Virus record (IMG/VR): IMGVR_UViG_3300029220_000234 | Span: 1-64,000 of that record | Source: a virus | Strand: one strand, 5' to 3' | Length of the DNA: 64,000 bases | In this document: positions 1 to 64,000 of the stretch, one piece after another | Layout: every line of letters starts with the position of its first letter | Numbering within the stretch: the stretch's first letter is position 1 | Program-made: the position numbers and the translations under genes | Notes under the pieces: model-generated | Database searches by the model: none | What the model saw: only the letters and a program-made list of their open reading frames with translations | Told to the model about the DNA's origin: nothing

Positions 1-273
1 TTAGCAGGGGTCTCCGGCTGCAGCATTTTCCTTTGCTTCCACGAACCACCTGTCCTCCTCAAAGAACAGATATGTTTTGGCTCTTCCTATCTGGCAGGTA
101 TAGCGAACTCCTACTCCGCCAGTTTTCGAGTATTTCCGGGGCAACACTTCCGAGATGCAGGTGATATCGAATCTCTGGCCCGTGTCCCAGATGACTGTCT
201 GAGGCGTTAATATGCCTTCAGGAGAGAAATCGGCAATGACCTCGACATATTTCTTAATTCTTGGTTCTGACAT
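1..273 (-). CDS. Small protein downstream of the Y-family polymerase, YolD-like by position
   Basis: 90-aa ORF overlapping the polymerase 3' end by 20 nt, in the usual umuC/yolD-type arrangement. Its stop codon lies at the window edge. Confidence 0.4.
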   Translation of the reverse strand: MSEPRIKKYVEVIADFSPEGILTPQTVIWDTGQRFDITCISEVLPRKYSKTGGVGVRYTCQIGRAKTYLFFEEDRWFVEAKENAAAGDPC

Positions 274-1555
274 AGATTAGATGCTCCCCTGTGCTTCCCT
301 GCAAATACCCGTGTGGGTGTATGGTGTGGTCTCCCTTGGCGTCACAATGAGAGAGAAACCGGTCTTTGTACATGACGGCTCGTTGTACGGAATAGTATCC
401 GAACCGGTTCCGTATCCCGTCAATCGCGGATTCAAGCCGCTCGGTCTCTTCCTGCTTTTCGGCGCTGTACTCAAAAGATATCTGGTTTGGTTCCGTATCT
501 GGCCGCAGGTCAATGGCACGCACGCCAACTGAGCGTAGGTGCTCACTCCACCGGTAGTTCTTCTTATACAGCTGGTAAGCTGCCTCCGCAATATCCTTTT
601 CCTGCATCGTTGGCTGGCCGAGCTTGCACTGTCTCTCAAAAGAGAAAAGGCTGGAATCCCGGAGACTCACCTCTACGCCTCGGCATCGGAAATGGTTCTC
701 TCTGAGCCGCGCAGCGACACTTTCCGCGAGCAGATAAATAACAATCCAGACATCCCGGTTAGTCTTCAAGTCCCGTGGCGTTGTCCAGCTGTTTCCGATG
801 CTCTTGATAGGTGCCTGAGCTTCCCTTCCCTCGTATTTCGCCACTGCTCCCGTGTCAAGGCCATTGGCGAATCCCCAAAGCATCGGGCCGATTTTCCCGA
901 GTTTTTCTTTCAGAAAGTTTGGATTGGCGGTTGCCAAATCCCCGATTGTATGAATGCAATAGTTTGACAGCTTTTTTCCCGTTCTGGACCCAACATACAA
1001 AAGGTCCGTTGCTGGCAGCGGGAATACGATATCTTTCCAGTTTGACCTTGATATGATGGTGGTGGCATTCGGTTTCTTATAGTCGGACCCCAGCTTTGCA
1101 AAGACTTTATTCCAGCTCACGCCGATAGAACAGGTGATGCCGAGCTCATCCTTCACGGCGTCGGAGATTTGTTTAGCTATTTCTTCCCCTGTTCCAAAGA
1201 GAGACCGGCTTGCGGTACAGTCGAGCCACGCCTCATCCAAGCCAAACGGTTCAACCATGTCGGAATATCTGAGGAATATCTCTCTGGTGTATCCGCTGTA
1301 TCGTGTATATAAATCATAATGAGCCGGGACAAAGATGATATCTCGGCAATGCTGCTGAGCCTCCCACAAAGCCATCCCTGTTTTGACCCCCATCCGCTTG
1401 GCCGGATACGAGGCAGTCAACACGATGCCATTTCGCCTTTCCGGGTCACCACATACCGCAATCGGCTTACCCTGTAATTCGGGATGGTAAGCCATTTCGC
1501 AACTGGCATAGAAAGAGTTCATGTCAGAGTGAAGTATCACTCGTTCGCTCACCAT
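254..1555 (-). CDS. Y-family (UmuC/DinB/ImpB-type) translesion DNA polymerase
   Basis: N-terminus ...HSDMNSFYASCE...GKPIAVCGD...RRNGIVLTASYPAKRMGVKTGM is the classic Y-family palm motif set. 433 aa. Confidence 0.85.
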   Translation of the reverse strand: MVSERVILHSDMNSFYASCEMAYHPELQGKPIAVCGDPERRNGIVLTASYPAKRMGVKTGMALWEAQQHCRDIIFVPAHYDLYTRYSGYTREIFLRYSDMVEPFGLDEAWLDCTASRSLFGTGEEIAKQISDAVKDELGITCSIGVSWNKVFAKLGSDYKKPNATTIISRSNWKDIVFPLPATDLLYVGSRTGKKLSNYCIHTIGDLATANPNFLKEKLGKIGPMLWGFANGLDTGAVAKYEGREAQAPIKSIGNSWTTPRDLKTNRDVWIVIYLLAESVAARLRENHFRCRGVEVSLRDSSLFSFERQCKLGQPTMQEKDIAEAAYQLYKKNYRWSEHLRSVGVRAIDLRPDTEPNQISFEYSAEKQEETERLESAIDGIRNRFGYYSVQRAVMYKDRFLSHCDAKGDHTIHPHGYLQGSTGEHLIYVRTKN

Positions 1556-1799
1556 GATTAGCCTCCCTTGTTTGCCACAACACCTGTTAGTTGTTATTTG
1601 CTCTTTGTTGGTTGTTATCGGTTGTTATAAGTATAGCAAATACAACCGTAAGTTGCAATATGTGCGTGTAAAATAGAATTTGGAAGTCCCATCAAATACA
1701 CTACAACTGGTAGTCATCGCCAGCGGTTGTATGGAACGGTTACTATTTTGTAATTCATGCATGAAATTGACGTATGGCAAGTAGTTGGCAAAAGAAAAA

Positions 1800-1835
1800 G
1801 CCGCCCACCCGGTTATGGGTGAACGGCAGGAAACG
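1800..1835 (-). terminator. Intrinsic terminator of the minus-strand Zn-ribbon operon
   Basis: Minus strand reads GCCGTTCACCC-ATAACC-GGGTGGGCGGC followed by TTTTTCTTTT. Confidence 0.4.
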
Positions 1836-1883
1836 CTATCTATGTAAAAAGACGACTGAGTTCGTCAGAGGTCTTGTAATCTA

Positions 1884-3443
1884 TCAGGCAGCTTTCTTTG
1901 CTGCGTTGTCGGTAGCTTTTGCAGAAATTCTTTTGCGATGAATATCGTACCACTTTTCGAATTCTTTAAAATCGACTAATTTTTGAATTTCAGGAGTGGC
2001 CTTGTAATTATAGATTTCCTCAAATAAAGAAATAAGCTTATAGCCAAGGTCCTCCATGATTTTTGATTCATACTCGTTACCGTGTTTGTAGTTTTTCGGC
2101 AATACAATGTCATATTTTTTGTCAAAAGCTTTTAAGCCCGGTTCCAGTATACGAATAAAAGTATATCCGGCATTATGGATTTTGATGAATTTATAGCAAT
2201 CAACTCTTTTTTTGTCTTTATGCCAATATACACCATTGTACTCCATGCAAACCTTGCGAGTGTTATCGACAAAATCTACACCATATTTGTTGTTATAGCC
2301 AAAAATGTGACGAACTTCATCGAATGCATTTGGAACTCCGTTTTCCCTTGCAAAACCCATTGCAATACGAACAGCATACTGCTCTGGCTTGGAAATAAAA
2401 TTTGTCGTTTGATTACAATTACCACACATATAACTAATGCCTTGTGCAGTCAGATAATTAGCTGAAATCACCCATTTGTTACCACATTCAGGGCAATTAA
2501 GAAATAATGTTTTGTTGCTGGAATAAGAAACTTCACTTGCCTGATACGGACTATCTGGACGAATACAGTTAAGAATATCCTCTCGATTATTTTTCTTTAA
2601 GTAAGTTTCCAAATCCATATGATTAGCGAGAATTTTCGTATCGCGGCAATAAGGACATGGGTAAACTACATTTGTGACTTTGCAAATTTTAGCCTCAAAC
2701 TCTTTTTTGCAATCAGGACAAGTAAAACTTGCAACCGCATTGCTTCCCATAGTGTACTTTGTTGCAAAGTCAGCGTTTTTTTTGCTTAACATAGCAGCTA
2801 CTTGGGGGCAGGTCGTAGCTAAATCATTGTAGCCAACAACAACTTTAGTCCCATTACAGATAGGGCAGCCAGTAGTATTGCCTTTCGATTTTTTGATGCT
2901 TTTCACAAAGGATGTGACAGTCGTCTCAAATTCGTGCTTACATTTTGGGCAATTGAAAATTGCAGTCTTAGTGCTTTGGGCGAAAACTTCTGCTGGGTAG
3001 CATTTATTCTTTTCGCTCCACATTGCTACAGCCTGCGGGCATTGCGAAGCCAAATCATTAACTCCAACAATAGGTTTCGGATTGCGACGCGCTTTTTTTA
3101 CTTTGCGGCAATAAGGACATGGGCAAACTGCTATTGTGACACTGCAAATTTTAGCCTCAAACTCTTTCTTGCAGTCAGGGCAGACAAAAGTAAGTTTCCT
3201 GTTGCTTCCAGCAGTAACTTCAAAAGCAAAGTGCTTATCTTTCTCACTCAGCATTGCGGCAACTTCAGGAGCGACCGTAGCCAAATCGTTTTCTCCAACA
3301 ATCAGTTTTTGGCGAGTCTTTCTAGTTTTAGTAGCTTTCTTTTCCTCTTCCTCATACGGCATCTTAATGCCAAGAGTCGGAACAGATGCGCAAGCAGCGC
3401 AATTGCAGGTGTTGACATGCATAACCTTCACAAAAGTATTCAT
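1884..3443 (-). CDS. Multi-repeat Zn-ribbon (DUF4379-like NDLAT..P..AA.W..KN ... CP.C) protein with a C-terminal nuclease-like domain
   Basis: At least five tandem repeats of GxNDLAT.xPxxAAMWSxKN...FxCPxCxxEFE. The start is taken at MNTFVKV because a GAGGAGAAAAGAGG RBS sits 6 nt upstream. The C-terminal tail (...GYNNKYGVDFVD...MEYNGVYWHKD...) resembles a PD-(D/E)xK or Vsr-like fold. Confidence 0.6.
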   Translation of the reverse strand: MNTFVKVMHVNTCNCAACASVPTLGIKMPYEEEEKKATKTRKTRQKLIVGENDLATVAPEVAAMLSEKDKHFAFEVTAGSNRKLTFVCPDCKKEFEAKICSVTIAVCPCPYCRKVKKARRNPKPIVGVNDLASQCPQAVAMWSEKNKCYPAEVFAQSTKTAIFNCPKCKHEFETTVTSFVKSIKKSKGNTTGCPICNGTKVVVGYNDLATTCPQVAAMLSKKNADFATKYTMGSNAVASFTCPDCKKEFEAKICKVTNVVYPCPYCRDTKILANHMDLETYLKKNNREDILNCIRPDSPYQASEVSYSSNKTLFLNCPECGNKWVISANYLTAQGISYMCGNCNQTTNFISKPEQYAVRIAMGFARENGVPNAFDEVRHIFGYNNKYGVDFVDNTRKVCMEYNGVYWHKDKKRVDCYKFIKIHNAGYTFIRILEPGLKAFDKKYDIVLPKNYKHGNEYESKIMEDLGYKLISLFEEIYNYKATPEIQKLVDFKEFEKWYDIHRKRISAKATDNAAKKAA

Positions 3444-3484
3444 AATTATCCTCTTTTCTCCTCGTAACATTCGAGGCTTGCAAT

Positions 3485-3527
3485 AAAAAAACAGCCATCA
3501 TCCCCCATTGCAGGAAGATGATAGCTG
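3485..3527 (-). terminator. Intrinsic terminator or attenuator between the two Zn-ribbon genes
   Basis: Minus strand: CAGCTATCATC..loop..GATGATGGCTG followed by TTTTTTT, immediately 5' of the conserved leader and RBS of the downstream gene. Confidence 0.45.
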
Positions 3528-3568
3528 CTACATTTATAAGCCAACTTCGTATTAGATGGCTTTTTTTA

Positions 3569-4729
3569 TTATTCTTCAGTAGCTTTCTGACCGTGGTGAA
3601 GAGCACCACGGACAAATTGGTTCCAGCGAGCATGGTACAAAACGAACCCGTCTTCAAACTCCACCGTGATGTTGTTGACACCATGATAAGCGGTGCAGGT
3701 GGCTTTGCTGCCATTCTTCATCGTCATCGTAGTGCCGACAGATTTCGGAGAACCGTGCTCGTCCTTGCGAGCTGCGTTGATGGCACGCCCCTGCAGTCTG
3801 CAATTGGGGCAGCAAGTAACACCGGACGCAATAGCCCGCGTCATGTTGTGGATGCTTGTCACAAACTCTTGTTTGCAATCGGGGCACACAAAAATGGCGC
3901 GTCTGGACGAACGGGCAGGAATTTCGCTGGGGGCGTAATCGTTCTTGCCGCTCCACATAGCAGCAGCTTTTGGATACATGGTCGCCAAATCGTTGACGCC
4001 GGAAATAGCCTTGCGACCTGCACAAACAGGGCAACCGGTATTGTCATGCAACAAAGAATTGACGACGTTGCAAACGGGAGCCTTAAACTCCTGTTTGCAG
4101 TCGGGGCAGACAAACCATGCCATTTTGTTGTTGCCTGCAGATATCTTACCGGGAGAGCAAGCGTTTTTGTCGCTCCACATGTTGGCTGCCGCAGGGCACT
4201 TTGTAGCCAAGTCATTGATTCCAGAAACCACTTTCAAACCACGACAAACGGGACAACCGGTGCGATAACGCATCAAAGAGTTGACAACATTGCAAATGGA
4301 AGACTCAAACTCTTGTCCGCAATCAGGGCATACAAAGACGGCCTTTTTGTGGCTGCCTGCAGGTGCTTCGCTGGGAGAGCAAGCGTTCTTGTTGCTCCAC
4401 ATGGCGGCTGCTTTCGGGTATTTGGTAGCCAAATCGTTGATGCCGGAAACAATCTTTTTACCTGCACAAACAGGGCAACCAGTGTTACCGTTCATTACCG
4501 AACGAACAACACTAAAGATTTTGCTTTCAAATTCCTGCCCACAGTCTGGGCAAACAAATGTGAACTTTCTTCTGCTTCCCGCAGCCACTTTACTGGGAGA
4601 GAAGGTGTTCTTGTCACTCCACATGGCAGCGACCTTAGGGCATTTGGTAGCCACGTCATTGATGCCGGGGATAACTTTCTTGGAATTGGTAGTGTTGGTG
4701 TTGATGTTGGTGTTCATAGCGGTTTTCAT
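3569..4729 (-). CDS. Multi-repeat Zn-ribbon (DUF4379-like) protein, paralog of 1884..3443
   Basis: Six repeats of GINDLATK.P..AAMWS.KN...F.CPDC.QEF. The start at MKTAMNT follows the RBS GAGGAGAAAGAGAG. The 5' leader (CAAGCCTCGAA...TACGAGGAGAAA) is conserved with the paralog. Confidence 0.6.
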   Translation of the reverse strand: MKTAMNTNINTNTTNSKKVIPGINDVATKCPKVAAMWSDKNTFSPSKVAAGSRRKFTFVCPDCGQEFESKIFSVVRSVMNGNTGCPVCAGKKIVSGINDLATKYPKAAAMWSNKNACSPSEAPAGSHKKAVFVCPDCGQEFESSICNVVNSLMRYRTGCPVCRGLKVVSGINDLATKCPAAANMWSDKNACSPGKISAGNNKMAWFVCPDCKQEFKAPVCNVVNSLLHDNTGCPVCAGRKAISGVNDLATMYPKAAAMWSGKNDYAPSEIPARSSRRAIFVCPDCKQEFVTSIHNMTRAIASGVTCCPNCRLQGRAINAARKDEHGSPKSVGTTMTMKNGSKATCTAYHGVNNITVEFEDGFVLYHARWNQFVRGALHHGQKATEE

Positions 4730-4862
4730 AGCAAACTCTCTTTCTCCTCGTATTTTCGAGGCTTGTAAAATAAAAATAGCAGCTATCATTTTTACGATAA
4801 CTGCTTCATATATGAGCATACGGCGTGCAGCCGAATGTCATGCTGGAATTGGATAGAGTGGC

Positions 4863-5213
4863 TTACTGCTCATCGAGCAGGATTCCACCGTGCTTGGCGA
4901 TGATGGCATCGACAACAGTGAGCGGCACATAGCCGTACACTCCGTCATCACCATATTCATCGAGCAATGGCTCGGACGGAGACGGGAACCCGACTTCTAC
5001 GCTCACGTAGCTCCCCTCGTCGTCCTTCTGGCAGTAGTGGTCTTCGGATGCCTGGATAGACATCTTAAAGCCATCTGCGCAGATTGCTTCGGGGCGGTTC
5101 TCGCGCATCGCCATCATAGCGGCAAATATGTTGACGCTATTTTTGGCAATTTTCTCCTTCTTCAGGAGGTCGGTAACGCGGATGAATTCGGCGGTGTTCA
5201 TAATGGTGTTCAT
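4863..5213 (-). CDS. Hypothetical protein, paralog of 45147..45473
   Basis: The motif ...AICADGFKMSIQAS..HYC......VPL.VVDAIIAKHGGI is shared with 45147..45473. The start is placed at MNTIMNT after a GAGGAAAGCT RBS. The N-terminal extension in the ORF track is translated promoter module. Coordinates are uncertain by 1 nt. Confidence 0.5.
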   Translation of the reverse strand: MNTIMNTAEFIRVTDLLKKEKIAKNSVNIFAAMMAMRENRPEAICADGFKMSIQASEDHYCQKDDEGSYVSVEVGFPSPSEPLLDEYGDDGVYGYVPLTVVDAIIAKHGGILLDEQ

Positions 5214-5249
5214 AGCTTTCCTCGACTTTCTCCGCATTACGCGGTCTTG

Positions 5250-5370
5250 CAACAAAAAAGACAGGTCACCCGATTGGTGCCTGTCTGAATTTGTCAGATT
5301 ATGAATGGTTGATGTCGGTTTATTATCTGTCGTACAACACTTATTGTAGGTTGTTCGCAAGTTTCGTCAA
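5250..5370 (-). promoter_or_regulatory. Promoter-leader-terminator module H, on the minus strand
   Basis: Reverse complement reads TTGACGAAAC-TTGCGAACAAC-CTACAATAA, then GTACGACAGATAATAAACC, then the hairpin GACAGGCACCAATCGGGTGACCTGTC plus TTTTTTG, then the RBS. It has the same architecture as modules A-G. Confidence 0.55.
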
Positions 5371-5382
5371 ACATTTTTTCAA

Positions 5383-5415
5383 AAGAAAAAAAGCCGCCCA
5401 TCCGAAGGCAGACGG
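5383..5415 (-). terminator. Minus-strand intrinsic terminator insulating the divergent region
   Basis: Reverse complement reads GCCGTCTGCCTTCGGATGGGCGGC followed by TTTTTTTC. Confidence 0.4.
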
Positions 5416-5442
5416 CTTATAGTTACTAAATTGTAATGGTTG

Positions 5443-5480
5443 TTTGCTTGTCGGGATATGCGAGCCAGATACAATAGGAG
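5443..5480 (+). promoter_or_regulatory. Phage-type promoter (TTGCTT ... ATGCGAG ... ATACAATA)
   Basis: Matches the window-wide consensus TTGnnn-TGTGCGAA-TAcAATA. Lies upstream of the lipoprotein gene. Confidence 0.5.
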
Positions 5481-5547
5481 TTGTACAACAAATACTACAT
5501 TGAAGTATTTGTGCAAAAACTATCCAAACGAAGGAGAACGAAAGAAC

Positions 5548-5892
5548 ATGAGAAACAAAAACCTGACCGCTGCCGCTGCCATGGCAACCGCCACAGCCCT
5601 GATGCTTGCCGGATGTGCTACTCAGAAGCCTGCCGCTTCCTCGTCCGAAGCAGCTTCTACCGCCCCGGCTGAAAGTTCTGTGGTTGAGGAGACTACGCCG
5701 GAGGAAGCGCCTTCCGAGGTTACTGATGTAGACGAAGCTGCTGCGGAGGACCTGCTGTTGAGCACCGAAACGATGCACTACAGCGCTGATGATGAAGATG
5801 GCGTTGTTACCGTCCATAAGTACGATGAGAACGGCAATGAGGTTTTCATGCGTGAAATCGACAAAGCAAGTGATGTCAACAACCCCGCCTAA
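5548..5892 (+). CDS. Small secreted lipoprotein
   Basis: The RBS AAGGAGAA precedes MRNKNLTAAAAMATATALMLAGC (signal peptide with LAGC lipobox). Acidic S/T/E-rich mature part. The N-terminus in the ORF track is over-extended. Confidence 0.6.
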   Translation: MRNKNLTAAAAMATATALMLAGCATQKPAASSSEAASTAPAESSVVEETTPEEAPSEVTDVDEAAAEDLLLSTETMHYSADDEDGVVTVHKYDENGNEVFMREIDKASDVNNPA

Positions 5893-6192
5893 ACCGGTTC
5901 GCCGGTTATAGACGGGGCTTGCGGGGCAACCTGTAAGCCCAGTTGATTAGCCTAAGCCCATTGCTCCGGCAGTGGGGAAAACTACGTTGTGTACTAATAA
6001 TATAGGCACCTTATCCATGCTCCACAAGTGGTGAGCTCTGCAGGCGTTTCGTTAAACATCTCCGAGGGGAGGAGAAGTGCGAGCGTCATGTCGAAAGGCT
6101 AAAACAGTGCATAACATTGGCGAAGTGGACCACAGGACGCAAGTCCTGACTTATAGTTTTATTACTATTTTACGAATGGAGAAACAAAAATT

Positions 6193-7836
6193 ATGGTATA
6201 TGTGATTGCGATTGTGGCAGCCCTGATTATTCTCTTTGGATTTCTCTGCTACAAGAAAGCTCCGCCCACGGAGGCTATCGTTGTGACCGGCTTTGGTCTG
6301 TCTAAGCCTAAAGTAGTTTGCGGAAAAGGTACATTTGTTCTGCCCGTTCTTCAGCGGGCTGACCGGCTAAATATGCGCCTTCTGAAAATTGACGTCAAAA
6401 CTCCTGAAACAGGTGTTAAGACGAAGAACGGCGTAAGTCTCTGGATTGACTCTGTTGTCACGATTCAAGTCTACAGCGAAAACTCTACCGTTCTGGATGA
6501 AGAAGTGAAGGCATCCGGTCTGAAAGACGCCAAGGCGTACATCATGTCCCGCCAACAGGCAGCCATCTCGAACTTTCTGGGCATGAACGAGCAGGGCATC
6601 AATGAGAAAGTTAATGACGTTCTGCAGGGCAATTTGCGTGAGATTGTCTCTGACATGACCGTCGACCAAATTCTGACGAACCGCAAGCAGATGGCTGTGA
6701 GCGTTATCGAGAATGCTCGCCCCGACCTTGCTAAGATGGGACTTGAGGTCGTGACTTTTAACGTCCAGGATATCAGGGATGCGGTGGATGTTCAGGGCCA
6801 CAACCACGGCGTCATTGAGGCTATCGGCATTGAACAGGAAGAGCTTGTGAAAAAACAGGCTGAAATTGCCCGTGCTCAGGCTGCCCGTGATGTAGCCTGC
6901 GCGAAGGCCGATGCTGAGATGGCTGCAAATGCCAAGGAAGTTGAAGCGCAGACTGCGATTGCAAAACGCAACAATGAATTGCAGCTCGCCAAGGCAAAGC
7001 TGAAAGCTGAAGCTGATAAAGCTGCGGCTGACGCAGATGCTGCCGGTCAGATTCAGATGAATCTCCGCGCCAAAGAAATCAAAGAAGCGGAAGCGGATGC
7101 TGAAATCGCCAAGCAGAAGAAAATGGTAGACCTTGCCGCACAGGAAGCCGAGGTCCAGCAACGCAAACTGGATGCGGAAGTCCGCAAACAGGCAGATGCT
7201 GACCTGTACCGCCGCCAGAAAGAGGCAGAAGCCAAGAAATATGAGGCGGAACGTGCAGCTGAGGCACAGAAGTTCTCCAAGCAGCAGGAAGCAGAAGGCA
7301 TTGAACTTGTCGGTAAGGCAGAAGCTGAAGCGATTCGTCAGAAAGGCTTGGCTGAAGCGGAAGCCATGAAACAGAAAGCAGAGGCATATAAGCAGTATAA
7401 CGATGCGGCTGTGGCTGAAATGCTCATCAAGGTTCTTCCTGACATTGCCAAAAGCGTGGCTCAGCCTTTGTCCAGCATTGATAAGGTTTCTATCATTGGC
7501 GGTGACGCCTCCGGCGTATCCGGCGTTTCCGGGAACGTTCCTATCCTGATGGCTCAAACCATGCAGACGGTGAAAGAAGCGACCGGAATCGACATGGGCG
7601 AAATTGTCCGTGCCAACAGCATCCAGGCAAAGACCGACCGCAACATCAACATCATGAATCAAGGCGAACAGCCTGTGAATAGTGAAAAGGAAGGAGGTGT
7701 CAATGCTATGGAACGCGTAGAAGGCGGCTATCTAATTCATGAGAAGAGTCTCAACGGTGAGGAAGTCACTCATTTTCGACCGGATGTGACCGAAGAAGAG
7801 AAGGCTATCATGAAAGACAAAAAGGCCAAAGATTAA
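6193..7836 (+). CDS. Flotillin-like SPFH/band-7 domain protein
   Basis: An N-terminal TM helix, then an SPFH domain, then a long Ala/Glu/Lys-rich coiled coil (EAEA/AKAEA repeats) typical of FloT/YuaG-type flotillins. 547 aa. Confidence 0.85.
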   Translation: MVYVIAIVAALIILFGFLCYKKAPPTEAIVVTGFGLSKPKVVCGKGTFVLPVLQRADRLNMRLLKIDVKTPETGVKTKNGVSLWIDSVVTIQVYSENSTVLDEEVKASGLKDAKAYIMSRQQAAISNFLGMNEQGINEKVNDVLQGNLREIVSDMTVDQILTNRKQMAVSVIENARPDLAKMGLEVVTFNVQDIRDAVDVQGHNHGVIEAIGIEQEELVKKQAEIARAQAARDVACAKADAEMAANAKEVEAQTAIAKRNNELQLAKAKLKAEADKAAADADAAGQIQMNLRAKEIKEAEADAEIAKQKKMVDLAAQEAEVQQRKLDAEVRKQADADLYRRQKEAEAKKYEAERAAEAQKFSKQQEAEGIELVGKAEAEAIRQKGLAEAEAMKQKAEAYKQYNDAAVAEMLIKVLPDIAKSVAQPLSSIDKVSIIGGDASGVSGVSGNVPILMAQTMQTVKEATGIDMGEIVRANSIQAKTDRNINIMNQGEQPVNSEKEGGVNAMERVEGGYLIHEKSLNGEEVTHFRPDVTEEEKAIMKDKKAKD

Positions 7837-8056
7837 AGACAACGAATAAAAAGAGGGTGACTCGAAAGAGCCATCCTTTTTTCTGTTGTGACGCAAACGA
7901 AAAGTTCATGGTAGCCATCCAATTAGGGTGACTGTCTTTTTTGCATGTTAAGGCTTTGTTGCTGAATCGTGCGAATCGAAGATAATTAGAAGCAAAAGAT
8001 ACTTCGTATCAAGCCCTCTTGATAGCAAATAGAGTAAAACCGGAGAGGTGAAGTTA

Positions 8057-8860
8057 ATGCTCGGCGTGAGTTTGATTATCATAGCAGCGGCTATAGTCTA
8101 CATGGTCGAAACCTATATCAGCACCTATTACACTATCGAATACATGCACGGAACATCGCTGTTCCTTATCCTCCTTGCGAAATATGGCACGCCAGTCCTG
8201 TTCCTGCTGCTCTGCGCCTACATTGCATATCGCAATTTTCTCAAAAAGCAGAAAGCTGCGGCTTCTGCTGCATCTGAACGGCCTACAAGCAAAGAAGAGC
8301 TGTATACCAACAAAATTCAAACGGCAGTAAAGACAAAAAGCGTCTTCTCAGAGCAGGCTGACCAAATGCTGTATCAGGTACGGCGCTTCGGGCAAAAAAT
8401 GGCCGTTGCCTACAGCATGACCCAGGATAGCAAGACATCCGGGGAACAAGCCAAGTGCCTAACGTTATTGGAATCCGCAGAACGTATCTTCTATGACCGA
8501 CTGGATGACGCGATTCGCTCGGCTTCAATGTTTGATGAAACGGAATACAAGGCTTTCTGTCAAGGCTCTATCTCGTTTGGAAACAAAGAAGAAGCGCAGA
8601 AAAAGAAAGAAATCTACAATGGTATCGTAAGTACCGTGGATAAGGTAGTTCATGACAATGAGCGCTTAATCCTCCGATTGGATTCTTTAGCATACGCTCT
8701 GAACCAACGTTCTGCCCAGAATCCGTGGGATACAGAGGTTGTACTCGCAATGTCAAAGCTCGATGCTGTCATTAACAAGACGACGCAGGATATTGAACAG
8801 GATGAAGATATCAGTCGTGAGGCTATGAAACGATATAACAACTTGAAAGGAGAAATTTAA
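8057..8860 (+). CDS. Membrane protein of unknown function (2-3 N-terminal TM helices plus a cytoplasmic helical domain)
   Basis: Start at MLGVSLIIIAAAIVYMV after a GGAGAGG RBS. Hydrophobic N-terminus. Sits in the flotillin/vWA operon. Confidence 0.5.
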   Translation: MLGVSLIIIAAAIVYMVETYISTYYTIEYMHGTSLFLILLAKYGTPVLFLLLCAYIAYRNFLKKQKAAASAASERPTSKEELYTNKIQTAVKTKSVFSEQADQMLYQVRRFGQKMAVAYSMTQDSKTSGEQAKCLTLLESAERIFYDRLDDAIRSASMFDETEYKAFCQGSISFGNKEEAQKKKEIYNGIVSTVDKVVHDNERLILRLDSLAYALNQRSAQNPWDTEVVLAMSKLDAVINKTTQDIEQDEDISREAMKRYNNLKGEI

Positions 8861-8861
8861 C

Positions 8862-10556
8862 GTGACAAAAAAGAACATTTTCCCTGTGGTTGCAACCATT
8901 GCTGTGGTAGGCGTTGTTCTCGGAGTATTTTCGATGACGGTGATGAGGGACTCAAACGTCAGCATTAGTACAATGACGTCCGAGCAGGCATATGCCAACT
9001 TGAGCAGCAAGATGAAGCGCATCGGCGTGCAGGAGGTCAAGGTCAATCCTCAGCAGCTGGATGTCTCTGAATTCCTTGATGCAAAGGATGAACTGCCCGA
9101 CATTGAATCCTCCTACCCATTCGTGGTCGTAGGAAACGGAGATGTGAACATCGAAATCTTTTCCTCTGGCGAGAAAGCAGCAGAGTCCGGCTCAGATTCT
9201 TTCCTGACCGAAATGGCAAAGAAGTTCAACGCCCAGCACAACAAGACTTCCGGAGACAAGACTATGAGTGTCTCCCTGCGCTCCATTCCGTCCGGTACGG
9301 CGGCTGAGTACATCTCGACGGGAAAGTATCAGCCCGAGTGCTATACCCCCTCAAATACGCTCTTTGGCGAGCTGGTGAAGAACGAGGGCGTAGAATTGAC
9401 CGTTGAGGCTGACCGTCTGGTCGGCAATGTGGCGGGTATTCTCGTATCAAAGAAGACAGGGGATATGCTTCGCTCTGAATACGGTGAAGCGTCTGTTTCT
9501 TCCGTTCTGAACGCAACCATCGATGGCAAACTCATGATGGGATACTCGAACCCCTACACAAGTGCTACGGGTCTTAATTTTCTGCTTGAGGCTCTTGCGA
9601 GCAGCGGCAGCGATACGATTGTCGATACGGCTGCTGTTGAGAATTTCCAGAAATTTCAAGCGAACGTCCCTCTCGTATCCTTCACGACCCAGCAGATGGT
9701 CCAGTCGGCAGACAAGGGCATCGTGGACGGCGTTGTCATGGAGTATCAGTCTTATCAGAATGACCCGACCTTACAGCGCAACTACGAGTTCATCCCGTTC
9801 GGTGTACGGCACGATAATCCTCTGTATTCCATCGGGAATGTCTCTGCGGAGAAGAAGGAAGTTATTGCTGCCTTCGTTTCCTTCTGCGCTCAGAACCAGG
9901 CAGAGGCGACCAAGGACGGATTCAATGGTCTTGACGACTATGCTTATACAGGCAAGGCATACGATGGCAACACCATCGCACAGGCTCAGAGTGTCTGGAA
10001 AGAAGAGAAGGACTCAGGCATTCCTATTGTGGCAGAGTTCGTTGTCGATACTTCCGGCTCGATGCGCGGCGAACCCCTGAATGCCCTGAAAACCGCGATG
10101 ATAAACACCATCCAGTATATCAATGACGACAACTATATCGGCATCATTGGCTTTGATTCAGATGTCAGGGAATACCTGCCCATTAACCAGTTCTCTCTGA
10201 CCCAGAAAACTCTGTATAAGGGTGCCGTGAACTCCCTCGATGCGAACGGCAGCACCGCAATGTACAACGGTCTTTGCGTTGCTATGGACCGCATCTACCA
10301 GAAATCTCAGGAACTGGGTGGGAATTGCACGCCCATCATCTTTGTGCTCACGGACGGTGACAACAATACCGGATATGGCTTCTCCGATACGAAGAACATC
10401 ATTGCCGGTATGGATATCCCCATTTACACCATCAGCTACAACTACGCAGCGGATAGTCTTTCGGAGCTCGCTTCCATCAACGAAGCGGCAGCTATCGTCG
10501 GCAACAGCGAGGATATCACCTACAAGCTCCGCAACCTGTTTAACGCAGAGATGTAA
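8862..10556 (+). CDS. Membrane-anchored von Willebrand factor A (vWA) domain protein
   Basis: GTG start after a GAAAGGAGAAA RBS. N-terminal TM helix. C-terminal VVDTSGSMRGEPL...NGSTAMYNGL...FVLTDGDNN is a MIDAS-type vWA domain. Confidence 0.8.
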   Translation: MTKKNIFPVVATIAVVGVVLGVFSMTVMRDSNVSISTMTSEQAYANLSSKMKRIGVQEVKVNPQQLDVSEFLDAKDELPDIESSYPFVVVGNGDVNIEIFSSGEKAAESGSDSFLTEMAKKFNAQHNKTSGDKTMSVSLRSIPSGTAAEYISTGKYQPECYTPSNTLFGELVKNEGVELTVEADRLVGNVAGILVSKKTGDMLRSEYGEASVSSVLNATIDGKLMMGYSNPYTSATGLNFLLEALASSGSDTIVDTAAVENFQKFQANVPLVSFTTQQMVQSADKGIVDGVVMEYQSYQNDPTLQRNYEFIPFGVRHDNPLYSIGNVSAEKKEVIAAFVSFCAQNQAEATKDGFNGLDDYAYTGKAYDGNTIAQAQSVWKEEKDSGIPIVAEFVVDTSGSMRGEPLNALKTAMINTIQYINDDNYIGIIGFDSDVREYLPINQFSLTQKTLYKGAVNSLDANGSTAMYNGLCVAMDRIYQKSQELGGNCTPIIFVLTDGDNNTGYGFSDTKNIIAGMDIPIYTISYNYAADSLSELASINEAAAIVGNSEDITYKLRNLFNAEM

Positions 10557-10675
10557 CTCAAAAGCGCGGTTTTGTCCGCGCAGCTGCTCCAAAAGACAGC
10601 CTCCACGCGGCGAGCAGCGGGCAACGGGAGACAGTCCCGGCAAATTGTCTTTGAGACGGAAGGAAGAAGTGCCCT

Positions 10676-11065
10676 ATGCGAGTACAACAGGTTCCGAACT
10701 CACCCTATTTCATCCATTACGACGATGAGGGCTTTTGCTGTATATCCAAAAGCAGAGAAAGCCAAGAACCTATCCCGGAATCTGAGATGCAAGCGTTCCT
10801 TGATGCAGTAGCCAACGGGTTACTCTACATCGAGAAAGAGCGAAAGAGCAGATACCAGCGCATCGAAGAAGCCGAAAAAGCAGCTTTTGCCAAGGGTGAA
10901 GCGGAAGGTCGAGAAGATAAGCTGCTCGCCACAGTCAAGGAGCTGAAGGAAGAACAAGCGTCAAGAGCAGAGTATGAGCGCAAGCTGCAATATGAAGTAT
11001 ATGCTCATCATACTTCGCACACCACGAAAACCGAGTGGGTTCGCCTTGGTCGTGGAGGATGGTGA
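10676..11065 (+). CDS. Hypothetical protein
   Basis: RBS GGAAGGAAGAAG. Coiled-coil-like central region. Confidence 0.4.
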   Translation: MRVQQVPNSPYFIHYDDEGFCCISKSRESQEPIPESEMQAFLDAVANGLLYIEKERKSRYQRIEEAEKAAFAKGEAEGREDKLLATVKELKEEQASRAEYERKLQYEVYAHHTSHTTKTEWVRLGRGGW

Positions 11066-11070
11066 TTGAC

Positions 11071-11331
11071 ATGATGGGAAGCATTCCGATTCCGAATACA
11101 AGATTTTATCTGACCAGCATCGATGGCAAAAAGTGGTTCGTAACAGAATACTACAGAACCGCACCATTTAACCCCGACAAAGAGACCTATGACTTGTACA
11201 AGGCGTTTGCGGAAGCATTCAGAAAGAACGAAATGGAAGAGCAGGAGTTTCAAGAGGAGCTCAAAAAGGCCGTCAATAAAGCTTACGGAAACGGCTTATA
11301 CGCCGGACGGCATAGTGTTGATTTCGGCTGA
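11071..11331 (+). CDS. Hypothetical protein
   Basis: ORF with an internal start at MMGSIPIPN. Overlaps the end of the upstream gene in another frame. Confidence 0.3.
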   Translation: MMGSIPIPNTRFYLTSIDGKKWFVTEYYRTAPFNPDKETYDLYKAFAEAFRKNEMEEQEFQEELKKAVNKAYGNGLYAGRHSVDFG

Positions 11332-11377
11332 ACCGAACAAGAAAAGAAAAACGGCACAGGAAAGCGGCAGAACGAAT

Positions 11378-11623
11378 ATGAGCATAGCAAAAATCGAAAC
11401 TGCATCAGGCGTAACGCTGGTTCTCAACGGCAAAACAGTTTTCGCCTCAGATGATACCTCATACTGGATGCAGGGGTCTAAAATCATCGACGAAAACGGT
11501 TGGATTTGTGGTAACGCCGAGACTATCCGAGATGCCCTGTGCATAGTCTTGGCAAAGTACGGCGGGCTAAAGGGAAACAGCGCAAAACAAACAAAACCAG
11601 TAAAGGCGGTGAGAGCATGGTAG
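11378..11623 (+). CDS. Small protein, member 1 of a tandem triplicated family
   Basis: MSIAKIETASGVTLVLNGKTVFASDDTSYWMQG...NGWICGN...DALCIVLAKYGG. This motif is shared with the next two genes. Confidence 0.4.
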   Translation: MSIAKIETASGVTLVLNGKTVFASDDTSYWMQGSKIIDENGWICGNAETIRDALCIVLAKYGGLKGNSAKQTKPVKAVRAW

Positions 11624-11808
11624 TATATACGAAATCAGGCGTGACGGTGAATTGCTGCGGTAATCTCTTCATTGCATCGGACGGCAAAACCTACAACCTC
11701 TGCGGCAGGATGCTGACCTGCAGCGGCAAGGTCATTAGCTACAACTGTCAGTCGAAAGACGAAGCACTGGGTACGGTCGTGGGACTGTACGGCGGTCGAA
11801 GGTTCTAG
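11617..11808 (+). CDS. Small protein, member 2 of the tandem triplicated family
   Basis: MVVYTKSGVTVNCCGNLFIASDGKTYNLCG...DEALGTVVGLYGG. Confidence 0.4.
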   Translation: MVVYTKSGVTVNCCGNLFIASDGKTYNLCGRMLTCSGKVISYNCQSKDEALGTVVGLYGGRRF

Positions 11809-11818
11809 GAGGTACAAT

Positions 11819-12028
11819 ATGCAAACGGTCATGACAAACAGAGACGTAGAGCTACGTGTGGAAAGCAGCATCATTTACACAACCGATTCGAAGGCGTTCT
11901 GGCGCAGCGGCAACATGCTGGTCGGAAACGGCACGGTCGTCAGCTACCAGTGCCACTCGATGGATGAGGCGGTCGATATGGTCGCCGCCTTGTACAATGG
12001 CAGAAAAACAGAAGCAGCGCAAGCATAA
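11819..12028 (+). CDS. Small protein, member 3 of the tandem triplicated family
   Basis: Strong RBS AGGAGG. ...YTTDSKAFWRSGNMLVGNGTVVSYQCHSMDEAVDMVAALYNG. Confidence 0.45.
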   Translation: MQTVMTNRDVELRVESSIIYTTDSKAFWRSGNMLVGNGTVVSYQCHSMDEAVDMVAALYNGRKTEAAQA

Positions 12029-12145
12029 CCATCCTGCAAAAATATATGCCGTTCATCTTTTTGGGTGGACGGCTTTTTGTTTTGTGAATACAGCGATTCA
12101 GTGGCGAAGCGAGCCGATTTTTCCAGCAGTTTGATACTCTGTGGG

Positions 12146-12180
12146 CAGTTGCACAGCCGTGCAAATTGCATACAATGGGA
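12146..12180 (+). promoter_or_regulatory. Phage-type promoter (GTTGCAC ... CGTGCAAATT ... CATACAAT)
   Basis: Consensus match. Followed by a roughly 340-nt leader before the 12518 gene. Confidence 0.4.
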
Positions 12181-12517
12181 ATTGGAGAACAAAAAAGCGA
12201 TGCAAGGATGTATTTGCAATAAATATGGCGGCTGTTTTTGGTATTCACGAAACAACACGAAATTAAACGAAACGCGAAGAGGATACAAGAAAAGACGAAT
12301 GAAATCCAGCTGAGGCGGATAATACTTGCGCCGAGTGGTTTGAAGTCCGGACAATGGGACAGCTAAAGTGGTAAAATAAAACTAGGAATACCTAAAATCA
12401 GATTTAACCGAAAAAACAAAAACCATGAATGAATAATTGGTTGCTAAAAAGTAACCGCTCGCTTTTATACCCAAACCAACAAATGACCCAAATCTGTTTA
12501 GGAAGGATAGGCACAAA

Positions 12518-14683
12518 ATGGCAAGAAGGAAAACAAACGACTTGGAAAATCAGATGTCGCTCATGGACATGATGGCATCGAAAAGCCCCGAATATACCGA
12601 AGAAGGCCCGGAAGAACTCTTGGACCCCGGCGAGGACATGGAGGACAGTGAAGGGCAGACGGATAAGCCCTTCAAACTCGTGGCGAACAAGACCACGAAG
12701 GCAAAGGCGAGCATCTCCACGCAGGCGTTGAGTGTTGTGAAGGCGGTATATGCTGATACGGTAGAAACGAATTGGGAAGAGTTGTTTGACGGGTTCGACA
12801 GACTCTATGCTATCACTTTTTCGTCCGGTATCGAGTTCGTGAATAAGGTCATCAACAAGTTCTCGTATGCGGAAGTCGTGTTCGGATGCGAGAAAATCAT
12901 CGCCAACGACATTGCTGCCATCATGTCGGTGCAAATCGACAGCGTGCAGCGGCTCGCTAAGTCTAAGTCGGCAGGGAACCTTGCGAACCGCCTCGATGAC
13001 GGGTCCTTGCAGCTGTATGTATCGCGAGACACGAAATCGCACGAGAAAATCTTTATCTTGGAGAGCGCTGACCATAAGCGTGTCCGAGTCATCACCGGCA
13101 GTGCGAATATGTCGGCATCGGCGTTTTGCGGCATTCAGCGAGAGAATATCGTCTGCTTCGATGACGAGGCGGCATTTTCGCATTACAAGGTTCTGTTCGA
13201 GACCTTCAAGGAGACCTGCTCCGACAATGTCTCCTATAAGGCAGTCGTGAACACCATGAACCAGGAAGATTATCTGAAAGAGAACATCAAAGAAGTGCCC
13301 GTCTTTCAGTCTATTGAAAAGCAGAAGCTTGTCTTTCTGGAACAGGCACAGCCTGAGGATGAGGTCGAATACGAGATAGCTGCCGATGTCAAGAAAATGC
13401 AGGAACTCGTCAAGCCAATCATGCCTAAGATGCCGGTACAGGCGAATCGTATTGTAGTGGCAGCGGAACCGATGCGCGTTTTCGGGAAACGATATACCGA
13501 GGTGCGGCGTGTGGCAGCTGAGGCAGTTAAGCAGCTCCCAAAATTACATATCGACTATGATGCCGGGACCATGACCTTCAACGACGAAAATATCGACCTC
13601 AATCCGAATCTCAGCGAGGTGGCAAAGAACATCGAGAGCATCCAGAAGTTCTTCTCAGGCATGGACTACTTTTACGGCGATGTCGAACAGGCCAAGAAGG
13701 ACTACTTCAAGTACATGACCTGGTATCTGGCTACTCCGTTCATGGCGTATCTGCGGTATTTCGCATCGAGGAACAACTACGATACGAAGCTGTTCCCGAT
13801 GTACGGCGTTATATACGGCGACTCAAACGGCGGCAAGACGACCTTTATAAAATTTCTTGTCAAACTCATGTGCGGTGAGACCGTTAAGATGAACACGACG
13901 GAGGATTTCACAGCCACAAGAATCGACGGCCTCAAACGAGTTTGTGAGGGACTGCCGCTGAACATCGACGACCTCGCCAAGACCCAGTTTCAGAACCATT
14001 CAGAACGGGTAATCAAGAACGATGAATGGGGTATCTCGGACAGGCTCGTGAACTATCCTGCTGTATCTATCACATCGAATAAAATTACCTCGCTGACAAA
14101 AGACCTCTCGAAACGTGCTATCATCTGTCGAATTGGTGCTAAAATCGACAACGAGCGCGGTGCCAAGAACTCGAAGCGTGTGAATGAGAGTATGTCGGAG
14201 CTGACAACCGCGTTCTATGGCGAATATGTCCGCCGAATGCTTGTTTGCATCGATGAGATGACGACGGAAATGCGTGAAAATGCGAATGGCAAGGAATACT
14301 TCCCGGATATCTTCCACGCTTCGTCTAGTGTCATTGCAGATATCTTCGAGGCATGCGGAATCGATTTGCCGGACTATGTGCGTATCCTGTACTATAACGA
14401 CTATATGGGTGATGAGAGCATTGGTCGTGCTGCAATTGAGAAAATCGAACTGGCATGGCAGGCTGACCCGAGCAAGTTCCGGGTCGATAAGAAGCAGAAC
14501 AGGCTCATTTACTCCTATCCGCCGGATGGACCGTGGTACGAACTGAAATACATTGCAGATGAGCTGCCGAACTCCCTCGAAGCAGAGATTTCTGGCGGCA
14601 ACCAGCTTATCATGAACTACGAGCAGGCACAGGAATTGTTCGGCATCAAGTTTCGGCGCTGGCTGGGCATCTTTAACCTCTAA
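12518..14683 (+). CDS. PLD-like (HxK..D..GSxN-type) domain fused to an SF3/P4-D5-type P-loop NTPase
   Basis: N-terminus ...HEKIFILESADHKRVRVITGSANMSASAF resembles a phospholipase-D-family nuclease motif. The C-terminus has the Walker A GDSNGGKTTFIKFL typical of primase/SF3 helicase C-terminal domains. 721 aa. Confidence 0.55.
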   Translation: MARRKTNDLENQMSLMDMMASKSPEYTEEGPEELLDPGEDMEDSEGQTDKPFKLVANKTTKAKASISTQALSVVKAVYADTVETNWEELFDGFDRLYAITFSSGIEFVNKVINKFSYAEVVFGCEKIIANDIAAIMSVQIDSVQRLAKSKSAGNLANRLDDGSLQLYVSRDTKSHEKIFILESADHKRVRVITGSANMSASAFCGIQRENIVCFDDEAAFSHYKVLFETFKETCSDNVSYKAVVNTMNQEDYLKENIKEVPVFQSIEKQKLVFLEQAQPEDEVEYEIAADVKKMQELVKPIMPKMPVQANRIVVAAEPMRVFGKRYTEVRRVAAEAVKQLPKLHIDYDAGTMTFNDENIDLNPNLSEVAKNIESIQKFFSGMDYFYGDVEQAKKDYFKYMTWYLATPFMAYLRYFASRNNYDTKLFPMYGVIYGDSNGGKTTFIKFLVKLMCGETVKMNTTEDFTATRIDGLKRVCEGLPLNIDDLAKTQFQNHSERVIKNDEWGISDRLVNYPAVSITSNKITSLTKDLSKRAIICRIGAKIDNERGAKNSKRVNESMSELTTAFYGEYVRRMLVCIDEMTTEMRENANGKEYFPDIFHASSSVIADIFEACGIDLPDYVRILYYNDYMGDESIGRAAIEKIELAWQADPSKFRVDKKQNRLIYSYPPDGPWYELKYIADELPNSLEAEISGGNQLIMNYEQAQELFGIKFRRWLGIFNL

Positions 14684-14688
14684 TATGC

Positions 14689-14725
14689 ATGGCAGGTTCT
14701 TTTCGGAGCCTGCCTTCTTATTTCG
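14689..14725 (+). terminator. Intrinsic terminator
   Basis: GGCAGGTTCTTTTCGGAGCCTGCC followed by TTCTTATTTCG. Confidence 0.5.
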
Positions 14726-14732
14726 CAAAAAT

Positions 14733-14765
14733 AGTTGCCCATTTGTGCGAATTGCAGACAATCAG
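14733..14765 (+). promoter_or_regulatory. Phage-type promoter (TTGCCC ... TGTGCGAATTGC ... GACAAT)
   Basis: Exact copy of the recurring TGTGCGAATTGCAGACAAT core. Confidence 0.55.
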
Positions 14766-14845
14766 AAATAAAGCGTAAAGCAAAGGAGCTGAGTACCATC
14801 TCAAAATTTGCAAGCAAAAAGTTGATTGAGCGAAATTGCAATATC

Positions 14846-15313
14846 ATGAAAGACTACGGCAACGGCTATTCCATTGAGGAGCTTGCCGCAAAATACAGGT
14901 TGAGCGTCCGTACATGCTATCGAGCGTTAGACGACGCGAAACAGGAGGCCAGAATTCAGTTGGCGCAGGTAGAGGATGCTAGAAAGGCCGAAATTCTTGC
15001 GGCATACAAGAACAGTGTCCCTCTCAAGGAAATGATTGCGAAATTTAACGTGGCAGAAGGATATTGCAGCATGGTTGCCAACGATGCGGGCCTGACTGAA
15101 AACCGTAGAAATGAGCGCATCAAAATTCGGCAAAAACCCCGCAATGAGAATATCTTTCGAGAATACGAGAGTGGCGTGCCGGTGCAGAAACTATCCGAAA
15201 AATATCAGCTCTCGGTTCCTGGTATTTACAAGGTTATCCAGCGAGTGAGAAGGCAAAAGGAGGCGATGAGTCTTGCAATGGATTGTGAAGCAAACCAAAT
15301 CGAAAGGATATGA
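14846..15313 (+). CDS. DNA-binding protein with three tandem HTH repeats (NUMOD1 / sigma-region-4-like)
   Basis: Three copies of a roughly 50-aa unit (YSIEELAAKYRLSVRTCYRAL, VPLKEMIAKFNVAEGYCSMV, VPVQKLSEKYQLSVPGIYKVI). They resemble the HTH repeats in the C-terminal half of the GIY-YIG enzyme at 26171. The start is uncertain because the in-frame AAGGAG is far upstream. Confidence 0.5.
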   Translation: MKDYGNGYSIEELAAKYRLSVRTCYRALDDAKQEARIQLAQVEDARKAEILAAYKNSVPLKEMIAKFNVAEGYCSMVANDAGLTENRRNERIKIRQKPRNENIFREYESGVPVQKLSEKYQLSVPGIYKVIQRVRRQKEAMSLAMDCEANQIERI

Positions 15314-15911
15314 GTTCACCTTCGATATCGTGAAAGGCAAGGCCGTTATCGGGCAGGCACACTATATCCCGAAATTGCTACGGCAGGGTTATGGCATCCG
15401 GCTGAATGATTCCAAGTTCCTGCTGCAATACATGCCAGCTGCTGACGCAAGGGCGTACATGCGCGGCATCAACACAAAAGATATTCTGAGACACCCTTTT
15501 GCTATCCGTGAGAACAACTGCACGGTAGGCGAGATTTCCGTCATCCATACAAAAACCGGATTCCTCCAAGGATACAATTCTATCGCCATGCAGCTGTATG
15601 GCGAGGAATACCAGAGCTACAAAATTGGTTTTGGAAAAGAAGGAGTATGCTGCCCTGTATTTCTTGGCGGACAGCAAATCGCCCAAATCAATAAGAGCGC
15701 GGTGGTCAAGGATAATCTGGATGAATACCTGATTTACGCAGTGAATGAAAAGGCACTGATGCCGTCCGTCATGTTCGCCATTTATATTGATGGAATATAC
15801 TACGCAAACCGAGGCATGTATGTGGATGACGCAACGACTATCAACTGCGAATACAGCTTGAACGAGGAAGTCCTGTCCCACTACGACCCGAATTTTGTCA
15901 AAGGACTATGA
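15273..15911 (+). CDS. Hypothetical protein
   Basis: TTG start 7 nt after the AAAGGAGG RBS. 212 aa. Confidence 0.4.
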   Translation: MQWIVKQTKSKGYEFTFDIVKGKAVIGQAHYIPKLLRQGYGIRLNDSKFLLQYMPAADARAYMRGINTKDILRHPFAIRENNCTVGEISVIHTKTGFLQGYNSIAMQLYGEEYQSYKIGFGKEGVCCPVFLGGQQIAQINKSAVVKDNLDEYLIYAVNEKALMPSVMFAIYIDGIYYANRGMYVDDATTINCEYSLNEEVLSHYDPNFVKGL

Positions 15912-15942
15912 CTCCGATAACTGGTATTCACAGACAATATCA

Positions 15943-15975
15943 TGTTGCGAAACTGTGCGAATTGCAGACAATTAA
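15943..15975 (+). promoter_or_regulatory. Phage-type promoter (TTGCGA ... TGTGCGAATTGC ... GACAAT)
   Basis: Consensus match directly upstream of the 16012 gene. Confidence 0.55.
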
Positions 15976-16011
15976 AAGTGAATGAATTACAAAAGCTACA
16001 GAGGATAAACA

Positions 16012-16611
16012 ATGAGCTATGAACCCATTATCACACCGGGCAGGAATTTCTTTCTTGTCTCGACGGAGTACAAAGAGAGCAGCTCTGCCTGGTGCCGCAA
16101 GCAAATTAGAGCGACACTGAGGACCTGTCAGGGACGAGTCATCATCATTGATGCAACGGGCGAGTACGCGGACTTGGCGCTTGAACATGACAGATTGATT
16201 CGAGAGAAAATCCCGTCCATCATTTATCGGTATAAGCTGGTGGACGGGAAACCGTATATTGCTCATGTCATTGAAGTTGATACGGAAGCAAATGAAGCAC
16301 CGCACCTGATTGTATACGATATCAGCCGGACCATAATCACCAGCTGGAAGGTCGGCGTGGAGGCAATTGATAAAATCCTACAATCCTACGCCGTGATGCA
16401 GGACAGTGAAATCGCGTGGCTGTATGTTCCGCTGGACTTATATACCAATGTCAAGCCCGAAAGCGAATCCTGGAACATTTTGGAACGAACTATCAAGGGT
16501 AATGAAGGCAAGCTCATGACAGTACTGACGACTCGCAAATTCACCATTGGGATGGTCCAGCGCTGTTTGCATATGGCAAAAATCAAAAATAATTTGGAGG
16601 ATAACAAATGA
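16012..16611 (+). CDS. Hypothetical protein
   Basis: RBS GAGGATAAACA-ATG. 199 aa. The stop overlaps the next start (ATGA). Confidence 0.5.
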   Translation: MSYEPIITPGRNFFLVSTEYKESSSAWCRKQIRATLRTCQGRVIIIDATGEYADLALEHDRLIREKIPSIIYRYKLVDGKPYIAHVIEVDTEANEAPHLIVYDISRTIITSWKVGVEAIDKILQSYAVMQDSEIAWLYVPLDLYTNVKPESESWNILERTIKGNEGKLMTVLTTRKFTIGMVQRCLHMAKIKNNLEDNK

Positions 16612-17501
16612 CCAATGAACAGCTGAGAATCGCATTGACGGCGAATGCCGTTACCAAACAAACCCGAAACCATTTTGGATTCAGTGACCCGTGTGGAAAA
16701 ACGCTGGAAGAATACAACAAGTCCGCGATGCTGTGCTGCATGACAGCGGCGCAGAGAATGAACACGCCGGGTTTTGAGCGTGTTTTGGCTGCGCAGATTT
16801 TTCCCTGCTTTACCATTGGCTGCTGGAATCAGACGAAGACGGTCTATGATTTTGACTACGAGTTTCAGAAAATGCTGATGGATACGGATGACGTGGCAAT
16901 TCATCAGGATATCCTGCAGCGACTCCCGGTTCGTGATTTCTTTATCCCGGTGTATGACAGCTACGACTACAACGGTATGTTCGTGCATGTGGAATTCGAC
17001 GAAAAAGAGAAAACCACAGCTTTCGGTATCGTTCTTGTCGGCCCCACTAAGGGCAGCCACGATGATTTCACGTTCCTGACTCTGCCTGCCTGGGCCAAGG
17101 AAAATCAGAGTTTGACGGAAGCAACTCGGAGCACGAAAGAATACCTGGAAAAGGCAGCAGGGCAGCGGCAAGTAAATGGTATCAGCGTACCGGCTGTGAT
17201 GGAAGCAGTCCCTTCGGTCTTTGACGGCGGCACACCTTATGTCCGGCTGGCAATCCTGTGCGCCAACTATCTTGCCAGCAAGAACCCTGATGTCCGCTTG
17301 GAAACTTCCAAAAAGCGTGACCGCCCGGTATTCGTGTTCCAAGGGAAAGCACAACGCATCAACGTCAAGGCATATACCGTTGGTGAGAATGCGGCCAAAG
17401 AATACAAGAAGAACGGGGAAGGCAAAACTCCCCGCTGGCGGCATTACTGGTGCGGCAATGGCCGGGAACGCCGGGAATGCAAGTTTATCTATCAGAATTG
17501 A
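16608..17501 (+). CDS. Hypothetical protein
   Basis: Translationally coupled to the upstream gene. 297 aa. Confidence 0.5.
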   Translation: MTNEQLRIALTANAVTKQTRNHFGFSDPCGKTLEEYNKSAMLCCMTAAQRMNTPGFERVLAAQIFPCFTIGCWNQTKTVYDFDYEFQKMLMDTDDVAIHQDILQRLPVRDFFIPVYDSYDYNGMFVHVEFDEKEKTTAFGIVLVGPTKGSHDDFTFLTLPAWAKENQSLTEATRSTKEYLEKAAGQRQVNGISVPAVMEAVPSVFDGGTPYVRLAILCANYLASKNPDVRLETSKKRDRPVFVFQGKAQRINVKAYTVGENAAKEYKKNGEGKTPRWRHYWCGNGRERRECKFIYQN

Positions 17502-17620
17502 AGGCAGAGTACCCCATCTATAGCCGCAAGGCTTAGGTGGGGGTGAATGCCGCTTTTAAGAGTTGACTCTGGTTCATTATTACTTGCTGCAATGTGCGAT
17601 TTGACAATAATTATATGTAG

Positions 17621-18175
17621 GATGATATCATCAGCAAAATAGGGAATCGCATCATCGACTGGTGCTGCGATAACGATATTGATACTATTATCATTGGCCA
17701 CAATACCCGCTGGAAGCAAAACGCTAACATGGGCAAAAAGAACAATCAGACCTTTACGCAGCTTCCGCTGTATAAGCTGATTGAAAATATCACCTATCGC
17801 GCCGAATGGTGCGGCATCCGCGTTATCGAGCGTGAGGAATCTTACACTTCAAAAGCCTCCTTTTTGGACAATGATGCTATTCCTACATACGGTGAGGCCA
17901 AAGAACCTACATTCAGCGGCAGGCGCATCAAGCGCGGCTTGTATAAAGCAGCTGACGGCACCATCATCAACGCTGACTTGAACGGCAGCGCCAATATTCT
18001 GCGGAAAGAGTTTCCTGACGCTTTTGCGTCTCGCCAACCGGATTTTAGCAGTGTGGTAATTATTCGCCATCCCGATTTAGAGAGCATCAAACGCAATCGT
18101 GAAAAGCAGCTTGCCAAACCGAAAGGTATCAGGAAGTCAAAAATCAAGCGTTTGAAAGCAAAAGGCAAAATGTAA
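17621..18175 (+). pseudogene. Truncated TnpB-like (IS200/IS605 OrfB) remnant: RuvC-II to C-terminus only, with RuvC-II Glu replaced
   Basis: The in-frame ORF opens at 17621 after a stop codon and reads ...IIDWCCDNDIDTIIIGHNTRWKQ...QLPLYKLIENITYRAEWCGIRVIEREESYTSKASFLD...INADLNGSANILRK. It is colinear with the C-terminal half of the TnpB at 49649, but the expected E of RuvC-II is G. There is no RuvC-I and no CxxC Zn finger. Confidence 0.6.
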
Positions 18176-18312
18176 TCCCTCTGGGATAGAGCTTTGTGAA
18201 TAGCTTTAAGCCTTACCCTTTAGTTTCGTCTTCTCCGGAAGCCCCGTCTATAAGGACGGAGCGGAGCAGCGTACTTTAGGCGGGGTAATTCACTGATGGA
18301 ATGAGGTAACAT

Positions 18313-19020
18313 ATGGCTTCCCATACTTATCAGGACCCGATTGGGTTCTATGAATGGTTCGATGACCTTCCTTATGCTATCCAGGATAGTATTCTGAAAC
18401 ACCTGCCGCATATCGAAGGCGAGGAATGGTTCATCGTCATTATCTTTGCTGCTCTTATTCTAATGATTCTGGTTTCAGCGTATCTGGGCTTTGCAAGACA
18501 TAATGTCAAAAAAACGAGTGAACGACTCAACGCTTTGAAAGAACTGAACAACACGACTGAATTCATGCCGGTCGAGGCGCAGTACCGCTACTATCTACGT
18601 TCTGATACGAAGCTGGAATTCGAGGAGTTCTCGCTCCCGAAGTTCTTTCGCCGTGAAGTGAGGGAAAACTTCAAGCTGTACAATACCCTGCTTGGCAATG
18701 CTCGGGCAAACACGGTATTGTATGAAACATATGGCCGCGAGATTCAGGAACTCCCGGAATGGACGGAATCGGATGACGATTGCGGACGGCATATCCCGTT
18801 CTTTCTCTACCGCAACATTGAGAAGGAACTGTACGATGAAACGGTTCTGGATTGTCCCGTGACAACTCCTGAATTCGTCTGCACGAAAAGCTACCTGCCC
18901 AAAGACGCTAAGAATCCGATTGAGATGGAAGAGACCTATACGCTGGAGGAACTGGAAGAGTACATACGCCGCTTGAAGGTTGCAGCCGATGTCAAGAAGA
19001 ACAGCCAGAACACAGGCTGA
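18313..19020 (+). CDS. Hypothetical protein with one TM helix
   Basis: RBS GAGGTAACAT-ATG. Hydrophobic segment FIVIIFAALILMILVSAYLGF. Confidence 0.5.
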   Translation: MASHTYQDPIGFYEWFDDLPYAIQDSILKHLPHIEGEEWFIVIIFAALILMILVSAYLGFARHNVKKTSERLNALKELNNTTEFMPVEAQYRYYLRSDTKLEFEEFSLPKFFRREVRENFKLYNTLLGNARANTVLYETYGREIQELPEWTESDDDCGRHIPFFLYRNIEKELYDETVLDCPVTTPEFVCTKSYLPKDAKNPIEMEETYTLEELEEYIRRLKVAADVKKNSQNTG

Positions 19021-19156
19021 AAAAGGCGGTAAACAAATGCAAGAGGCGGGAGCCCGGGTTTGTTGGTTCCAGAACGTTTTTCCGCCTGAACTTTAACAGC
19101 ACTTTGATATTCTGCGGCCATTGACAAACTGCCAAAAATGTGCTTAGGGCCAGAAC

Positions 19157-19190
19157 TCTTGCAAAAACGTGCGATACGCATACAATAAAT
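19157..19190 (+). promoter_or_regulatory. Phage-type promoter (TTGCAA ... GTGCGATACGCA ... TACAATAA)
   Basis: Consensus match upstream of the 19226 gene. Confidence 0.5.
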
Positions 19191-19225
19191 AAAAATCCAA
19201 GATAGAACGAATAGGAGATATAAAC

Positions 19226-19834
19226 ATGAGTGAACAGAAAGAAAATGCTCAGCTCGAAGCTTATCGGACTCTCGTTGACGATTTCAAGCGCTTCGTCAGT
19301 TCTGAAATTCGGGCAGAGGAGAACAGCTACCGGATTGTGGACATGACTTCCGAAGATGCCGAAATCGATGACCCGAGCGTTCCGGTGACTCAGCTGGAAG
19401 ATGAAAAGGCGGAGAAGCTCGCCGGTATCTGCATGGACCTGTCCAACGCTACGCTGTGGCTCTACTACAACCGCGATAAGTTTGCGAACGTTGAGTTTAT
19501 GCCTCTGAAAGAGGAGACTTTGAAGGAATACCAGAAGCAGGCTCAGAATGCTCTGAATGAGCCGAAGAGCCCGCTGTTCCTGAAATCCTGGTATCAGCTC
19601 ATTGAAATGTTGAGTCAGGAATGTATCCCGCAGCGCTACGAGGACGACGGTCAGCGATATACAGACGTCTATGTGAACACCTATATGCTCATGTACCTGA
19701 CCATGACCCGACTCAAGAACGGCGGAACTTTTACACGCCTTGCAAACGGGCAGGGAAGCGATGCTGTGAAAATCACGACCATCGCAATGTACTACTTCTC
19801 CAGCCTTTTGACGGTTCTCTGCACCGAGTACTAA
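19226..19834 (+). CDS. Hypothetical protein
   Basis: RBS AGGAGATATAAAC-ATG. 202 aa. Confidence 0.5.
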   Translation: MSEQKENAQLEAYRTLVDDFKRFVSSEIRAEENSYRIVDMTSEDAEIDDPSVPVTQLEDEKAEKLAGICMDLSNATLWLYYNRDKFANVEFMPLKEETLKEYQKQAQNALNEPKSPLFLKSWYQLIEMLSQECIPQRYEDDGQRYTDVYVNTYMLMYLTMTRLKNGGTFTRLANGQGSDAVKITTIAMYYFSSLLTVLCTEY

Positions 19835-19889
19835 GCAGCATTTTCCCGCGTGAGTGATAGCGCTCATGCGGGAATTTTTTGTAATTTTC

Positions 19890-19990
19890 TATTGCTAATC
19901 TGTGCGAATTGCGTACAATAGCAAATATAAAGTAGAAGTATATCGAATCGCTGCCCCGCATGAATTGCTTGTGCGGGGCTTTTTGTTTGC
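19890..19990 (+). promoter_or_regulatory. Phage-type promoter followed by a terminator-like hairpin (leader attenuator)
   Basis: TTGCTA ... TGTGCGAATTGC ... GTACAATA, then about 30 nt, then GCCCCGCATGAATTGCTTGTGCGGGGC plus TTTTTG, then the RBS. Confidence 0.5.
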
Positions 19991-20003
19991 GGAAAGGAAA
20001 TGC

Positions 20004-20204
20004 ATGATGTACGGTTTATCAGAAGAGAGCTTAACGATTGTTGGTGTTATTTTGATTGTGGTTGGTGTCGCTATGATTGGTTGGGGATTTGAATGGAATC
20101 AGGACATTACCAATGATAAACGGGTCGGAACCGTTGTCAGAGACATTGGCGTTATGGTTTTGGCAACCGGCATCATATTTGTGATGCAGCGGGCAATGAA
20201 CTAA
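20004..20204 (+). CDS. Small membrane protein
   Basis: MMYGLSEESLTIVGVILIVVGVAMIGW... One or two TM helices. Confidence 0.4.
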   Translation: MMYGLSEESLTIVGVILIVVGVAMIGWGFEWNQDITNDKRVGTVVRDIGVMVLATGIIFVMQRAMN

Positions 20205-20217
20205 ATTGGGAAAATGT

Positions 20218-20252
20218 AAGGCAGGCTCATTTCGGGCCTGCTTGTTTTTTTA
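20218..20252 (+). terminator. Intrinsic terminator immediately upstream of the helicase RBS
   Basis: AGGCAGGCTCATTTCGGGCCTGCTT followed by GTTTTTTT. Confidence 0.5.
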
Positions 20253-20260
20253 GGTGAAAT

Positions 20261-22456
20261 ATGACAATGACAAAGAAGATTGACTCCCGGCCCTACCAAC
20301 AGGAAGCTGCTGCAGCGATTCACAGGGAGTGGGATGCCGGGAATAAGAAAACGCTGGTTGTGATGCCGACCGGAACCGGCAAAACTATTGTGTTTGCAAG
20401 CATCGTGAACGACCAGGTGGCAAAGGGCGAACACGTTTTGATTCTTGCGCACCGGGAAGAGCTTTTACAGCAGGCAAGCGACAAGCTCAAGATGGTGACG
20501 GGGCTAGAGACCGCGTTAGAGAAAGCACAAAGCTCGGCGCTCGATTCCGATAAGATGGTCGTGGTTGCCAGTGTACAGACTCTCTCTAAGCAGAATCGGT
20601 TAATGAAGTATCCGCGTGATTATTTCGGGACTATCATCATTGATGAAGCGCATCACACGGCAACCAAAACTTACAAGGGAATTCTCGAGCATTTCATCGA
20701 TGCCAAAGTGTTGGGCGTGACCGCAACACCCGACCGAAGCGACATGAAATCCCTATCTGATATCTTTGATAGTCTTGCATTTGAATATAAGCTTCCGGAT
20801 GCAATTCGGGAAGGTTATCTCTGCAAAATCAACACGAAGACGATTCCTGTCAAGGTGGATATCAGCAAAGTCCATATCAACGCCGGTGATTTCAGTGCTC
20901 AGGACCTCGGCAATGTTCTTGACCTGTATCTGGACACGATTGCGGATGCCATTGTACGAGAATGCCAGAACCGAAAGACCGTTATCTTTACGCCTCTGGT
21001 ACGAATCAGCAAAAGACTGTGCAATATCCTCAATAAGCGGAACTTCAAGACTGCAGAAGTCAATGGCGCGTCTGCGGACCGCGAGGACGTTCTGAAAGGA
21101 TTCGACAACGGCGAGTACAAGGCGCTCACGAACGCGATGCTTCTGACGGAAGGCTGGGATTGCCCGACCGTTGACTGCATCATTTGCCTGCGTCCTACCA
21201 GGAGCCGCAGCCTGTATGCGCAGATTGTGGGACGCGGAACACGTCTGTGTGAAGGGAAAAAGAATCTTCTCGTGCTGGATTTCCTGTGGCTGACAAAGAA
21301 ACATAGTCTTTGCCATCCTGCTGATATTTTCTGTGAAGACCAAGAAGTGGCACAAAAGACCACCGATATGCTGGCGGATGCGGCACTCACCGGTTCGAAT
21401 AGCCAGGAGAATTTCGGGAGTCCTGAATTGGGGCTGATTGAGGCAATCGAGGAAGCACAGACTGAGCTGGACGAGGAAAAGCGGAAAGCACTGTGTGAAC
21501 TCGAAAAGCAGGATACGATTCAGCGTAAACTCCAGGCACAGCGTCAAAAGCCGAGAGGGCTCGTTGACCCTCTGCAGTATATCTTCAGCATCGAAGCGCC
21601 GGAACTCAACGACTATCAGCCGATGTTTGAGAGTGAGAGGCAGGAGCCTTCCGATGACATCATCGATAGTATTTCGTGCTACGGCGTAAAAGGGGATGCC
21701 ATCAAATCTCAGGGCCTTGCCGCTGCAATTCTCAAACGACTCATTGCTCGCAGAGCCAGCGGAATGGCTACCCCGAAACAGATTCGGTGTCTTGAAAGTT
21801 TTGGGTTCGTCCATGTTGGGCGCTGGACAATGCAGTATGCAAGCAGTTTCCTGAACGTCATCAGTTCTCATGACTGGGAGCTTCCAAATGGGTTCGACGC
21901 ATCTACGCTGGACCCGGAAAAGAATACGGCGGACGACCTCGCCAAGCTGTATCCAGACTACAAGGAGGATGAGACGAAGAAAGCACCGCGTGGGGATGCT
22001 TTCATCTGCTGCTACTACGATGCAGGGTATAATTTAGCACGCAAGAAGGTCTGCAGCAGCGAGAAAGAAATGCTTAATATGTATTATTCGCTGTTCAACA
22101 ATTGTGAAGCAAAGTACTTCTATTATATGAAGGAAGCTGATGCCTGGATGGCAGAAAAGCAGAATCTAATTGCCAGAAAGACCGGAACACCGATTTCTGC
22201 CGCACAGCCGACTCAGGCAACACCCGCAGTACCTCCTCCCTTTGTCCCGACAGCTCCCGCCAAGAGCCACGAATATTACTGCTGCCTTGCCCGATGGGAT
22301 GGGTCCTACATTGGCTATGAAACTTACAAGAGTGAGCAGGCAGCACAGAATGCCCGAAAGCAGATTGCCCGGCGCGGTGAGACGGCTGTGTATGCCACAG
22401 TAGAGGAAGCTGAAGCGTGGGTTGACAAGCAGAAGGCCGCAAGAACTAGGAGGTAA
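20261..22456 (+). CDS. SF2 DEAD/DEAH-box helicase (type III restriction res-subunit-like core) with a roughly 300-aa C-terminal extension
   Basis: Walker A VVMPTGTGKT, DEAHH box, TATPDRSD, and motif VI QIVGRGTRL. Confidence 0.8.
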   Translation: MTMTKKIDSRPYQQEAAAAIHREWDAGNKKTLVVMPTGTGKTIVFASIVNDQVAKGEHVLILAHREELLQQASDKLKMVTGLETALEKAQSSALDSDKMVVVASVQTLSKQNRLMKYPRDYFGTIIIDEAHHTATKTYKGILEHFIDAKVLGVTATPDRSDMKSLSDIFDSLAFEYKLPDAIREGYLCKINTKTIPVKVDISKVHINAGDFSAQDLGNVLDLYLDTIADAIVRECQNRKTVIFTPLVRISKRLCNILNKRNFKTAEVNGASADREDVLKGFDNGEYKALTNAMLLTEGWDCPTVDCIICLRPTRSRSLYAQIVGRGTRLCEGKKNLLVLDFLWLTKKHSLCHPADIFCEDQEVAQKTTDMLADAALTGSNSQENFGSPELGLIEAIEEAQTELDEEKRKALCELEKQDTIQRKLQAQRQKPRGLVDPLQYIFSIEAPELNDYQPMFESERQEPSDDIIDSISCYGVKGDAIKSQGLAAAILKRLIARRASGMATPKQIRCLESFGFVHVGRWTMQYASSFLNVISSHDWELPNGFDASTLDPEKNTADDLAKLYPDYKEDETKKAPRGDAFICCYYDAGYNLARKKVCSSEKEMLNMYYSLFNNCEAKYFYYMKEADAWMAEKQNLIARKTGTPISAAQPTQATPAVPPPFVPTAPAKSHEYYCCLARWDGSYIGYETYKSEQAAQNARKQIARRGETAVYATVEEAEAWVDKQKAARTRR

Positions 22457-22460
22457 TCAT

Positions 22461-23015
22461 ATGCGTACAGACAAGACGGCAAGCCACATTTGCTACGAGC
22501 TTGACCACGATGTGCAGGAATATGCGAAACGGCTTTTAGCCAAAAAAATTCTGCACGCGGCACAGCAGGACAATGCCGTTCCGTTCCCTGATGAAACGGC
22601 AAAGAGAATTGCCGAGACGGCGGTGTTTCTGACCGAACGCCTCACGCTTTTGTATGAGGTCAGTTCTGGCTTTCGAGGCATTCGGTTCAGCGATTCCGGG
22701 AAACAACCCGCTGTTTATACTACCATGGTTCAGCGCAATGCTCCTTTGTACGATGAGCCGATGCTTGGGCGGGCCTACAACCTCGCCAGCTTCCTTGCCG
22801 CTGAAAATGCGGATATCAGAGAAGTGGTTTTGATGAAGCATGGGGTTTTGGCGGCAATTTATAATGCTGCTGCGCACATGAAAGAGCGGACTCCGGAGCC
22901 GGGGAAAATCACGGTTCAGAGCCAGCTGTTTGTGTCCACGGCGGTTGAGCTGTTCGATGGCCTTTCGGATGCGGCGACAGAAAAGAAGAACGACAGCGAT
23001 AAAAGCGCTGCCTGA
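22461..23015 (+). CDS. Hypothetical protein
   Basis: RBS AGGAGGTAATCAT-ATG. 184 aa. Confidence 0.45.
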   Translation: MRTDKTASHICYELDHDVQEYAKRLLAKKILHAAQQDNAVPFPDETAKRIAETAVFLTERLTLLYEVSSGFRGIRFSDSGKQPAVYTTMVQRNAPLYDEPMLGRAYNLASFLAAENADIREVVLMKHGVLAAIYNAAAHMKERTPEPGKITVQSQLFVSTAVELFDGLSDAATEKKNDSDKSAA

Positions 23016-23037
23016 GCTATAAATTAGGAGAATTTGT

Positions 23038-23490
23038 ATGATTCGATTCAGAAAAGATACCCCTCGCTACTGGTTTATGAGTAACTATTATCCTTGCGAA
23101 TTCGTGATGGATGGGATTCGTTACAAGAATGCCGAAGCAGCGTTTCAGAGCCACAAGGTTCCGCTGGAAGAGCGCAAACAATTTTCAGACATGCCTCCGG
23201 CAACGGCTAAGCATTTTGGCCGTCATGTGGCTTTTCCTGCCAACTGGGACGAAACCCGGGACGATGTAATGCGCCGCGTGGTGATGGCCAAATTCGAGCA
23301 GAATGAGGACCTCAAACAGCGCCTCCTCGAAACGGGTACGCAGCCTATTGAGGAAGACACGACCAGCTGGCATGACAACTATTGGGGCAACTGCCACTGC
23401 CCGAAATGCCGGAACATCCCGGGCCAGAATCGGCTCGGTATCATTCTGATGGAAACCAGGGACAAGCTGAAAAAGCAAGCGGCCAAATAA
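23038..23490 (+). CDS. NADAR (YbiA/DUF1768) family ADP-ribose-processing enzyme
   Basis: WFMSNYYPCEFVMDGIRYKNAEAAFQSHK... matches the NADAR N-terminal signature (F.SNFYP..F..DG..Y.S.E..FQ..K). Confidence 0.7.
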   Translation: MIRFRKDTPRYWFMSNYYPCEFVMDGIRYKNAEAAFQSHKVPLEERKQFSDMPPATAKHFGRHVAFPANWDETRDDVMRRVVMAKFEQNEDLKQRLLETGTQPIEEDTTSWHDNYWGNCHCPKCRNIPGQNRLGIILMETRDKLKKQAAK

Positions 23491-23594
23491 TGCTTGCAAT
23501 GGCTTGCGGGTTCCATGTAATTAAAGGTGTAATCAAAAAGAATTATCTTTTGCGAGGACTCCGTTGCTGACGGCGTTCTCGTTCTCTTTTTTTA

Positions 23595-23655
23595 CAAAGA
23601 CAAAAGGCTGCCGCCCATCATGGGCAGCAGCCTTCTTTTTTTGTTTGTATCAACC
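23595..23655. terminator. Bidirectional intrinsic terminator between convergent genes
   Basis: AAGGCTGCCGCCCATCATGGGCAGCAGCCTT flanked by A-runs on one side and T-runs on the other. Confidence 0.55.
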
Positions 23656-23693
23656 GATAGGGCAGCAAATCATCTTGCCGCATTCAGAACGAC

Positions 23694-25580
23694 TCACTGA
23701 ACAACCTCGCCAAGGTCGTTTGCATATTTCGGGTCACACATCATGAAGTAGTTGACGGGGCCGTACTCCAGACCGAGCTCCTGCGCGTATGCCTTGATGG
23801 CTTCCAGGACGTCCTCTTTCTTGAGGCCAAACTTGGAATGCAGACGGGCAAACTCTTTGTCAGAGACAGAAACGCAAGAGCAATTTTCTGCATCGGTTTC
23901 TTTGCTGCCCAGCATCCCGTCAAAGATGTCCTGTCCTGCACAGAGAATCGTCTCATTGTTCATCACATAGGCGATAACGGAAGCCTTACAGTCAAAGTCG
24001 CTGTCTTCCACAAGGAAATCCTCAGGGCGGCCGTGACGTTCAACAACGTTTTCATAGATGTCCCGGAGTTCGATAGGAGCAGAAGGAGCGGTCAGCGCTG
24101 CTTTATGAAGGCGCATGAATTCCACGAACTTTTCATCCGAGAGGGTATCGGTATAAAAGCCGATGCCGGAAACGCGAACCTTCACTTCGCTGGCAAAGTA
24201 ATCGTCAATTTTGGAGACGATTTTCTGCTGGACCCGCTTGTATGCTTCCTGAACATTGGAAGCCGTGTAAAATACCGGAAACTTCATGATGTCGATTTCC
24301 TCCGGCAGACTCGCGTCATAGGCCGCATCAATGCCGCCTCGCAGCGCCGGAACCGCGTCATGCAGCTCTTTCACAGAAGAAATGTATCCGGTAATGTACA
24401 GCTCATCGTTTTTGCTGTAATGCCCGATAAGTCCCACATAGAGGGTCTGCATCAGCATCCGCTTGAAGCTGAACCAGCAAAGTCGAATAGGAAGAATGAC
24501 GTTTGCGGCCGAACCTTCCGCGTGATAGTTGCTGGGTGCAGAGACCTTTTCCAGCAGAATCTGGCCGTTCTTGTCACCGTATTTTTCCTTGAAAAGAGCT
24601 TGAAGAATTTCAGTGGACGAAAGAGGAGTGGACATTGGAATCGTTTCATTCAGAAAAGAGAGGAATGCATCCACGTTGTCTTTCTGCCATGCGTCATCAG
24701 ACATGCTTGCACGCTGCATAGAGAGCTTGTCTTTCCCGTCGTCAGGCAAGGGCTCATACCCACAGGCGATACGAAGCTCGTTCTCCGTGACAGCATCCGT
24801 TGCGCTTGCAATTTTCTTGAGGGTGTTTTCGGTCGGCTGAGCTTTTGCGTTGCCATTCACGAGGCTGCTGATATACCCACGAGTCAGTCCTGCCTGAAAC
24901 GCAAACTTACCCTGTGTTCGGGTTCCGATGGCTTTTTTGACCAGCGATGCCAGCCTTTGAAAGTCGGGCTCTTTGGGAAAGGTGGCCTCCGTATCCTTAT
25001 TGCTGTTCTTTTCAAGTACCGACTTGTCCCAACCGGTGACAAGAGAATACCCAATATCCTTCAAGGATTGGTAGGCAACCCCGTTCTGGTCAAGAGCCGG
25101 GGAGAATGTACCGCTGTTATCTTCCAGCTGCTCTACTGCCTCACGCACCATCCTTGCTTCGTTCATCAGGATGACGTCCGGGGCTTCAAGCCGGGCAAGA
25201 CTCTTGTACCGACTATTGAGGCGCTCGACTCGTGCGGCCAATGCAGTGATGTTGGCAACTTGGCCCTTCGTTGCATGGGCAGAGATATCTGCACCAAGTT
25301 CAAAATGGTTCAGTGCAGGAATATCCACGCTTTTGCTCTTGGCGAATTCCACAATGGCTTCCGCGCCATAGAAACGCTTCTCATGGGCTGCGACAACTTT
25401 CGTTATCGTGTCGGCCGAGTTGTCCAGCTCAAGCACTTCACCTTTTCCGGCATCCTCGACATAACACCTGGCGTTGGTGAGAAAGCCTTTCAAAAAATCA
25501 GCATCCACATCCAGCTTCTTAGCGATGCCGGGCAGCTGCTTATAGAAAATCACGGGTGTGGCGAGGTTAACAGAAATCAT
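23694..25580 (-). CDS. Large protein with a central XRE-type HTH
   Basis: The only long minus-strand gene in the phage core. TQGKFAFQAGLTRGYISSLVNGN is a canonical HTH_3 motif. The gene is divergent from the GIY-YIG cluster promoter repeats. Confidence 0.6.
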   Translation of the reverse strand: MISVNLATPVIFYKQLPGIAKKLDVDADFLKGFLTNARCYVEDAGKGEVLELDNSADTITKVVAAHEKRFYGAEAIVEFAKSKSVDIPALNHFELGADISAHATKGQVANITALAARVERLNSRYKSLARLEAPDVILMNEARMVREAVEQLEDNSGTFSPALDQNGVAYQSLKDIGYSLVTGWDKSVLEKNSNKDTEATFPKEPDFQRLASLVKKAIGTRTQGKFAFQAGLTRGYISSLVNGNAKAQPTENTLKKIASATDAVTENELRIACGYEPLPDDGKDKLSMQRASMSDDAWQKDNVDAFLSFLNETIPMSTPLSSTEILQALFKEKYGDKNGQILLEKVSAPSNYHAEGSAANVILPIRLCWFSFKRMLMQTLYVGLIGHYSKNDELYITGYISSVKELHDAVPALRGGIDAAYDASLPEEIDIMKFPVFYTASNVQEAYKRVQQKIVSKIDDYFASEVKVRVSGIGFYTDTLSDEKFVEFMRLHKAALTAPSAPIELRDIYENVVERHGRPEDFLVEDSDFDCKASVIAYVMNNETILCAGQDIFDGMLGSKETDAENCSCVSVSDKEFARLHSKFGLKKEDVLEAIKAYAQELGLEYGPVNYFMMCDPKYANDLGEVVQ

Positions 25581-25794
25581 GGTGTACTCCTTTCAAATAT
25601 GTCATTAGGTGTACAATGCTGTCATCTTCTGTAATTATAATAGCACATCCCGCACCAAAAAGCAAGCAAGAATTTACAATAAATGACAAGAAAATACACG
25701 AGATGACATATTTGAGTGTGACGGCTGATTTTTGAGTCTTTCCTGTTCAGCAGCGGAACAAGCCTTGTGCGTCTTGTCTATGCCATGACTTTGC

Positions 25795-26165
25795 CACTGT
25801 TTTGCCACAGTTTTGCCTTGTGCATCCGTGCAAATTGAATATTATTGTAAATATAGGATGAATCAGTGTGAGCTGCAGAGATTAGGAATTCTGCGGCTCT
25901 TTCTTATGTGGCCCCTAAAAGTCGTGATAAATGCACGCGTGCGTTCTAAAAATGTGTGCGTGCGTTTTTTGTGTATTTTCACGCATTTATCGCTCGTTAT
26001 TTGTGTGGGGTAGTGTTTTGCCATAATTTTGCCTTGTGCATCCGTGCGAATTAAATATGATAAGAAATATAAGATAAATAAGTGTGAGCCGTAGAGATTG
26101 AGTTTCTGCGGCTCCTTTCTTTTGTGGTCCCCATGCGGATGAAAATGTCTGCGTGGGGTTTTTTT
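25795..26165 (+). repeat. Two tandem roughly 210-bp units, each with TTTGCC(A/T) direct repeats, a phage-type promoter and a hairpin
   Basis: Unit 1 spans about 25795-26010 and unit 2 about 26015-26165. They share TTTTGCCTTGTGCATCCGTGC(A/G)AATT...AATA...AGTGTGAGC.G.AGAGATT....TCTGCGGCTC. The second unit ends in CCCCATGCGG...CTGCGTGGGG followed by TTTTTTTT, directly before the GIY-YIG start. Confidence 0.6.
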
Positions 26166-26170
26166 TAATT

Positions 26171-27361
26171 ATGGAATACTTGTATAAGCAATATAACAAC
26201 GAACCCGGGAAAGCTCCGACAGGAGAAAAATATATATACGTTATTACTGAAATAGAAACAGGAAAAATGTATATAGGACAAACCAGTAATTTCCACGCTC
26301 GTATGCGTTCGCATAGAACCTGCAAGTGCAACCAACATAGCGCAATTGATAGAGCTATTCAAGAAAAAGGTGCGGACGCATTCCAATATGAGATTTTAGA
26401 GTTGTGTGCTGCTGATGACGCTGATAGCAGAGAACGATATTGGATAGAAAAATCCGATTCTTGCAATGAACAAAAAGGTTTCAATACGTTTAAGGGCGGC
26501 CAAAAGAGTTTTTCAGATGAAAACTACTCTATGCTTGTAGAAATGCTTCAGCAAGGAATGACATTAAAGACTGCGTGTGACGCTATAAATACCTCTATTG
26601 CTTCTGCAAGGAGAGAATTGAAGAGGCGAGACACAAATTTGTCGGAAATCCGCTGTTCGGCAGCCGAACATAAATATCTGCGCCGCAAAAGCACTCTCGG
26701 AAAAGAAATCAATATAGCTGACGTACTGAAAATGTATCAAAATGGCATGTCATCGAAAGAAATAGCAGAGCACTATGGTATGAACTCATCCGCTTTTTAT
26801 CGCCGGTTAAAAGAAAATGGGTTGAGCGCCAGAGCAATTGCTCAGCCAAATTACGGAACAGCATCTGCTCTTTTCGACAAAGATAAAGCTATTGCAATGT
26901 GTAAAGACGGATATTCTGCCAGCGAGATAGGCGATGCTATGGGATTGCCGTATTACACAATAGAGAGGCTTCTTCGAAAGTCTGGATATTCTATATCATT
27001 GATTGCAGATGAAGAAGCAGCAGATAAAAGAAAGAAGCGAAACAAAAAACGAAGCCAAAATGGAAACTTCAATTTTGAAATGGCCGTTGATTTTTTAAGA
27101 GAAGGTTACAAGATACAAGCGATAGCTGATTTGATGGGCATATCAGATGCTCACCTAAGAACAAAGCTCAAACAAAACGGCTTTGATTTAGAAAAAACGC
27201 TTCCAATTATAGTCTGTGACGAAACGGGCGAAACGTTTCTTACAATGATAGAAGCGGCAAAAGCGTACAACGTAAGCTATACATCACTACGGAAATGTTT
27301 TGAAAAAAAGCAGGGTTACTGTGGCGGCTACCATTGGCACAAAGAAAAGCAGAATTTTTGA
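26171..27361 (+). CDS. GIY-YIG homing endonuclease with C-terminal NUMOD / HTH repeats
   Basis: The catalytic module is KYIYVITEIETGKMYIGQTSNFHARMRSH...RERYWIEK. Four HTH repeats follow (...MSSKEIAEHYGMNSSAFYRRLKENG and similar), with a C-terminal IENR-like motif. No SD is visible. The start is taken at MEYLYKQ. Confidence 0.8.
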   Translation: MEYLYKQYNNEPGKAPTGEKYIYVITEIETGKMYIGQTSNFHARMRSHRTCKCNQHSAIDRAIQEKGADAFQYEILELCAADDADSRERYWIEKSDSCNEQKGFNTFKGGQKSFSDENYSMLVEMLQQGMTLKTACDAINTSIASARRELKRRDTNLSEIRCSAAEHKYLRRKSTLGKEINIADVLKMYQNGMSSKEIAEHYGMNSSAFYRRLKENGLSARAIAQPNYGTASALFDKDKAIAMCKDGYSASEIGDAMGLPYYTIERLLRKSGYSISLIADEEAADKRKKRNKKRSQNGNFNFEMAVDFLREGYKIQAIADLMGISDAHLRTKLKQNGFDLEKTLPIIVCDETGETFLTMIEAAKAYNVSYTSLRKCFEKKQGYCGGYHWHKEKQNF

Positions 27362-27408
27362 CTCCAATGCAAAATACAGCATCGGATTTTTTATTGGGAG
27401 ATATAGAC

Positions 27409-28395
27409 ATGGCAAAGAATGAGAATCTGCACAAGGCAAAGGACGCGAAGAACGACGAGTTTTATACCAGAATCGAGGATGTTGCAGAGGAACTACGGCA
27501 CTACAAAAAGCATTTCGCGGGCAAGGTCGTATTCTGCAACTGCGATGACCCGACATGGTCCGCTTTCTGGCGGTATTTCCACCTGAACTTTGCAGAACTT
27601 GGCTTAAAGAAGCTGATTTCCACGCACTACGACCGTACAGAACCCACCTATAAAATGGAGTACGAGGGCGGAGATGACAACAATGTAGAAGTCGGAGTCA
27701 AGACTCCGCTGGAAGGCAACGGTGATTTCCGGAACAAAGAATGCCTTGACCTGCTGGATGAGTGCGACACCGTAGTCACAAATCCTCCATTCAGCTTAGC
27801 TAGAGCCTATGTCCAGTATCTACGTGAGCACAATAAGCAATTCGTTATTATTGGGGACCTCAACTGGATTACATACAAAGAAATTTTCCCGATGCTGAAA
27901 GATAATGAAATCTGGCTGGGATATTCTTCTGTAAAAGAGTTCACGCAACCTGACGGGACAATCAAGAAGTTCGGGAATAAATTGTGGTATACCAACCTCG
28001 ACATCCAGAAACGTCACGAGAAGCTGATTCTCTGGCAGCGGTACTATGACGATGACGGGAATCCGCTGCCGGATGCAGAGGAGCGCTACCCCCACTATGA
28101 TAACTACGACGCTATCAACGTGGATAGGGTCGCCGATATTCCGATGGATTATCAAGGTGTAATGGGTGTGCCGATTACATTCTTGAATGGTTACAATCCG
28201 GAGCAGTTTGAAATTGTGGAGTTAAGTAGATATCTTAACCATGAAGGAATGTCTAAGAAATTCGTTGAAACGTATTACAAACAAGGCGGAAAAGGCCAAA
28301 TTAAAGAAGGTCATCCAGACCTTTGCTATTATGATGACAAAGGTAAAGCAATCGTTCCATACATGCGAGTCCTTATAAAGAAAACAATTGCTTGA
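27409..28395 (+). CDS. Putative DNA N6-adenine (or N4-cytosine) methyltransferase
   Basis: TNPPF catalytic motif IV. Start at MAKNENL after a GGGAG RBS. Adjacent to the homing endonuclease. Confidence 0.55.
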   Translation: MAKNENLHKAKDAKNDEFYTRIEDVAEELRHYKKHFAGKVVFCNCDDPTWSAFWRYFHLNFAELGLKKLISTHYDRTEPTYKMEYEGGDDNNVEVGVKTPLEGNGDFRNKECLDLLDECDTVVTNPPFSLARAYVQYLREHNKQFVIIGDLNWITYKEIFPMLKDNEIWLGYSSVKEFTQPDGTIKKFGNKLWYTNLDIQKRHEKLILWQRYYDDDGNPLPDAEERYPHYDNYDAINVDRVADIPMDYQGVMGVPITFLNGYNPEQFEIVELSRYLNHEGMSKKFVETYYKQGGKGQIKEGHPDLCYYDDKGKAIVPYMRVLIKKTIA

Positions 28396-28448
28396 AATTG
28401 AATGTAATGTGCTTATTCTTTTTGTAAATAATGAGAGGAGAAAAAGCA

Positions 28449-29231
28449 ATGAAACTGATTGAATATCCCACGATGAACGCGGATATGTATTCACGCGTTA
28501 CATCAAATTATTCGTACTCTCCTTTTGAGTGTGTTACAACACCGTGGAGAAGCTATCCAAGCACACCTATTAAAGTACCTCATCCCGATACATGTCCATG
28601 CTGCAATAAAGTAATGTCGGATGATTTGAGCCCGGTAATGGCAATTAACAACATCAACATCGGAGAAGAAAAATACGAAAAATGCAAAGTAGTATCAGTT
28701 TATAGATGTGCATCGTGTAATTCGCTATTTGCAATTTGGAGTGAACATAAAGCAATCGAGCAAGACGAAACAACATTGGAAAATTTATCATATACATGCA
28801 AAATACTTGCCATGTTTCCTTTTGAAAAAGTTACAGTATTTACTCAAAACATTACCAATTTGTCTGCGGAATTTGTATCTGTATTTAATCAAACTGAAAT
28901 CGCAGAAGCGCAAAATTTGAATGATATTTGTGGTATGGGGTACAGGAGAGCATTAGAGTTTTTGGTGGATGCTTACATACGGAAAAATAGACCCGCAGAA
29001 ACCATTGATGCGAGCCTCCCTCTCAGCAAAAAAATACGCGATTATATCGATAACGAGCAAATTAAAACATTAGCACAAAAATCGGCGTGGCTTGGAAATG
29101 ATGCTACGCACATTGTAAACAATCATCCAGATAGAAGTGTAAAAGATGTCAAAAAATTTATAAAAGCTATAACAGCAATAATTGATGCCGAATTTGCTTG
29201 TGAAGACGCAAGTACCATAGAAAGGAATTGA
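28449..29231 (+). CDS. Cys-rich N-terminal domain plus a DUF4145-like C-terminal domain
   Basis: Start after GAGAGGAGAAAAAGCA. C-terminus ...ICGMGYRRALEFLVDAYI...AWLGNDATH resembles DUF4145, a domain common in defence-associated proteins. Confidence 0.45.
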   Translation: MKLIEYPTMNADMYSRVTSNYSYSPFECVTTPWRSYPSTPIKVPHPDTCPCCNKVMSDDLSPVMAINNINIGEEKYEKCKVVSVYRCASCNSLFAIWSEHKAIEQDETTLENLSYTCKILAMFPFEKVTVFTQNITNLSAEFVSVFNQTEIAEAQNLNDICGMGYRRALEFLVDAYIRKNRPAETIDASLPLSKKIRDYIDNEQIKTLAQKSAWLGNDATHIVNNHPDRSVKDVKKFIKAITAIIDAEFACEDASTIERN

Positions 29232-29237
29232 ACAACA

Positions 29238-30374
29238 ATGAAAATCACAGAAACGAAAATCAAGGTATCTGACCTTGTCGAGAACTACAAGGACAATGGT
29301 GATGGCGGAGTCTTTGGCTACAACGACCGCCTTACGATTCGCCCGTCTTTCCAGCGCGAGTTCATTTATGGAGAAAAACAGCGTGCAGCCGTCATCGATT
29401 CCGTAATGAACGGATTCCCTCTGAACGTCATGTACTGGTCTAAGACCGGGACTGACACATACGAGGTTCTTGATGGGCAGCAGCGTACCGTCTCTATTGC
29501 TCAGTACATCAACAAGGATTTTCCTATCAAAATCAATGGCAACGATAAGTTCTTCCAAAACTTGACCAACGAGGAAAAGCAGACAATTCTGGACTATGAA
29601 CTGACGGTTTATGTCTGCGAAGGTACTGAGGCAGAGAAGCTGGAATGGTTTAAGCGCATCAACATCGCTGGTGAAGTTCTGACTCCGCAGGAACTGCTGA
29701 ATGCTACTTATACAGGACCGTGGCTGGCCGATGCCAAGAACTACTTCTCGAAACGCAACTGTGTTGCTGCGAAGATGGCTGACGGATACCTGAAAGGCAA
29801 CCCGATTCGGCAGGAGTTGCTGGAAAAGGCACTGGCGTGGATTGCTGACCGTGACGGTCTGGAATCCGGGCAGATGTACATGGCGGTTCACCAGCATGAC
29901 GAGGACGCCAATGACCTCTGGCTTTACTTCCAGTCTGTCATCAACTGGGCGAAGATGTTGTTCCCGACGAAGCGGAAGGGAATTACTGATACGCAAGCAT
30001 GGGGTTTGCTCTATAACCAGTATCATACTAAGCAGTACAACAGCAACGCTCTGGAAGCTGATATCAAGAAACTCGTGCTGGATGATGATGTAACCAAGAA
30101 GGCAGGCATCATCCCGTTCATCCTCTCTGACCGTACTTGGCGTGACGAAAAGCATTTGTCCCTGCGTGCGTTTACCGAGTCTCAGAAGCTCCGTGCCTAC
30201 GAGCGGCAGGGTCACAAGTGTCCGCTGTGCGTTGCGAACGGCATCAACACCGAGTATGCCTATGAGGATATGGAAGGTGACCACATCATTCCTTGGAGCA
30301 AGGGCGGACATACCACGGATGACAATTTGCAGATGCTGTGCAAGAAGTGCAATTCGGCGAAGGCGGATAAGTAA
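29238..30374 (+). CDS. DUF262 (ParB/GmrSD-N-like, DGQQR motif) fused to an HNH endonuclease
   Basis: N-terminal FQREFIY...VLDGQQRTVSI. C-terminal CPLC...GDHIIPWSKGGHTTDDNLQMLCKKCNSAK HNH motif. Confidence 0.75.
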   Translation: MKITETKIKVSDLVENYKDNGDGGVFGYNDRLTIRPSFQREFIYGEKQRAAVIDSVMNGFPLNVMYWSKTGTDTYEVLDGQQRTVSIAQYINKDFPIKINGNDKFFQNLTNEEKQTILDYELTVYVCEGTEAEKLEWFKRINIAGEVLTPQELLNATYTGPWLADAKNYFSKRNCVAAKMADGYLKGNPIRQELLEKALAWIADRDGLESGQMYMAVHQHDEDANDLWLYFQSVINWAKMLFPTKRKGITDTQAWGLLYNQYHTKQYNSNALEADIKKLVLDDDVTKKAGIIPFILSDRTWRDEKHLSLRAFTESQKLRAYERQGHKCPLCVANGINTEYAYEDMEGDHIIPWSKGGHTTDDNLQMLCKKCNSAKADK

Positions 30375-30393
30375 AGTTGATAGGGAGGATGTG

Positions 30394-30855
30394 ATGAAAT
30401 ATCGCTATTTTATGTGCGGCATGTTCACTGGCACAGATGGAAACAGATACGGCATCAGCATCCCGTCTCCGTTCGTGAGAGATTCAGAATCGGAAGCGAT
30501 GAAAGACGAGGTTTTTGGCTATCGGTTCCTGACCATCGATTCGGCAGAGCCTCTGCTGGTCGTCTTTGCAAACGAGCACTTTGAGCCCATGAACAACGAC
30601 AAAATGCAGGTAAGATGCTGGGTAGACAAGAACGTTGTCGGGATTTATACCTTTGAAGAATTCAAAAAAAATGGCGGGTATATTCGACAACTGAAGCCGA
30701 GCAGCAGGGGAAAGTATGTAACTGATGAATCTGACTTTGTTGATGTTGACAAGTCGTTTGCTGATATATTCCCAAACATGGAAAGGCGCAAACTGTGTTA
30801 TATTGACGATGAAGCATACAAGATTAGCGAGGTAGAAGACAATGCTCAATACTAA
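30394..30855 (+). CDS. Hypothetical protein
   Basis: RBS GGGAGGATGTG-ATG. 153 aa. Confidence 0.45.
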   Translation: MKYRYFMCGMFTGTDGNRYGISIPSPFVRDSESEAMKDEVFGYRFLTIDSAEPLLVVFANEHFEPMNNDKMQVRCWVDKNVVGIYTFEEFKKNGGYIRQLKPSSRGKYVTDESDFVDVDKSFADIFPNMERRKLCYIDDEAYKISEVEDNAQY

Positions 30856-31309
30856 GAAAACCACACGCAAGAGCAATCACGGAAGTGAATCAACTTACTC
30901 CGGCTCTGTGACTGCCGTCACATCCAAGACTATTGTGGTCTTCATCCCGGCACTCGATGTCGAGGTGGATGTCCAGCGTAACCCCGACACATCCGCCCAG
31001 AACGGTTCTGTCCCCGAAGTGGGAGATATTGCTACTGTGCAGGTTACTCTCCGAGATGGTGACACTATTACCATTGCCGCCACCTTCGTACCGCAGCAAG
31101 ACATTGGTAAGGATACTTCAACCGATAACGACGATTTACTTTTACCGGATGACGATTGGAATGGCAACACAGCTCACACACAGCGACAATATAGCCACCA
31201 CGCAAACCGGCTCAATCCAAATAATAGTGCGTATACAGCTGCAATGAACAATCATGCAAACCAGTGCAATCCTAACAGCCCCAACTATCGTGGGAATCGA
31301 GGCAAATGA
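30842..31309 (+). CDS. Hypothetical protein with a C-terminal N.HANQ.NPN..NY repeat
   Basis: RBS GAGGTAGAAGACA-ATG. C-terminal Asn/His/Pro-rich tandem motif. Confidence 0.4.
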   Translation: MLNTKKTTRKSNHGSESTYSGSVTAVTSKTIVVFIPALDVEVDVQRNPDTSAQNGSVPEVGDIATVQVTLRDGDTITIAATFVPQQDIGKDTSTDNDDLLLPDDDWNGNTAHTQRQYSHHANRLNPNNSAYTAAMNNHANQCNPNSPNYRGNRGK

Positions 31310-31376
31310 GACCAAAGATTCCGCTAAATAAAAATAGACGACAATAATCAAATAAGATAAAATTGGAGGAAGCCCT

Positions 31377-31733
31377 ATGGTAGTTAAAGGAGAATCTTGT
31401 TTTGTTTCTATGAAATTGAGTATGAAATCCACTGATACTACGAGCGAAGGAATCATTATGCCGGATTTTCTTTGCTCTAGTGCAGACTTTTCACTTCCCT
31501 ACAATCCAGAGATTATCGACAAGTTTGTCTATGACGATAAACTAATTTCTCACATGATTCACGAATTGTATAGTCTCGTGAAGTGTCTTCGTCCTGATAA
31601 ATTGGACGGCAAAGAAAAATGTCTGGTGCTGGATATTGACGTTGATGATGAATTCTATGATTTCTATGATGTATACGTAACTATGAACAAAGACACTTGT
31701 ACCTACAGGGTCGAAGAAGATGATGACTGCTAA
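31377..31733 (+). CDS. Hypothetical acidic protein
   Basis: RBS GGAGGAAGCCCT-ATG. Confidence 0.4.
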   Translation: MVVKGESCFVSMKLSMKSTDTTSEGIIMPDFLCSSADFSLPYNPEIIDKFVYDDKLISHMIHELYSLVKCLRPDKLDGKEKCLVLDIDVDDEFYDFYDVYVTMNKDTCTYRVEEDDDC

Positions 31734-31921
31734 TGTGCTGCGCTCTCTCATCATACGATACAACGTTCTGAATGGCGCTTGTGGCGCTGCTTGAGATTAA
31801 GCTGACAGGTACCGGAGCTTATCTCTAAACCCTTGAAAAAAGAAGTGGAACGCAACAATATAGAAAATTATTAGAATTTTTTGAGAAATCCGACCTAGCC
31901 GGATTCCACGCTACTGGAGCA

Positions 31922-31955
31922 ATTGACCAGTCTTGCGAGCTGCGTAGAATTAAAA
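31922..31955 (+). promoter_or_regulatory. Phage-type promoter (TTGACC ... CTTGCGAGCTGCG ... TAGAATTA)
   Basis: Consensus-like. Upstream of the 31997 gene. Confidence 0.45.
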
Positions 31956-31996
31956 GTGCAAGAAGAAACCCAAAACACACAAAGGAGAATGCCAAC

Positions 31997-32317
31997 ATGT
32001 ACACTTGCACTTTGAAATTCGAAGCAACCGCGTTCCGCGAGGATGACGACAACGAGCTCGAAAGCATCTCTGCTTCCATCAGCGTCCCTGTAAAGGGCGA
32101 AGATGAAGATGTTGGAGAAGCACTTGGCAATGAAAAGCTGATTGTTCACGCCGTTGGAGCTCTGTATGACATCGTCAGCTACCTGCGCCCCAACTGGCTG
32201 GATAACGAAGATACCAGCCTGACTATCAAGGCATTCCTGGACGAAGCCGAGTGCCAGACGCTCAAGGGTCTTGTCGCAATGAAAGAGGGCGGCTATACCT
32301 TCATCCTTGAGGGCTAA
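31997..32317 (+). CDS. Small acidic hypothetical protein (GC3-rich)
   Basis: RBS AAAGGAGAATGCCAAC-ATG. Followed by a terminator. Confidence 0.45.
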   Translation: MYTCTLKFEATAFREDDDNELESISASISVPVKGEDEDVGEALGNEKLIVHAVGALYDIVSYLRPNWLDNEDTSLTIKAFLDEAECQTLKGLVAMKEGGYTFILEG

Positions 32318-32336
32318 GTATCTCAAACAAAAGTAA

Positions 32337-32378
32337 ACCCTGCTCGCAGTAAAATGCGGGCGGGGTCTTTTTTTGTTT
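32337..32378 (+). terminator. Intrinsic terminator
   Basis: CCCTGCTCGCAGTAAAATGCGGGCGGGG followed by TCTTTTTTTG. Confidence 0.5.
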
Positions 32379-32647
32379 GACAAGGTGTGCGAGATGGCTA
32401 TGATGATTATTGTATCAAAGATACCACTTACCTTCATTTTTAACATTCCGCTTTTGCAAGGACAGCCTCATTCCGAGGTTGTCCTTTTTCTTTTGCGTAA
32501 CTCTCCACGGAAACACTTGTCCCCGTGTTTAACATAAATCCGCAAGCTGCTCTAAATTTTGGAACAGCTTAATCAATTCAAATCGTACGAAAGTACGAAA
32601 ACGCTACGCAAACATTCTGCGTAGACTGTAAAAAAGGAGTAATAATT

Positions 32648-32947
32648 ATGAAGTTCGAAAATCTTTACATCCGTGCCACCCGTCATGGCAGCCAGGAACC
32701 CACCGAAATCAACCTTGCGGACGCCCTGAAGCTTCTCGGCATCCTTGACGCAGCCAACATAGCTCACTTTGACCTTGTGGTCAAGGACGAGAACGGCTGC
32801 GAAATCGCCGCCCAGGTCGATGGCGAAGGCGTCCTTTCGGACGGAATCAACATCGAAGGCGTAAACGAAGCTGGTGAACCTACCGGTTTTGCCCACGTCG
32901 CTCTCCCCAGTGAGGATTGCCCTCACATTGTCACCGAAATCCTGTGA
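32648..32947 (+). CDS. Small hypothetical protein (GC-rich). Its frame stays open for 66 more codons beyond the TGA, to 33146
   Basis: RBS AAAAGGAGTAATAATT-ATG. Composition and codon bias differ from neighbouring genes. See the finding on the in-frame TGA. Confidence 0.45.
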   Translation: MKFENLYIRATRHGSQEPTEINLADALKLLGILDAANIAHFDLVVKDENGCEIAAQVDGEGVLSDGINIEGVNEAGEPTGFAHVALPSEDCPHIVTEIL

Positions 32948-33454
32948 GGCGACGGTGACACCGAAGACCTTGACCATCCGGTTCTCGTGCGCGTCCCTGA
33001 CTGCGTGCGTGCCGAAGGGGACAAGAGTCTCCGCAAGGTGTACTTCGACAAGGAAGTTGCGAGTGCAACTGGCTTCAACACGGAGGAAGACCAGTCCAAG
33101 CTCAACGCATCCACCGTGGATGAGTACACCCGCAGCATGAAGAAGTGATTCTTCATGTTTCCCTAAGCATTGCCTTTAAGCTTTGTTTCTAGCTGCAGTA
33201 TGAATCAAGGCTGAATTGGCCCGGCTTGAAAGTCGTTCACCTTTTGGTGAGCGGCTTTTTCTTTTTGCCTGTTTGCGTAGCTGCGCTTTTTTCGTCGCCG
33301 AAACCGTAGGTGGCGGGATGCGTAGCTGCCGACATGGCTTGACCTGATGTGCGAGACTCGTACAATCAGATTTGTACGACAGATATCAAACACAAAATAG
33401 GACAAAATAGGATTTACATTGAGCTGTTCAGTGGCCTTATGGCTGTTGGATAGC

Positions 33455-33488
33455 TTTTTCTTTTGTGCGAGTTGCGTACAATAAAAAC
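33455..33488 (+). promoter_or_regulatory. Phage-type promoter (TTTGTGCGAGTTGCG ... TACAATAA) now feeding into the IscB element
   Basis: Consensus match. The GGAGG at 33492-33496 was probably the original RBS of the lipoprotein gene at 35124. Confidence 0.5.
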
Positions 33489-33504
33489 AAACGGAGGAAA
33501 TTAC

Positions 33505-33810
33505 CGTCAATAACCCACGACTAAAGTCGCGGGCTTGCTCCGGCAAGTCCGCACTTTAGAAGTGTCCGCAAGGATATGTTGACTACCCTTTGCGCATTAA
33601 GTTGCGCCCCGTTATAAGCGAATAGACAGTTACCGTACGGTGTAAATCCTAGCCGTGCGCTCTAAGGCAACACATCACGTAAAGCTGAGGCAAAGCCGAC
33701 AGGTGTGGCTGCATCAAGCCGTTTATAACCTTGGGGAAGGATTTTAACCCTCTTCGGAGGAGCGAGCAGCTTCTTTTTAGCTGCTAATTTACAGAAAGGA
33801 GCATGGCATC
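33505..33810 (+). ncRNA. Putative IscB omega-RNA scaffold
   Basis: 306-nt non-coding, GC-rich, hairpin-dense region between the left end and the iscB RBS (CTTGC-TCCG-GCAAG, CTCTTCGGAG, AGCAGCTTCTTTTTAGCTGCT). This is the position where IscB omega-RNAs are encoded. Confidence 0.5.
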
Positions 33811-35073
33811 ATGCAATATGTGTATGTACTCAACAGGCACGGCGAGCCTATGATGCCGTGCTCACCCGGAAAGGCTCGTTTGCTATTAAAACAGCAAAAA
33901 GCATGCGTTGTAAAGCGCACACCGTTTACAATCAAGCTCCTGTGCGGAAGCGTGGGATACAAACAACCTATCACTTTGGGCGTTGACGCAGGCAGCAAGC
34001 ATGTTGGTTTGTCTGCATCTACCGAGAAGCGCGAACTCTACCGTGAGGAATTTACTCCTCGCAGCGATGTAGCAGAATTGCTTTCTACGCGCAAACAAAA
34101 CCGCCGTTCGAGACGCAACCGTAAGACCCGTTACCGCGCACCGAGATTTGATAATCGCGTCCATAGCAAGCATAAAGGTTGGCTGGCACCTTCGGTTGAG
34201 GTAAAAATTCAAGAGCATATTACCGTCATCAAGCATATCTGCAAAATTTTGCCTATCTCTCTTGTAAGAGTAGAAACAGCAGAGTTTGACACGCAGCGCT
34301 TGAAGGCAATGCTTGCTGGAAAGCCTCTTCCTGTAGGAACAGACTATCAGCTTGGCGAGATGTACGACGAATACAATGTCCGTCAGTATGTCTTGAAGCG
34401 TGACCATTACACTTGTCAATGCTGTGGTGCTCATAATACTGCCGAAAAAGTAGTCAAGCTGCATGTACATCATCTCGAAAGCCGTAAGACTGGCGGCAAC
34501 GCTCCAAGCAACCTTGTTACTTTGTGTACCACATGCCACAAGAACCTTCACAAAGGAAGAGTGACCCTTGACGGCAAGGAACGCGGCAAGCCTCTTCGTG
34601 ATGCTGCTTTCATGGGAATCATGCGCAAAACCTTAATGACACGTTTGAAAGAAGAGCTGCCTATCCCTGTTCAGAGGACTTATGGCTATATCACTAAAAT
34701 GCGCCGTGAGCAAAATGACATCAAGAAGAGTCATACAAACGATGCTCGCTGTATTAGCAAGCATCCACTGGCTGAGCCTTGCAGCGTTTGCTACCGTACA
34801 AAGGCTATCAGACACCATAATCGGCAAACCCATAAAGCAAATTTCTCTAAAGGTGGCTACCGGAAAAGAAGTCAAACACCTTATATCGTTGAAGGCTACC
34901 GCTTGTGGGACAAGGTTCTCTACAAAGGGCAAGAATGCTTTGTATCCGGCCGCCGCTCTTCGGGAAGTTTTGCACTTAAAAAGCTGGATGGTACGAGCAT
35001 CTCTAAAGGCGTGACATTCAAAAAGCTGCGACTTTTAGAGCCCGCAGCAAATTATTTAATTGAAAGGATGTGA
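33811..35073 (+). CDS. iscB: IscB (OMEGA RNA-guided nuclease; RuvC-HNH-RuvC with PLMP N-terminus)
   Basis: PLMP-type N-terminus HGEPMMPCSPGKARLLLKQQKA. RuvC-I ITLGVDAGSKHVGLS. Zn finger DHYTCQCCG. HNH HHLESRKTGGNAPSNLVTLCTTCHKNLH. Arg-rich bridge helix. 420 aa. Confidence 0.85.
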   Translation: MQYVYVLNRHGEPMMPCSPGKARLLLKQQKACVVKRTPFTIKLLCGSVGYKQPITLGVDAGSKHVGLSASTEKRELYREEFTPRSDVAELLSTRKQNRRSRRNRKTRYRAPRFDNRVHSKHKGWLAPSVEVKIQEHITVIKHICKILPISLVRVETAEFDTQRLKAMLAGKPLPVGTDYQLGEMYDEYNVRQYVLKRDHYTCQCCGAHNTAEKVVKLHVHHLESRKTGGNAPSNLVTLCTTCHKNLHKGRVTLDGKERGKPLRDAAFMGIMRKTLMTRLKEELPIPVQRTYGYITKMRREQNDIKKSHTNDARCISKHPLAEPCSVCYRTKAIRHHNRQTHKANFSKGGYRKRSQTPYIVEGYRLWDKVLYKGQECFVSGRRSSGSFALKKLDGTSISKGVTFKKLRLLEPAANYLIERM

Positions 35074-35123
35074 ACGGGCAATTCCTCCCACGACTGAAGT
35101 CGCGGGTCTCCTTGCCCTAATTT

Positions 35124-35531
35124 ATGAAAAGATTTATTGGAACTGCTTTGGCATTATGCTGCCTGGCTTTGCCTTTGGCTGGCTGCAAAGAAGCTGTCGG
35201 CACTGTGACAAGCACCACGATGTCTGAACTCGAAGACATTCCGAGTCAGATATTGGCTACACCGGAAAGCGCTGATACGGAACCGGAATACAATTACATC
35301 CATTTTCGCTACGATAACATCTGGACCGTGTCTGCCCTTGTGAGCTACGAAATTGTGGACAACGGCCAGAACATTAAATTTGAAATCAACGATAGCCGTT
35401 ACCGTGACAAGGTCTTTTATACCAGCATGTCTAATGTGGAACTCGTATACCGAGACAATAACGTTGATTATGGCACAGACTATGCTATTTATCCAGGGAA
35501 TGCTTCGAAATTTGGAAAGGGGAGTAAGTGA
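35124..35531 (+). CDS. Lipoprotein separated from its RBS by the IscB insertion
   Basis: MKRFIGTALALCCLALPLAGC signal peptide plus lipobox. No SD in the 50 nt upstream, which is IS right-end sequence. Confidence 0.55.
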   Translation: MKRFIGTALALCCLALPLAGCKEAVGTVTSTTMSELEDIPSQILATPESADTEPEYNYIHFRYDNIWTVSALVSYEIVDNGQNIKFEINDSRYRDKVFYTSMSNVELVYRDNNVDYGTDYAIYPGNASKFGKGSK

Positions 35532-35532
35532 G

Positions 35533-36009
35533 ATGAGCGTGAAATTCATTGACGGCGATATCCTTTCCAAACGTTCTGAAGACGAACTGACCTACATTTG
35601 CCAGCAGGTGAATTGCCGTGGCGTGATGGGTGCCGGACTCGCTCTGCAAATCCGCTGCAAGTGGCCGGTCGTGTATCGGCGGTATCTGGGACTCTGCTAT
35701 GGCAGCGACGGAAACAAGCTCGGAATGTATCAGGAGGTCCTGGTAGAACCGAATCTGTACATCGTAAACCTGTTTGGCCAGGATGGCTATGGTCGGAGCG
35801 AAAGACAGACGAATTATGCTGCGCTGGCGACTGCACTGTTCTCATTTTTCCGAGACTGTGCTCAAAAGAATCAGAGCGCAATCATCCGGCTGCCATATGG
35901 TTTAGGCTGCGGCCTTGCTGGAGGTGACTGGGACATGGTTCTCGCCATCATCAGCGATGCGGCTAAAGCCTCGGACTTGAATGTCGAAATCTGGAAGCTT
36001 CAAAAGTGA
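35533..36009 (+). CDS. Macro-domain (ADP-ribose binding / hydrolase) protein
   Basis: YICQQVNCRGVMGAGLALQI matches the macro signature (VNAAN..L..GGGV..AI). RBS AAAGGGGAGTAAGTGAG-ATG. Confidence 0.75.
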   Translation: MSVKFIDGDILSKRSEDELTYICQQVNCRGVMGAGLALQIRCKWPVVYRRYLGLCYGSDGNKLGMYQEVLVEPNLYIVNLFGQDGYGRSERQTNYAALATALFSFFRDCAQKNQSAIIRLPYGLGCGLAGGDWDMVLAIISDAAKASDLNVEIWKLQK

Positions 36010-36018
36010 TAGCAAAAA

Positions 36019-36055
36019 AGGCCCTTACCGAAATTTGGTAGGGGTCTTTCCTTTT
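36019..36055 (+). terminator. Intrinsic terminator
   Basis: GGCCCTTACCGAAATTTGGTAGGGGTC followed by TTTCCTTTTTG. Confidence 0.5.
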
Positions 36056-36167
36056 TGTAGGGAGCATAAATATGGATAAATTGCAAACAAATAGTACCTT
36101 CTGTTGCGGGAAAAGCACGATGGTGGGATAATATTATTAGAAAGGCAGCGACAAAACCAGCAGTAAA

Positions 36168-37190
36168 GTGAGTGAAAAACCTATGACGAATACAGAAATG
36201 AAAGCAACCATCCAACGTGAGGAATACAACTTCCTGCGCACCAACAAACACTTGGGTAGCAACATTTTGTTTTTGACGCTTGGCGGCAGCCATGCTTACG
36301 GAACCAACGTTGAAGGCTCTGACATCGATATCCGTGGCGTGGCCGGTTCGCCTGAAATTTTGGGATTCAATCATTTTGAGCAGGCAATCGATAACCAAAC
36401 GGATACCGTCATCTACGCGGTCAACAAATTCGTCAGTTTGCTTGTGCAGGGCAACCCCAACATTATCGAACTTCTTGGCAATGACCCGGAGTTGTACGTT
36501 AATATGACACCGGAAGGCCAAATGCTGCTCGACAACAAAGAGCTATTTTTGACTCGCCGCATTGCCTATAGCTACGGCGGATTTGCGAACGACCAGCTCA
36601 GACGCCTGCAGATGGGCCTTCTTCGGAATGGGACCTCGCCAGAAGCATTTAAGAACAAATTTGAGAAGAGGAGCTTGGAACGGTCGATTGCCGGTTGGGG
36701 TAAGGATGACATTTTTGAAATCTCCATCAGCGAAGATGCGGATGAAGAAGGCAAACATCCGCTCCTGATTTCCGGCAATTTGAACGATTATCCGGTCACC
36801 TCTCTCAAGTCCCTGCTAAAGAGTCTGACTACGACCATCGACCAGTATGAGCAGCCGCAGCATCCGAAAGCACAAAAAGATGCTGCCCACATCAACAAAC
36901 ACGCGATGCACATTGTGCGGCTGTACTACACCGCGTTCGATATCCTGGAAAAGGGCGAAATCATCACTCGCCGGGACAAAGAGCGAGAAGAGCTGTTGGC
37001 GATTCGCAACGGCAAGTACCTGCGTGAAGACGGGTCGTATGCACCGGAATTCTTCGAGTTTGTTGATGCGCTTGAAAAGAGATTTCAGGATGATGCAAGG
37101 AAGACTGCACTTCCTGCGAAACCTGACTTTGGAAAAATTGAGGAGCTTCTGGTGGAAATCAACAAGGAATATTTGCGGCGTATCGTGTAA
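36168..37190 (+). CDS. Pol-beta-fold nucleotidyltransferase
   Basis: LTLGGSHAYGTNVEGSDIDIRGV is the canonical GS...D.D NTase motif. The start is uncertain (GTG at 36168 or ATG at 36183). Confidence 0.6.
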   Translation: MSEKPMTNTEMKATIQREEYNFLRTNKHLGSNILFLTLGGSHAYGTNVEGSDIDIRGVAGSPEILGFNHFEQAIDNQTDTVIYAVNKFVSLLVQGNPNIIELLGNDPELYVNMTPEGQMLLDNKELFLTRRIAYSYGGFANDQLRRLQMGLLRNGTSPEAFKNKFEKRSLERSIAGWGKDDIFEISISEDADEEGKHPLLISGNLNDYPVTSLKSLLKSLTTTIDQYEQPQHPKAQKDAAHINKHAMHIVRLYYTAFDILEKGEIITRRDKEREELLAIRNGKYLREDGSYAPEFFEFVDALEKRFQDDARKTALPAKPDFGKIEELLVEINKEYLRRIV

Positions 37191-37304
37191 AGCGGAACAC
37201 CAACGACAACAACCATCAAGGTTGTACAAGATTATGCGCTCATCCGCAAAATGCGGGTGGGCGTTCTTTTTTTGCAAAAAAACAAAAATAAAACATAGCA
37301 AAAA

Positions 37305-37398
37305 ACCTTGCACATCTGTGCGAATCGGATATAATAACCCTAATAAGATAAGAATTGTGCCCTGGCGGTTTCTGGATTGGATGCTGCCGGGGCTTTTT
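37305..37398 (+). promoter_or_regulatory. Phage-type promoter plus leader terminator hairpin ahead of the helicase gene
   Basis: CCTTGCACATCTGTGCGAATCGGATATAAT, then about 25 nt, then GCCCTGGCGG...CTGCCGGGGC plus TTTTTGTTTTT, then the RBS CAAGGAG. Confidence 0.55.
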
Positions 37399-37413
37399 GT
37401 TTTTCAAGGAGAT

Positions 37414-40140
37414 ATGGCTATGACACTGAACGACTTGTCAAGCGAACAGCAGAAGTTCGTACATTTGGCACTGTCGGGCAAGAACGTATTGTGTGACGCC
37501 TGCATTGGCAGCGGAAAAACATCTACCATCAATGTGCTCTGTGATGCGTACCCGCCAGAACGGCGTATTTTGTACTTGACCTATAACCGACTGCTCAAAC
37601 TGGATGCCAAAGACAAAATCAAGAATGGCAATGTCCTGGTTCAGAACTATCACGGATTTGCAAGCCTGCTGCTGAACAAGAAAGGAATCCGGAATTGTGG
37701 GCAGGGCGAGCAGCTTGCCATGGTACTAGAAAAGAAGATTCCGATTCCACCGATTGATACTCTTATCATTGACGAATATCAGGATATCAATGACGAGATT
37801 GCGGAACTGCTCAAATATATCCGCTCTCAGAACCCGGGCCTTCAAATCGTTGCTGTGGGCGATATGAAGCAAAAAATCTACGATGATACGGCACTGGATG
37901 TCTGGGAGTTCATGCAGGATTTCCTCGGCCGCCATGAACAGGTTGTTTTCACAAAATGTTTCCGTATTTCCCATGACTTGGCGGAACGGCTCGGCAATAT
38001 CTGGGGCAAGACCATCAACGGCGTAAATGGTTCCTGCATTGTGGAGCAGATGTCGGTCGATGAGGTGACGGAGTTCCTGAACAAGCAAAACCCGAAAGAT
38101 GTTTTGTGCCTGGGCGCTCGAATCGGGGCTATGACGAAGGTTCTCAATGACCTGGAAAATCGCCCCGGAAACCTTTACGACAAGCATCATGTCTATGCAA
38201 GTATCGCGGACAATGACGGAGACAAGGCGGTAGCACCTTCCTCAGATGTCGGCATCTTCACGACTTTTGACGGCAGCAAAGGTATGGAGCGACCTATCTG
38301 TGTCGTGTTCGATTTCACGGAAGAATACTGGTCGTCCCGCACAAACAAGCCGATGTCGCGATACGAGATTCTTCGAAATCTGTTTTGTGTTGCAGCAAGC
38401 CGAGGAAAACAGCGGATTATCTTCGTAAACTATGACCATCCGTTAAGCGATAAATCCCTGATGACTCCAACTGGGATGAATTGCGTGTTCCGGCATCCGT
38501 TTTCGTTCTCCGAGATGTTCGACCACAAATTCATCGAAGATGTGGATGCCTGCTATAAGCTGCTGGAAGTCACACCGATTGAGCACAACGACAATACGAC
38601 CATCGATGTGCAGGCAGCGGATGCCATGATTGACTTGTCTCCCTGCATCAGCATCTATATGCAGGCAGGGTTCTTCAACTCCTACGACATTGATGACGCA
38701 CTTGCATATTATATGGACCTGCATGATGATATGCAGTATTTGAAAATCAAGAAGGGGGCAACGGTCGAGGATAAGGTTCTGCTGCTCACGGCGCTTGAAA
38801 CGAATCAGTGCCGGTATGTAAAACAGGTCAAGCCTCCTTTTGTGAACGCAAAAGCCAAAATGTCGCTCAGTATGCGGCTTGGCACCGTGTTCACTCCCGA
38901 TGAGTATGTTCAGGCACGCGGAGATATCGACATCCATACTAATGACCATAAAGTAATTTATACTTCGGGCCTTGCGGATGTCGTAAAGAACAACACCGTC
39001 TACTGCATCAAGTTCATCAGCAGTCTGGCACACAAGCATTTTCTGCAGTGTGCGTGTTCTATGATTGCGCTGGGTCTTCCATATGGCGTTGTCTGGAACG
39101 TCAAAAGCAACCTGATGTACAGCGTAAAAATCAAGGATAAGGACGCTCTGATTGACGCAATCCTCAAGTGCATCACGAAACGAGCTTACAACGGCGCGGA
39201 TTATTACACCTGCCGAAAAGGCTTTGTACAGGATACGGCATCGATTATCGACCGCTGGACTGACGACGGATATGCGGAAGAACCCATCGCCATCACTTCC
39301 GGCGACGGTATCGCCATCATCAAGCAGGGAACTCGCTATTTTGTGATGGACGGGGCACGCCGAAACACTCTGAACGATAATTTAGGGCTTGGTTTTGCCG
39401 ATGTAAAAGATGCCTGTCTTGCATATGCAAAAAGCTGTGAACTACAGAAAGCCGTGGACCGTGATTCTCCTTATTCCGAAGTTGAGTTTTGGCTCGACCA
39501 GAACAAGGCATTTGAGGAATACATGACGCAGGCGAGCCATGAAATCGAACAGCACGAAGAAGGACCGTATGCCAAATACAAGTCTTTCGCTGCGCCTGTC
39601 GTCCGAAAGATGCTGGCGGAAAAGGGACTGACCATCACGTTCCCGGAAAAAGCCCTCATCAAGGTTTGGAAGATGCGCCGCGCCGAAGATGCCATGTATC
39701 AGAAAATCGAGGAAGCAAAGAAGCAGAACAATTCTAATGTACCGCTTGATGAAGCGTTCTTTGATTCTGAACTGGTGGATTCCGTCGAGGGAAATACCGA
39801 AAGCGCTAAGGCAAAAACCAAACCCAAAAAGGAATCGGCACTGCCGTTTTCCAAGTACGGTGCAGATGAAAAGAAGAGTTACCGTGTCGTGAAGAGTCCT
39901 GAACTTTCAAAGCCCAATCAGCCGCGCTATGTTGTGGTCGAGACGGCTACCGATAAGGTCCTGGACAACGCAAACGGATACGGATACCTCTCCTATCAGG
40001 CTGCCTGGAAAGGGTATTCGTACAAGAGCAAGCATCATCTGGATGGGGCAAAGAAGCCTATGAGCAAGAGCGCAAAAGAACGGGCTAAGAAAAAGGCAGC
40101 TTTCTTCTCGACCGATTCGGAACAGCTCAGTTTCGGCTGA
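37414..40140 (+). CDS. UvrD/PcrA-like SF1 DNA helicase with a roughly 350-aa C-terminal extension
   Basis: Walker A CIGSGKTST, DEYQD box, and TFDGSKGMERPICVV (motif V/VI-like). The ORF track extends further upstream in frame. The start is taken at the RBS-supported MAMTLND. Confidence 0.8.
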   Translation: MAMTLNDLSSEQQKFVHLALSGKNVLCDACIGSGKTSTINVLCDAYPPERRILYLTYNRLLKLDAKDKIKNGNVLVQNYHGFASLLLNKKGIRNCGQGEQLAMVLEKKIPIPPIDTLIIDEYQDINDEIAELLKYIRSQNPGLQIVAVGDMKQKIYDDTALDVWEFMQDFLGRHEQVVFTKCFRISHDLAERLGNIWGKTINGVNGSCIVEQMSVDEVTEFLNKQNPKDVLCLGARIGAMTKVLNDLENRPGNLYDKHHVYASIADNDGDKAVAPSSDVGIFTTFDGSKGMERPICVVFDFTEEYWSSRTNKPMSRYEILRNLFCVAASRGKQRIIFVNYDHPLSDKSLMTPTGMNCVFRHPFSFSEMFDHKFIEDVDACYKLLEVTPIEHNDNTTIDVQAADAMIDLSPCISIYMQAGFFNSYDIDDALAYYMDLHDDMQYLKIKKGATVEDKVLLLTALETNQCRYVKQVKPPFVNAKAKMSLSMRLGTVFTPDEYVQARGDIDIHTNDHKVIYTSGLADVVKNNTVYCIKFISSLAHKHFLQCACSMIALGLPYGVVWNVKSNLMYSVKIKDKDALIDAILKCITKRAYNGADYYTCRKGFVQDTASIIDRWTDDGYAEEPIAITSGDGIAIIKQGTRYFVMDGARRNTLNDNLGLGFADVKDACLAYAKSCELQKAVDRDSPYSEVEFWLDQNKAFEEYMTQASHEIEQHEEGPYAKYKSFAAPVVRKMLAEKGLTITFPEKALIKVWKMRRAEDAMYQKIEEAKKQNNSNVPLDEAFFDSELVDSVEGNTESAKAKTKPKKESALPFSKYGADEKKSYRVVKSPELSKPNQPRYVVVETATDKVLDNANGYGYLSYQAAWKGYSYKSKHHLDGAKKPMSKSAKERAKKKAAFFSTDSEQLSFG

Positions 40141-40294
40141 TTATTACTGCCGATGAGAGGAGGTGTATCAAGCGCAGCTTCAGGACGTTGCACGTTGTTT
40201 TCCAACACAAATAAAATCACAAATCGGAAAATCCTTCTGAATATCACATAACAAATATCAGACATATGCCCACATAGGCAGAAAGGAATTACAG

Positions 40295-41161
40295 ATGGGA
40301 CGCTATAATTTTAATCAGAGGACTCGGGACGGCTACGAAATCTCGCCCGAACAGGCGGCAAGATGGCTTGAAAGAAACGACAATAATCGAAACGTCAACG
40401 TCGCTAAAGTCAAAAAGATGGCAAAGGACATGAGAGAAGGGCATTGGGATACAACGCATCAGGGTATTGCCATCGCCTCCGATGGTACGCTGGTCGATGG
40501 ACAGCACCGGCTGCTTGCTATCGTTGAATCCGGTGTGACCGTGCGTATGAACGTGACCTTTAATGCCGCCAAGTCTCAGCACATCGATTCCGGAAACATC
40601 CGCTCCATGGCAAATCGCGTGCAGATGTCTGAGTACGATATGAGCTGGACAAACAATACGATTCTCTCCGCAGCAAATCTCATTGGCCGCGTATTCACGG
40701 GTTCCAACCTCAGTCACGAGGAAGCCTTGAGTGAATGGCTGATGAAATACCGCACGCAAATCGAATCTGCCACCAAATGCATCAAGAAGGCTACGCTGCC
40801 GGGACTCAATTCTGCAGGCACAACAGCCGCTATCATTGTAGCCGCCATGAACGATGTCCCCGCCATCTACATTGAGAAATTCATGGACGTGTTCTATTCT
40901 GGATTCACCAACAACGAAGCCGAGCATTATGCTATCACGCTGCGGGACGAACTGCTGCGCGAAAACCGTGTCAAGCGCGGCACACAGTATGCAAGGTTTG
41001 CCTTTTTCCGTACTGCCAATCGCCTGAACCAGTATTACAAGACTGCCACCGGGCAGCGGGTTGCCAAGCGTGTCAACAATGGGGATTTTCCGTACAACGT
41101 CTATGACGCAAACGGCGGAATCGTAAAGCCCGAAACCAAGAAAACCAAGAAGGCTGTGTAA
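40295..41161 (+). CDS. ParB-like nuclease domain protein
   Basis: LVDGQHRLLAI is the ParB/Srx-fold motif. RBS AGAAAGGAATTACAG-ATG. Confidence 0.7.
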   Translation: MGRYNFNQRTRDGYEISPEQAARWLERNDNNRNVNVAKVKKMAKDMREGHWDTTHQGIAIASDGTLVDGQHRLLAIVESGVTVRMNVTFNAAKSQHIDSGNIRSMANRVQMSEYDMSWTNNTILSAANLIGRVFTGSNLSHEEALSEWLMKYRTQIESATKCIKKATLPGLNSAGTTAAIIVAAMNDVPAIYIEKFMDVFYSGFTNNEAEHYAITLRDELLRENRVKRGTQYARFAFFRTANRLNQYYKTATGQRVAKRVNNGDFPYNVYDANGGIVKPETKKTKKAV

Positions 41162-41271
41162 TTTCAAAATGGCTTGAATCTTTGAGGTTGTATATATGTT
41201 GCAAAGTTCAGATACAACCCCAAAAATTCCGATAAATCGCATAAAAGATTGTTGCAAGGAGGACAAAAACC

Positions 41272-41547
41272 ATGAATAAGTTTGAAGCAAGGAGCACGCT
41301 GGGGAGCGAGGCTGTCCCGGTTTTCGACGATGACGGTGAGCTCACAGAATGGCTGCACCGGGACAACTATACTGTCGAGGAATTGGAACTGATGAACTTT
41401 GTCGGCAATGAAAAGCCCGTCATCAAAAAGGACGGTGTGAAAATCATCCGGGATGGCACGGTCATTCGGAGAACCAACACTGAAACAAGAAAAACTGAAT
41501 TTCTGTTCATTCCGCGCATTGTCGTCGATGAGCAGAAAACCGTGTGA
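41272..41547 (+). CDS. Hypothetical protein
   Basis: RBS CAAGGAGGACAAAAACC-ATG. Confidence 0.4.
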   Translation: MNKFEARSTLGSEAVPVFDDDGELTEWLHRDNYTVEELELMNFVGNEKPVIKKDGVKIIRDGTVIRRTNTETRKTEFLFIPRIVVDEQKTV

Positions 41548-41837
41548 GGTGCAGCGTGGTAAAAATTTACGGGTCGAGTGATGACCTTGTCTGCCTGGAT
41601 AATTCCAACTATGGGGTCGATGAAATTGGTTGCTTCGATGTCAAGGGAGTTCGGCTATTTCTGGACGACGACACCATTTTGGTAGTGCGCTATACGAACG
41701 GTATCTGGCGCATCGAAATCGAGCGAAAAGGCACGGCACCGTATCAACGCACGGTTTGTCCTGGCGATGATGAGGACGATTATAGCGATGTGTTTTGTAC
41801 GGAGTCCGATATCATCGCACATGAAATCATTCGATAA
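41544..41837 (+). CDS. Hypothetical protein
   Basis: GTG start overlapping the upstream stop (GTGA). Confidence 0.35.
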   Translation: MRCSVVKIYGSSDDLVCLDNSNYGVDEIGCFDVKGVRLFLDDDTILVVRYTNGIWRIEIERKGTAPYQRTVCPGDDEDDYSDVFCTESDIIAHEIIR

Positions 41838-41851
41838 GGATTGGAGTAGCC

Positions 41852-42517
41852 ATGGCAAAAACTCTTCTGACTCAAAAAATAGAATCAGCGCTAAAGGTTT
41901 GGCATCCTGCCAACTATGGTGGATACCGGGTTGATTCGTTCCGTCAAGGCTTCGACGCTCTGGAAGTACCTGTCGAGTGTGGCTCGATAAAATCCGGCCT
42001 TGTTGACTTCGTTCGGGTTCAAGAGTGCTTCACATCAGAAACAAAATGTGGGACCTGCAAGCTGTCGATGTACAAAGACGAAGACAAAGACTTAGTTATG
42101 CCGTCCATCCAACAATGGACGCAGGAAGTGTCATGCCCTAAAGACATCTCCAGCTGGAATTTTCGAAACGAACCCTGCACGGAACGGTTCTGCAGGCTGT
42201 ACAAAACGAAACATACATACACCATCGACACTGTCATCACCTGTGTGGAAATCAAAGTTTCGGTAGGGGATTTTCATTCTGACCACGGCCACAACTTTGT
42301 AGGGCACTGCAACTACTACGCAATGCCGTTAGCGTTGTATAAGAAAGTGAAAGACGAGATTCCTGACGGCATAGGCGTTTTGATTCATTATGACGGCGAA
42401 AACGCCTGCGGAATTCGCAAGAAAGTGGAGTGCAAGCCTCATCAGCTTTCAGAAGAAAGCCAAAAATGGCTCATCATGTCGGTTGCGAAACGGCTTGCAA
42501 AAGCAAGTGGAAGTTGA
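41852..42517 (+). CDS. Hypothetical Cys-rich protein, possibly a PD-(D/E)xK-like nuclease
   Basis: RBS AAGGATTGGAGTAGCC-ATG. The segment YTIDTVITCVEIKVS resembles a D..E.K motif. Weak. Confidence 0.4.
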   Translation: MAKTLLTQKIESALKVWHPANYGGYRVDSFRQGFDALEVPVECGSIKSGLVDFVRVQECFTSETKCGTCKLSMYKDEDKDLVMPSIQQWTQEVSCPKDISSWNFRNEPCTERFCRLYKTKHTYTIDTVITCVEIKVSVGDFHSDHGHNFVGHCNYYAMPLALYKKVKDEIPDGIGVLIHYDGENACGIRKKVECKPHQLSEESQKWLIMSVAKRLAKASGS

Positions 42518-42547
42518 GCATTTCTTAATTTGAAAAAGGAGAAAGTA

Positions 42548-42664
42548 ATGAGAAAGTTTCTAAAGTTAATTGTTATCGCATTTTTGGCAGGATTCGCTAT
42601 TTTCTGGTATGCAGAAACCCGAAAGCGCCGAACACTGATTCCGCTTGAATTCCGAGGCGAATGA
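42548..42664 (+). CDS. 38-aa single-TM peptide
   Basis: RBS AAAAAGGAGAAAGTA-ATG. MRKFLKLIVIAFLAGFAIFWY... Confidence 0.3.
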   Translation: MRKFLKLIVIAFLAGFAIFWYAETRKRRTLIPLEFRGE

Positions 42665-42665
42665 A

Positions 42666-42878
42666 ATGCGGCAAAACATTAAAATTCTACTGGAAACCAT
42701 CTGGTATCTGGTTCTGCCGGTGTTTATTTTTGTACTTAACATTAGATACTGGCATGGATATCTTGCGAATCCTGGCTGGTCCTTGACCCATCCGTCATAT
42801 GTTGTTCTTGGATTTGTCTTGAGCGCTGCGTTGTGCTTTGAGATTGTATATATCGACATCAAGTTTGGGGAAAAATAG
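42666..42878 (+). CDS. Small two-TM membrane protein (holin-like)
   Basis: MRQNIKILLETIWYLVLPVFIFVL...VVLGFVLSAALCFEIVYI. Confidence 0.4.
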   Translation: MRQNIKILLETIWYLVLPVFIFVLNIRYWHGYLANPGWSLTHPSYVVLGFVLSAALCFEIVYIDIKFGEK

Positions 42879-42964
42879 CGCTTGCTATATTATTCGATTT
42901 CGGTAAAATATAAAATGTAAACAGATACTAAGAACCAGTAGGATTCACAATCTGTATGTTTAGC

Positions 42965-43003
42965 GGACTTATCCCATCGTGGGGTAGGTCCGCTTTTTTT
43001 GTT
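42965..43003 (+). terminator. Intrinsic terminator directly before the MBL lipoprotein RBS
   Basis: GCGGACTTATCCCATCGTGGGGTAGGTCCGC followed by TTTTTTTG. Confidence 0.5.
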
Positions 43004-43019
43004 GAAAGGAGAAGAATTC

Positions 43020-44180
43020 ATGAAAATCAAAAACAAGCTTTTACGGAGTACAGCGGCAATCATCGCTGCACTCTTTGCACTCAGCTTCACCGGCTGCGGT
43101 CAGAGTCCGATAACCTCGGAAAGTCCATCCAGCACCGGGGTCGTCTCAGAAAGCACTGCAAGCAGTGAACAGACGGCTGGCGGTTCGGTGGACGGCAGCT
43201 TTACTATTCACTTTTTAGACGTAGGACAGGCGGATTCAGCTCTTATCACCTGCGACGGCCACTCAATGCTGATTGATGGCGGCAATGTAGATGATTCTAA
43301 CCTCTTATATTCTGTCATGCAGCGTGAAACCGATGGGCACCTGGATTATGTCGTTGGGACTCACGCGCACGAAGACCACATCGGCGGCTTGTCTGGTGCT
43401 TTTGAAGCCGTTACTGCGGACATGACTCTATGCCCTGTGACAGAATACGACAGCAAAGCATTTCGGAACTTTGCAAGCTACGCGGAACAAAAAGGCGGAG
43501 GCATCACGATACCGGATGTGGGTGAAACCTACACTCTGGGGGAAGCGAAATTCACGATAGTTGGTGTTAATTCTGTTCCCGATGATACGAACAATGCATC
43601 GATTGTTCTGCGCATCGTTTATGGGAATACTTCGTTCCTCTTTACTGGTGATGCTGAACAGGAAGCCGAAAATGTGATACTTGCATCGGGACAAGACATT
43701 CAGTCAACGGTTCTGAAAGTAGGTCATCACGGTTCAAGCACATCTACCTCAGAGGCTTTTCTGGACGCAGTGAATCCGACCTATGCTGTGATTTCCTGTG
43801 GAGCAGGGAACAGCTATGGCCATCCGCATCAGGAAACACTCGACAAGCTGCAAAACAAAGGTGTTGAGGTTTATCGTACAGACCTGCTGGGCGATATCTA
43901 TTGTACATCGGATGGCAAAGAGGTAAGTTTCACTACCGGAGAATATCATGATGAGAATCGGATTGAAGCCGGTTCTGCTGCAGAGTCCAATGATGAACAA
44001 AACAGCAGACCTCTTGTAATAGACAAAACATACGTTCTGAACACAAGTACCATGAAGTTTCACAGGCCCGATTGTTCTGCAGTCGAATCGATGAGCCAGA
44101 AGAATAGAATCGACTATATGGGTTCACGTGACGAGCTCATCCAGGAAGGGTATTCGGCGTGCGGGATTTGCAAACCATAA
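43020..44180 (+). CDS. Secreted metallo-beta-lactamase-fold (ComEC/Rec2-C-terminal-like) lipoprotein with a C-terminal Zn-finger motif
   Basis: MKIKNKLL...ALSFTGC lipobox. IHFLDVGQADSALI...GTHAHEDHIGG...TGDAE...VGHHGS motifs. C-terminal MKFHRPDC...CGIC. Confidence 0.75.
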   Translation: MKIKNKLLRSTAAIIAALFALSFTGCGQSPITSESPSSTGVVSESTASSEQTAGGSVDGSFTIHFLDVGQADSALITCDGHSMLIDGGNVDDSNLLYSVMQRETDGHLDYVVGTHAHEDHIGGLSGAFEAVTADMTLCPVTEYDSKAFRNFASYAEQKGGGITIPDVGETYTLGEAKFTIVGVNSVPDDTNNASIVLRIVYGNTSFLFTGDAEQEAENVILASGQDIQSTVLKVGHHGSSTSTSEAFLDAVNPTYAVISCGAGNSYGHPHQETLDKLQNKGVEVYRTDLLGDIYCTSDGKEVSFTTGEYHDENRIEAGSAAESNDEQNSRPLVIDKTYVLNTSTMKFHRPDCSAVESMSQKNRIDYMGSRDELIQEGYSACGICKP

Positions 44181-44194
44181 AAATTGCACCTGAT

Positions 44195-44340
44195 TTACTC
44201 GACAAGCTGTGCGAACTGACTACAATAAAAAATGTACGATAGATAACAAACATCGAAAAAGGCATTCTGCCTTTCGTACAATTCACAATTCTGCAGACAT
44301 AAGGCAGACTCACCGTCTTGGTGGGCCTGCCTTTTTTGTT
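44195..44340 (+). promoter_or_regulatory. Promoter-leader-terminator module A
   Basis: GTGCGAA(44209), TACAATAA(44221), GTACGATAGATA(44234), TCGTACAATTCACAATTCTGC(44274), hairpin AGGCAGACTCACCGTCTTGGTGGGCCTGCCT plus TTTTTTG, then the RBS. Confidence 0.6.
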
Positions 44341-44370
44341 TGCGCAACTATAAAAAAGGAGTATAACGCA

Positions 44371-45111
44371 ATGTTCAAAATTCACAATGACAAAGTCTAT
44401 TTCGTCGCCGAGACCCCCGATATCAACAAAGTTATCGAAATCTTCCTACCCAAGGATGGCCATGGCACCATTATGAATTCACACGAAATTCGTGTGGACC
44501 TGTGCCGTGCCGTCATTCACATGGAGAAGAAGGGTATCCGTGTCTTGAAGGTCCGCAACATTGAGGATACCAACAAGGCAAACATCGACGTCTGGCACAT
44601 GCCGGAATATCAGGAGGCTGCAGAGTCTCCCACGAGCGATGTGGTCGATGCCTGCATCGAGTCCAACTTTGATTCCGGCGCAACGTTCAACCTGCCCTGC
44701 AAAGCAAACCGCAAGACTCGCGAAGTCTTCGACATTGAGTGCGGCGCTTGCCCTAATGACGATGACACGTTCAGCTATGCAGAGGTTAAAGTTAATGGAT
44801 GGCACTATCCGGTCAACAACATCACCGACATTATGGAGGAAAACGATGTTGACAGTGCGTTGGATGAGCTCTACCGCATCCAGCAGAAAGGCGAGTATTG
44901 GGAAGCATACGAGGGCAAATCGCTCACGGATGCCATCCACGAATTCCGCTGGGCTATCCTGAAGGATGCCATTCAGAAGCGCGGACATGAGGCTGTTGCT
45001 GATTTTGTCGGAACCGACATTTCCAGTGACGCTTATGACCGCGTGATGGACGAAACCGAAACCCAGATGCCGAACGAAGAATTCGAGCGCTTCTGGGAAA
45101 AGTACATCTAA
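44371..45111 (+). CDS. Hypothetical protein
   Basis: RBS AAAAAGGAGTATAACGCA-ATG. The ORF-track N-terminus is translated module A. Confidence 0.5.
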   Translation: MFKIHNDKVYFVAETPDINKVIEIFLPKDGHGTIMNSHEIRVDLCRAVIHMEKKGIRVLKVRNIEDTNKANIDVWHMPEYQEAAESPTSDVVDACIESNFDSGATFNLPCKANRKTREVFDIECGACPNDDDTFSYAEVKVNGWHYPVNNITDIMEENDVDSALDELYRIQQKGEYWEAYEGKSLTDAIHEFRWAILKDAIQKRGHEAVADFVGTDISSDAYDRVMDETETQMPNEEFERFWEKYI

Positions 45112-45146
45112 GAAACATCTCACACACAGAAAGGGAGCATATTACT

Positions 45147-45473
45147 ATGGCTATTTTCAACACCAACGATTTCCTTCGCAAAACCTTCAGCAAGACCATT
45201 TTTGGTACTGCTGCACTTCGTCCGGAAGCGGTTTGTGCAGACGGCTTCACCCTGTCTATTCAGGCAAGCAGCATGCACTACTGTATACCGAGTGAGGACC
45301 TGTCGGACGGCGATTACTCTAAGGTCGAACTCAGCTACTTGTCTGAGGAGGTCGAAGAGTTTCTGCCGTTTGCTGAAGACGACGAGGCTCCGCTGGCTAC
45401 GGTCTACGGGTATGTGCCTGTAGAAATCGTGGATGCGGTTCTTGCCAAGCACGGCGGCATCGTCAACGTTTAA
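45147..45473 (+). CDS. Hypothetical protein, paralog of 4863..5213
   Basis: Shared motif AVCADGFTLSIQASSMHYC ... VPVEIVDAVLAKHGGI. Confidence 0.5.
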   Translation: MAIFNTNDFLRKTFSKTIFGTAALRPEAVCADGFTLSIQASSMHYCIPSEDLSDGDYSKVELSYLSEEVEEFLPFAEDDEAPLATVYGYVPVEIVDAVLAKHGGIVNV

Positions 45474-45488
45474 GAAGGAGGGATACCA

Positions 45489-45830
45489 ATGTTAAAGACT
45501 TTTACTGTCGTTGCCAATGAAGTTATTGGCTTATCCGCAACGGAATGCACGCTGATGCAGTTCAACTACAATCCGGAACAGATTCATGACCCCGAAACCG
45601 TTCTGCGCAGTGCCGTTAAGGACTATCTCCTGACGGATGAAGGCAAGCGTCAGTTGGAACTCAACTGTGGCTGCTGGAACTGGGGCGATGTCGATGACAT
45701 TCCCGACTCGTTCTTTTTGAACTATGGCCTAGCTAAAGTTGCTCCGCTTGATGTGGATATTGTCGTTGACCGCAACGAAAGCTTTACGGATGGCTGCGAC
45801 GAGGACGAGGAGGAGTTATGCAATGAGTAA
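45489..45830 (+). CDS. Hypothetical acidic protein
   Basis: RBS AAGGAGGGATACCA-ATG. Confidence 0.45.
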   Translation: MLKTFTVVANEVIGLSATECTLMQFNYNPEQIHDPETVLRSAVKDYLLTDEGKRQLELNCGCWNWGDVDDIPDSFFLNYGLAKVAPLDVDIVVDRNESFTDGCDEDEEELCNE

Positions 45831-45987
45831 GTTGTACATTAACGGCGAAGTTGTGCAAAACGCTATTGGCTGGCGCTTGACCGCAGTTCCCGAACTGGGT
45901 TGGGCTATTTTGCTGAGTGATGGCACGCAGAGCTTTATCCCGAAAACAGAAATCAAATTCATGTACGTTGAAAAGGGAGATGAATAA
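45823..45987 (+). CDS. Small hypothetical protein
   Basis: ATG overlapping the upstream stop. 54 aa. Confidence 0.35.
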   Translation: MSKLYINGEVVQNAIGWRLTAVPELGWAILLSDGTQSFIPKTEIKFMYVEKGDE

Positions 45988-45988
45988 C

Positions 45989-46729
45989 ATGCGCATTTGT
46001 AGTGTAAGCAATGTGGTCATAGAAATCACGCGCCGGTGCAATATGTGTTGTGCGCACTGCCTGCGCGGAGATGCCGAAAATGTCGATATTCAGGAAAGAT
46101 ACATAGATGCTTTTCTTGACAGCTTTGAGAAAGGCGCTTGTATCAGCTATATCGTTTTCAGCGGTGGAGAGATTTCTCTGAATATCCCGGCAATTCGGTA
46201 TATTCTGAAAGCCGTTAAAGAGCGAAACATCTCGGTTGGCAGCTTCTATATGGTCACCAATGGCAAGGCTGTCGATAAGATGGCGGACCTTGCTTTGGCG
46301 AGTCTTGAATGGTGGAACTACTGTTGCGACAAAGACGACGACATGTGCGGTCTTTGTATCAGCAGCGACAACTTCCACGAGAAAATCCCGCATGAAAGCG
46401 AAGGCTTCTTTAGTGGCTTGAAATACAGCCACGACGATAAGGTGACGGACTTTCGCTTTCATCCCCTTATCAACGAAGGCCGCGCCGAAACCATCAATTC
46501 GAGTCTCTACAGAAAATGCGAACCATGCGTGGAGAAGCTCGAATACGAAATCAATGGAGATGACGGTATCGATTTCTGGTGCAGCGAGATGTACCTGAAC
46601 GCTGTTGGTGATGTTGTCTCCGGCTGTAACTGGTCTTATGAGTCTCAGAAAAAGTACCGTATCGGGAACGTGATGGACAAAAACTGGCTGGATAATATCT
46701 CCGACAGCGAATGGTGCATTGCGAACTAA
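45989..46729 (+). CDS. Radical SAM domain protein
   Basis: CNMCCAHC is a CxxxCxxC [4Fe-4S] motif near the N-terminus. VFSGGEISL is a GGE SAM-binding motif. The Cys-rich C-terminus is SPASM-like. RBS AAAAGGGAGATGAATAAC-ATG. Confidence 0.65.
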   Translation: MRICSVSNVVIEITRRCNMCCAHCLRGDAENVDIQERYIDAFLDSFEKGACISYIVFSGGEISLNIPAIRYILKAVKERNISVGSFYMVTNGKAVDKMADLALASLEWWNYCCDKDDDMCGLCISSDNFHEKIPHESEGFFSGLKYSHDDKVTDFRFHPLINEGRAETINSSLYRKCEPCVEKLEYEINGDDGIDFWCSEMYLNAVGDVVSGCNWSYESQKKYRIGNVMDKNWLDNISDSEWCIAN

Positions 46730-46747
46730 AAAATATCATCAACAAAT

Positions 46748-46790
46748 AGCCACCGCCTCCTTAACGGGAACGGTGGCCTTTTTTCAAAAA
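46748..46790 (+). terminator. Intrinsic terminator directly before the next RBS
   Basis: GCCACCGCCTCCTTAACGGGAACGGTGGC followed by CTTTTTTC. Confidence 0.5.
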
Positions 46791-46802
46791 GGAGACCAAA
46801 AA

Positions 46803-48236
46803 ATGGCTGAAATTAAGAACATGCTTGCACAAATCGGTGCAATGCTGACCAATAAAAAAGATAAACCATTTTCTTACGAAGAACTTGCAGCAATGCTCAA
46901 AACCGACCCGGATGCTCTCAAGACCTTTGATGAAGTTTATAAGACTCAGGTCCTGGAAAGCCGAGAACTGCATGAGAACATGCTCCAGTGGAATTCGGCT
47001 ACTATCAAAGCAATTCTCGACAAAAAGGTCTATTTTCCGCCAGAACTCAATTCACTGATTGACCGCATCGTTGATGAACTGATTCCTGAAACGCGTCTGT
47101 ATATCTACAATGCGAAACACGGCGGTTATTACGTGAAATACTCTGCCAACCGCGATTTTGTGACGGATGTGACGAACAAAGAGCTCAATCGCTACCCGGA
47201 GGAACTTCGTCCGCAGCTTACCGGAAAGTTGATGATGGTTGATGTTTCGGAGCCGTCGTACAAGTCACTGCTCCAGAATTACGCAGAATACAAGAACGCC
47301 AAAAACGACCGCATGAAAATGCTCTACTACAACCTCTTCCGTCAGGGTCTTGATATCCTTGACCTTGACGACTTCACTTATCAGATGTTGGAGATGAATC
47401 CCATTTCTATGGGTTTCTGGCTCCCGCCTCTGGTAGGAGGGTTGTACGGTAACAAGTTCTTCAAAGTGCCGGATACGAAGATTCTTCACGTTCCCATCAC
47501 GATGCTGCAGCTTACCCGTCTTGGCTTTGAGACTCTAAATCCCGTGACGAAAGAAATCGTGAACCGCTATTGCCAGAAGGTCTTCCATCTCGACAGACAC
47601 GAAGATTATTTCATTAAGACGGGCACGTACTCCTCCAAATACGAATTCCGAAACGCTCATATCCACGAGCCTAAGGAAGTCGATGAGATGGGCGAGTATT
47701 TCCTGCTCCTAAATCATCTGACTTGCTCTATGGCAGCTCCCACGAATAACCGCAGTTTCTACGGCGCAAACACCACCAATGAGTGGGTTGTCCGAGAGTA
47801 TATCAAGGATAAGGAAAACAATCCCACCATCTACAATGGCCTGCCGCTTCATACCGAATATCGCGTGTTTGTGGATTTTGACACGAAGGAAATTCTTGGT
47901 GTGAGTCCCTATTGGCGCAGTGACGTTATGAAGAATAAGTTCAAGGAAGTCGCCAGCCCACAGGAACGCCATGATTACGTTGTCTACCAGATACACGAAG
48001 ATGTTCTGAACCAACGTTACCATGAGAGCGTTCAGACCGTTCTGAATGAGATGGAAAAGGTCATTCCTCGAATTAAGCTGACAGGGCAGTGGAGTATTGA
48101 TGTAATGCGCAATGGTGATGACTACTATATCATCGACATGGCCCTTGCTGAACATTCCGCTCTGAACGACTGCGTACCGAAAAATCTGCTTCGCGCTTAT
48201 CCTCAGCAGTGGCTGCCGGGGGAATCGAACGGCTGA
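46803..48236 (+). CDS. Hypothetical protein, possibly ATP-grasp-like
   Basis: RBS AAAAGGAGACCAAAAA-ATG. EYRVFVDFDTKEILGV resembles the ATP-grasp E.R motif. Weak. Confidence 0.4.
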   Translation: MAEIKNMLAQIGAMLTNKKDKPFSYEELAAMLKTDPDALKTFDEVYKTQVLESRELHENMLQWNSATIKAILDKKVYFPPELNSLIDRIVDELIPETRLYIYNAKHGGYYVKYSANRDFVTDVTNKELNRYPEELRPQLTGKLMMVDVSEPSYKSLLQNYAEYKNAKNDRMKMLYYNLFRQGLDILDLDDFTYQMLEMNPISMGFWLPPLVGGLYGNKFFKVPDTKILHVPITMLQLTRLGFETLNPVTKEIVNRYCQKVFHLDRHEDYFIKTGTYSSKYEFRNAHIHEPKEVDEMGEYFLLLNHLTCSMAAPTNNRSFYGANTTNEWVVREYIKDKENNPTIYNGLPLHTEYRVFVDFDTKEILGVSPYWRSDVMKNKFKEVASPQERHDYVVYQIHEDVLNQRYHESVQTVLNEMEKVIPRIKLTGQWSIDVMRNGDDYYIIDMALAEHSALNDCVPKNLLRAYPQQWLPGESNG

Positions 48237-48272
48237 TTACAAACAACTAATAACATTTTGGGAGGTAAAATT

Positions 48273-49352
48273 ATGGCCACTATTAACGACGTAAAATATC
48301 TGACAGAAGAAGGAATTTATGAATTTCTTCACAACCCGAACGAAAATTATCTTGAGGGGTTCGCGGTAGATAAGGAACCCGCTTTCTATTGCCCTAGCAA
48401 CTGCGAAGATGGAACGTATCTAAGGCTCTTCAAGGCCCCGGTTAACAGTAGGATGACAGAGTTGCTTATGCAGGATTTTAGATGGAGCGCACGAGAAGGC
48501 TGTTACAACACGCCGCTCCCTGAAGACTGCACAATCAGCTTTAAGCGTGCCGGATTTATTGCCGATTCATCCAAGTTCTGGATTCTGTCGGATTATCTTC
48601 TTAAAGTTTGCCCTAAATTGAAACCTGAATTAACAGATTTCCGTCAGCAGTTTGAACGGGCATTCTGCAAGAAAATTCTCGACGATTTCAGTATGAGCCG
48701 TGACCTAATCAATAGCAAAGAAGCAGAAGGACGTGCAGAGCAGTATGCCATCTATGCTATGCTCAAGAAGAAGCCGGTTTATCATGAATATGTAATTGAC
48801 GATGCAATGAGTATTGTTCGCAGTTTTGGCTTTAGAAGCATGGCAAACTATATCCTTGACGCGAATGATTATCTTGAAAGTGCATTAGCCAACCTCAAAG
48901 ATAGAGTAATAAGAAGCTTTGTTTTTCAAGGAGTATGGTACAGCAGACGAGCATGTGATTTTCCTAAAAAAGTTGAAGCTGCAAGACTGGCTGATAAAAT
49001 TGCACATACGTTCATTGCTGCCGACAATGACTCTCAACGTATTGCAAAAAGTGTATGTGCATATTGCTCACGGGAACTTAATGATAGAAAAAACGTGACC
49101 ATCACGATTGGAACCAGCGATGATAACGGTATTCCCGTTAAAGTTTCTTGCGATACCCTGCTTCATTATGAGCCAACCTCCAAAGAGATTTTTATCAATG
49201 TCAAATCCGCAAGCAAGAACGAACGCGAAAAAATCAATCAATACGTAAAAGATAACGGCGCTTTTGTAAGCGAAGACCTTGTTCCAATGAACCTTTTACA
49301 GTCTGTTATCTCCTACGGTTGGGAACATTGGAATCGAGATTTTCCTGAATAA
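48273..49352 (+). CDS. Hypothetical protein
   Basis: RBS GGGAGGTAAAATT-ATG. 359 aa. Confidence 0.5.
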   Translation: MATINDVKYLTEEGIYEFLHNPNENYLEGFAVDKEPAFYCPSNCEDGTYLRLFKAPVNSRMTELLMQDFRWSAREGCYNTPLPEDCTISFKRAGFIADSSKFWILSDYLLKVCPKLKPELTDFRQQFERAFCKKILDDFSMSRDLINSKEAEGRAEQYAIYAMLKKKPVYHEYVIDDAMSIVRSFGFRSMANYILDANDYLESALANLKDRVIRSFVFQGVWYSRRACDFPKKVEAARLADKIAHTFIAADNDSQRIAKSVCAYCSRELNDRKNVTITIGTSDDNGIPVKVSCDTLLHYEPTSKEIFINVKSASKNEREKINQYVKDNGAFVSEDLVPMNLLQSVISYGWEHWNRDFPE

Positions 49353-49422
49353 TAATCCTAGATATTTGTATCACTCATACAAAGCTGGAAAACTCCTGGA
49401 TTGACTTTCCCAAAAAATAACA

Positions 49423-49467
49423 GTTAAGACCACTGCCCCGAAAAGGGTAGTGGTCTTATTTTTTTGC
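49423..49467 (+). terminator. Intrinsic terminator
   Basis: AAGACCACTGCCCCGAAAAGGGTAGTGGTCTT followed by ATTTTTTTG. Confidence 0.55.
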
Positions 49468-49499
49468 ACAATACTTACCATAAATTACCAGAAAGAAAA

Positions 49500-49533
49500 A
49501 CGTTGTGCATCTGTGCGAATTGCATATAATACA
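49500..49533 (+). promoter_or_regulatory. Phage-type promoter driving tnpB (GTTGTGCATCTGTGCGAATTGCATATAAT)
   Basis: Near-identical to the helicase promoter at 37305. Confidence 0.55.
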
Positions 49534-49648
49534 AAATATAGAACGAAAGGCATCAAAAAATATCGTTGGTCGGGCAAAATCGGACCAAAAGGCTAGGGCA
49601 GCTCGGAAATACAGAAGGAGTCAAATCTAATGGAAAGGAGGCTTCACG

Positions 49649-50980
49649 GTGAAAATAACTTCAAGCTATGCCGTAGAAATAAAAAAGCAGCGGATGTTCG
49701 ATGATACTATAAAATTGTATCGTGAAGCCGTTTCTTTCTTGATTGATTGCTTTAATAAAGAATGGCTGGCAATTCAATCAGTTGATAAGGCGAAAGCCAA
49801 ATTCAACTTTGCTGAAAAGCTGGTACATACAACAAAATACAATGTAGCAAAGTATGATTTTGATGCCAAATTCTATAAGTTTCCCAGCTACTTGCGCAGA
49901 GCTGCTATTCAAGCGGCATTGGGCTCGGTAAGCAGTTACCGCAGCAACTACAAGAACTGGGAAGCTAACGGTAAGGTTGGCAATGAGCCGAAGCTACAAT
50001 GCGATAGGTTTTGTTTCCCGACTTTCTATAAAACCGTTATGTTTACTGAAAGCAATGAACCTAACCAGTGCTACTTAAAGCTGTATAGCAAAAATGACTG
50101 GGTTTGGGTTCCTGTTGCAATGCGTGCTACCGATGTGAAGTACATCACGAAATACTGGTCGCATTGCCAAAAGAGTGCTCCCACTCTCGAAAAGAAGTAC
50201 GGAAAGTATTTCCTACGCTTCGCTTTCGAAGAAGAGGTGAAGCTCTCTGATACTGAAATTCAGGATAGGCGTATCTGCGCTGTTGACCTTGGCCTCAATA
50301 CCGACGCTGTGTGCAGCATCATGACTGCCGATGGAACTGTCATTGCAAGAAAGTTTATCAATTTTGCAAGTGAAAAAGACCATCTGTATCATGTGCTAAA
50401 CCGTATTAAGCGTAAACAAAGGGAACGCGGTCCCAAGAGCACTGCCGCTATGTGGCGATACGCCAAAGCCTTGAATGATGATATAGCGAAAAAGGTGGCT
50501 GCCGCCATTACCGAGTTTGCAGTGCTTTACTCTGTCGATGTAATTGTTTTTGAACATTTATCATTTACAGGCAAAAAGCACGGCGGCAGTAAAGCACAAA
50601 AGTTGTCGATGTGGAAGCGTAATTCTATACAGGATTATATAGAACATAAGGCGCATCGCTGCGGCATCCGTATTTCGCGTATCTGCGCTTGGGGGACAAG
50701 CAAACTTGCCTTTGATGGCAGCGGTTCTCTCAAGCGTGATGAAACCAACCACGCCATTGCAGCTTTTGCAAGTGGCAAACGATACAACTGTGACCTTAGT
50801 GCGAGCTACAACATTGGCGCTCGCTACTTTGTCAGAGAGTTGCTAAAACCCTTGCCAGTGATGGTGAGGTCTCAGCTTTCGGCTAAAGTTCCGGAAGCTG
50901 AGCGTAGAATCCAAGTTACACTTGCCACGCTTAAAGTCTTGTACCCTGAGTATCAAAAACTTACGGCACAAGCAGCGTAA
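49649..50980 (+). CDS. tnpB: TnpB-like RNA-guided nuclease (IS200/IS605 OrfB family) lacking the C-terminal Zn finger
   Basis: GTG start after GGAAAGGAGG. RuvC-I RICAVDLGLNTDAVCS. RuvC-II VDVIVFEHLSF. WGTSKL. RuvC-III-like NCDLSASYNIGARYF (D..S..NI). There is no CxxC...CxxC. Confidence 0.8.
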   Translation: MKITSSYAVEIKKQRMFDDTIKLYREAVSFLIDCFNKEWLAIQSVDKAKAKFNFAEKLVHTTKYNVAKYDFDAKFYKFPSYLRRAAIQAALGSVSSYRSNYKNWEANGKVGNEPKLQCDRFCFPTFYKTVMFTESNEPNQCYLKLYSKNDWVWVPVAMRATDVKYITKYWSHCQKSAPTLEKKYGKYFLRFAFEEEVKLSDTEIQDRRICAVDLGLNTDAVCSIMTADGTVIARKFINFASEKDHLYHVLNRIKRKQRERGPKSTAAMWRYAKALNDDIAKKVAAAITEFAVLYSVDVIVFEHLSFTGKKHGGSKAQKLSMWKRNSIQDYIEHKAHRCGIRISRICAWGTSKLAFDGSGSLKRDETNHAIAAFASGKRYNCDLSASYNIGARYFVRELLKPLPVMVRSQLSAKVPEAERRIQVTLATLKVLYPEYQKLTAQAA

Positions 50981-51140
50981 GATGTACAGATGCTAACTGA
51001 GTCATTAGTTTTCTTGCGGTAGAGGTATCCATCCAGATACCTTGGCTGAGAGATTACCGTATCTTATGTTAGAACGCCGCTTCCCCTAAAAGGGGCGGGA
51101 AGCCCGCGACTTTAGTCGTGGGAGGATTCACAAGGTCTGA
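50900..51140 (+). ncRNA. Candidate TnpB omega/reRNA region (3' end of tnpB through the downstream hairpins)
   Basis: After the stop codon come CCGCTTCCCCTAAAAGGGGCGGGAAGC and then CCCGCGACTTTAGTCGTGGG. The latter is the reverse complement of the IscB-element terminal hairpin. The region ends just before module B. Position-based inference only. Confidence 0.3.
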
Positions 51141-51147
51141 CAAATAG

Positions 51148-51282
51148 GCTTGCTCAAACGTGCGATTTCACTAAAATTGTAATTGTACGATAGATAACAG
51201 CCTTTTGGCCTAAATGCGTACAATTCATATTCTGCAAAGAATCAGCAGACTCACCATCTCGGTGGGCCTGCTTTTTGTTTTG
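51148..51282 (+). promoter_or_regulatory. Promoter-leader-terminator module B
   Basis: CTTGCT...GTGCGAT...GTACGATAGATA(51185)...GCGTACAATTCATATTCTGC...hairpin AGCAGACTCACCATCTCGGTGGGCCTGCT plus TTTTTG. It is followed by a 6-codon mini-ORF (MKIIPN) before the real gene. Confidence 0.6.
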
Positions 51283-51359
51283 CAAGCAATAAAAGGAGTA
51301 ATGAAAATTATACCGAACTGAACAAAATCTAAAATCACACAACAAAAGGAGAAGTAATT

Positions 51360-52202
51360 ATGTATTGCATTCAGTATGACGAAATCTGCAAAATGCACGG
51401 CTTTGAGATTGAACATGATGCTCATGGTGACGGAGTAACCCTCAAATACCCAGCAGGTCATACCCCGAAAAAATCCTTTCGTCTTTCTCAGAATCATCTT
51501 TCTGAGGAAGTATCGGCTATGGCTGAAAAGTACCGCAGTGACAGCTTTGCCATGTTTATATTTAGAGCTGCTGCGGCGGCGGGAAACACCATCAGTCTTT
51601 CCGAGACTATGGAGGAAAACAAAAAAGTTTCCGCAGCTCTCTCTGATTTAGCGGACGACCTGAAACAAGCAGAGCTGGAAGCCAAGACTTGGGTTTGCAC
51701 CGACCCTGATACATGCCAGTGGCGGCGTCAGGTTGGCGGAACTCGATACGAGCTGTACGACATTTTCGAAGCTCCGAATGGCACTTATTTTGCTGTTCAC
51801 GGTGAAGTTGACCCGACCGAGCTTGACCCAGATGACTACGACCAACTGCTTGAGGCTTATTCCGGCTTGCTGGACTCTGCCAACTGTGAGAGCGAACGCT
51901 GGGCACTCATTGCGGAAGCACAGTTTGAGACCGAAGAACTTTCTATGGAGCGTGAACGCTTTTCGACTTTCGAAGGAGCTGAAAGAGCGATTCGGAAAAA
52001 GGTTGGTGCAGACGTTTCAGATAAGAATGCTGTGACCGAAACTCGTCTCGATGCGATTCGCAAGCTCGATAAGCTGCGTCTTGCCATCTTTTTGAACGAT
52101 GTTCGCAGAGGCGTGAAAGACTTTCCTTCCGATAACATGAGCTGGTGTGACTGGCTTAGCAAACCGGATGACGGACATTTGCTGGATGTGAAGCCTGTTT
52201 AA
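51360..52202 (+). CDS. Hypothetical acidic protein
   Basis: RBS AAAGGAGAAGTAATT-ATG. 280 aa. Confidence 0.5.
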   Translation: MYCIQYDEICKMHGFEIEHDAHGDGVTLKYPAGHTPKKSFRLSQNHLSEEVSAMAEKYRSDSFAMFIFRAAAAAGNTISLSETMEENKKVSAALSDLADDLKQAELEAKTWVCTDPDTCQWRRQVGGTRYELYDIFEAPNGTYFAVHGEVDPTELDPDDYDQLLEAYSGLLDSANCESERWALIAEAQFETEELSMERERFSTFEGAERAIRKKVGADVSDKNAVTETRLDAIRKLDKLRLAIFLNDVRRGVKDFPSDNMSWCDWLSKPDDGHLLDVKPV

Positions 52203-52214
52203 TTGTGTAATTTG

Positions 52215-52250
52215 CTGTTTGTCGCAAAATATGGTATAATAGAAATGAGG
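52215..52250 (+). promoter_or_regulatory. Extended -10 promoter (TATGGTATAAT)
   Basis: TGnTATAAT immediately upstream of the zeta-like kinase RBS GAGGTGATACC-ATG. A different promoter class from the phage consensus. Confidence 0.45.
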
Positions 52251-52257
52251 TGATACC

Positions 52258-52815
52258 ATGAAAATTTATACTCTGATTGGCGGCGTAAACGGCGCAGGTA
52301 AATCCAGCTTAACAGGTTCGTTGCGCTCTGAGCGTAACGATTTTGGCATCGTGGTAGACCCCGACAAGCTGACTGCTCAGTGTGGTGGTGACGAATACGA
52401 AGGCGGCAAACTTGCTGTCGAACGCATCGAGCATGCTCTGAAAGACGGCGTGAATTTTACGCAGGAGACAACTCTTTCCGGTGGATACCCAAAACGCCTT
52501 TGCAAGCGTGCAAAAGAAGCTGGGTATTATATTCGTCTGTACTATGTCGGTCTTGATACCGCCGAAGAAAGCATTCGGCGAATCCGGAACCGTGTAGAGC
52601 GTGGGGGACACGATATTCCCGCTAAGGATGTTAACGCCCGCTTTTCTCACCGTTTTGAGGATGTCCTCAAAATTTTGCCGTACTGCGATGAAGCTAAGTT
52701 TTTCGATAATGACAATGGATTTGTGCTTGTTGCGGAATATCGCAACGGGCAGCTTCTTCCTATTGGAACATATCGACCAACTTGGCTCAGTCAACTTCTG
52801 AATCAAGCCCAATAA
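52258..52815 (+). CDS. Zeta-toxin / AAA_33-like P-loop kinase
   Basis: Walker A GGVNGAGKSSL, and VVDPD, in the same order as zeta/UNAG-kinase family proteins. 185 aa. Confidence 0.6.
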   Translation: MKIYTLIGGVNGAGKSSLTGSLRSERNDFGIVVDPDKLTAQCGGDEYEGGKLAVERIEHALKDGVNFTQETTLSGGYPKRLCKRAKEAGYYIRLYYVGLDTAEESIRRIRNRVERGGHDIPAKDVNARFSHRFEDVLKILPYCDEAKFFDNDNGFVLVAEYRNGQLLPIGTYRPTWLSQLLNQAQ

Positions 52816-52849
52816 CATTTTTGCCGTTCACCTTCGGATGAGCGGCATT

Positions 52850-52992
52850 TTTTGTTTGCTATACTGTGCGAACGGTATAAAATAGTAGTTGTACGATAGA
52901 TACCATCTACTTAGGCGCATCCAGCGTTCGTACGATTCACAATTCTGCTTTAAGGCGGATTTCCCGGTTTTTGGGAGGCCCGCCTTTTTGCA
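52850..52992 (+). promoter_or_regulatory. Promoter-leader-terminator module C
   Basis: GTGCGAACGG, TATAAAAT, GTACGATAGATACCAT(52890), TTCGTACGATTCACAATTCTGC, hairpin AAGGCGGATTTCCCGGTTTTTGGGAGGCCCGCC plus TTTTTG. Confidence 0.6.
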
Positions 52993-53014
52993 TTCACAGA
53001 AAGGAAGATTGAAA

Positions 53015-53578
53015 ATGACCGTTTACGATTACCGAGAAATCACCCTAAAAGATGACTTGTGCCTCGAAATAAGCCGTGACACGGACATCGAAAACTCACG
53101 CGAAAATGACTGCAATGCAGCCACTTTCTATTGTCTTAAAAGCCCTCGCCACAAGATAGGCGATATCATCGACAGTTCCTACTACCTTAGCGAAACAAAG
53201 CGGACGCTTACGAAAACAGGCGAATATGTCATTTTGCCCATTTATATCTATGAGCATAGTGGCATTGCGCTCCGCACGGTTCCGTTCCATGATGTTTGGG
53301 ATTCTGCCTGTATTGGCTTTGCGGTCGCAAACATCAAGGATTTCATGAAGCAGGGAGTTGCTGACGCACCCGTATCCCGCTTTGAAGCAATGCGCCGCGC
53401 CGAGGACTGCATCCGCAACGAACTCGAAGCATTCAGCGACTATCTGCAGGGAAATTGCTGGCAATACTGCATCACGGATGAGGACGGCAATGTCGTTGAT
53501 TCCTGCAGCGGCTTTATCGGCGATGACCTTGAAAAGAACGGTATGCTGAACTACATCTGCGATTACATCGAAAAGTAA
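53015..53578 (+). CDS. Hypothetical protein
   Basis: RBS GAAAGGAAGATTGAAA-ATG. Confidence 0.5.
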   Translation: MTVYDYREITLKDDLCLEISRDTDIENSRENDCNAATFYCLKSPRHKIGDIIDSSYYLSETKRTLTKTGEYVILPIYIYEHSGIALRTVPFHDVWDSACIGFAVANIKDFMKQGVADAPVSRFEAMRRAEDCIRNELEAFSDYLQGNCWQYCITDEDGNVVDSCSGFIGDDLEKNGMLNYICDYIEK

Positions 53579-53593
53579 GAAGGAGAAAGCACT

Positions 53594-53902
53594 ATGGAAA
53601 TCACGTTAAAAGGCAATAATGGCGAAAAGGTTGTCATCCCCATCGAAGACCTGATTCAGAAATACTGGTCTGACGAAAACAGCAAGCCCAACCGCATTGA
53701 GATGTCTGCTACGGTCGAGGATGAGACCATCCTTGCCACCATGACAATTTGCGATGAGAAGAAGGAGAACTACCTGAGTGTTGACCTTGAGAGTCGAAAT
53801 GAAAAGTTCGACACCGAAGCGCTCTGGTGTTCTCTTGAAGCTCCGAATACGCTGAATCCGTTCGTGACCGGATACTTGTATTCCGGTAGGAGGTTTATAT
53901 GA
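53594..53902 (+). CDS. Hypothetical protein
   Basis: RBS GAAGGAGAAAGCACT-ATG. Confidence 0.45.
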   Translation: MEITLKGNNGEKVVIPIEDLIQKYWSDENSKPNRIEMSATVEDETILATMTICDEKKENYLSVDLESRNEKFDTEALWCSLEAPNTLNPFVTGYLYSGRRFI

Positions 53903-54627
53903 AAACTATTACAAAGGAAATCTTCGATTCCTATATCGCAAATGACTCGGATACCGTTCTGGAAGGTGTTGTCACCAACACTTTCGGAACCACTACTTTT
54001 TGGCGCTTTGTGCGCGTTCCTTTGGCTGAGGGAGAACATTATGTCGAAGCTCTCTACGCGCAGAGCTCCTTCTCTTTCCCTCTGGCTATGGGCGTGAACC
54101 ATTTCAGCATTAAGAATGGTCTCGAGTTCATGGCGTTCATCGTTGACCACAAAGAGACCTACTGCAAGTCTGTTGAGTTTGCTCTGCTCTTTGACGATTA
54201 TAGGCAGGCTAATTCTAACTGGGTCACGGCTGAAATGAGAGAAAAGTTTCTCGCATACATCGAGAAGAACTACACTCCCTCCGCCGAGGTGATGAAGGAC
54301 AAGAGGTTTCAGTCCTTGACATACGACAACGCCATCAAGCAGTATGTTTATGACCGGAACAACGATACCACTTCGCTCGATGTGATGTTGAAACTTCTGG
54401 AGAAATTCGATGATTCTGTTGTCGTTGACTACCTTGCAAACCCCACCGGATGGGAAGAGCGGTTTGCCAAGGTTCTGGAACAGTCTGGAATTTGGGATTC
54501 GTTCGCCAAGGAGTTTGCCGAACCTTTTGTGGCATATCTGGTTCAGGCCCGGCAACATCTGGATGCGTTCAGCGCGGACCCTTCTTGCTGGGAAAGCGTC
54601 TGCAAGAATCTGATGGCTGCTGTCTAA
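53899..54627 (+). CDS. Hypothetical protein
   Basis: Coupled ATGA overlap. RBS AGGAGG. Confidence 0.5.
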   Translation: MKTITKEIFDSYIANDSDTVLEGVVTNTFGTTTFWRFVRVPLAEGEHYVEALYAQSSFSFPLAMGVNHFSIKNGLEFMAFIVDHKETYCKSVEFALLFDDYRQANSNWVTAEMREKFLAYIEKNYTPSAEVMKDKRFQSLTYDNAIKQYVYDRNNDTTSLDVMLKLLEKFDDSVVVDYLANPTGWEERFAKVLEQSGIWDSFAKEFAEPFVAYLVQARQHLDAFSADPSCWESVCKNLMAAV

Positions 54628-54652
54628 GACCGCAAAAATGGAGGAAAACAAG

Positions 54653-55225
54653 ATGAAAGTAAAAAGAATGATTGAGTCTGACGTTGATACTTTTAAGGTC
54701 GGAGACGTCATCGAGGTCAAACTTGCAGATGGTGTAAATGTACAGGCTATGGCAGTGCAGCAAGAAGAGGACGGCATGGTTTTCTGTCTAGTTGATTGCC
54801 TGCCTAGCGAGCACCCGATGAACAGCACCCGTACCAATGAAGGAGGTTACGAAGAGAGTGACCTGCGTAAGAAGCTGAATGGTGAGATTCTGAATCTCTT
54901 CCCGGTTGGACTCACGGATATGATGGCTCCGTTTGATAACGGTGACCTGCTCCGTCTGCCGACCGAGAAAGAGATTTTCGGAAAGAACTACTACGGTGAG
55001 TACGAAAGCCCGTATGTGAAGCAGTGGAAGCCTATGAAGAAGCGCAGGAACCGTATGGCATTCGATGGCACTAAGGATGAGAACTTGCAGTGGTACTGGC
55101 TGATGAACAAGGTCAGAGAATCCGCTACTTACTTCTCCCTTGTCGGCAACTACGGTTATGCGTACAACAACTACGCTTCTTACTCTTTTGGCGTTCGCCC
55201 CGCTTTCAAACTCAAGAACCATTAA
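54653..55225 (+). CDS. Hypothetical protein
   Basis: RBS AAAATGGAGGAAAACAAG-ATG. Confidence 0.5.
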   Translation: MKVKRMIESDVDTFKVGDVIEVKLADGVNVQAMAVQQEEDGMVFCLVDCLPSEHPMNSTRTNEGGYEESDLRKKLNGEILNLFPVGLTDMMAPFDNGDLLRLPTEKEIFGKNYYGEYESPYVKQWKPMKKRRNRMAFDGTKDENLQWYWLMNKVRESATYFSLVGNYGYAYNNYASYSFGVRPAFKLKNH

Positions 55226-55244
55226 CGCTTTTTGCACAAACTTT

Positions 55245-55382
55245 TCTTGACCTTTTGTACGAACGGCATAGAATAGTATTCGTACGATAGATACTATCCA
55301 CAGGGACGCTATTTGCGTTCGTACAATTTACAATTCTGCTTTAAGGCGGGCTTCCTGATTCTGGGAGGTCCGCTTTTTTGCG
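55245..55382 (+). promoter_or_regulatory. Promoter-leader-terminator module D
   Basis: TTGACC...TGTACGAACGG...CGTACGATAGATACTAT(55280)...TTCGTACAATTTACAATTCTGC...hairpin AAGGCGGGCTTCCTGATTCTGGGAGGTCCGC plus TTTTTTG. Confidence 0.6.
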
Positions 55383-55406
55383 TTCAAAAAAGGAGTGTAT
55401 TTGAAA

Positions 55407-56132
55407 ATGGCGAACAATGTAACCCGTACAACTTGTCGTTCTTGCAGCAACCCATACTATGTTCGAGCACGAATCATCGCAAAAAGTGCCGGTAGTCCCG
55501 CGTATCGATTTGACATCAATGAAAGTGTAAGTCTTCCGATGTACCAACATGGCTTTGTCAGGGACATAATTGACGGCGGCAAAATATATGTCGTGCAGAT
55601 GTTCGAATCGACCGAATACCGCTGCTATGCGTGGCCTGACATGAGACCGGAATACGGATACAAAGATATCGGTTCCATCTACGGAAAGCCGAACCCGCAC
55701 AAGCCACTTCCGGTCAGTAACTACAATCACACCGTTCGATTTTTGCTGGGTTTCCTGTACTTCTATAATGTTGATTTGACACCCGCTTATCAGAGCCACT
55801 ATGCCTGGAACGAAGCACGGAAAGTCGCATATCTTGCTGATATTTTCGCGGGAAAAAATGCCGGAGAAGTCGTATTTCAGGAAGTTCCGTCATCTGACCC
55901 GAAACCAAAATATCAACTCATCAAAGGAGAACAAGAAGCCATCACACTTCGAGAGTTTTACGAAAATCGACTCTTGTACAAAAAAGCATGCTACAACGAC
56001 ATTCGTGCGGAGGATGTTTCCCAGTTTAACTACACCTTGCTGCGAATGATTGTCTACAACCAAAAGCACAAACCTTCCACTACATACGAAGACATATCAC
56101 TTATCGGCGGGATACTCTTAGGAAGGTACTAA
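55407..56132 (+). CDS. Hypothetical protein
   Basis: RBS AAAAAGGAGTGTATTTGAAA-ATG. Confidence 0.5.
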   Translation: MANNVTRTTCRSCSNPYYVRARIIAKSAGSPAYRFDINESVSLPMYQHGFVRDIIDGGKIYVVQMFESTEYRCYAWPDMRPEYGYKDIGSIYGKPNPHKPLPVSNYNHTVRFLLGFLYFYNVDLTPAYQSHYAWNEARKVAYLADIFAGKNAGEVVFQEVPSSDPKPKYQLIKGEQEAITLREFYENRLLYKKACYNDIRAEDVSQFNYTLLRMIVYNQKHKPSTTYEDISLIGGILLGRY

Positions 56133-56164
56133 AACCAAAAAACAATAACGAAGGAGTAATTTTT

Positions 56165-56674
56165 ATGAACATGGTAACTGAAACAAAGCGCCTCGATTAC
56201 TGCGACAAATTGGTCGATTTTTACAAAAGCATCGATTGGGGCTGGCTCTTTGATTTCGTCCGTAAAAAATACGGCGTTGGAATGGTGCAGCACCCTGAAG
56301 CCAAGATGAGCAAGGATGGACGTATCGAAGTTTCTTGGCCTGAAAATCTCAAAGACAAATGCGGTCTGCTCGGAAAGGCATATCGTGAAGTACGCCTGCG
56401 GACCTTCTCGTCGCTCAATTTCCATGACGTGACCTACGACAAGGACATTCTGGACGAGTATAAGAAGCGGCCGGATTTCTACAAGCTCGACCTGTCTTAT
56501 GCCGACTTGAATGGAACCTACTCGGATGCGTACTTGCAGATTGATATTTCATTCTACTACAAGACGTACAGCGGCGGATACAATTACACCGACCTGTTCT
56601 TTGCGGAGTACCACAATGATACTGGCTGGTTCATCCGCACTGCAGAAGGTGAAAAATTCCAGCAGGAGAAGTAA
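56165..56674 (+). CDS. Hypothetical protein, paralog pair member 1
   Basis: IDWGWLFDFVRKKYGVGM motif shared with the next gene. Confidence 0.5.
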   Translation: MNMVTETKRLDYCDKLVDFYKSIDWGWLFDFVRKKYGVGMVQHPEAKMSKDGRIEVSWPENLKDKCGLLGKAYREVRLRTFSSLNFHDVTYDKDILDEYKKRPDFYKLDLSYADLNGTYSDAYLQIDISFYYKTYSGGYNYTDLFFAEYHNDTGWFIRTAEGEKFQQEK

Positions 56675-56675
56675 T

Positions 56676-57158
56676 ATGGCTAAGAAGAAAGTGCAAGTTC
56701 CGCTTGATGAGCAGGAGTCCCGCCAGGTCTATGACAAGGTCGATTGGAACTGGTTGTTCTATTTTGTTATGAACTCCTTTGGCATTGGCATTCCCGATAG
56801 CTTCCCCAAGCCTTACATCGGAAACAAGAGGGATTCCATCACTGGAATTGAGCATCCTGATGTAGCTCTCGTCTGGAAAGACGAGCTGAAGGAACACTGT
56901 GGTCCGCTTGCCGTTGCCTTGCAGAGCGTAAAGCTCATGGCTACATCAACCAAGTTCTACAAGGAAGTAGACACGGCGAGCAACGTCTTGGACTGTCAGA
57001 TGGAGCTTACCCTGTCATTCCAGTTAGCAAGCGCCACGGACGGATACAGTTATCCTCGCCTGTTGACAGCCACCTATTCTGAAAGAAGAGGTTGGCTTGT
57101 TAAAACCGCCAACGCGCTCACATTCAAGCAGAGCAAAGGACACATTGCAGTTACCTAA
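56676..57158 (+). CDS. Hypothetical protein, paralog pair member 2
   Basis: VDWNWLFYFVMNSFGIGI. Tandem paralog of 56165..56674. Confidence 0.5.
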   Translation: MAKKKVQVPLDEQESRQVYDKVDWNWLFYFVMNSFGIGIPDSFPKPYIGNKRDSITGIEHPDVALVWKDELKEHCGPLAVALQSVKLMATSTKFYKEVDTASNVLDCQMELTLSFQLASATDGYSYPRLLTATYSERRGWLVKTANALTFKQSKGHIAVT

Positions 57159-57169
57159 AGCATCACACT

Positions 57170-57213
57170 TCAGCAGCCGCTCGCCAATATGGTGGGCGGC
57201 TTTTTTTTGTTGC
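57170..57213 (+). terminator. Intrinsic terminator
   Basis: CAGCCGCTCGCCAATATGGTGGGCGGCTT followed by TTTTTTGTTG. Confidence 0.55.
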
Positions 57214-57577
57214 TGAATAGTGCGAAACGATTAGGATGAAAGATATAGCCGATATGAATGTGAAATCTCGAAGTGAGGTGACCAGCGTGGATGAATTTCA
57301 GTATATTGTGCTGCCGAATGGCAAAAAGAGATACTACCGTGAGCCTGATATGTCTCGGACGGACAGAAAAACCGCAAATATAATTTACAACCCCTGCGCC
57401 GGGAAAGCCCACTCCGTGAGGGGTGGGAGTGCGTCAAAATGCATTCGAAAATCGTGAACCCTATAACGCAAAAATGCGAGAACTGAAGAAGCGAGTCAAA
57501 AAGCAGAATGCAGAATTGCAGGCATTGGCTGAAAAGGGCGTGAAAATTTGACAACAAGGCATTTTATTTTTTCGCCC

Positions 57578-57722
57578 ACTTGTCAGCATGTGCGAATCAG
57601 AGATAATGGTATATGTACGATAGATACCATCTACAAAAAGGCGTTATTTGCGCTCGTACAAAATTCATAATTGCGCTTCATGGCGGACTTCCTGAGAAAT
57701 CGGGAGGCCCGCCTTTTTGCGT
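57578..57722 (+). promoter_or_regulatory. Promoter-leader-terminator module E
   Basis: TTGTCAGCATGTGCGAATCAGAGATAAT, GTACGATAGATACCAT(57616), CTCGTACAAAATTCATAATTGCGC, hairpin GGCGGACTTCCTGAGAAATCGGGAGGCCCGCC plus TTTTTG. Confidence 0.6.
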
Positions 57723-57739
57723 AGAAAGGAAGTATTTAT

Positions 57740-58450
57740 ATGGCAACTCGAACAATTTTATTCCGTGGCCAAACGCGACGCAAGGGTGAACGAACCTCAA
57801 TATCTGGTATCCCACTGCCAGGCATCTGGGTCACGGGCGGCGTCTTTCCTCAGAACAAGGGGTATGATTACGCGATAATCTACCAGCAAAACCCCAAGGT
57901 CGAGAAATACGTTGTACACACGGACACTATTGGCCAGTATACCGGAATCAACGATTCTCTTGGCACCTTCGTCTTTGAAGATGACTTCATCACATTCTGG
58001 CTGAAAGGTGATTCGACTCGAACTCGCTGTAAAGGTGTGGTCGAATATCCGGAATCATCAGCCTGCTTCATGGTTCGCCTTTGCGAATCCAAAGACATCG
58101 TCATGCTCAAGGATTGCTGCTGCATTCACGTGATTGGCAATGTCTTTGACGGCGAATTCGACAAGAATGAAAGCGAGATGAAACGTCTTTACGCGGAATG
58201 CTTGAACCTTGCAAAGCACATTGACACTATCATGCTCCGCTATAGCCCTGATATCGACGCTCTCGAAGCCGAAAGCCTTTCCGATATGGCTGTGCGCTTG
58301 CTCGATGGAACTTCTCGCCATGACGTTGTTAAGGGCTTGGAGGATTTTCACGACAAGTGGAGTCACTACAACGAACAGGCAGCGGCAGAATCTCAAGTGA
58401 TTCTTGACAAGATTTCTGAGCTGTTCAACAAGGGTGGTGATTGCCAATGA
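57740..58450 (+). CDS. YopX-family phage protein
   Basis: ILFRGQTRRKGE...GIWVTGGVF......YVVHTDTIGQYTGINDSLGTFVFEDDFI fits the YopX N-terminal pattern. Confidence 0.55.
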   Translation: MATRTILFRGQTRRKGERTSISGIPLPGIWVTGGVFPQNKGYDYAIIYQQNPKVEKYVVHTDTIGQYTGINDSLGTFVFEDDFITFWLKGDSTRTRCKGVVEYPESSACFMVRLCESKDIVMLKDCCCIHVIGNVFDGEFDKNESEMKRLYAECLNLAKHIDTIMLRYSPDIDALEAESLSDMAVRLLDGTSRHDVVKGLEDFHDKWSHYNEQAAAESQVILDKISELFNKGGDCQ

Positions 58451-58722
58451 CGACTGAAACCGAATACCAAAACGCTGTGAAATACCTCACCAGGCTCCTG
58501 AACGGCGGCTTGATGGGGGAACGTGGCAGCAAACCTCTGCGTATAGCCATTGAGGCTTGTGAGCTGCAAATTCCAAAGCAGCCCATCTCGAAGAACTGGT
58601 CTCCGAACCTCTGCCCACATTGCGATGCGGACCTGGGCGGCGACTGCAATGATGGCTACTATCAGAACCCGCATTATGAGCGCTGTCCTGTCTGTGGTCA
58701 GAAACTCGATTATAGCGAGTAA
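58447..58722 (+). CDS. Small Cys-rich (CxxC...CxxC) protein
   Basis: ATGA-coupled start. CPHCDADLGGDC...CPVCGQKL Zn-ribbon. Confidence 0.4.
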   Translation: MTTETEYQNAVKYLTRLLNGGLMGERGSKPLRIAIEACELQIPKQPISKNWSPNLCPHCDADLGGDCNDGYYQNPHYERCPVCGQKLDYSE

Positions 58723-58738
58723 AGGAGCGTGAAGAACT

Positions 58739-59332
58739 ATGATGTTGTCTGAGTTCGAGAAGCTCACCGGCTTAAAGGTTACGACAGCAGAATACGCAAA
58801 AATTGAGGCTGAATATATGGAAAGCCCCGATGACAAAGCAAAGTTCTGCAAGATGTGGCTCAAAAAAGGAGGGCTTCAAAAGCTCCATAACGCAAGGCTT
58901 GAGGAAATTGAACATCTGAAAAAGACCATCAAGGACCTTGAGCACAAACTTGATGAAGAGCAAGACTGGCAGATTTCTCATAAGTACGGCACGCACTACC
59001 AAAAAACATCTTATGACCATCTTACCAAACGCTGCTCTAATGAGCATCAGTTTGAGTCCGAGGCGAAAGCTGCAGAGTTCATCAGTTCTCAGTATGGTTT
59101 CGACAAAGATAGGATTGTCTTTATCCACGATGTCGAAGTCTATGAGACGAATCGGCACGGAATAACGCGTCTGAAAGAACGGCTTACTCGTTTTCCTTAC
59201 TATGTCGGTTGCAGAGCAAACTATGCACGTTTCGATGTGCGTTGCTGCGGCGGGAGTATGCAATGGGAACTTGTAGACGGAGAACTTAAAGACTATTCCA
59301 CGCCTCCATTTTTACCCGATGGGGAGCAATAG
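58739..59332 (+). CDS. Hypothetical protein
   Basis: RBS AAAGGAGCGTGAAGAACT-ATG. Confidence 0.5.
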   Translation: MMLSEFEKLTGLKVTTAEYAKIEAEYMESPDDKAKFCKMWLKKGGLQKLHNARLEEIEHLKKTIKDLEHKLDEEQDWQISHKYGTHYQKTSYDHLTKRCSNEHQFESEAKAAEFISSQYGFDKDRIVFIHDVEVYETNRHGITRLKERLTRFPYYVGCRANYARFDVRCCGGSMQWELVDGELKDYSTPPFLPDGEQ

Positions 59333-59433
59333 TTCCCCAAGAATCATCACACCGCACAGGCCCCAATGATGCCTGTGCATGATTTTTTGTATTTCATAAA
59401 ACCATCAATGTTTCAAAAGGAGTGTGTAAGCAC

Positions 59434-59838
59434 ATGATTACTTTACCTACTAACCATCCCTATTTCTTCACTTGCCCGTCTTGTGGCTGCAAACTCATTT
59501 CCGTTTCTACCGGCAACCGAGCCAAACCCCATTGCCCAAAGTGCAACTACTCAGCCGATGATGCTTTTGTGGTCAAAGACCGCGTTACGAGCGAGGCCAT
59601 GAATGTCATCGCTGACAACACAGAACTGGCTGAAAACTTTGCCGAAACCGTGAAGCGTGAAATCGCGAACGATGACGATTCATATGCACACATCGGTTTC
59701 CACTTGGCAAACGACATTCGGAATCAGAGTCCCGCGTCCGAAGTGCTCCTAACCCTCTGTGGCTGGACCATCGAGACGCTGCTTGACAAGACGCCGCCCA
59801 TCGCAATCGATGAAGGCGACAACAACAATGAAAAATAA
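59434..59838 (+). CDS. Small Zn-ribbon protein. Its 3' 100 nt are duplicated at 61555..61655
   Basis: RBS AAAGGAGTGTGTAAGCAC-ATG. CPSCGC...CPKCNY. Confidence 0.5.
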   Translation: MITLPTNHPYFFTCPSCGCKLISVSTGNRAKPHCPKCNYSADDAFVVKDRVTSEAMNVIADNTELAENFAETVKREIANDDDSYAHIGFHLANDIRNQSPASEVLLTLCGWTIETLLDKTPPIAIDEGDNNNEK

Positions 59839-59853
59839 GAGGTATACAAAAAA

Positions 59854-60264
59854 ATGTTTGAATTAAATCTTTCCAACGCTCTGGCGTTGATTGACCAGCC
59901 CGTGTGGGTCGTCACTGAAGTGCGCAGCCGCAACAAGAACGGTCGCATCTACGCAAAGTCACGTGCGAAAAGCACGGTTTATCCCGGAAACATTCAGACC
60001 GTCAGCGTTTGGCGCGGCTATACTCGCGCCGGAGACAGCGTCGGTGCGCCAAAGTGTACTGTTGAAGTCTGCATCCATACCGGCGATGACCTTGCTGACA
60101 ATGTCATCCTACCCGCTGAGCTGCTGAATGTTACGGTGTTTGACAAGAAAGAGGATGCCGAAAAAGAGCTGGCGTACCTCAACGCCAACATGAACACTAT
60201 GACATTCTCTGAACAGCGTCAGCGTGAAAACAAAAAAAACGCAACTGTATTCGGAATCGCTTGA
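59854..60264 (+). CDS. Hypothetical protein
   Basis: RBS AAGAGGTATACAAAAAA-ATG. Confidence 0.45.
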   Translation: MFELNLSNALALIDQPVWVVTEVRSRNKNGRIYAKSRAKSTVYPGNIQTVSVWRGYTRAGDSVGAPKCTVEVCIHTGDDLADNVILPAELLNVTVFDKKEDAEKELAYLNANMNTMTFSEQRQRENKKNATVFGIA

Positions 60265-60282
60265 GGCACCCTAGATTTTTCT

Positions 60283-60420
60283 GCTTGCCACTTTATGCGA
60301 GTCGGATATAATTAGAACTGTACGATAGATACCATTCTACAAAAGCACATCTTGTGCTCGTACGGTTCACAATTCTGCTTTAAGGTGGACTTCTCATTAC
60401 GAGAGGTCCGCCTTTTTGTT
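60283..60420 (+). promoter_or_regulatory. Promoter-leader-terminator module F
   Basis: CTTGCCACTTTATGCGAGTCGGATATAAT, GTACGATAGATACCAT(60320), CTCGTACGGTTCACAATTCTGC, hairpin AAGGTGGACTTCTCATTACGAGAGGTCCGCC plus TTTTTG. Confidence 0.6.
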
Positions 60421-60447
60421 TAACTATGAAAAAAGGAGTGTTTTATC

Positions 60448-61521
60448 ATGACCGAAAACGAAAAAGCAAGAGAGCTCATAGCTACCTCTGAAACGACCGT
60501 GAAGGTTGACCCCCAGAACGGCTGGTATCTCAAGCGGTTTGCCGCCCTGCAGTTTGAGGGCTCCGTGGACAATTTCAGCACAAATATGCCAATTCATGTC
60601 CTTGAACAGCAGCTTCCGAAAGATGATACCATGAAGTTGGATGACGCTGTCGCTGAAGGTCAAGATATCGATTACAGCAAGTTTTATGACGAAGATGGCT
60701 GCAGCTATTCGTCGGTCAGCGAGCTTGTAGAAGTACAGCTCGGCCTTGACGATGACGATTCAATTCGGGAATATAACGAGGAAAACCCTGACTTGCCGTA
60801 CATCCCGTATGAAAAGCTGCAGGAAATGGATACGAAGGATATTCCGGAATTGTTGTTGTCTGTCACTGATGAGGCCGACTATGTGGATGCATACAAGGAA
60901 GTAACCGATATCGCATCTTGGAATGTGGAAGTCACTCCCATGAGCAACAACTATGAAGCCATGGGATTCGCGTTCACGCATCAGGGACTCAAAGAGTACG
61001 AAAAGTCCATCGATAACCATATTTTCCATTCCTGCCGTACATATGCCTATGCAGGGGAGCAGCACAACCGCCGCGAGGGCGATTTTTATCCCATCATGGA
61101 ATTCCTGCACAGCGCCGGTGAACAGCTTCTGGTTGACGACCTTAAGCGGTTCGATGTCAAGGTGATGGAACTCGCTACTGCGGAAGAGGTGGAAAATCTT
61201 TATCGAACCGTTCCCAATGAGCCGCATCAGGCTGCTTATATCAAGGTCATGGATAGAAAAACGAATACGGTATATAGCCGCATCTATGTTTTCTGTGCAG
61301 GCCAAGAAGAGAAGTGCCTCAACGGCGATACTTATCTGAGCAATAAGCAGCATTATGTCTTGGTCAAAAAGGGTGACGATACCTATAAGGTTCCTTATCC
61401 GTTTGACTGTGATAAGACAGTTGAAGCCCTGAATAAGAAGTCCGAAAAGGAAGAGACACTGACCGCAGCACAGCGGCTGTTCTTCTGGGCAGAATACAAG
61501 AAAACTATCAAGTTGGATTGA
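60448..61521 (+). CDS. Hypothetical protein, paralog of 61866..62945
   Basis: Colinear similarity throughout (..LKRFAALQFEGSVDNFSTNMPIHVL.. versus ..LKQYAALQFPGSVDNFGTKTPIHLL..). Confidence 0.55.
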   Translation: MTENEKARELIATSETTVKVDPQNGWYLKRFAALQFEGSVDNFSTNMPIHVLEQQLPKDDTMKLDDAVAEGQDIDYSKFYDEDGCSYSSVSELVEVQLGLDDDDSIREYNEENPDLPYIPYEKLQEMDTKDIPELLLSVTDEADYVDAYKEVTDIASWNVEVTPMSNNYEAMGFAFTHQGLKEYEKSIDNHIFHSCRTYAYAGEQHNRREGDFYPIMEFLHSAGEQLLVDDLKRFDVKVMELATAEEVENLYRTVPNEPHQAAYIKVMDRKTNTVYSRIYVFCAGQEEKCLNGDTYLSNKQHYVLVKKGDDTYKVPYPFDCDKTVEALNKKSEKEETLTAAQRLFFWAEYKKTIKLD

Positions 61522-61554
61522 GGCAAATAAGCCAAGAAATTGCAACCCATGTGG

Positions 61555-61655
61555 TTGCGTCAGAGTCCCGCGTCCGAAGTGCTCCTAACCCTCTGCGGCT
61601 GGAACATTGACACGCTACTCGACAAAACGCCTCCCATCGCTATCGAGGACTGACG
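61555..61655 (+). repeat. Roughly 100-bp duplicate of the 3' end of gene 59434..59838 (gene fragment)
   Basis: CAGAGTCCCGCGTCCGAAGTGCTCCTAACCCTCTG(C/T)GGCTGGA...ACGC(T/C)(A/G)CT(C/T)GACAA(A/G)ACGCC(T/G)CCCATCGC matches 59716-59825 at about 90% identity. Confidence 0.6.
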
Positions 61656-61698
61656 CCATTGGTACTGTCCAGAACGTCAAAACTTTGGCACAAATACG

Positions 61699-61840
61699 CC
61701 TTGCCGATACGTGCGAATCAGAGATAATAATATTTGTACGATAGATATCATTTGTCTTTGACAAGGTCTCTTGTGCATGTACTATTCACAATTTCGTTGA
61801 AGAGCGGACTTCTTGTTATTCAGGAAGCCCGCTTTTTATA
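61699..61840 (+). promoter_or_regulatory. Promoter-leader-terminator module G
   Basis: CTTGCCGATACGTGCGAATCAGAGATAATAA, GTACGATAGATATCAT(61736), GCATGTACTATTCACAATTTCG, hairpin AGAGCGGACTTCTTGTTATTCAGGAAGCCCGCT plus TTTTTA. Confidence 0.55.
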
Positions 61841-61865
61841 TTAAATTTTAAGGAGTGTATTATCT

Positions 61866-62945
61866 ATGTCTAACAAAACAAACCAATCCGTTCTGGTCAA
61901 TGACACCAGCAGCTACTACCTCAAGCAGTATGCAGCCCTGCAGTTCCCGGGCTCCGTTGACAATTTCGGGACCAAGACACCCATTCATCTTTTGCAGCAG
62001 CAAGAAGAATCTGAGCGCAGCGTATCCTTACGTGAAGCTTGCGATTCGGACTATGACCTCGATGGTGCGCAGTTCTTGTTCGAGGGCGCGACTTATGACT
62101 CGGTGACAGATTTGGTCAAGGACAATCTGTGCCTTGACGACGAAGAATCGATTCAGAAATACAATGAGCATCCTCGGTTTGACCCGTTTATTCCGTACGA
62201 TGAACTGGTTGACAAAAAGAATGCCGACAGGGAAGACATCCGCGATATTCGTGATTCGCACCGTCTCGACACGATGGCCGACTATGTCGATATGTACTCC
62301 ACGGCAAGCGGGTATGATACAGCAGATGACATCACGGTTCTGCTTCCTTCTTCCTCGTATGAAACTGTGGGTATGGCGTTCACACATCAGGCTCTCAAGC
62401 AGTATGAGAAGTCGATTGACAATCATCTGTTCCGTAAGCACCGTTGCTATGCGGCGTGCGGAGAAGGCTATGGCCGTGAAGCTGGCGACTACTATCCCAT
62501 CATGAATTTTATTCGTGATGCAGGGGAACAGCTGCTGGTTCAGGACCTTGAGAATTTCGATGTCAAGGTCATGGAACTCGCTTCCGACGATGAAGTCGCT
62601 GACTTTTATTGCGAACATCCTCACGAGTTGTTTCGAGCTGCTTATATCAAAGTCTCTGAAAAAGACACCATTGGCAAATGCTATTCTCGTCTGTACGTCT
62701 TTTGCTCCGGTCACGAGGAAACCTTCTCTGACGGAAGCAGTTTCCCGGTTTGCGACAGCCATTATGTCAAGGCCGTCAAGGAAGGGAAGGAATACAAAGT
62801 TCCTTATCCTTTTGACTGCAACCGTTTCGCCGATGAACTGAACAAAAAGTCCAATGAAAAGGAACGCTTGACACCCGCTCAGCGTCTCTTCTTCTGGACC
62901 GAATACAAACGTACAAATGATTTAAGGAGAAAAAGAAATGATTAG
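61866..62945 (+). CDS. Hypothetical protein, paralog of 60448..61521
   Basis: See 60448..61521. Confidence 0.55.
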   Translation: MSNKTNQSVLVNDTSSYYLKQYAALQFPGSVDNFGTKTPIHLLQQQEESERSVSLREACDSDYDLDGAQFLFEGATYDSVTDLVKDNLCLDDEESIQKYNEHPRFDPFIPYDELVDKKNADREDIRDIRDSHRLDTMADYVDMYSTASGYDTADDITVLLPSSSYETVGMAFTHQALKQYEKSIDNHLFRKHRCYAACGEGYGREAGDYYPIMNFIRDAGEQLLVQDLENFDVKVMELASDDEVADFYCEHPHELFRAAYIKVSEKDTIGKCYSRLYVFCSGHEETFSDGSSFPVCDSHYVKAVKEGKEYKVPYPFDCNRFADELNKKSNEKERLTPAQRLFFWTEYKRTNDLRRKRND

Positions 62946-63114
62946 ATTCTATATTTCCAATCCGGATGATTTTGACGAAGCCTGTGAGGCTCTTGACTCC
63001 TGCGGTGTTGAATTTGAATTGGACGGAGGCGACCGCATTATAGTTGAAGATGAACTTCGCCAGGATGCGCTCAGTGTCTTCGACGAATATGACATTGATG
63101 CTGAGGAGGTCTGA
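62938..63114 (+). CDS. Small acidic protein, family member 1 of 3
   Basis: ATGA-coupled. MIRFYISNPDDFDEACEALDSCGVEFELDGGDRIIVEDE... is shared with 63330..63497. Confidence 0.35.
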   Translation: MIRFYISNPDDFDEACEALDSCGVEFELDGGDRIIVEDELRQDALSVFDEYDIDAEEV

Positions 63115-63117
63115 ACT

Positions 63118-63330
63118 ATGCTGCGTCCCAACAAAATCAGTCCCCAAAAACCATGCCCATTCTGCGGTGCCTTTCTCGAAAATCAAGCACCCAGCGTCCT
63201 CTGGTGCCACCCGCAAAACGGTTGTTTGCTGAGTCTCCGTGCTATCGCCGGAGACGACCAAATTGCTCAGTGGGATACGCGATACGGTGAGACGGCTGGC
63301 AAAAGCAATGTAAATTGTGAGGAACGATAA
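63118..63330 (+). CDS. Small Cys-containing protein
   Basis: RBS GAGGAGGTCTGAACT-ATG. CPFCGAFLEN... Confidence 0.4.
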   Translation: MLRPNKISPQKPCPFCGAFLENQAPSVLWCHPQNGCLLSLRAIAGDDQIAQWDTRYGETAGKSNVNCEER

Positions 63331-63497
63331 TGGCCAGATTTTTCGTTTATAGCACGAAGGAAGCTGCTGTGGCTTTGAAAGAAGCGCATATCCCTTACCG
63401 GGTACACGGCGAATGCTGTATATCGGTGAACAATGATGATTACAGCACCGCTGTTGAGGCTTTCTTTCGCAACGATGTAAGTTTTCAACCGGAATAA
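63330..63497 (+). CDS. Small acidic protein, family member 2 of 3
   Basis: TAATG-coupled. MARFFVYSTKEAAVALKEAHIPYRVHGECCISVNNDDYSTAVEAFFRNDVSF. Confidence 0.35.
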   Translation: MARFFVYSTKEAAVALKEAHIPYRVHGECCISVNNDDYSTAVEAFFRNDVSFQPE

Positions 63498-63701
63498 AGG
63501 AGGTATTTCTCATTACAAGATTCTTGGCGTTTGGCCTTGCTGCCGCATGCGCCGCACTTGCTCAGGAAGCGATTCCGTATTCACTTGACTGCCATCGACT
63601 GATTCTGGTTGATGAAAGCCATTACTTTGAAACCATTGATATTTTCGATGATTACGACATCGATTTCGATGTTATCGGAAATTTTTGAAAGGAGAACTGT
63701 T

Positions 63702-63977
63702 ATGTTTACAAAAGAACTCTATAAAATCACATGTACCCGCAACGGTGAAACCAGCGATATCGGCACTTATTTGCTGAAGCCTGGTCCCGAGGCTCCAATG
63801 GACTGCTACCGCAACTTTTTGAACAAAACGGATGTGGCCGTTTCCATCAAAAGCGTACCGGACGGATTTATCATCACTGATAATTCTGAACCTGACACCA
63901 GCTACCACCTGATGTTTATCCCGATGGACGACGATTTCTGGGCCCGCTGCGCGGCTGAGAAAGAAACGAAACAATAA
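63702..63977 (+). CDS. Hypothetical protein
   Basis: RBS GAAAGGAGAACTGTT-ATG. Confidence 0.45.
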   Translation: MFTKELYKITCTRNGETSDIGTYLLKPGPEAPMDCYRNFLNKTDVAVSIKSVPDGFIITDNSEPDTSYHLMFIPMDDDFWARCAAEKETKQ

Positions 63978-64000
63978 TATTTGCCCCTTCATCCCTTTTG

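Follow-up and report, generated by a model that had tools for sequence, protein, structure and literature searches.

Promoter-hairpin units at the entrance of a hypervariable island in a viral genome

In T4-like phages, the promoter-plus-stem-loop (PeSL) cassettes mediate insertions and deletions, and the crossovers have been mapped to the stem-loop or to the interval from the -10 element to the ATG (PMC2839356, PMC4122927). These cassettes are the nearest known analogue of a pair of tandem units that we describe here in a 64,000-nucleotide stretch (hereafter the window) of an IMG/VR virus record, which probably belongs to a large, uncultured gut phage with a host among the Clostridiales. In the reading that we favour, with a confidence somewhat above even, the duplicated units are copies of a promoter-terminator cassette used genome-wide, stand at the entrance of a hypervariable defence island and also serve as crossover points, since they are conserved and repeated. 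Such a cassette would consist of a variable-number TTTTGCCAYNN array, a three-part promoter, a short leader with a -10-like start, and one or two terminator hairpins. The observations behind it concern the anatomy of the locus, the promoter class, the energetics of the hairpins, the polymorphism of the island with its breakpoints, and the linkage of its genes.

The tandem units and the divergent HTH gene

The tandem duplication reported in an earlier note on this DNA was borne out: positions 25798-25883 and 26014-26099 share 85% identity across 86 nt at an offset of 216 bp, further collinear blocks pair 25889-25915 with 26104-26131 and 25949-25977 with 26142-26170, and the 21-mer TTTTGCCTTGTGCATCCGTGC has exactly two copies in the window versus 0.01 expected, while about 50 nt of unit 1 are missing from unit 2. 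The direct repeats that had been noticed there are also real, as TTTGCC-N5-TTTGCC has three exact matches and one with a single mismatch in this intergenic region, and seven matches with at most one mismatch in the whole window versus 0.57 expected. The array has a period of 11 bp and its final copy abuts the -35 element. On the plus strand, unit 1 carries three good copies and one degenerate copy of (T/C)TTTGCCAYNN (25778..25817) and unit 2 carries two copies (26016..26033); within the window these 11-bp repeats are confined to this promoter.

Comparison with relatives did not sustain the view of the units as a designed tandem array. We found a single unit in 28 of 28 relatives for which we read the intergenic sequence (26 viral-contig loci, L053/L054 and L060), so that the duplication is peculiar to this genome; the 11-bp repeat was present in two copies at nine loci, three at five, four at twelve and five at one. 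The tail of unit 1 (25916..26010, plus strand) includes a hairpin at 25929-25967 that resembles a terminator and has a T run behind it, and unit-1 positions 126-220 match L024, L032 and L044 at 80-82%, beyond an insert of about 220 nt with a gene remnant. In class C relatives the homologue of this tail stands after the remnant of a zinc-ribbon (DUF4379-type) gene. We infer that the duplication is the junction of two island variants, that is, a recombination scar. Unit 1 would represent the resident promoter with hairpin 1 and a leftover terminator from the lost zinc-ribbon gene, and unit 2 a second promoter-leader copy brought in with the GIY-YIG/methyltransferase cassette. On its left side the duplication joins at GTGGGG|TAGTG, inside the repeat array, and displays no obvious homology there, so illegitimate rather than cassette-guided recombination may explain it.

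Upstream, the minus strand encodes a 628-aa HTH protein (23694..25580), in which residues 222-269 form an XRE-type HTH_3 domain (Pfam E 3e-6). The protein also matched the NCBIfam rpoC models (E 2.9e-7), and a PDB profile search returned 73 beta' chains, the best of them aligning residues 108-176 with E. coli beta' 262-330 (E 7e-10). In an AlphaFold2 model (pLDDT 84) we observed a helical hairpin, H105-130/H135-153, and the best 50 PDB matches in Foldseek were all beta'. Thus, residues 108-176 resemble the clamp helices of RNA polymerase beta'. The C-terminal region of about 350 aa has no characterised domain, and the family is conserved over its full length, down to 39% identity. Four TGTCAT/ATGACA boxes forming inverted repeats (25600, 25620, 25683 and 25703, within 25600..25708; four in 125 bp versus 0.1 expected) lie on both sides of the gene's own predicted promoter, which we read off the minus strand as a -35 TTGCTT at 25665-25660, a 17-nt spacer and a TGn-extended -10 TATTAT at 25642-25637. 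In diverged lineages the corresponding position is occupied by other boxes, TGTCTAAAG in L050, TGTAAC in L051/L063 and TGTATCAT in L059/L062, and the box sequence changes in step with the protein. These boxes are candidate autoregulatory operators and appear to be better targets for the HTH protein than the TTTGCC repeats.

It was this divergent protein that the earlier note had put forward as regulator of the island. It could bind the TTTGCC array as an operator or activator site and switch the island promoter or promoters, with the duplication doubling the control, a possibility that we regard as unlikely even though it is the strongest of the alternatives. It is consistent with the divergent genes being neighbours in an arrangement retained across relatives, with repeats that touch the -35 at a helical 11-bp period, with a repeat core, TGCCA(T/C), that differs by one mismatch from the TGTCAT boxes flanking the promoter of the HTH gene, with retention of the repeats where the protein is 83-97% identical and its recognition helix the same, and with three to five repeat copies in island-bearing genomes versus two to three in island-less ones. 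However, the usual targets of XRE-type HTH dimers are inverted repeats, and those that exist here surround the protein's own promoter. Moreover, the copy number of the repeats drifts from two to five among near-identical proteins, repeats are missing both from L059, where promoter and hairpins are homologous, and from L050, where the promoter belongs to the same class, and no relative has the duplication. The favoured cassette model, for its part, leaves the role of the 11-bp repeats unexplained.

A genome-wide promoter class and its terminator-like hairpins

Both units have the promoter-then-hairpin layout that had been noted for them. The predicted promoters, on the plus strand, are P1, TTGTGC-atcc-GTGCAAAT-tgaa-TATTAT (25818..25845), and P2, TTGTGC-atcc-GTGCGAAT-taaa-TATGAT (26034..26061), the latter an exact match to the class motif; their activity and start sites are likewise predictions. 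The motif TTG-N8-TGCGA-N6-TAnnAT occurs at least 26 times in the window versus 0.43 expected, 25 of the 26 on the plus strand, and an unbiased search with GTGCGA-N6-[TG]AnAAT gave 14 matches, with a TTG in register at 12. The class consensus combines a -35 TTGnnn, a GTGCGA(A/G) box conserved in the spacer and a -10 TAnnAT. The promoters had been called phage-type; a promoter motif is indeed present, but it belongs to a genome-wide class with nothing peculiar to this island. A terminator-like hairpin separates promoter from gene at at least 11 of the 26 class promoters, and many class promoters lie directly behind an upstream terminator and its T run. A second tandem-promoter layout precedes another mobile nuclease, in the order P33339, terminator, P33455, HEARO RNA (79 bits) and IscB.

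Terminator calls and folding placed hairpin 1 of unit 1 at 25870-25899 (25870..25909 with its U-rich tail), hairpin 1 of unit 2 at 26086-26114 (26086..26125 with its tail CUUUCUUUUGU) and hairpin 2 at 26129-26158 (26129..26166 with T8), all on the plus strand. The region holds four terminator-like hairpins versus 0.9 expected; hairpin folding gave -19.8 kcal/mol (z -5.6) and -21.1 kcal/mol (z -5.0), and the unit-2 leader folded whole gave z -6.6. An A-rich tract upstream of hairpin 1 in unit 2 is able to pair with its tail. Among nine leader variants, differences are confined to loops and tails, and three one-sided changes preserve pairing; a covariation analysis of the hairpins of close relatives found no compensatory pairs among the nine sequences. 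A G-C base pair becomes A-U in L024, L032, L044 and L059, and hairpin 2 is kept in the distant relative L059 with pairing-preserving changes, including A-U to G-C. The hairpins are likely intrinsic terminators, with termination efficiencies that are predictions. In L059 a 39-codon ORF lies between the two hairpins, so termination at hairpin 1 cannot be complete there, and the adjacent pair in the present genome may be a vestige of a small gene that was lost, and not a gate by design.

We found no promoter-like sequence downstream of hairpin 2 and ahead of the following gene's SD in any relative. Transcripts starting at the cassette would then have to read through hairpins 1 and 2 before reaching the island genes, in agreement with the picture of a self-contained island of nuclease and DNA-modification genes, set behind a promoter and a series of terminator-like hairpins that its transcripts have to cross. 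Island expression would therefore be attenuated, and perhaps antitermination-dependent.

A more specific proposal, which we consider a little less probable again than the HTH switch, is a module of the lambdoid PR'-Q type, in which a factor loads on RNA polymerase paused at a -10-like transcript start (TATAAGAT here, TGTACGATAGATA elsewhere) and makes it resistant to hairpins 1 and 2, the island staying silent until the factor appears. The likeness to lambda PR' is one of anatomy. It is suggested by the spacer box conserved at 26 promoters and by the conserved -10-like transcript start, with TGTACGATAGATA located 6-7 nt past the -10 at nine promoters and agreeing with the island transcript start in 10 of 13 positions; at least 11 promoters have a terminator 50-100 nt further on, and seven leaders form one family with a covarying terminator supported by six compensatory pairs. 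Candidate factors are a Mor-family activator (14846-15313) and the 628-aa protein with its beta'-like domain. Against this, no Q-, N- or NusG/LoaP-like family is among the Pfam matches listed for the 73 window ORFs (for 63 ORFs, the 25 most frequent of 40 families), many class promoters have no terminator before the gene, and the GTGCGA box may be a plain promoter element for an activator or a modified sigma.

The same layout of a promoter, a 20-nt single-stranded A/U-rich 5' end and a terminator hairpin is characteristic of sRNA genes, and the leader is 90-94% identical among relatives, even with wholly different cargo. The units could thus specify trans-acting RNAs of about 55 nt, ending at hairpin 1, or about 95 nt, ending at hairpin 2, with the island genes expressed from elsewhere. 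We find this improbable, as complements to the 5' segment in the 64-kb window occur only in the units themselves, an Rfam search gave no family match, no relative has a promoter between hairpin 2 and the next SD, and in L059 the same hairpins flank the small ORF. A replication origin, with the 11-bp repeats as iterons and the adjoining AT-rich segment of about 45 bp as DNA-unwinding element, has the helical-period direct repeats in its favour but is very improbable, because that segment coincides with the -10 and the transcript start in a promoter class that has 26 instances, the repeats are few (2-5) and variable in number, cumulative GC skew shows a steady climb and does not reverse near 25.8 kb, and no initiator gene adjoins.

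Polymorphism and cargo of the island

The favoured cassette reading rests also on what lies downstream. The island (26.0-31.9 kb of the window) is hypervariable and accessory, with a GC content of 41.5-42.6% versus about 48%, and it is missing from 13 of the 26 viral-contig relatives. Breakpoints among relatives fall at three sites: at the -10, after hairpin 1 and after hairpin 2. At 13 loci the -10 of the left promoter runs straight into the leader that precedes the 31997-type gene, which here lies behind the right-border promoter TTGACC-agtc-TTGCGAGC-tgcg-TAGAAT of the same three-part class (31923..31950, plus strand); three loci have the promoter and hairpin 1, then a gene remnant and tail; and ten viral-contig loci together with L053/L054 and L060 have the promoter and both hairpins followed by differing cargo. 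In most relatives the variable island begins right after hairpin 2. Crossovers would thus replace all sequence 3' of the -10, of hairpin 1 or of hairpin 2.

Pfam confirmed the domain calls of the earlier note: HTH_3, GIY-YIG with several HTHs, EcoRI_methylase, GmrSD_N with HNH and, weakly, DUF4145. The first gene (26171..27361, this and all following genes on the plus strand) encodes a GIY-YIG homing endonuclease of the I-TevI type, which is free-standing and carries several HTH modules for DNA binding (NCBIfam TIGR01453, 71 bits, cut-off 56). As described before, unit 2 ends in the GC hairpin and T8 beside this gene, whose ATG at 26171 follows 4 nt past the T8 with no SD visible. The cassette closes with a 3' hairpin and T6 (27362..27392), which, by comparison of cassette borders, restores TTTTTTATTGGGAGATATAGACATG, the bearer of the methyltransferase SD; the insertion appears to lie in the T run that separates hairpin 2 from that SD. 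At this site the endonuclease gene is present in some relatives and absent from others, with differing genes downstream. The methyltransferase had been taken as belonging to the homing endonuclease, a pairing contradicted by relatives without the endonuclease, which join the same leader straight to the methyltransferase, and in L030, L033 and L047 a GIY-YIG gene with 95% identical DNA stands before an unrelated N6_Mtase. The GIY-YIG gene is an independent homing cassette.

The methyltransferase (27409..28395) is an adenine methyltransferase of the M.EcoRI family (Pfam EcoRI_methylase E 6e-105; PADLOC MTase_II E 6.5e-101). Its restriction partner is probably the ParB/DUF262 (GmrSD_N) and HNH nuclease (29238..30374) rather than the GIY-YIG protein, as the nuclease gene keeps its linkage to an EcoRI_methylase gene in the relatives, in L053-L058 and in unrelated contigs. 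The description of this nuclease as GmrSD-like held in part: GmrSD_N and HNH domains were found, but the GmrSD C-terminal domain is missing, and the match to a Type II restriction endonuclease model is full-length (PADLOC REase_II PDLC03418, E 9e-132). The PADLOC check that had been suggested thus places both proteins in restriction-modification models, and restriction-modification activity of the pair is inferred from these matches. Between the two genes lies one whose product combines a Cys4-type zinc ribbon with DUF4145, a divergent HEPN domain (28431..29231); its Pfam E of 2e-4 is below the Pfam cut-off, and PHROGs phrog_1305 (E 7.5e-32) is the stronger support. In relatives this middle slot is occupied by HEPN, TIR or TIR-like CAP12 proteins, or by proteins of unknown function. 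DUF4145 as a HEPN domain, and the RAZR architecture, have been described (PMC3710099, PMC13017515). In our reading the slot holds a swappable effector of the abortive-infection type, here the zinc-ribbon DUF4145/HEPN protein.

Three small island ORFs of unknown function (30394-30855, 30842-31309 and 31377-31733), patchy in relatives, had no family match in Pfam, PADLOC, PHROGs or NCBIfam. Beyond the right-border promoter lies a conserved 106-aa gene (31997..32317; 62-73% identity), and it is this gene that comes first after the promoter in 13 island-less relatives.

The tandem units and their promoter class

The gap between the minus-strand gene at 23694-25580 and the ATG of the GIY-YIG homing endonuclease gene (25580-26171, 590 bp) holds two collinear copies of one unit at a spacing of 216 bp. 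Their longest duplicated block (25798-25883 against 26014-26099) is 85% identical, shorter blocks keep the register, and the core 21-mer occurs exactly twice in the window where 0.01 occurrences are expected, so that the tandem promoter-hairpin units described in the earlier note are real. Its TTTGCC direct repeats were borne out as well: three exact copies and one with a single mismatch lie in the gap with a period of 11 bp, and the whole window contains 7 at no more than one mismatch against 0.57 expected. All of its protein domain calls were confirmed, and so was the GC hairpin with T8 that precedes the GIY-YIG gene without an SD.

Four terminator-like hairpins are found in the gap against 0.9 expected, with a GC-rich stem-loop and an immediate U tract as in intrinsic terminators, and the hairpins with U tracts have folding energies of -17.5 to -21 kcal/mol. 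Hairpin 1 (25870-25899 in unit 1, 26086-26114 in unit 2) reaches -19.8 kcal/mol and hairpin 2 (26129-26158), which runs into the T8, -21.1 kcal/mol; the leader of unit 2 has z = -6.6. Close relatives gave no compensatory pairs in hairpins 1 and 2 because their sequences are too similar, and the few covarying pairs come only from the more distant L024 class of related loci and from the distant relative L059. Since the loop of hairpin 1 varies in length between relatives, an RNA hairpin fits better than a dimer binding site, and a DNA palindrome operator was rejected on this ground. Rfam searches over the whole window at gathering thresholds, and over 25500-26300 with E up to 1, gave no match for the units and only chance-level hits to miRNA, RybB and c-di-GMP families; the units are not a known RNA family. 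Three further candidates failed: for a trans-acting sRNA, the window holds no complement to the leader 5' end except the units themselves; a replication origin at the repeats was ruled out by GC skew, the AT-rich stretch being the promoter; and an ECF-type promoter GGAAC...CGTC 5' of the repeats was dropped for its incorrect spacing of 10 nt.

When the units were aligned to relatives, the shared part stopped at a hexamer, TATGAT, TATTAT or TACAAT, 16 nt after TTGTGC, and other intergenic regions of the window showed the same layout with GTGCGA conserved in the spacer. A pattern search over the window for TTG-N8-TGCGA-N6-TAnnAT, allowing one mismatch, returned 26 matches against 0.43 expected, 25 of them on the plus strand, in gaps between genes; without the TTG requirement 14 sites were found, 12 of which had TTG in register. 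The consensus reads TTGc..-a..t-GTGCGAAT-tg.a-TAnAAT, in short form TTGnnn-N4-GTGCGA(A/G)-N5-TAnAAT, with examples at 5448, 14735, 19892, 37308, 49503 and 60285. Both units carry the three-part motif, at 25818-25845 (P1) and 26034-26061 (P2). The "phage-type promoter" of the earlier note is therefore present in both units but is not particular to the island, being a specific three-part element of this phage that recurs across the window. At least 11 of the 26 promoters have a terminator-like hairpin before the first gene, and many sit directly 3' of the T run of an upstream terminator. A candidate factor for this promoter class is a 155-aa protein (14846-15313, +) with HTH_28 at its N-terminus and, at its C-terminus, the HTH of a Mor-family activator (E 1.7e-12).

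Cassette breakpoints and a proposed exchange of cargo

A search of IMG/VR with the 628-aa protein encoded by the divergent gene located 30 loci, on contigs that span 10-188 kb, in 26 of which the intergenic region was included; full-length homologues, 39-89% identical, occur on contigs of up to ~400 kb. The duplication is not shared: every close relative has a single unit, of one of three classes. In class A (10 viral-contig loci, L053/L054 and L060) promoter and hairpins 1 and 2 are followed by an immediate SD and differing cargo. In class B (n=13) the repeats and the promoter extend to the -10 and continue with a leader and gene matching window 31950-32317, the whole 26.0-31.9 kb segment being absent. 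Since a promoter of this class (31923-31950) also precedes the window gene after 31950, class B appears to be the product of a crossover at the -10 of two promoters. In class C (n=3) promoter and hairpin 1 precede what remains of a zinc-ribbon (DUF4379-type) gene (~220 nt) and a 'tail' segment equivalent to window 25916-26010, after which come a 622-aa DUF4379 protein and then a methyltransferase. The breakpoints lie inside the cassette, at the -10 in 13 loci, after hairpin 1 in three, and after hairpin 2 in the 10 viral-contig loci, L053/L054 and L060.

From these class structures, unit 1 of the window is class-C-like with the remnant deleted and unit 2 is class-A-like; on this comparison the tandem arrangement is best read as the junction of two variants, and it is seen only in this genome. 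The left duplication junction, TGTGTGGGG joined to TAGTG TTTTGCC, falls inside the repeat array, and no clear homology was found at it. The tandem duplication is a one-off scar. Large DUF4379 treble-clef zinc finger repeat proteins, of which the class C leader contains a gene remnant, are also encoded at 1884-3470 (-) in the window and at 948-2816 in L024/L044; possibly they are selfish nuclease-like genes.

The GIY-YIG gene (26171-27361) marks another polymorphism, since alleles with and without this homing endonuclease gene (HEG) have flanks in common and differ by its presence or absence at one intergenic site. In HEG-less alleles, as in that of the related locus L027, GCGTGGGGATTTTTTATTTGGAGATATAGACATG comprises hairpin 2, T run, SD and methyltransferase start; the HEG cassette of the window is inserted within the T run of this leader and ends in a hairpin and T6 of its own (27362-27392), restoring TTTTTTATTGGGAGATATAGACATG. 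The protein scores 71 bits against the NCBIfam group I intron endonuclease model TIGR01453 (cut-off 56) and, with a GIY-YIG domain, DNA-binding modules and a polymorphic site, has the features of a free-standing HEG. The earlier description of a homing endonuclease with its methyltransferase did not hold, as the same gene (95% identical DNA) also lies 5' of an unrelated 687-aa N6_Mtase in three loci (L030, L033, L047). The GIY-YIG gene is an independent selfish element, predicted to target the conserved leader, and not the partner of the methyltransferase; its enzyme would cut HEG-less leaders and spread together with flanking sequence. It resembles T-even I-TevI and Seg genes in its GIY-YIG and HTH modules, intergenic position, presence or absence at one site and weak translation signals, and differs from them in being inserted in a terminator T run within a 5' leader.

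The genome-collection search gave a single MAG match, labelled Clostridiales bacterium (L059, with a 628-aa homologue 40% identical), which hints at Clostridiales as host. Its homologous cassette has the promoter TTGCACATTCGTGCGAATTGGATACAAT, a similar transcript start, a hairpin 1 (AAGCCGCAGGG…CTCTGCGGCTT) with an A-U pair in place of G-C, like class C, and a hairpin 2 (CCCCGCGTGGA…TCTGCGCGGGG, then a T run) in which pairing is kept through an A-U to G-C change plus two one-sided changes. Between the two hairpins lies a 39-codon hydrophobic ORF, MRNRKKAQKAASLVMAVMMTLTLVLGTVVPVVLQTAAVF (~437-560 of the intergenic region, oriented as the window). It may encode a small membrane peptide or a toxin that is no longer present in the window lineage, where the neighbouring hairpins may have belonged, as 5'-UTR hairpin and terminator, to this lost small gene; a double gate built for the purpose then becomes less likely. 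L062, the nearest to L059 by protein sequence, differs from it in its divergent promoter, so that the cassette looks mobile between lineages. The divergent regions of the distant relatives L050, L051 and L061-L066 (40-56% identity) are different ones and do not serve as a test of the repeats; only L059 has the cassette in common.

The closest described system is that of the PeSL (promoter-early stem-loop) cassettes of T4-type phages (Arbiol et al. 2010, PMC2839356; Comeau et al. 2014, PMC4122927). Both are repeated composites of a strong sigma-70-like promoter and a stem-loop terminator, although in the window promoter and terminator activity are predictions from sequence; both cluster around non-essential, variable genes, show indel or replacement breakpoints inside the cassette (-10 to ATG, or stem-loop) and bring their own transcription signals to the cargo. 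Composite structure, many copies near variable genes and breakpoints in cassettes are all found here. The differences are that the window phage is an uncultured Clostridiales-associated gut phage and not a T4-like myovirus, that its cassette has an extra conserved GTGCGA spacer box and an 11-bp repeat array, and that its stem-loops stand in the leader, 3' of the start site. DNA and protein searches of 50,697 GenBank phage records gave no match, so the cassette would work like PeSL but outside the described set. The polymorphism is observed directly; recombination as its cause we infer, with the conserved cassettes supplying homology for cargo swaps between co-infecting relatives. A widespread uncultured gut phage lineage would then exchange genes for restriction, abortive infection and homing endonucleases at a single defined site, with conserved promoter-terminator cassettes as the crossover points, and the PeSL concept, drawn from T4-like coliphages, would apply to gut phages of Firmicutes as well. 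The cassettes also offer a concrete sequence signature with which to search metagenomes for defence cargo borne by phages.

The methyltransferase-nuclease island

The methyltransferase (27409-28395) matches PADLOC MTase_II with E 6.5e-101 and the DUF262-HNH protein (29238-30374) matches PADLOC REase_II PDLC03418 over its full length with E 9e-132, giving neighbouring methyltransferase and endonuclease genes of recognised families, as in Type II restriction-modification (RM) systems. The two genes co-occur in the related loci L025, L027, L028, L032, L036, L044, L053 and L054 and are also paired in three unrelated contigs, where they are adjacent (L056) or separated by one gene (L055) or three small genes (L058); their linkage is kept in the first six of these loci and throughout L053-L058. 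The EcoRI_methylase gene is consistently 5' of the nuclease in six independent contexts. The PADLOC matches together with co-occurrence across contigs support a predicted restriction-modification-like pair.

A check of DUF262-HNH together with its DUF4145 neighbour against PADLOC, proposed in the earlier note, gave a match for the nuclease and none for the DUF4145 protein. The label "GmrSD-like" also stood in part. The nuclease has the N-terminal DUF262 (GmrSD_N) domain of GmrSD Type IV enzymes, but its C-terminal domain is HNH (PF01844, E 1.3e-13), a Pfam search found no DUF1524 domain in the protein, and both the tight methyltransferase linkage and the full-length Type II REase match set it apart; judged by this gene linkage, it would not act alone on modified DNA, as GmrSD enzymes do, but together with a cognate methyltransferase.

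Between the paired genes the middle slot holds a zinc-ribbon DUF4145 protein in the window, a HEPN protein in L025, a TIR protein in L044, a TIR-like CAP12 protein in L053/L054 and uncharacterised proteins in L027 and L028, and it is empty in L056; the methyltransferase and DUF262-HNH genes form a conserved pair around a hypervariable slot. An N6_Mtase and specificity-subunit pair takes their place in L026, L030, L033, L047 and L060. The island has a GC content of 41.5-42.6% against ~48% elsewhere. It resembles phage-borne Type II RM systems and the defence hotspots of mobile elements: a methyltransferase precedes a nuclease, both with PADLOC Type II matches, and the content of the locus varies among genomes that are otherwise near-identical, with Type I-like M+S pairs as well as TIR and HEPN genes among the alternatives. 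It differs from them in that the nuclease is a ParB/DUF262 N-domain fused to HNH and a third, swappable gene stands in between.

The DUF4145 protein (28431-29231) has CxxC pairs at ~55-58 and 93-96 and DUF4145 at 166-240 (E 2e-4); by eye, no arginine is evident where the R-x-H catalytic motif would place it relative to the conserved histidine. Among HEPN families DUF4145 is a divergent one that frequently accompanies restriction systems (PMC3710099), and a zinc finger with DUF4145 is the architecture of the RAZR abortive-infection RNase (PMC13017515). The window protein shares with RAZR / PD-T7-4 (PMC13017515) an N-terminal Cys4-type zinc ribbon, a C-terminal DUF4145 and a position among defence genes, whereas it lies within a restriction-modification-like operon on a phage and is missed by the PADLOC models. 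Outside the island, a restriction-like gene at 12518-14683 (+, 721 aa) encodes an NgoFVII-type PLD nuclease domain.

Proposed transcriptional control and other elements

In the mechanism we propose, polymerase would initiate at the three-part promoter(s) and most transcripts would stop at hairpin 1 or hairpin 2, those from P1 in the window also at the unit-1 tail terminator. The fraction reading through, whether constitutively or after modification by a phage factor, would be the island mRNA, and attenuation would keep expression of the toxic nuclease and of the abortive-infection genes low.

The element order (-35, spacer box, -10, -10-like transcript start, terminator before the genes) is like that of the lambdoid late promoter PR', which combines a Q-binding element with a sigma-dependent proximal pause and has its terminator, tR', ~190 nt downstream. 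Conserved sequences are present at the promoter spacer and the transcript start here. The window cassette differs from PR' in having many copies per genome instead of one and terminators 50-100 nt downstream. Neither a Q-family antiterminator nor an N or NusG-like family is among the Pfam matches listed for the window ORFs (25 of 40 families for 63 ORFs, the window being about one third to one half of the genome).

At 9 promoters TGTACGATAGATA begins 6-7 nt 3' of the -10, and 7 of the 9 have a whole leader in common. These seven members, all on the plus strand and starting with TGTACGATAGATA, lie at 44233-44340, 51184-51283, 52890-52992, 55281-55385, 57614-57722, 60319-60420 and 61735-61838, and degenerate copies are found after 33366 (+) and 5343 (-). 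In this family of ~100-nt 5' leaders a helix GUACGA/UCGUAC closes the structure, the stretch AUUCACAAUUCUGC is conserved, and 6 compensatory pairs occur in the terminator, whose stem would face competition from a small hairpin, UCUGC/GCGGA; no match to the leader was found in Rfam. It is a candidate attenuator or antitermination RNA. The island leader starts with TATAAGATAAATA, which matches TGTACGATAGATA at 10 of 13 positions.

For the divergent 628-aa gene (23694-25580, -) a promoter with TTGCTT, 17 nt and a TGn-extended TATTAT can be read on the minus strand at 25665-25637, with two TGTCAT boxes on each side of it (25600-25708; four against 0.1 expected). In lineages with a differing recognition helix the boxes at the same place are TGTCTAAAG, TGTAAC/GTTACA and TGTATCAT, and boxes at this position are the better candidate operators for the protein. 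Its HTH_3 domain (27.6 bits, cut-off 23), along with inverted boxes at its own promoter as candidate operators, is what is expected of an XRE-type autoregulated repressor. The 11-bp repeats have a core, TGCCAY, one mismatch from the TGTCAT boxes, and are possibly sites for a DNA-binding protein; possibly they are instead phased T tracts serving as an upstream promoter element. Their copy number among relatives is 2 in 9 loci, 3 in 5, 4 in 12 and 5 in 1, with four perfect TTTTGCCATGA units in L053 and with 2-3 copies in island-less against 3-5 in island-bearing genomes; they are absent from the other three-part promoters of the window and from L059 and L050.

Residues 108-176 of the 628-aa protein show homology to the beta' clamp helices of RNA polymerase, the main docking site for sigma region 2 and the NusG/RfaH N-domains. 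The segment matches NCBIfam rpoC models with E 2.9e-7, a single-sequence PDB search reached beta' with E 2.9e-5, and the family profile found 73 beta' chains in the PDB (E 7e-10), aligning query 108-176 to E. coli beta' 262-330. Within it R124, L131, P134, N140, E141, E153 and N155 are invariant in the family, and by the profile-alignment offset we take them to be the equivalents of E. coli beta' R278, L285, P288, N294, E295, L307 and N309. AlphaFold2 (pLDDT 84) places a helical hairpin at the segment, and the best 50 Foldseek matches in the PDB are all beta'. The segment is conserved across the ~620-aa family, on contigs up to ~400 kb, and 4,588 sequences belong to the protein's cluster. The idea of a split RNA polymerase subunit was rejected: the protein has no conserved NADFDGD-like catalytic motif, and its 'SDFD' is not invariant. 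As a lead, the domain would capture sigma or an elongation factor, and the segment may be a decoy for sigma or NusG-type factors; our literature search found no phage protein reported as a clamp-helix mimic. It is a long shot that the 628-aa protein is a new phage transcription factor in which an HTH-tethered clamp-helix copy, held at the TGTCAT boxes and TG(C/T)CAY repeats, captures host sigma-A or an elongation factor and so decides initiation or read-through of hairpins 1 and 2, with repeat number tuning the response. If so, the GTGCGA box, the terminators and the conserved TGTACGATAGATA leaders would all belong to an undescribed genome-wide control circuit. The three-part promoter (26 window copies), the structured leader with its covarying terminator, the methyltransferase/effector/DUF262-HNH operon and the beta'-like HTH protein are newly available as testable objects.

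Several other elements were found in the window. A complete IscB-type element at 33339-35073 (+) comprises a phage-class promoter (33455-33482), a HEARO RNA (33506-33748, +; 79 bits, just below the cut-off of 83) and an RRXRR+HNH ORF (33811-35073, +). The promoter overlaps the terminator T tail of another promoter unit (33339-33456), and as the layout of 33339-33810 parallels the units, tandem promoters 5' of a mobile nuclease occur twice in the window. A second HEARO RNA (5875-6135, +; 91 bits) has no adjoining IscB gene, the next ORF (6193-7836) being SPFH/flotillin. A TnpB/Cas12f-like fragment (TNB domain) and a transposase-like ORF are present at 17729-18175 and 49649-50980 (+), and full OrfB_IS605 genes lie near the same locus in L051 and L054. 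Just 3' of a VWA-domain gene (8862-10556), an HDV-like ribozyme of the F. prausnitzii type was detected at 10583-10652 (+), with 60 bits against a cut-off of 44.

Follow-up and report, generated by a model that had tools for sequence, protein, structure and literature searches.

How a 1.6-kb segment came to separate the start codon of a phage gene from its ribosome-binding site, and what it might do there, is the question raised by a locus in IMG/VR record IMGVR_UViG_3300029220_000234, of which positions 1 to 64,000 form the window analyzed here. The original prediction read the segment as a complete IscB (OMEGA) insertion sequence that interrupts the leader of a lipoprotein gene, and proposed a comparison with related phages that lack it.

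Such relatives, drawn from IMG/VR, were found. Five related phage contigs (L001, L002, L003, L011 and L019) carry the uninterrupted site GGAGGAAATTACC|ATGAAA, and their junction reads ...AAACGGAGGAAATTACC|ATGAAAAA. This empty-site junction places the insertion at 33506-35123 (1618 bp, + strand, that of iscB), which moves the predicted left boundary (33505) by 1 nt to the right and leaves the element ending, as claimed, directly before the lipoprotein ATG at 35124. The flanks abut without duplicated or lost bases, hence the element made no target duplication. The same limits are seen in about 70 other copies found with Blast, whose alignments run from element base 1 to bases 1607-1618, and 13 reconstructed family junctions occur as uninterrupted sites elsewhere. 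Empty sites are known for the 33506-35123 insertion and for at least 10 further insertions of the element family, and the lipoprotein site is polymorphic, the insertion being absent from most relatives. The segment at 33506-35123 is a discrete mobile insertion without target duplication. An empty site of the same lineage, GGAGGAAATTACCATGAAAAGATTTATTGG, was not found in JGI metagenomes or IMG/VR, a search for the excised-circle or tandem junction ...CCCTRATTT|GTCAATAACCC gave no match, and a nucleotide search of GenBank phages with 32500-36500 returned a single irrelevant match of 113 bp. A 1618-bp Logan contig (L121) was considered as an excised form and rejected, being an assembly-graph node with a 3-nt shift.

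As predicted, the element falls precisely into the gap from the ribosome-binding site, the Shine-Dalgarno sequence (SD) GGAGG at 33493-33497, to the lipoprotein ATG at 35124. The empty alleles read GGAGGAAATTACC-ATG, not the predicted GGAGGAAATTAC-ATG. Upstream, a terminator-like hairpin (33421-33456) stands just before a promoter-like motif, TGTGCGAGTTGCGTACAAT (33464-33482, + strand), that includes a -10-like TACAAT (33477-33482, + strand). Across the window, TGTGCGAGNNNCGTACAAT is found 10 times, always on the + strand, where 0.55 occurrences would be expected, and the promoter-like motif is kept in the empty-site relatives; its recurrence and conservation suggest promoter function and agree with the claim that the element lies downstream of a phage promoter.

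The gene whose leader is interrupted (35124-35531, + strand) encodes a predicted lipoprotein of 135 aa with the lipobox LAGC and Cys21, which has 21 homologues (85-91% identity) in related phage contigs and no family match in Pfam or NCBIfam. Its ORF is intact, yet its SD is now 1.6 kb away. No replacement SD is visible at the element end, where the last 17 nt read TCTCCTTGCCCTAATTT, and rescue of the interrupted gene by an IStron or ribozyme found no counterpart in the sequence, HEARO being the sole Rfam match (E ≤ 1) in 32500-36500 and no intron family appearing there. The phage probably pays for the insertion through lower translation of the lipoprotein after loss of the SD.

Why the element landed at this point is suggested by its flanks. 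Directly after the element, ATGAA (35124-35128, + strand; TTCAT on the minus strand) doubles as the start of the lipoprotein reading frame, supplying its ATG and the opening bases of codon 2. Across about 36 independent sites of the element family, the left flank is unconserved and the right flank reads ATGA(A/T/C); ATGA was present in 36 of 36 distinct sites once four TTGATGA cases had been corrected, with one TTGAA exception. As in the IS200/IS605 family, a short conserved target motif is therefore found on one side only, and the variable left flank is what would be expected if that flank serves as the guide. The ATGA motif is also found in a broad bacterial IscB clade, and the 2009 HEARO paper by Weinberg reportedly described insertion next to ATGA/GTGA. 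Many relatives of the element also sit between a ribosome-binding site and an ATG, a position that follows from ATGAA being a start codon plus an A-initial codon. The family motif ATGA(A) is the reverse complement of TTCAT, the target-adjacent motif (TAM) determined experimentally for ISGst5, a Geobacillus IscB element (Meers et al., bioRxiv 10.1101/2023.03.14.532601).

The original prediction had instead taken TTAC as the canonical IS200/605 target, which would make this an IS608-like element with its left end at 33505, inserted 3′ of TTAC on the + strand. TTAC is indeed found before the element, separated from it by a single C, and the IS605 tnpA+tnpB elements of related phages appear to use TTAC. 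However, the empty site puts the boundary after TTACC, the other 36 or so sites show neither TTAC nor any conservation in the left flank while the right flank is ATGA, and published work assigns the IscB omega RNA to the right end (RE) and names TTCAT as the TAM. TTAC as target was rejected on these grounds, its presence here being a coincidence; this reading, which we regard as virtually without a chance, is already refuted by the flank comparison.

The hairpins announced at 33514 and 35087 are both present, as the same 20-nt subterminal imperfect palindrome near each end: CCCACGACTAAAGTCGCGGG at 33514-33533, 8 nt from the element end, and CCCACGACTGAAGTCGCGGG at 35087-35106, 17 nt from the element end. 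Over the 64 kb, a degenerate pattern of this hairpin matches just 3 times, where 0.04 matches would be expected. The ends accordingly resemble those of IS200/IS605 elements, with subterminal imperfect palindromes, no terminal inverted repeats and no target duplication. The left and right labels had been swapped relative to transposon convention. Because the conserved motif on the opposite flank is TTCAT on the minus strand, the omega-RNA side is taken as RE, the lipoprotein side as the left end (LE, with TTCAT 5′ of it), and the minus strand as the transposase-active 'top' strand. The spacing of hairpin to end, 17 nt where the TAM lies and 8 nt at the opposite end, argues for this orientation, as does a TnpB-like gene in the same window, after which the + strand carries the hairpin in exact reverse complement (51103-51122). 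In the RE-side palindrome, an A.C mismatch on the + strand corresponds to a G.T pair on the minus strand.

The element encodes a complete 420-aa IscB (33811-35073, + strand), with all the parts that had been described. The ORF matches RRXRR (3e-57) and HNH (2e-7) in Pfam and the NCBIfam equivalog 'RNA-guided endonuclease IscB' (guided_IscB; 6e-98, 328 bits against a cutoff of 175), and phmmer matched it to IscB chain 11hr_A (1.7e-35) and to OgeuIscB, 7XHT (1.2e-32). It has a PLMP-type N-terminus (EPMMP, residues 12-16), a split RuvC (RuvC-I D59, RuvC-II E155, RuvC-III H308/D311), an Arg-rich bridge helix around residues 95-112, and an HNH domain with CxxC at 202 and 239 and H220/H221; D59, E155, H220/H221 and H308/D311 are in register in the alignment to the solved 11hr_A. 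By domain order and catalytic residues the protein is a member of the IscB/OMEGA group, with predicted nuclease activity. Compared with copies at other sites, iscB has a dN/dS of 0.05-0.11.

Ahead of iscB lies a non-coding stretch of 305 nt (33506-33810, + strand), which bears out the structured region of roughly 300 nt that had been proposed: it folds with z = -3.85, and an omega-RNA alignment of 24 diverged copies has 22 pairs with compensatory changes. The suggested comparison with covariance models gave a divided answer. Rfam HEARO (RF02033) matches over the full model (1-211) at 33506-33748, just 5′ of iscB and in its orientation, with E 2e-15, and its score of 79 bits is just below the gathering score of 83. 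We take this stretch to be the omega-RNA scaffold, and so the RE of the element. A second HEARO is present in the window at 5875-6135 (91 bits, above the gathering score), where a decayed solo omega RNA extends over 5875-~6176.

As predicted, the element contains no tnpA and is non-autonomous. None was detected elsewhere in the 64-kb window by tblastn with two Y1 probes (an IS608-like sequence and a Clostridium TnpA), a search of limited sensitivity; for the window and the surroundings of 80 bacterial IscB loci together, these probes yielded no more than an unrelated IS605 (L166) and a remnant (L123). A homologous-protein search with TnpA returned close relatives only. A Y1 tnpA does occur in at least 13 contigs that also bear IscB copies or the lipoprotein homologue, with the hairpin CCCACGATTTCAATCGTGGG. 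This tnpA of related phages (Pfam PF01797-type) lies within IS605 tnpA+tnpB elements whose end hairpin is similar, and by this association it would be the candidate transposase partner. Cross-mobilization by it is only a possibility, since the tnpA elements of the relatives have TTAC/TCAA ends.

These data bear on whether the element is an inactive relic, a dead passenger without a working ribonucleoprotein. Such a state would be in keeping with the lack of a nearby tnpA, with a HEARO score slightly under the Rfam gathering score and with the solo omega RNA at 5875-~6176, whose decayed state shows that elements of this kind do degenerate in this window. We nevertheless consider it very unlikely, as the ORF is intact with complete catalytic residues, dN/dS is ~0.1, omega-RNA pairs are kept through compensatory changes, both element ends are intact, and the allele is young, several samples containing identical copies of it. 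Sequence comparisons instead make it highly probable that a recently acquired, functional, non-autonomous IscB/omega-RNA (OMEGA, 'HEARO') element of the IS200/IS605 family resides in this gut phage genome.

What such an element could target follows from its position. According to Meers et al. (bioRxiv 10.1101/2023.03.14.532601), the IscB guide comes from beyond the transposon, on the 5′ side of the scaffold, in agreement with the earlier suggestion that the phage sequence immediately 5′ of the element is the guide. The predicted 16-nt segment AACGGAGGAAATTACC (33490-33505, + strand), for which both the length of ~16 nt and the transcription start are assumptions, is phage 5′UTR with the SD GGAGG in it. 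Five empty alleles agree with both guide and TAM at every position; the remaining alleles differ at 3 or more positions.

A sequence of events can be proposed from these features. A Y1 TnpA acting in trans would insert single-stranded element DNA 3′ of TTCAT. Since this motif is complementary to a start codon plus an A-initial codon, the element would land in a 5′UTR in the same direction as the gene. The promoter of the lipoprotein gene would then transcribe the 5′UTR, the omega scaffold and iscB in that order, giving an omega RNA with the ~16-nt guide AACGGAGGAAATTACC. IscB loaded with this RNA would cut alleles in which AACGGAGGAAATTACC directly precedes ATGAA, that is, the empty site left after excision or that of a co-infecting related phage, and the occupied allele would be immune because the scaffold replaces the TAM. 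Repair from an occupied copy would restore or copy the element, which amounts to homing.

The distribution of the insertion is consistent with such a process. Contigs from different samples show 0 differences over the 1618 nt of the element, and the insertion-bearing contigs are 100% identical from ~32250 (33250 in L116) to ~36500-36750, with ~8% divergence outside. The identity tract around the element is ~2-7 kb long (4.2 kb in L117), and its breakpoints differ between contigs. These contigs were picked because they share one IscB protein sequence, so ordinary phage recombination in the vicinity of a young allele would give the same picture. The tract and the matching empty alleles fit homing driven by the guide RNA, short of proof; the element is apparently active and seems to be spreading among related phages. 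More tentatively, and with somewhat less than an even chance of being right, we propose that the phage IscB lineage acts as RNA-guided homing endonucleases in competition between phages, combining a start-codon TAM (ATGAA), landing in 5′UTRs in gene orientation, a borrowed promoter and a guide copied from the conserved leader between SD and ATG, by which co-infecting relatives would have their empty alleles converted or destroyed.

IscB could also be a domesticated phage weapon or regulator that cuts competing phages or controls the lipoprotein/DarG-like operon and is not selfish. The strong purifying selection on iscB would suit such a role, as would a guide that matches the empty alleles of sister phages and the largely viral company of the protein: its closest relatives (95% identity) are all in viral contigs, its best match on an isolate bacterial chromosome reaches 75%, and a 78% match in a MAG shares its insertion site with viral contigs. 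However, the site is polymorphic with the insertion missing in most relatives, family copies whose transposon ends are intact are spread over dozens of different sites, and the guide is merely whatever sequence flanks the insertion, all of which is expected of a mobile selfish element. Domestication therefore seems unlikely to us, and benefit to the phage and selfish homing are compatible with each other.

IscB/omega-RNA elements, the TTCAT motif and a proposed self-preserving cleavage of empty sites are already known, and the element itself is not new. HEARO has been named in passing for Silviavirus genomes, and our literature search found no dedicated study of phage-encoded IscB, jumbo or huge phages included. 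The locus adds a well-resolved natural case in phages, with occupied and perfectly matching empty alleles in related genomes, family copies spread over dozens of sites, and IS605 transposase genes of the phage group as candidate partners. The rule that the TAM, ATGA, is the start codon would explain the position between ribosome-binding site and ATG and the acquisition of promoter and guide. If homing in phage competition is true, it would account mechanistically for the bias that has been published for IscB elements, toward the direction of the upstream gene; homing between co-infecting phages, if shown, would make these elements RNA-guided counterparts of classical phage homing endonucleases and a source of compact, naturally validated guide/target pairs.

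Among known systems, ISGst5 of Geobacillus stearothermophilus is likewise non-autonomous, with a HEARO-type omega RNA upstream of iscB bounded by RE, a guide from the flank outside RE, TTCAT 5′ of LE (ATGAA in iscB orientation) and reliance on transcription entering from outside; its proposed role is to cut the empty donor joint so that the element is restored (Meers et al., bioRxiv 10.1101/2023.03.14.532601). It resides in a bacterial chromosome instead of a phage genome, the likeness is drawn from its description and not from the GstIscB sequence, and the transposase partner here is known by association only (IS605 tnpA in related phages). OgeuIscB/HEARO (RF02033; PDB 7XHT, 7UTN) shares domain order, catalytic residues (phmmer 1e-32) and RNA family; it differs in length (496 aa against 420 aa), and its TAM is given as NWRRNA in PMC12660989, against ATGA(A) here. 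IS608/IS605 tnpA+tnpB elements also have subterminal hairpins, no inverted repeats or target duplication, and insertion 3′ of a short motif, and the hairpin foot of the IS605 copies in related phages is similar to that of the IscB element. They use a TTAC target and carry tnpA, whereas the element described here uses TTCAT, has no tnpA, and carries IscB as cargo transcribed antisense to the transposase-active strand. IStrons are likewise IS200/605-family elements tolerated inside or next to genes, in which a group I intron is fused to an IS605-type element; membership was rejected, as the Rfam matches (E ≤ 1) in 32500-36500, on and around the IscB element, include no intron or ribozyme. The free-standing homing genes of the T4 seg/mob type ('intronless homing', PMC13565253) are alike in outline, with a nuclease gene between conserved phage genes, an element-less allele that would be cut, and co-conversion that the flank identity tracts resemble. 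Recognition there is by protein, whereas here it would be by a flank-copied guide RNA and a 4-5-nt motif, and unlike those genes the IscB element can also transpose to new sites.

Reading through positions 33300–35700 and listing the ORFs recovered every sequence feature named in the original prediction. The SD motif GGAGG (33493–33497, +) is followed by a 305-nt non-coding stretch between the SD-side end and the iscB ORF (420 aa, 33811–35073, +), and then by the ATG at 35124 (+) of a 135-aa lipoprotein ORF with the signal …LPLAGC. Direct reading and a repeat finder located an imperfect 20-nt palindrome, CCCACGACTAAAGTCGCGGG, at 33514–33533 on the side of the non-coding stretch (omega side) and the near-identical CCCACGACTGAAGTCGCGGG at 35087–35106 next to the lipoprotein gene, on the side of the target-adjacent motif (TAM). 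In degenerate form, this palindrome occurs three times in the 64-kb window, where 0.04 occurrences are expected.

The insertion itself was established by comparison with related phage contigs. The lipoprotein search of IMG/VR gave 21 loci (85–91% protein identity), all lacking the element, and the empty site …AAACGGAGGAAATTACC|ATGAAAAA was read in L001, L002, L003, L011, and L019. Because these five empty alleles show an uninterrupted site, the inserted segment is 33506–35123 (1618 bp), with no base duplicated or lost. The anticipated empty alleles thus exist in related contigs, but the left boundary falls one base to the right of the predicted 33505, at exactly the first base of the match to HEARO (Rfam RF02033, the IscB omega RNA). 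An IscB search yielded 224 viral hits, from which 79 loci, 65–95% identical and in many different contexts, were kept; ~70 copies align by Blast from element base 1 to base 1607–1618. For 13 of the 36 distinct pairs of flanks, the joined flanks are found as uninterrupted sequence in another locus (89–100% identity over 100 nt). The window is itself empty at two sites, 58446|58447 (+), occupied in contigs L098 and L094, and 3721|3722 (−), occupied in L081; these are 88% and 91% identical over 100 nt, with ATGA at the expected position in both.

The 420-aa protein matched the Pfam domains RRXRR (3e-57) and HNH (2e-7) and the NCBIfam equivalog "RNA-guided endonuclease IscB" (328 bits, cutoff 175). 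It also aligned to the IscB chains of solved structures (E 1e-32 to 2e-35), with D59 of RuvC-I, E155 of RuvC-II, H308/D311 of RuvC-III, and the histidines H220/H221 of HNH, which lie between two CxxC pairs, all in register. As predicted, the non-coding region matched the HEARO covariance model over its whole length (33506–33748, E 2e-15), at 79 bits versus a curated 83. Its folding beats 100 of 100 shuffles (z = −3.85), and 22 predicted pairs are retained through two-sided changes in an alignment of 24 copies (76–95% identity). Judged by sequence, the segment is an IscB/omega-RNA element of the IS200/605 type in each of its testable defining features except the Rfam gathering score, which is missed by 4 bits. 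In the predicted RNA folds, the "end hairpin" gives way to a longer stem, CUAAAGU/ACUUUAG (33521–33527 with 33553–33559), one pair of which changes from A-U to G-C in 9 of the 24 copies. A separate 14-nt inverted repeat (33799–33812 with 33850–33863), in which the iscB RBS and start would pair with codons 14–18, could act as a translational brake.

The TTAC preceding the element had been taken for the canonical target. It is a coincidence, since the left flank is unconserved across the 36 distinct sites and the right flank opens with ATGA, usually ATGAA (in this count, four TTGATGA cases were mis-set by a crude regular expression, and one site reads TTGAA). A TTAC/IS608 assignment fails this flank comparison and was rejected. 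According to Meers et al. (bioRxiv 10.1101/2023.03.14.532601), the IscB guide is positioned 5′ of the scaffold in sequence that is not part of the transposon, and the IscB of Geobacillus ISGst5 has TTCAT, on the 5′ side of the left end, as its wild-type TAM. The ATGAA of our element is the reverse complement of this TAM; therefore, by transposon convention, the 35123 end would be the left end (LE), the 33506 end the right end (RE), and the minus strand the transposase-active one. The spacing from hairpin to end, 17 nt on the TAM side and 8 nt on the other, fits this assignment, as the LE has the longer hairpin spacing in IS608, and so does the hairpin mismatch, which becomes a G·T pair on the minus strand. 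The third hairpin in the window fits as well: CCCGCGACTTTAGTCGTGGG (51103–51122, +), the exact reverse complement of the omega-side hairpin, sits where the RE of a TnpB element is expected, after a 443-aa TnpB-like ORF (49649–50980, +; NCBIfam guided_TnpB 5e-20, below cutoff; PHROG "transposase"). A phage promoter motif precedes this ORF (whole region 49649–51131), and no matching LE hairpin was found upstream of it. The …|ATGA(A) junction is also visible by eye behind most of 75 bacterial IscB loci (50–78% identity), and the motif thus belongs to the clade rather than to this phage.

ATGAA comprises a start codon and the first bases of a codon that begins with A (Lys or Asn if the fifth base is A). 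At 20 of the 36 distinct sites, the ATG begins a reading frame that runs for 40 codons or more and is open for fewer than 30 codons ahead of the ATG; in 9 of those 20, an SD-like motif is also present 4–18 nt upstream. For comparison, the 692 ATGA sites that the window has without the element were scored in the same way, and 17.5% and 3.3% of them qualified (binomial p of 3e-7 and 2e-6, respectively). The true counts are somewhat lower, since the 36 include a few variants of a single site. Selection against intragenic insertions could explain the enrichment, as could dependence on transcription entering from outside, or the two together. Either way, the predicted position exactly between RBS and ATG is a family habit, not an accident.

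A start-codon site would supply the element with a promoter and a guide. Here, the promoter-like motif TGTGCGAGTTGCGTACAAT (33464–33482, +) is preceded by a terminator-like hairpin and conserved in the empty relatives. Motifs of this type occur ten times in the window (5457, 14744, 15954, 19168, 19901, 31932, 33348, 33464, 44208, and 49512), all on the + strand, against 0.55 expected; TGTGCGA(G/A)-N3/4-(C)GTACAAT is probably the phage promoter consensus, of which a generic sigma-70 scan picks only the 33339–33366 copy. Transcription starting ~7 nt past TACAAT would yield a guide of 15–17 nt.

The window IscB compared with copies at other sites gave a dN/dS of 0.05–0.11. Thirteen contigs from several samples carry the exact IscB protein, each time at the same insertion site. 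One of them, L119, shows 100% identity to the window across 9.3 kb, and four other carriers show zero differences in the element and near flanks; divergence rises to ~8% beyond ~36500 (L117), beyond ~36750 (L118), and upstream of ~33250 (L116). Such a tract resembles what co-conversion at a homing site would leave. The compared contigs were, however, selected by their identical IscB, and ordinary recombination in the surroundings of a young allele would produce the same pattern. As to the homing reading, the 18 nt of left flank adjoining the element, joined to ATGAAA, match five empty alleles perfectly, and the other empty alleles have at least three differences near the motif.

The element carries no tnpA, as had been predicted, and two Y1 probes found none in the 64-kb window. 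In IMG/VR, a profile-guided scan gave 73 loci with tnpA; at least 13 of these share a contig with IscB copies or the lipoprotein homologue (contig 3300045988_182793, for example, holds L007, L068, and L264). These genes belong to IS605-type tnpA+tnpB elements of related phage contigs (133 and 578 aa; L253 2862–5419, also L227–L264 and L273). A perfect palindrome, CCCACGATTTCAATCGTGGG, lies close to either end of these elements, and TTAC and TCAA stand at the presumed cleavage sites; many contigs with such elements also carry IscB copies. Since the hairpins are similar but the cleavage motifs differ, mobilization of the IscB element in trans by an IS605 TnpA is a plausible candidate mechanism. 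Elements of two IscB subfamilies (~74% identical) lie within 2–4 kb of each other in L084 (1882–3502 and 5251–6867) and likewise in L058 (3699–5312 and 5830–7453), and several contigs hold copies at two or more distant sites.

The lipoprotein ORF (35124–35531) is intact in all carriers, but the insertion has separated it from its SD by 1.6 kb. No SD is present in the final 17 nt of the element, and the ATG is closely preceded by the LE hairpin, whose extended stem is GGGCAA/TTGCCC. Lipoprotein expression is probably reduced by the insertion; ribosomes that terminate at the iscB stop, 50 nt upstream, may reinitiate at the lipoprotein start. The next gene, overlapping the lipoprotein stop, encodes a macrodomain protein similar to the antitoxin DarG (35533–36009, +; NCBIfam 5e-14, far below cutoff) that may share this effect and may serve in counter-defence.

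A second HEARO RNA (5875–~6176, +; 91 bits, above the gathering score) has no iscB behind it. Its intact relatives (L039, L050, L004, and others) lead on to an RBS and an IscB of 456 aa that belongs to another family (37% identical). Its first bases form the last five codons and stop of a lipoprotein ORF, and near 6176 it is fused to the RBS region of a flotillin/SPFH-like gene (6193–7836); it is the remnant of a decayed element or else a guide RNA that stands alone. Elsewhere, a GIY-YIG/HTH homing-endonuclease-like ORF (26153–27361, +) overlaps the next gene, an EcoRI-type adenine methyltransferase (27334–28395, +).

Among 185,579 species-representative genomes, the closest IscB (78%) is on a 224-kb MAG contig, at an insertion site common to viral loci, and the closest on an isolate chromosome is 75% identical (Owariibacterium, family Oscillospiraceae); viral contigs reach 95%. 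The window helicase is nearest to that of Faecalibacterium phage FP_Lugh (52%), and an Rfam "HDV-F-prausnitzii" ribozyme match (60 bits, gathering score 44) lies at 10583–10652 (+), just after a VWA-domain gene. These matches make a bacterium of the Oscillospiraceae the probable host.

An IStron was considered and rejected, as the Rfam search of 32500–36500 (E up to 1) found no intron. Of 50,697 GenBank phage records, only 36 have an IscB homologue, which in most cases carries the annotation "HNH endonuclease"; Silviavirus genomes have been noted in passing to contain HEARO, and our literature search found no study of IscB spread in phages. Two angles are modestly new: the TAM follows start-codon logic, and there is a phage population where RNA-guided homing could be tested directly.

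Follow-up and report, generated by a model that had tools for sequence, protein, structure and literature searches.

A unit of ~140 bp that joins a promoter, a structured leader and a terminator stands in front of many unrelated genes of a large uncultured gut phage, and these genes are probably unlocked together via terminator read-through; the same unit also marks cassette-swap points between related phages. Tentatively, we read each module as a leader-terminator gate, in which a shared factor recognizing the leader RNA is needed for read-through of the terminator (T1), such that the gated genes form a co-regulated class. The copies described individually here come from one stretch of 64,000 nucleotides, called the window.

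Anatomy and Distribution of the Module

Eight copies had been reported by the first-pass annotation, seven on the plus strand and a degenerate one on the minus strand, and all are present at their reported sites, with coordinates right to ~5 nt. The figure of exactly eight does not hold, since a covariance model built from the copies, as had been suggested, and combined with a promoter scan adds three degenerate ones (42882-43001, 32377-32495, and 33339-33461). The individual copies, with covariance model scores in bits, are:

44199..44337, plus strand: module A (61 bits); promoter 44199-44226, +1 G at 44234, P1/P3 leader, T1 end 44337; gene start 44371, heading a 7-gene unit that closes at the terminator 49425-49458
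51150..51276, plus strand: module B (33 bits); promoter 51150-51177, +1 at 51185, T1 end 51276; gene 51360-52202, with a 6-codon mini-ORF between T1 and gene
52822..52989, plus strand: module C with upstream T0 (121 bits); T0 52822-52853, promoter 52856-52883, +1 at 52891, P1/P2/P3 leader, T1 end 52989; gene start 53015
55247..55379, plus strand: module D, without upstream T0 (118 bits); promoter 55247-55274, +1 at 55282, T1 55343-55376; gene 55407-56132, ParB/GmrSD_N-like
57580..57718, plus strand: module E (93 bits); promoter 57580-57607, +1 at 57615, T1 end 57718; gene 57740-58450, YopX domain
60285..60417, plus strand: module F (106 bits); promoter 60285-60312, +1 at 60320, T1 60382-60414; gene 60448-61521, paralogous to the module G gene
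61701..61837, plus strand: module G (53 bits); promoter 61701-61728, +1 at 61736, T1 end 61837; gene 61866-62945
5254..5370, minus strand: module H, degenerate type; promoter 5370-5343, +1 at 5335 (GTACGACAGATA), T1 end 5254; gene 5183-4863 (minus), a paralog of 45147-45473
42882..43001, plus strand: module J, degenerate, beyond the earlier list (24 bits, E 0.004); T1 42962-42994; gene 43020-44180, metallo-beta-lactamase fold
32377..32495, plus strand: module K (15 bits); degenerate type-1-like leader GUAUCAAAGAUACCA...AACAUUCCGC with terminator
33339..33461, plus strand: module I, a remnant; promoter and GTACGACAGATA kept, leader diverged, terminator-like hairpin

Alignment recovers the colinear architecture proposed for the copies, in the order -35, TGCGA, -10, GTACGATAGATA, hairpin, TCGTAC, ATTCACAATT, GC-rich hairpin with T-tract, and SD-ATG. 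Every copy opens with a sigma-70-like promoter and the invariant GTACGATAGATA at the transcript start; the stem P1 then encloses a hairpin of variable sequence, P3, and 3′ of these come a conserved single-stranded box (box 2, AUUCAYAAUUYYGC), the strong intrinsic terminator T1, and then SD and ATG. GTACGATAGATA is exact on the plus strand at 44234, 51185, 52891, 55282, 57615, 60320, and 61736, and carries one mismatch at 5335 (minus) and 33374 (plus); at two or fewer mismatches it gives 11 matches against 2.6 expected, a number reached in 0/100 shuffles, while the 21-mer TCGTACAATTCACAATTCTGC gives four matches at three or fewer mismatches against 0 expected. More than 117 IMG/VR phage loci, on contigs mostly of 30-190 kb, carry copies, which are absent from Rfam and from the deposited phage genomes and plasmids searched. 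Their density in the window is ~10 or more per 64 kb.

T1 is kept in 196/205 instances, its hairpin averaging -19 kcal/mol and leading into four or more T in a row, and family-wide it accompanies 127 of the 129 type-1 leaders. It lies 82-107 nt from the transcript start, and SD and gene follow ~6-25 nt past it, a distance too short for any other promoter of the first gene; expression would thus require read-through, as had been proposed from the placing of a terminator between promoter and gene. An SD and ORF begin within 50 nt downstream in 80% of modules. A second terminator, T0, directly precedes the -35 in 68/179 modules (38%), whereas in the ~62% with no separate upstream terminator T1 is the only one between units.

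The spacer motif TGTGCGAA (TGCGA), earlier taken as a part of the module, instead marks a general promoter class of this phage, many members of which have no leader or terminator. It has 28 matches in the window against 1.4 expected, ~26 of them judged genuine promoters, many of which drive short leaders that carry no terminator. The promoter of module J is of this type, with a spacer carrying TTCGA ahead of the leader GUAAACAGAUAC...GAUUCACAAUCUGU, and 3′ of module I a second TGCGA promoter (33455) precedes an IscB-like ORF (33811-35073). Because such promoters exist both with and without leader and T1, the gate appears to be a discrete add-on that splits two gene classes. Among other promoters, an AGATA leader motif is found in 34/43 with a terminator versus 1/52 without. 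Four "type-2" leaders (19892, 25818, 26034, and 37308) have a terminator while box 2 is absent, and a leader-specific factor would therefore not explain them.

Selection on the Leader RNA

All eight RNAs adopt the predicted fold, with z-scores of -2.9 to -6.2, and the compensatory changes on which the proposed stems hinged are abundant in P3 and T1, with a few in P1. Every pair of P3 has them, alongside many G·U pairs, and the T1 stem, which is 98.9% paired, has them at 9/12 pairs; these changes, together with G·U pairs that are strand-specific, argue that the RNA fold is under selection, on the sense strand. P1 is present in the minimum-free-energy fold of 144/156 unique leaders, and the few sequence variants of this stem keep their pairing (GUAUG/CAUAC, ACUA/UAGU). 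Where P1 is missing, the 5′ region pairs with the box 2 flank, and module H, which has neither P1 nor P3, pairs box 1 CAGAU with box 2 AUCUG instead; the conserved H and J types can do without P1/P3. Rfam returned only HEARO and an HDV ribozyme in the window, both outside modules, and chance-level matches at 52.8-62 kb (E<=10); no leader peptide, Rfam riboswitch or T-box was found in the leaders.

Box 2 is conserved though predicted to be unpaired (123/179 folds), and its distance from box 1 ranges from ~14 to ~40 nt. This variable spacing, with the conserved 5′ 12-mer and unpaired box 2, fits recognition as RNA better than recognition of a DNA site. The end of box 2 covaries with the T1 5′ arm: CGC goes with GCGGA by 42:4, TGT/TGA/TGG occur only with GCAGA, and cognate partners form the stronger duplexes when compared with non-cognate ones. 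This covariation could merely reflect linkage within two module lineages, a possibility that speaks against a gate, as does the length of the proposed antiterminator helix, ~5 bp against 12-15 bp for T1. The box-2 end also has an alternative partner in a GCR after the U-tract (YGC:GCR), a pairing that lengthens T1 and itself covaries.

The YGC:GCR pairing bears on whether the terminated ~100-nt RNA is the main product, an sRNA with box 2 as seed or protein sponge and with genes expressed by leak-through only. A strong promoter, a discrete transcript, a Rho-independent terminator end with U-tail, a conserved unpaired 14-nt box and many copies per genome would all suit such a product. Yet no free-standing module was seen, every observed copy lying sense-oriented 6-25 nt 5′ of an SD and ORF; complementary targets in the window are only the opposite strands of the modules themselves; and the YGC:GCR pairing, which flanks the U-tract, is possible in read-through RNA only. 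We regard an sRNA as very doubtful.

Proposed Passage Through T1

Under the gate that we tentatively favor, a host sigma-A-type RNA polymerase would initiate at G(+1) and produce a ~60-nt leader, in which a helix with the 5′ end, usually P1 (GUACGA:UCGUAC), would join two invariant single-stranded boxes, box 1 (GAUAGAUA(C)CA) and box 2. By default we infer that polymerase stops at T1, and the downstream gene or genes would be expressed on read-through. A single trans-acting factor common to the modules, most probably a protein encoded by the phage, would bind the bipartite leader RNA and suppress T1, perhaps via a stabilized weak helix between box 2 and the T1 5′ arm (UCUGC:GCRGA), or via polymerase modification. 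The gated units would then switch on together, in a putative temporal logic that sets them apart from units whose promoter is of the same type but drives a short, terminator-free leader. In the roughly 60% of cases with no other terminator ahead of the module, T1 would also close the upstream unit; the sole terminator behind the TnpB-like unit upstream of module B is B's T1. Among ~60 ORFs of the window, itself part of a genome of at least 100 kb, Pfam/PHROG searches for antiterminator candidates gave no Q, N, BglG/CAT, ANTAR, NusG-like or sigma match. Small antiterminators are frequently missed by profile searches.

A conserved leader RNA upstream of or overlapping an intrinsic terminator, with a weak alternative helix overlapping the terminator 5′ arm, is shared with lambda N/nut, BglG/SacY-RAT, and ANTAR systems, which place several leaders under one protein. 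Unlike these, the modules have no recognizable boxA/boxB, RAT or ANTAR dual-hexaloop motif and a far higher copy number per genome; Pfam detected no CAT/PRD or ANTAR domain in the ~60 window ORFs, and the 5-bp helix alone overlaps the T1 5′ arm.

A leader under selection for its fold might instead act with no factor, as a cis-acting antiterminator RNA that binds its own polymerase and makes it terminator-resistant; transcription initiated at the module would then always pass T1, and terminators would stop unmodified polymerases only. Such RNAs are known from HK022 put (PMC9378689), Tn916 canT (PMC11658703), and pLS20 conAn (PMC8191782), the latter two from Gram-positive elements, and canT shows their existence in Firmicutes mobile elements. 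The modules likewise carry a structured nascent RNA between promoter and terminator in a mobile element: ~60 nt from +1, as in putL (PMC9378689), with two predicted hairpins enclosed by P1, where put is a two-stem RNA of ~70 nt that works alone and processively on the beta′ zinc-binding domain of RNA polymerase, and with a -10-like TACGAT at +2..+7 comparable to an element proposed to aid putL folding. The window ORF scans, which found no protein factor, also agree with this idea. Nonetheless, polymerases of upstream origin would transcribe the leader too and become resistant, such that T1 could not insulate units, yet it is the sole inter-unit terminator in ~62%, and processive resistance would leave dozens of promoters and T0 terminators largely redundant. 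Conserved H/J-type modules without P1/P3 argue in the same direction. Whereas an element has one or two copies of put, canT, or conAn, with processive effects on terminators far away, each module has its own terminator and gene right behind it, and sequence or Rfam similarity to them is absent. Factor-independent read-through is, in our view, distinctly unlikely.

T1 blocking upstream transcription while passing promoter-initiated transcription would be accounted for by a DNA-acting, lambda-Q-like phage protein bound at or close to the promoter and transferring to polymerase held at a sigma-dependent pause element of the initial transcribed region, with T1 passed only by polymerases initiating at the module promoter. 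The lambdoid Q late cassette runs PR′, sigma-dependent pause element, tR′, late genes (PMC9388147), and the module follows this definition in its order of promoter, -10-like TACGAT at +2..+7 (fitting TAnnnT), terminator ~100 nt on (~100-200 nt downstream across the two systems), and genes that would be reached only by antitermination, a short terminated RNA being made without the factor. Moreover, the promoter spacer holds the conserved box TGCGA, +1..+12 is invariant at the DNA level, and TAnnnT at +2..+7 occurs in 11/15 window promoters with a leader terminator and 0/11 without, although these copies are not independent. TGCGA is, however, just as common at promoters that have neither a pause-like element nor a terminator, and no Q-binding element specific to the regulated promoters is thus apparent. 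Some natural variants (GTGCGAT, GTTCGAT, and GTACGAC) differ at the critical A(+3) or T(+7), and the conservation of box 2 and the compensatory changes in P3/P1 are left unexplained by Q, which needs neither an RNA fold nor a second RNA box. Q cassettes also stand once per genome, beside the Q gene, and act processively over >20 kb, in contrast to ~10 or more modules per 64 kb; the Pfam families Q21, Q82 and Q-lambda, and PHROGs, gave no homolog in the ~60 window ORFs. We hold this mechanism to be highly unlikely.

Mosaic Junctions and Mobile Cassettes

The cassette logic suggested for the downstream genes is backed by the mosaic junctions at which modules sit. Of the inter-contig pairs with a flank in common, 352 share both, 100 the upstream only, and 73 the downstream only (173 one-flank), as raw counts with no random-position baseline. 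The paralogy noted for several downstream genes is likewise borne out, at 48.6% identity between the genes of modules F and G and 50% between that of module H and 45147-45473. Repeated and highly conserved as it is, the module appears to act as a homologous recombination joint for cassette swapping.

These junctions could also reflect a portable promoter spread by recombination, with no dedicated regulation, where a leaky T1 mainly ends the upstream unit, the paired 5′ end guards mRNA from 5′-end-dependent decay, and conservation arises via gene conversion between copies. A 5′-terminal stem from +1 is the classic geometry of Gram-positive mRNA stabilizers, and 62% of modules have no separate upstream terminator, both of which favor such a promoter. 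But conservation is strongly non-uniform, which gene conversion alone does not predict: the 5′ 12-mer, fixed in 187 unique copies owing to how these were sampled, is present in ~77/81 modules sampled via box 2/T1 alone, and box 2 is kept, while P3, loops, and promoter spacer drift. T1, furthermore, appears strong rather than leaky, and a leader is unnecessary for promoter function, given that the same promoter is used without leader or T1. A portable promoter alone is unlikely, if worth keeping in mind, and its closest precedent is the promoter-early stem-loop (PeSL), the mobile regulatory cassette of T4-type phages (Arbiol 2010, PMC2839356; Comeau 2014, PMC4122927).

PeSLs and modules alike are short, conserved, multi-copy elements that combine a sigma-70-like promoter, terminator stem-loop, and SD, and that front unrelated accessory/ORFan genes in plastic regions, at indel or replacement junctions. 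The PeSL stem-loop lies 5′ of the promoter, with no conserved transcribed leader, a position that T0, immediately 5′ of the -35, takes in 38% of modules. Unlike PeSLs, the modules belong to a phage of a Firmicute-type host, share no sequence similarity with them, and have a conserved, structured leader of ~60 nt and a second terminator between start site and gene, the defining, always-present T1 hairpin downstream of the start.

Module copies and the promoter class they share

The repeated unit described in the first-pass annotation is real. Its leader-start 12-mer, GTACGATAGATA, occurs exactly on the plus strand at 44234, 51185, 52891, 55282, 57615, 60320 and 61736, and with one mismatch at 5335 (-) and 33374 (+); with up to two mismatches the window holds 11 matches against 2.6 expected, a count reached in 0 of 100 shuffles. 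A 21-mer 3' of the hairpin gives four matches at up to three mismatches, where none are expected. Reading and aligning the copies bore out the proposed colinear architecture.

Order of elements in the module, from copies read and aligned
1, -35 element, TTGnC
2, TGCGA(A), within the promoter spacer
3, -10 element, TAnAAT
4, 7 nt, then GTACGATAGATA(C)CA
5, variable small hairpin
6, (T)CGTAC
7, A(A)TTCAYAATTYYGC
8, GC-rich hairpin and T run
9, Shine-Dalgarno sequence (SD) and start codon

A covariance model built from ten copies scored the seven plus-strand copies at 33-121 bits and also found a degenerate copy at ~42928-43013, and a promoter scan added two more degenerate copies, with starts at 32377 and 33339. 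Aligned columns of the window copies average 54% identity. Module H, the minus-strand copy, has neither the closing stem nor the variable hairpin, and module B carries a 6-codon mini-ORF ahead of its gene.

A matrix of 187 unique promoter copies, numbered relative to the G of the leader start, places TTG at -35..-33, TGCGAA at -24..-19, TAnAAT at -13..-8 and T at -1. The spacing of these elements and an ideal Y(-1)R(+1) start site suggest that this G is +1. The pattern TTG-N8-TGCGA-N6-TAnnnT matches the window 28 times against 1.4 expected, and about 26 of these matches look like genuine promoters of a phage-wide class, defined by 16 nt of spacer separating TTGnnn from TAnAAT and by a TGCGA box (-24..-20), which may be a factor site or a spacer element. 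Three arrangements lie downstream of such promoters: a type-1 leader, which contains the conserved segment called box 2, with the leader terminator T1 (the modules); a short 5' UTR; and a type-2 leader.

TGCGA-class promoters of the window other than module promoters
5448, 7959, 14735 (Mor-like gene), 15945, 19159, 31923, 49503 (TnpB), 57210: short 5' UTR straight to the SD, no terminator
19892, 25818, 26034, 37308: type-2, short leader and terminator without box 2

Family-wide, 129 of 224 unique promoters of this class have type-1 leaders, with T1 present in 127 of the 129; among the other 95, an AGATA leader motif is found in 34 of 43 with a terminator versus 1 of 52 without. The spacer motif TGTGCGAA, which had been described as part of the module, did not hold up as such: about 26 window promoters carry it, many of them without the module leader, and it is thereby ruled out as a module-specific operator or Q-binding element. 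Because the box is present at promoters without this leader, it belongs to the general promoter of the phage, with the leader and T1 as a discrete add-on.

Several other units of this promoter class merit description. At 25818-26130 (+) a type-2 promoter and leader (ATAGGATGAATCAGTGTGAGC... / ATAAGATAAATAAGTGTGAGC...) occurs as two tandem copies ~216 bp apart, both with terminator-like hairpins, upstream of a GIY-YIG/HTH homing-endonuclease-like ORF (26153-27361). The type-2 leader at 37308-37400 (+) starts AUAAGAUAAGAAUUGUG, and its GAAUUGUG is exactly complementary to box 2 CACAAUUC; this complementarity is absent from other type-2 leaders and may be coincidence. A Mor-family transcription activator (PF08765, E 6e-9; 14960-15313, +) lies behind a terminator-less TGCGA promoter; its targets may be promoters of another class, middle or late. 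A TnpB-like ORF (phrog_506, Cas12f1-like TNB; 49503-50980, +) and a truncated TnpB-like fragment (17584-18175, +) each have their own TGCGA-type promoter and no leader terminator.

A conserved leader RNA

Conservation along the module is selective and goes beyond what recent duplication would leave. In a sample anchored only on box 2 (AUUCAYAAUUYYGC, before T1) and the T1 arm, and thus independent of the 5' end, the 5' 12-mer is kept in ~77 of 81 modules; drift is seen instead in the variable hairpin P3, in the loops and at spacer positions. The eight module RNAs fold as the first-pass annotation proposed, with z-scores of -2.9 to -6.2, and compensatory changes, whose lack would have spoken against an RNA-level role, are present in P3 and T1.

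Helix support in a model-guided alignment of 115 distinct sequences (fit to the model biases the counts towards the given structure)
P3: 98% paired, with numerous G·U; both-side changes at every pair
T1: 98.9% paired, with a conserved U·G; both-side changes at 9/12 pairs
P1 (closing stem, GUACGA:UCGUAC): essentially invariant; 99% paired; uninformative for covariation
P2 (UAGAU:AUCUA): unsupported, with 86% pairing and both-side changes at none of its pairs
U-tract-flanking 3-bp helix (YGC 5' of T1, GCR 3' of the T-run): 90% paired; both-side changes at 3/3 pairs

A plain MAFFT alignment run through RNAalifold recovered T1 alone and supports it independently, 8 of its 11 pairs being compensated; aligning P3 needed the hand-annotated covariance model. 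Minimum-free-energy folds contain P1 for 144 of the 156 unique leaders, and the rare 5'-arm variants of P1 include compensated (GUAUG/CAUAC, ACUA/UAGU), wobble-preserving (GUGCG/CGUGC) and uncompensated cases. In variants without P1 and P3 (H, the degenerate copy J and the related locus L048), the 5' region pairs instead with the sequence adjoining box 2 on its 3' side, as in CAGAU:AUCUG or GCAU...AUGC. Taken together, P1 in most leaders and this direct pairing in the remainder suggest a common denominator, in which the predicted 5' end sits in a helix adjoining single-stranded box 2, with T1 next. That selection acts on the sense RNA is shown by the G·U pairs and by the constant orientation of modules towards their genes. 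That an sRNA is the main product of the modules is, in our judgment, very unlikely.

Box 2 might conceivably sequester the SD, but full-length folds leave it unpaired in 123 of 179 modules and pair it mainly with downstream sequence in only 50 of 179. A pseudoknot between box 2 and box 1, the conserved 5' segment from +1, is ruled out for canonical modules, since the commonest UUUCGC class cannot form it; such pairing is confined to P1-less variants. No antisense partner for either box was found in the window, and leaders read by eye contained nothing suggestive of a leader peptide (start codon with SD), a T-box specifier or a start homopolymer of the kind used in NTP-sensing reiterative transcription.

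Proposed terminator read-through and competing explanations

A T1-type hairpin followed by at least four Ts accompanies 196 of 205 instances of the 12-mer, ending 82-107 nt from +1 with a mean hairpin energy of -19 kcal/mol; the nine without a call comprise three chance matches, two insertion-interrupted modules and others just below threshold. Between 42.6 and 62.5 kb, the strong plus-strand terminators are the module T1s and three others, at 49425, 52822 and 57175. For modules A, B, D, F and G, the stretch from the preceding stop codon to the module promoter is free of terminators, so T1 of these modules is probably the sole terminator of the upstream unit too. T0, a hairpin just upstream of -35, occurs in only 68 of 179 modules family-wide. 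The distance from T1 to the SD is only 6-25 nt, so the first gene presumably has no other promoter, and its expression would need T1 read-through. The earlier interpretation is partly supported: it stands for the RNA structure, for the terminator between promoter and gene with the read-through need deduced from it, and for the cassette logic discussed below; module specificity of the spacer box is what fell away.

How would polymerase pass T1? With slightly less than even confidence, we favor factor-dependent read-through directed by the leader RNA, which would set the module genes apart from terminator-less units of the same promoter as a co-regulated, probably delayed class. T1 would stop transcription unless helped, and two invariant, apparently unpaired boxes joined by a helix of variable sequence would form a bipartite RNA recognition site; the spacing between the boxes, variable at ~14-40 nt, speaks against a site on DNA. 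A gate read through only with help is the best fit: T1 is almost never lost and looks strong. The same observation weighs against a leaky T1 in a promoter cassette spread by recombination, with the 5' stem as stabilizer, as does conservation that is selective and not mere recent duplication; we consider that account unlikely. A factor-free RNA resembling put or canT (PMC9378689, PMC11658703) seems to us quite improbable.

Returning to factor-dependent read-through, a 5-bp helix is possible between the box-2 3' end (UCUGC/UUCGC) and the T1 5' arm (GCRGA). The two covary, CGC occurring with GCGGA 42:4 and TGT, TGA or TGG only with GCAGA, and cognate duplexes are ~0.7 kcal/mol better than non-cognate and ~3 better than shuffled ones. 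The geometry is that of protein-stabilized antiterminators, but the helix is weak; the covariation could reflect linkage within two lineages, and these nucleotides can instead lengthen T1 across the U-tract. Domain scans of ~60 ORFs, the window being part of the genome, gave no Q, N, CAT/PRD, ANTAR, NusG-like or sigma domain, and at related loci the ORFs behind terminator-less promoters yielded no obvious regulator, just TnpB, HTH/Mor-like and small membrane proteins. For loading in the manner of Q (PMC9388147), TACGAT at +2..+7 is a candidate sigma-dependent pause element; set against the lack of a Q domain among the ~60 ORFs and a spacer box shared with promoters that have no such leader, this is a slim prospect.

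Textbook antitermination systems (N, Q, put) have one or two promoter-proximal terminators per genome. A leader-directed gate, if real, would be a rare case of many such terminators per genome: one conserved ~100-nt RNA would control a large share of accessory and replication genes in widespread large uncultured gut phages, and the covariance model would be a direct handle for annotating transcription units and finding the regulator. A bolder proposal, which we regard as doubtful, is a distributed antitermination regulon, with dozens of units per genome and one RNA/terminator lock opened by one factor reading the 5'-helix-assembled bipartite site, the lock serving also as insulator and as homologous joint moving cassettes between phages. 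If true, this would amount to a new RNA family and a new organization of temporal control in large gut Firmicute phages.

Cassette exchange, distribution and host

Whatever the mechanism, the modules would explain the exchange of unrelated gene cassettes among these phages. Comparing 300 bp on each side of inter-contig module pairs, counted at module positions only, we found both flanks shared in 352 pairs and one flank only in 173 (upstream in 100, downstream in 73), as the cassette logic would have it. Pairs sharing a single flank point to breakpoints within the module; at L023 versus L029, the same upstream flank and leader are joined to different genes, the switch lying inside the T1 loop. 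Paralogy noted earlier is likewise evident: the genes of F and G are tandem paralogs with 48.6% identity, and 45147-45473 is paralogous to the module H gene. In T4-type phages, PeSL cassettes carry their stem-loop ahead of the promoter and lack a conserved leader (PMC2839356, PMC4122927). Both systems exchange cassettes, and the module differs in its conserved leader and in having its T1 hairpin downstream of the promoter; it takes the PeSL idea past T4-like phages of Gram-negative hosts. In essence, the module would combine two known kinds of element, a leader-terminator gate and a mobile promoter cassette, by a mechanism that we infer.

Modules are also found interrupted or eroded. In 33339-35073 (+), a remnant still has the promoter and GTACGACAGATA; an IscB-like ORF (RRXRR + HNH, 33811-35073) lies directly behind it, and another TGCGA promoter is at 33455. 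At two related loci (L018 ~3116, L085 ~7240) foreign sequence breaks the module downstream of the 5' arm of P3. OMEGA-type elements may use modules as insertion targets or as promoters.

The module is a new RNA family, absent from Rfam and cultured phages. Rfam returned no match on the modules at gathering score or at E<=10, and blastn with one module gave none in 50,697 deposited phage records or 72,556 plasmids (PLSDB), ruling out a known RNA family and a known phage or plasmid repeat. A module 16-mer occurs at >117 IMG/VR loci, on contigs mostly of 30-190 kb (one reaches 389 kb); a single 11-kb locus can hold as many as five copies, and the covariance-model search proposed at the outset yielded 210 copies in 0.82 Mb of matching loci. 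Scanning bacterial genomes for the host with the 16-mer gave mostly chance matches and was uninformative. The exception, DYBQ01000001.1 (223,830 bp; L183, L189, L194), deposited as a 'Clostridiales bacterium' MAG, has at least five copies and is probably a phage genome of this family binned as a bacterium.

The window is ~47% GC and, from 6 kb on, almost all coding is on the plus strand. It encodes a DNA polymerase, helicases, several HNH/GIY-YIG homing endonucleases, nucleotidyltransferase, NADAR, radical-SAM, YopX, zeta-toxin-like and ParB-like proteins, the Mor-family activator, and IscB- and TnpB-like nucleases. Among cultured relatives, Faecalibacterium and Streptococcus phages match the helicase best, at ~50% identity; strong AGGAG-type SDs fit a Firmicute host, and the hosts of the family are probably Clostridia or Faecalibacterium.

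Elsewhere in the window, a HEARO/omega-RNA-type match (RF02033, 91 bits; 5875-6135, +) is followed by an SPFH/flotillin-domain ORF (6193-7836, +), not IscB, and looks like an orphan. Just after a VWA-domain ORF (8862-10556) comes a match to the Faecalibacterium prausnitzii HDV-like ribozyme ('HDV-F-prausnitzii', RF02682, 60 bits; 10583-10652, +). Two adjacent HNH/endonuclease-like ORFs, 1884-3443 (-) and 3569-4819 (-), are paralogs with 41.6% identity over 315 aa.
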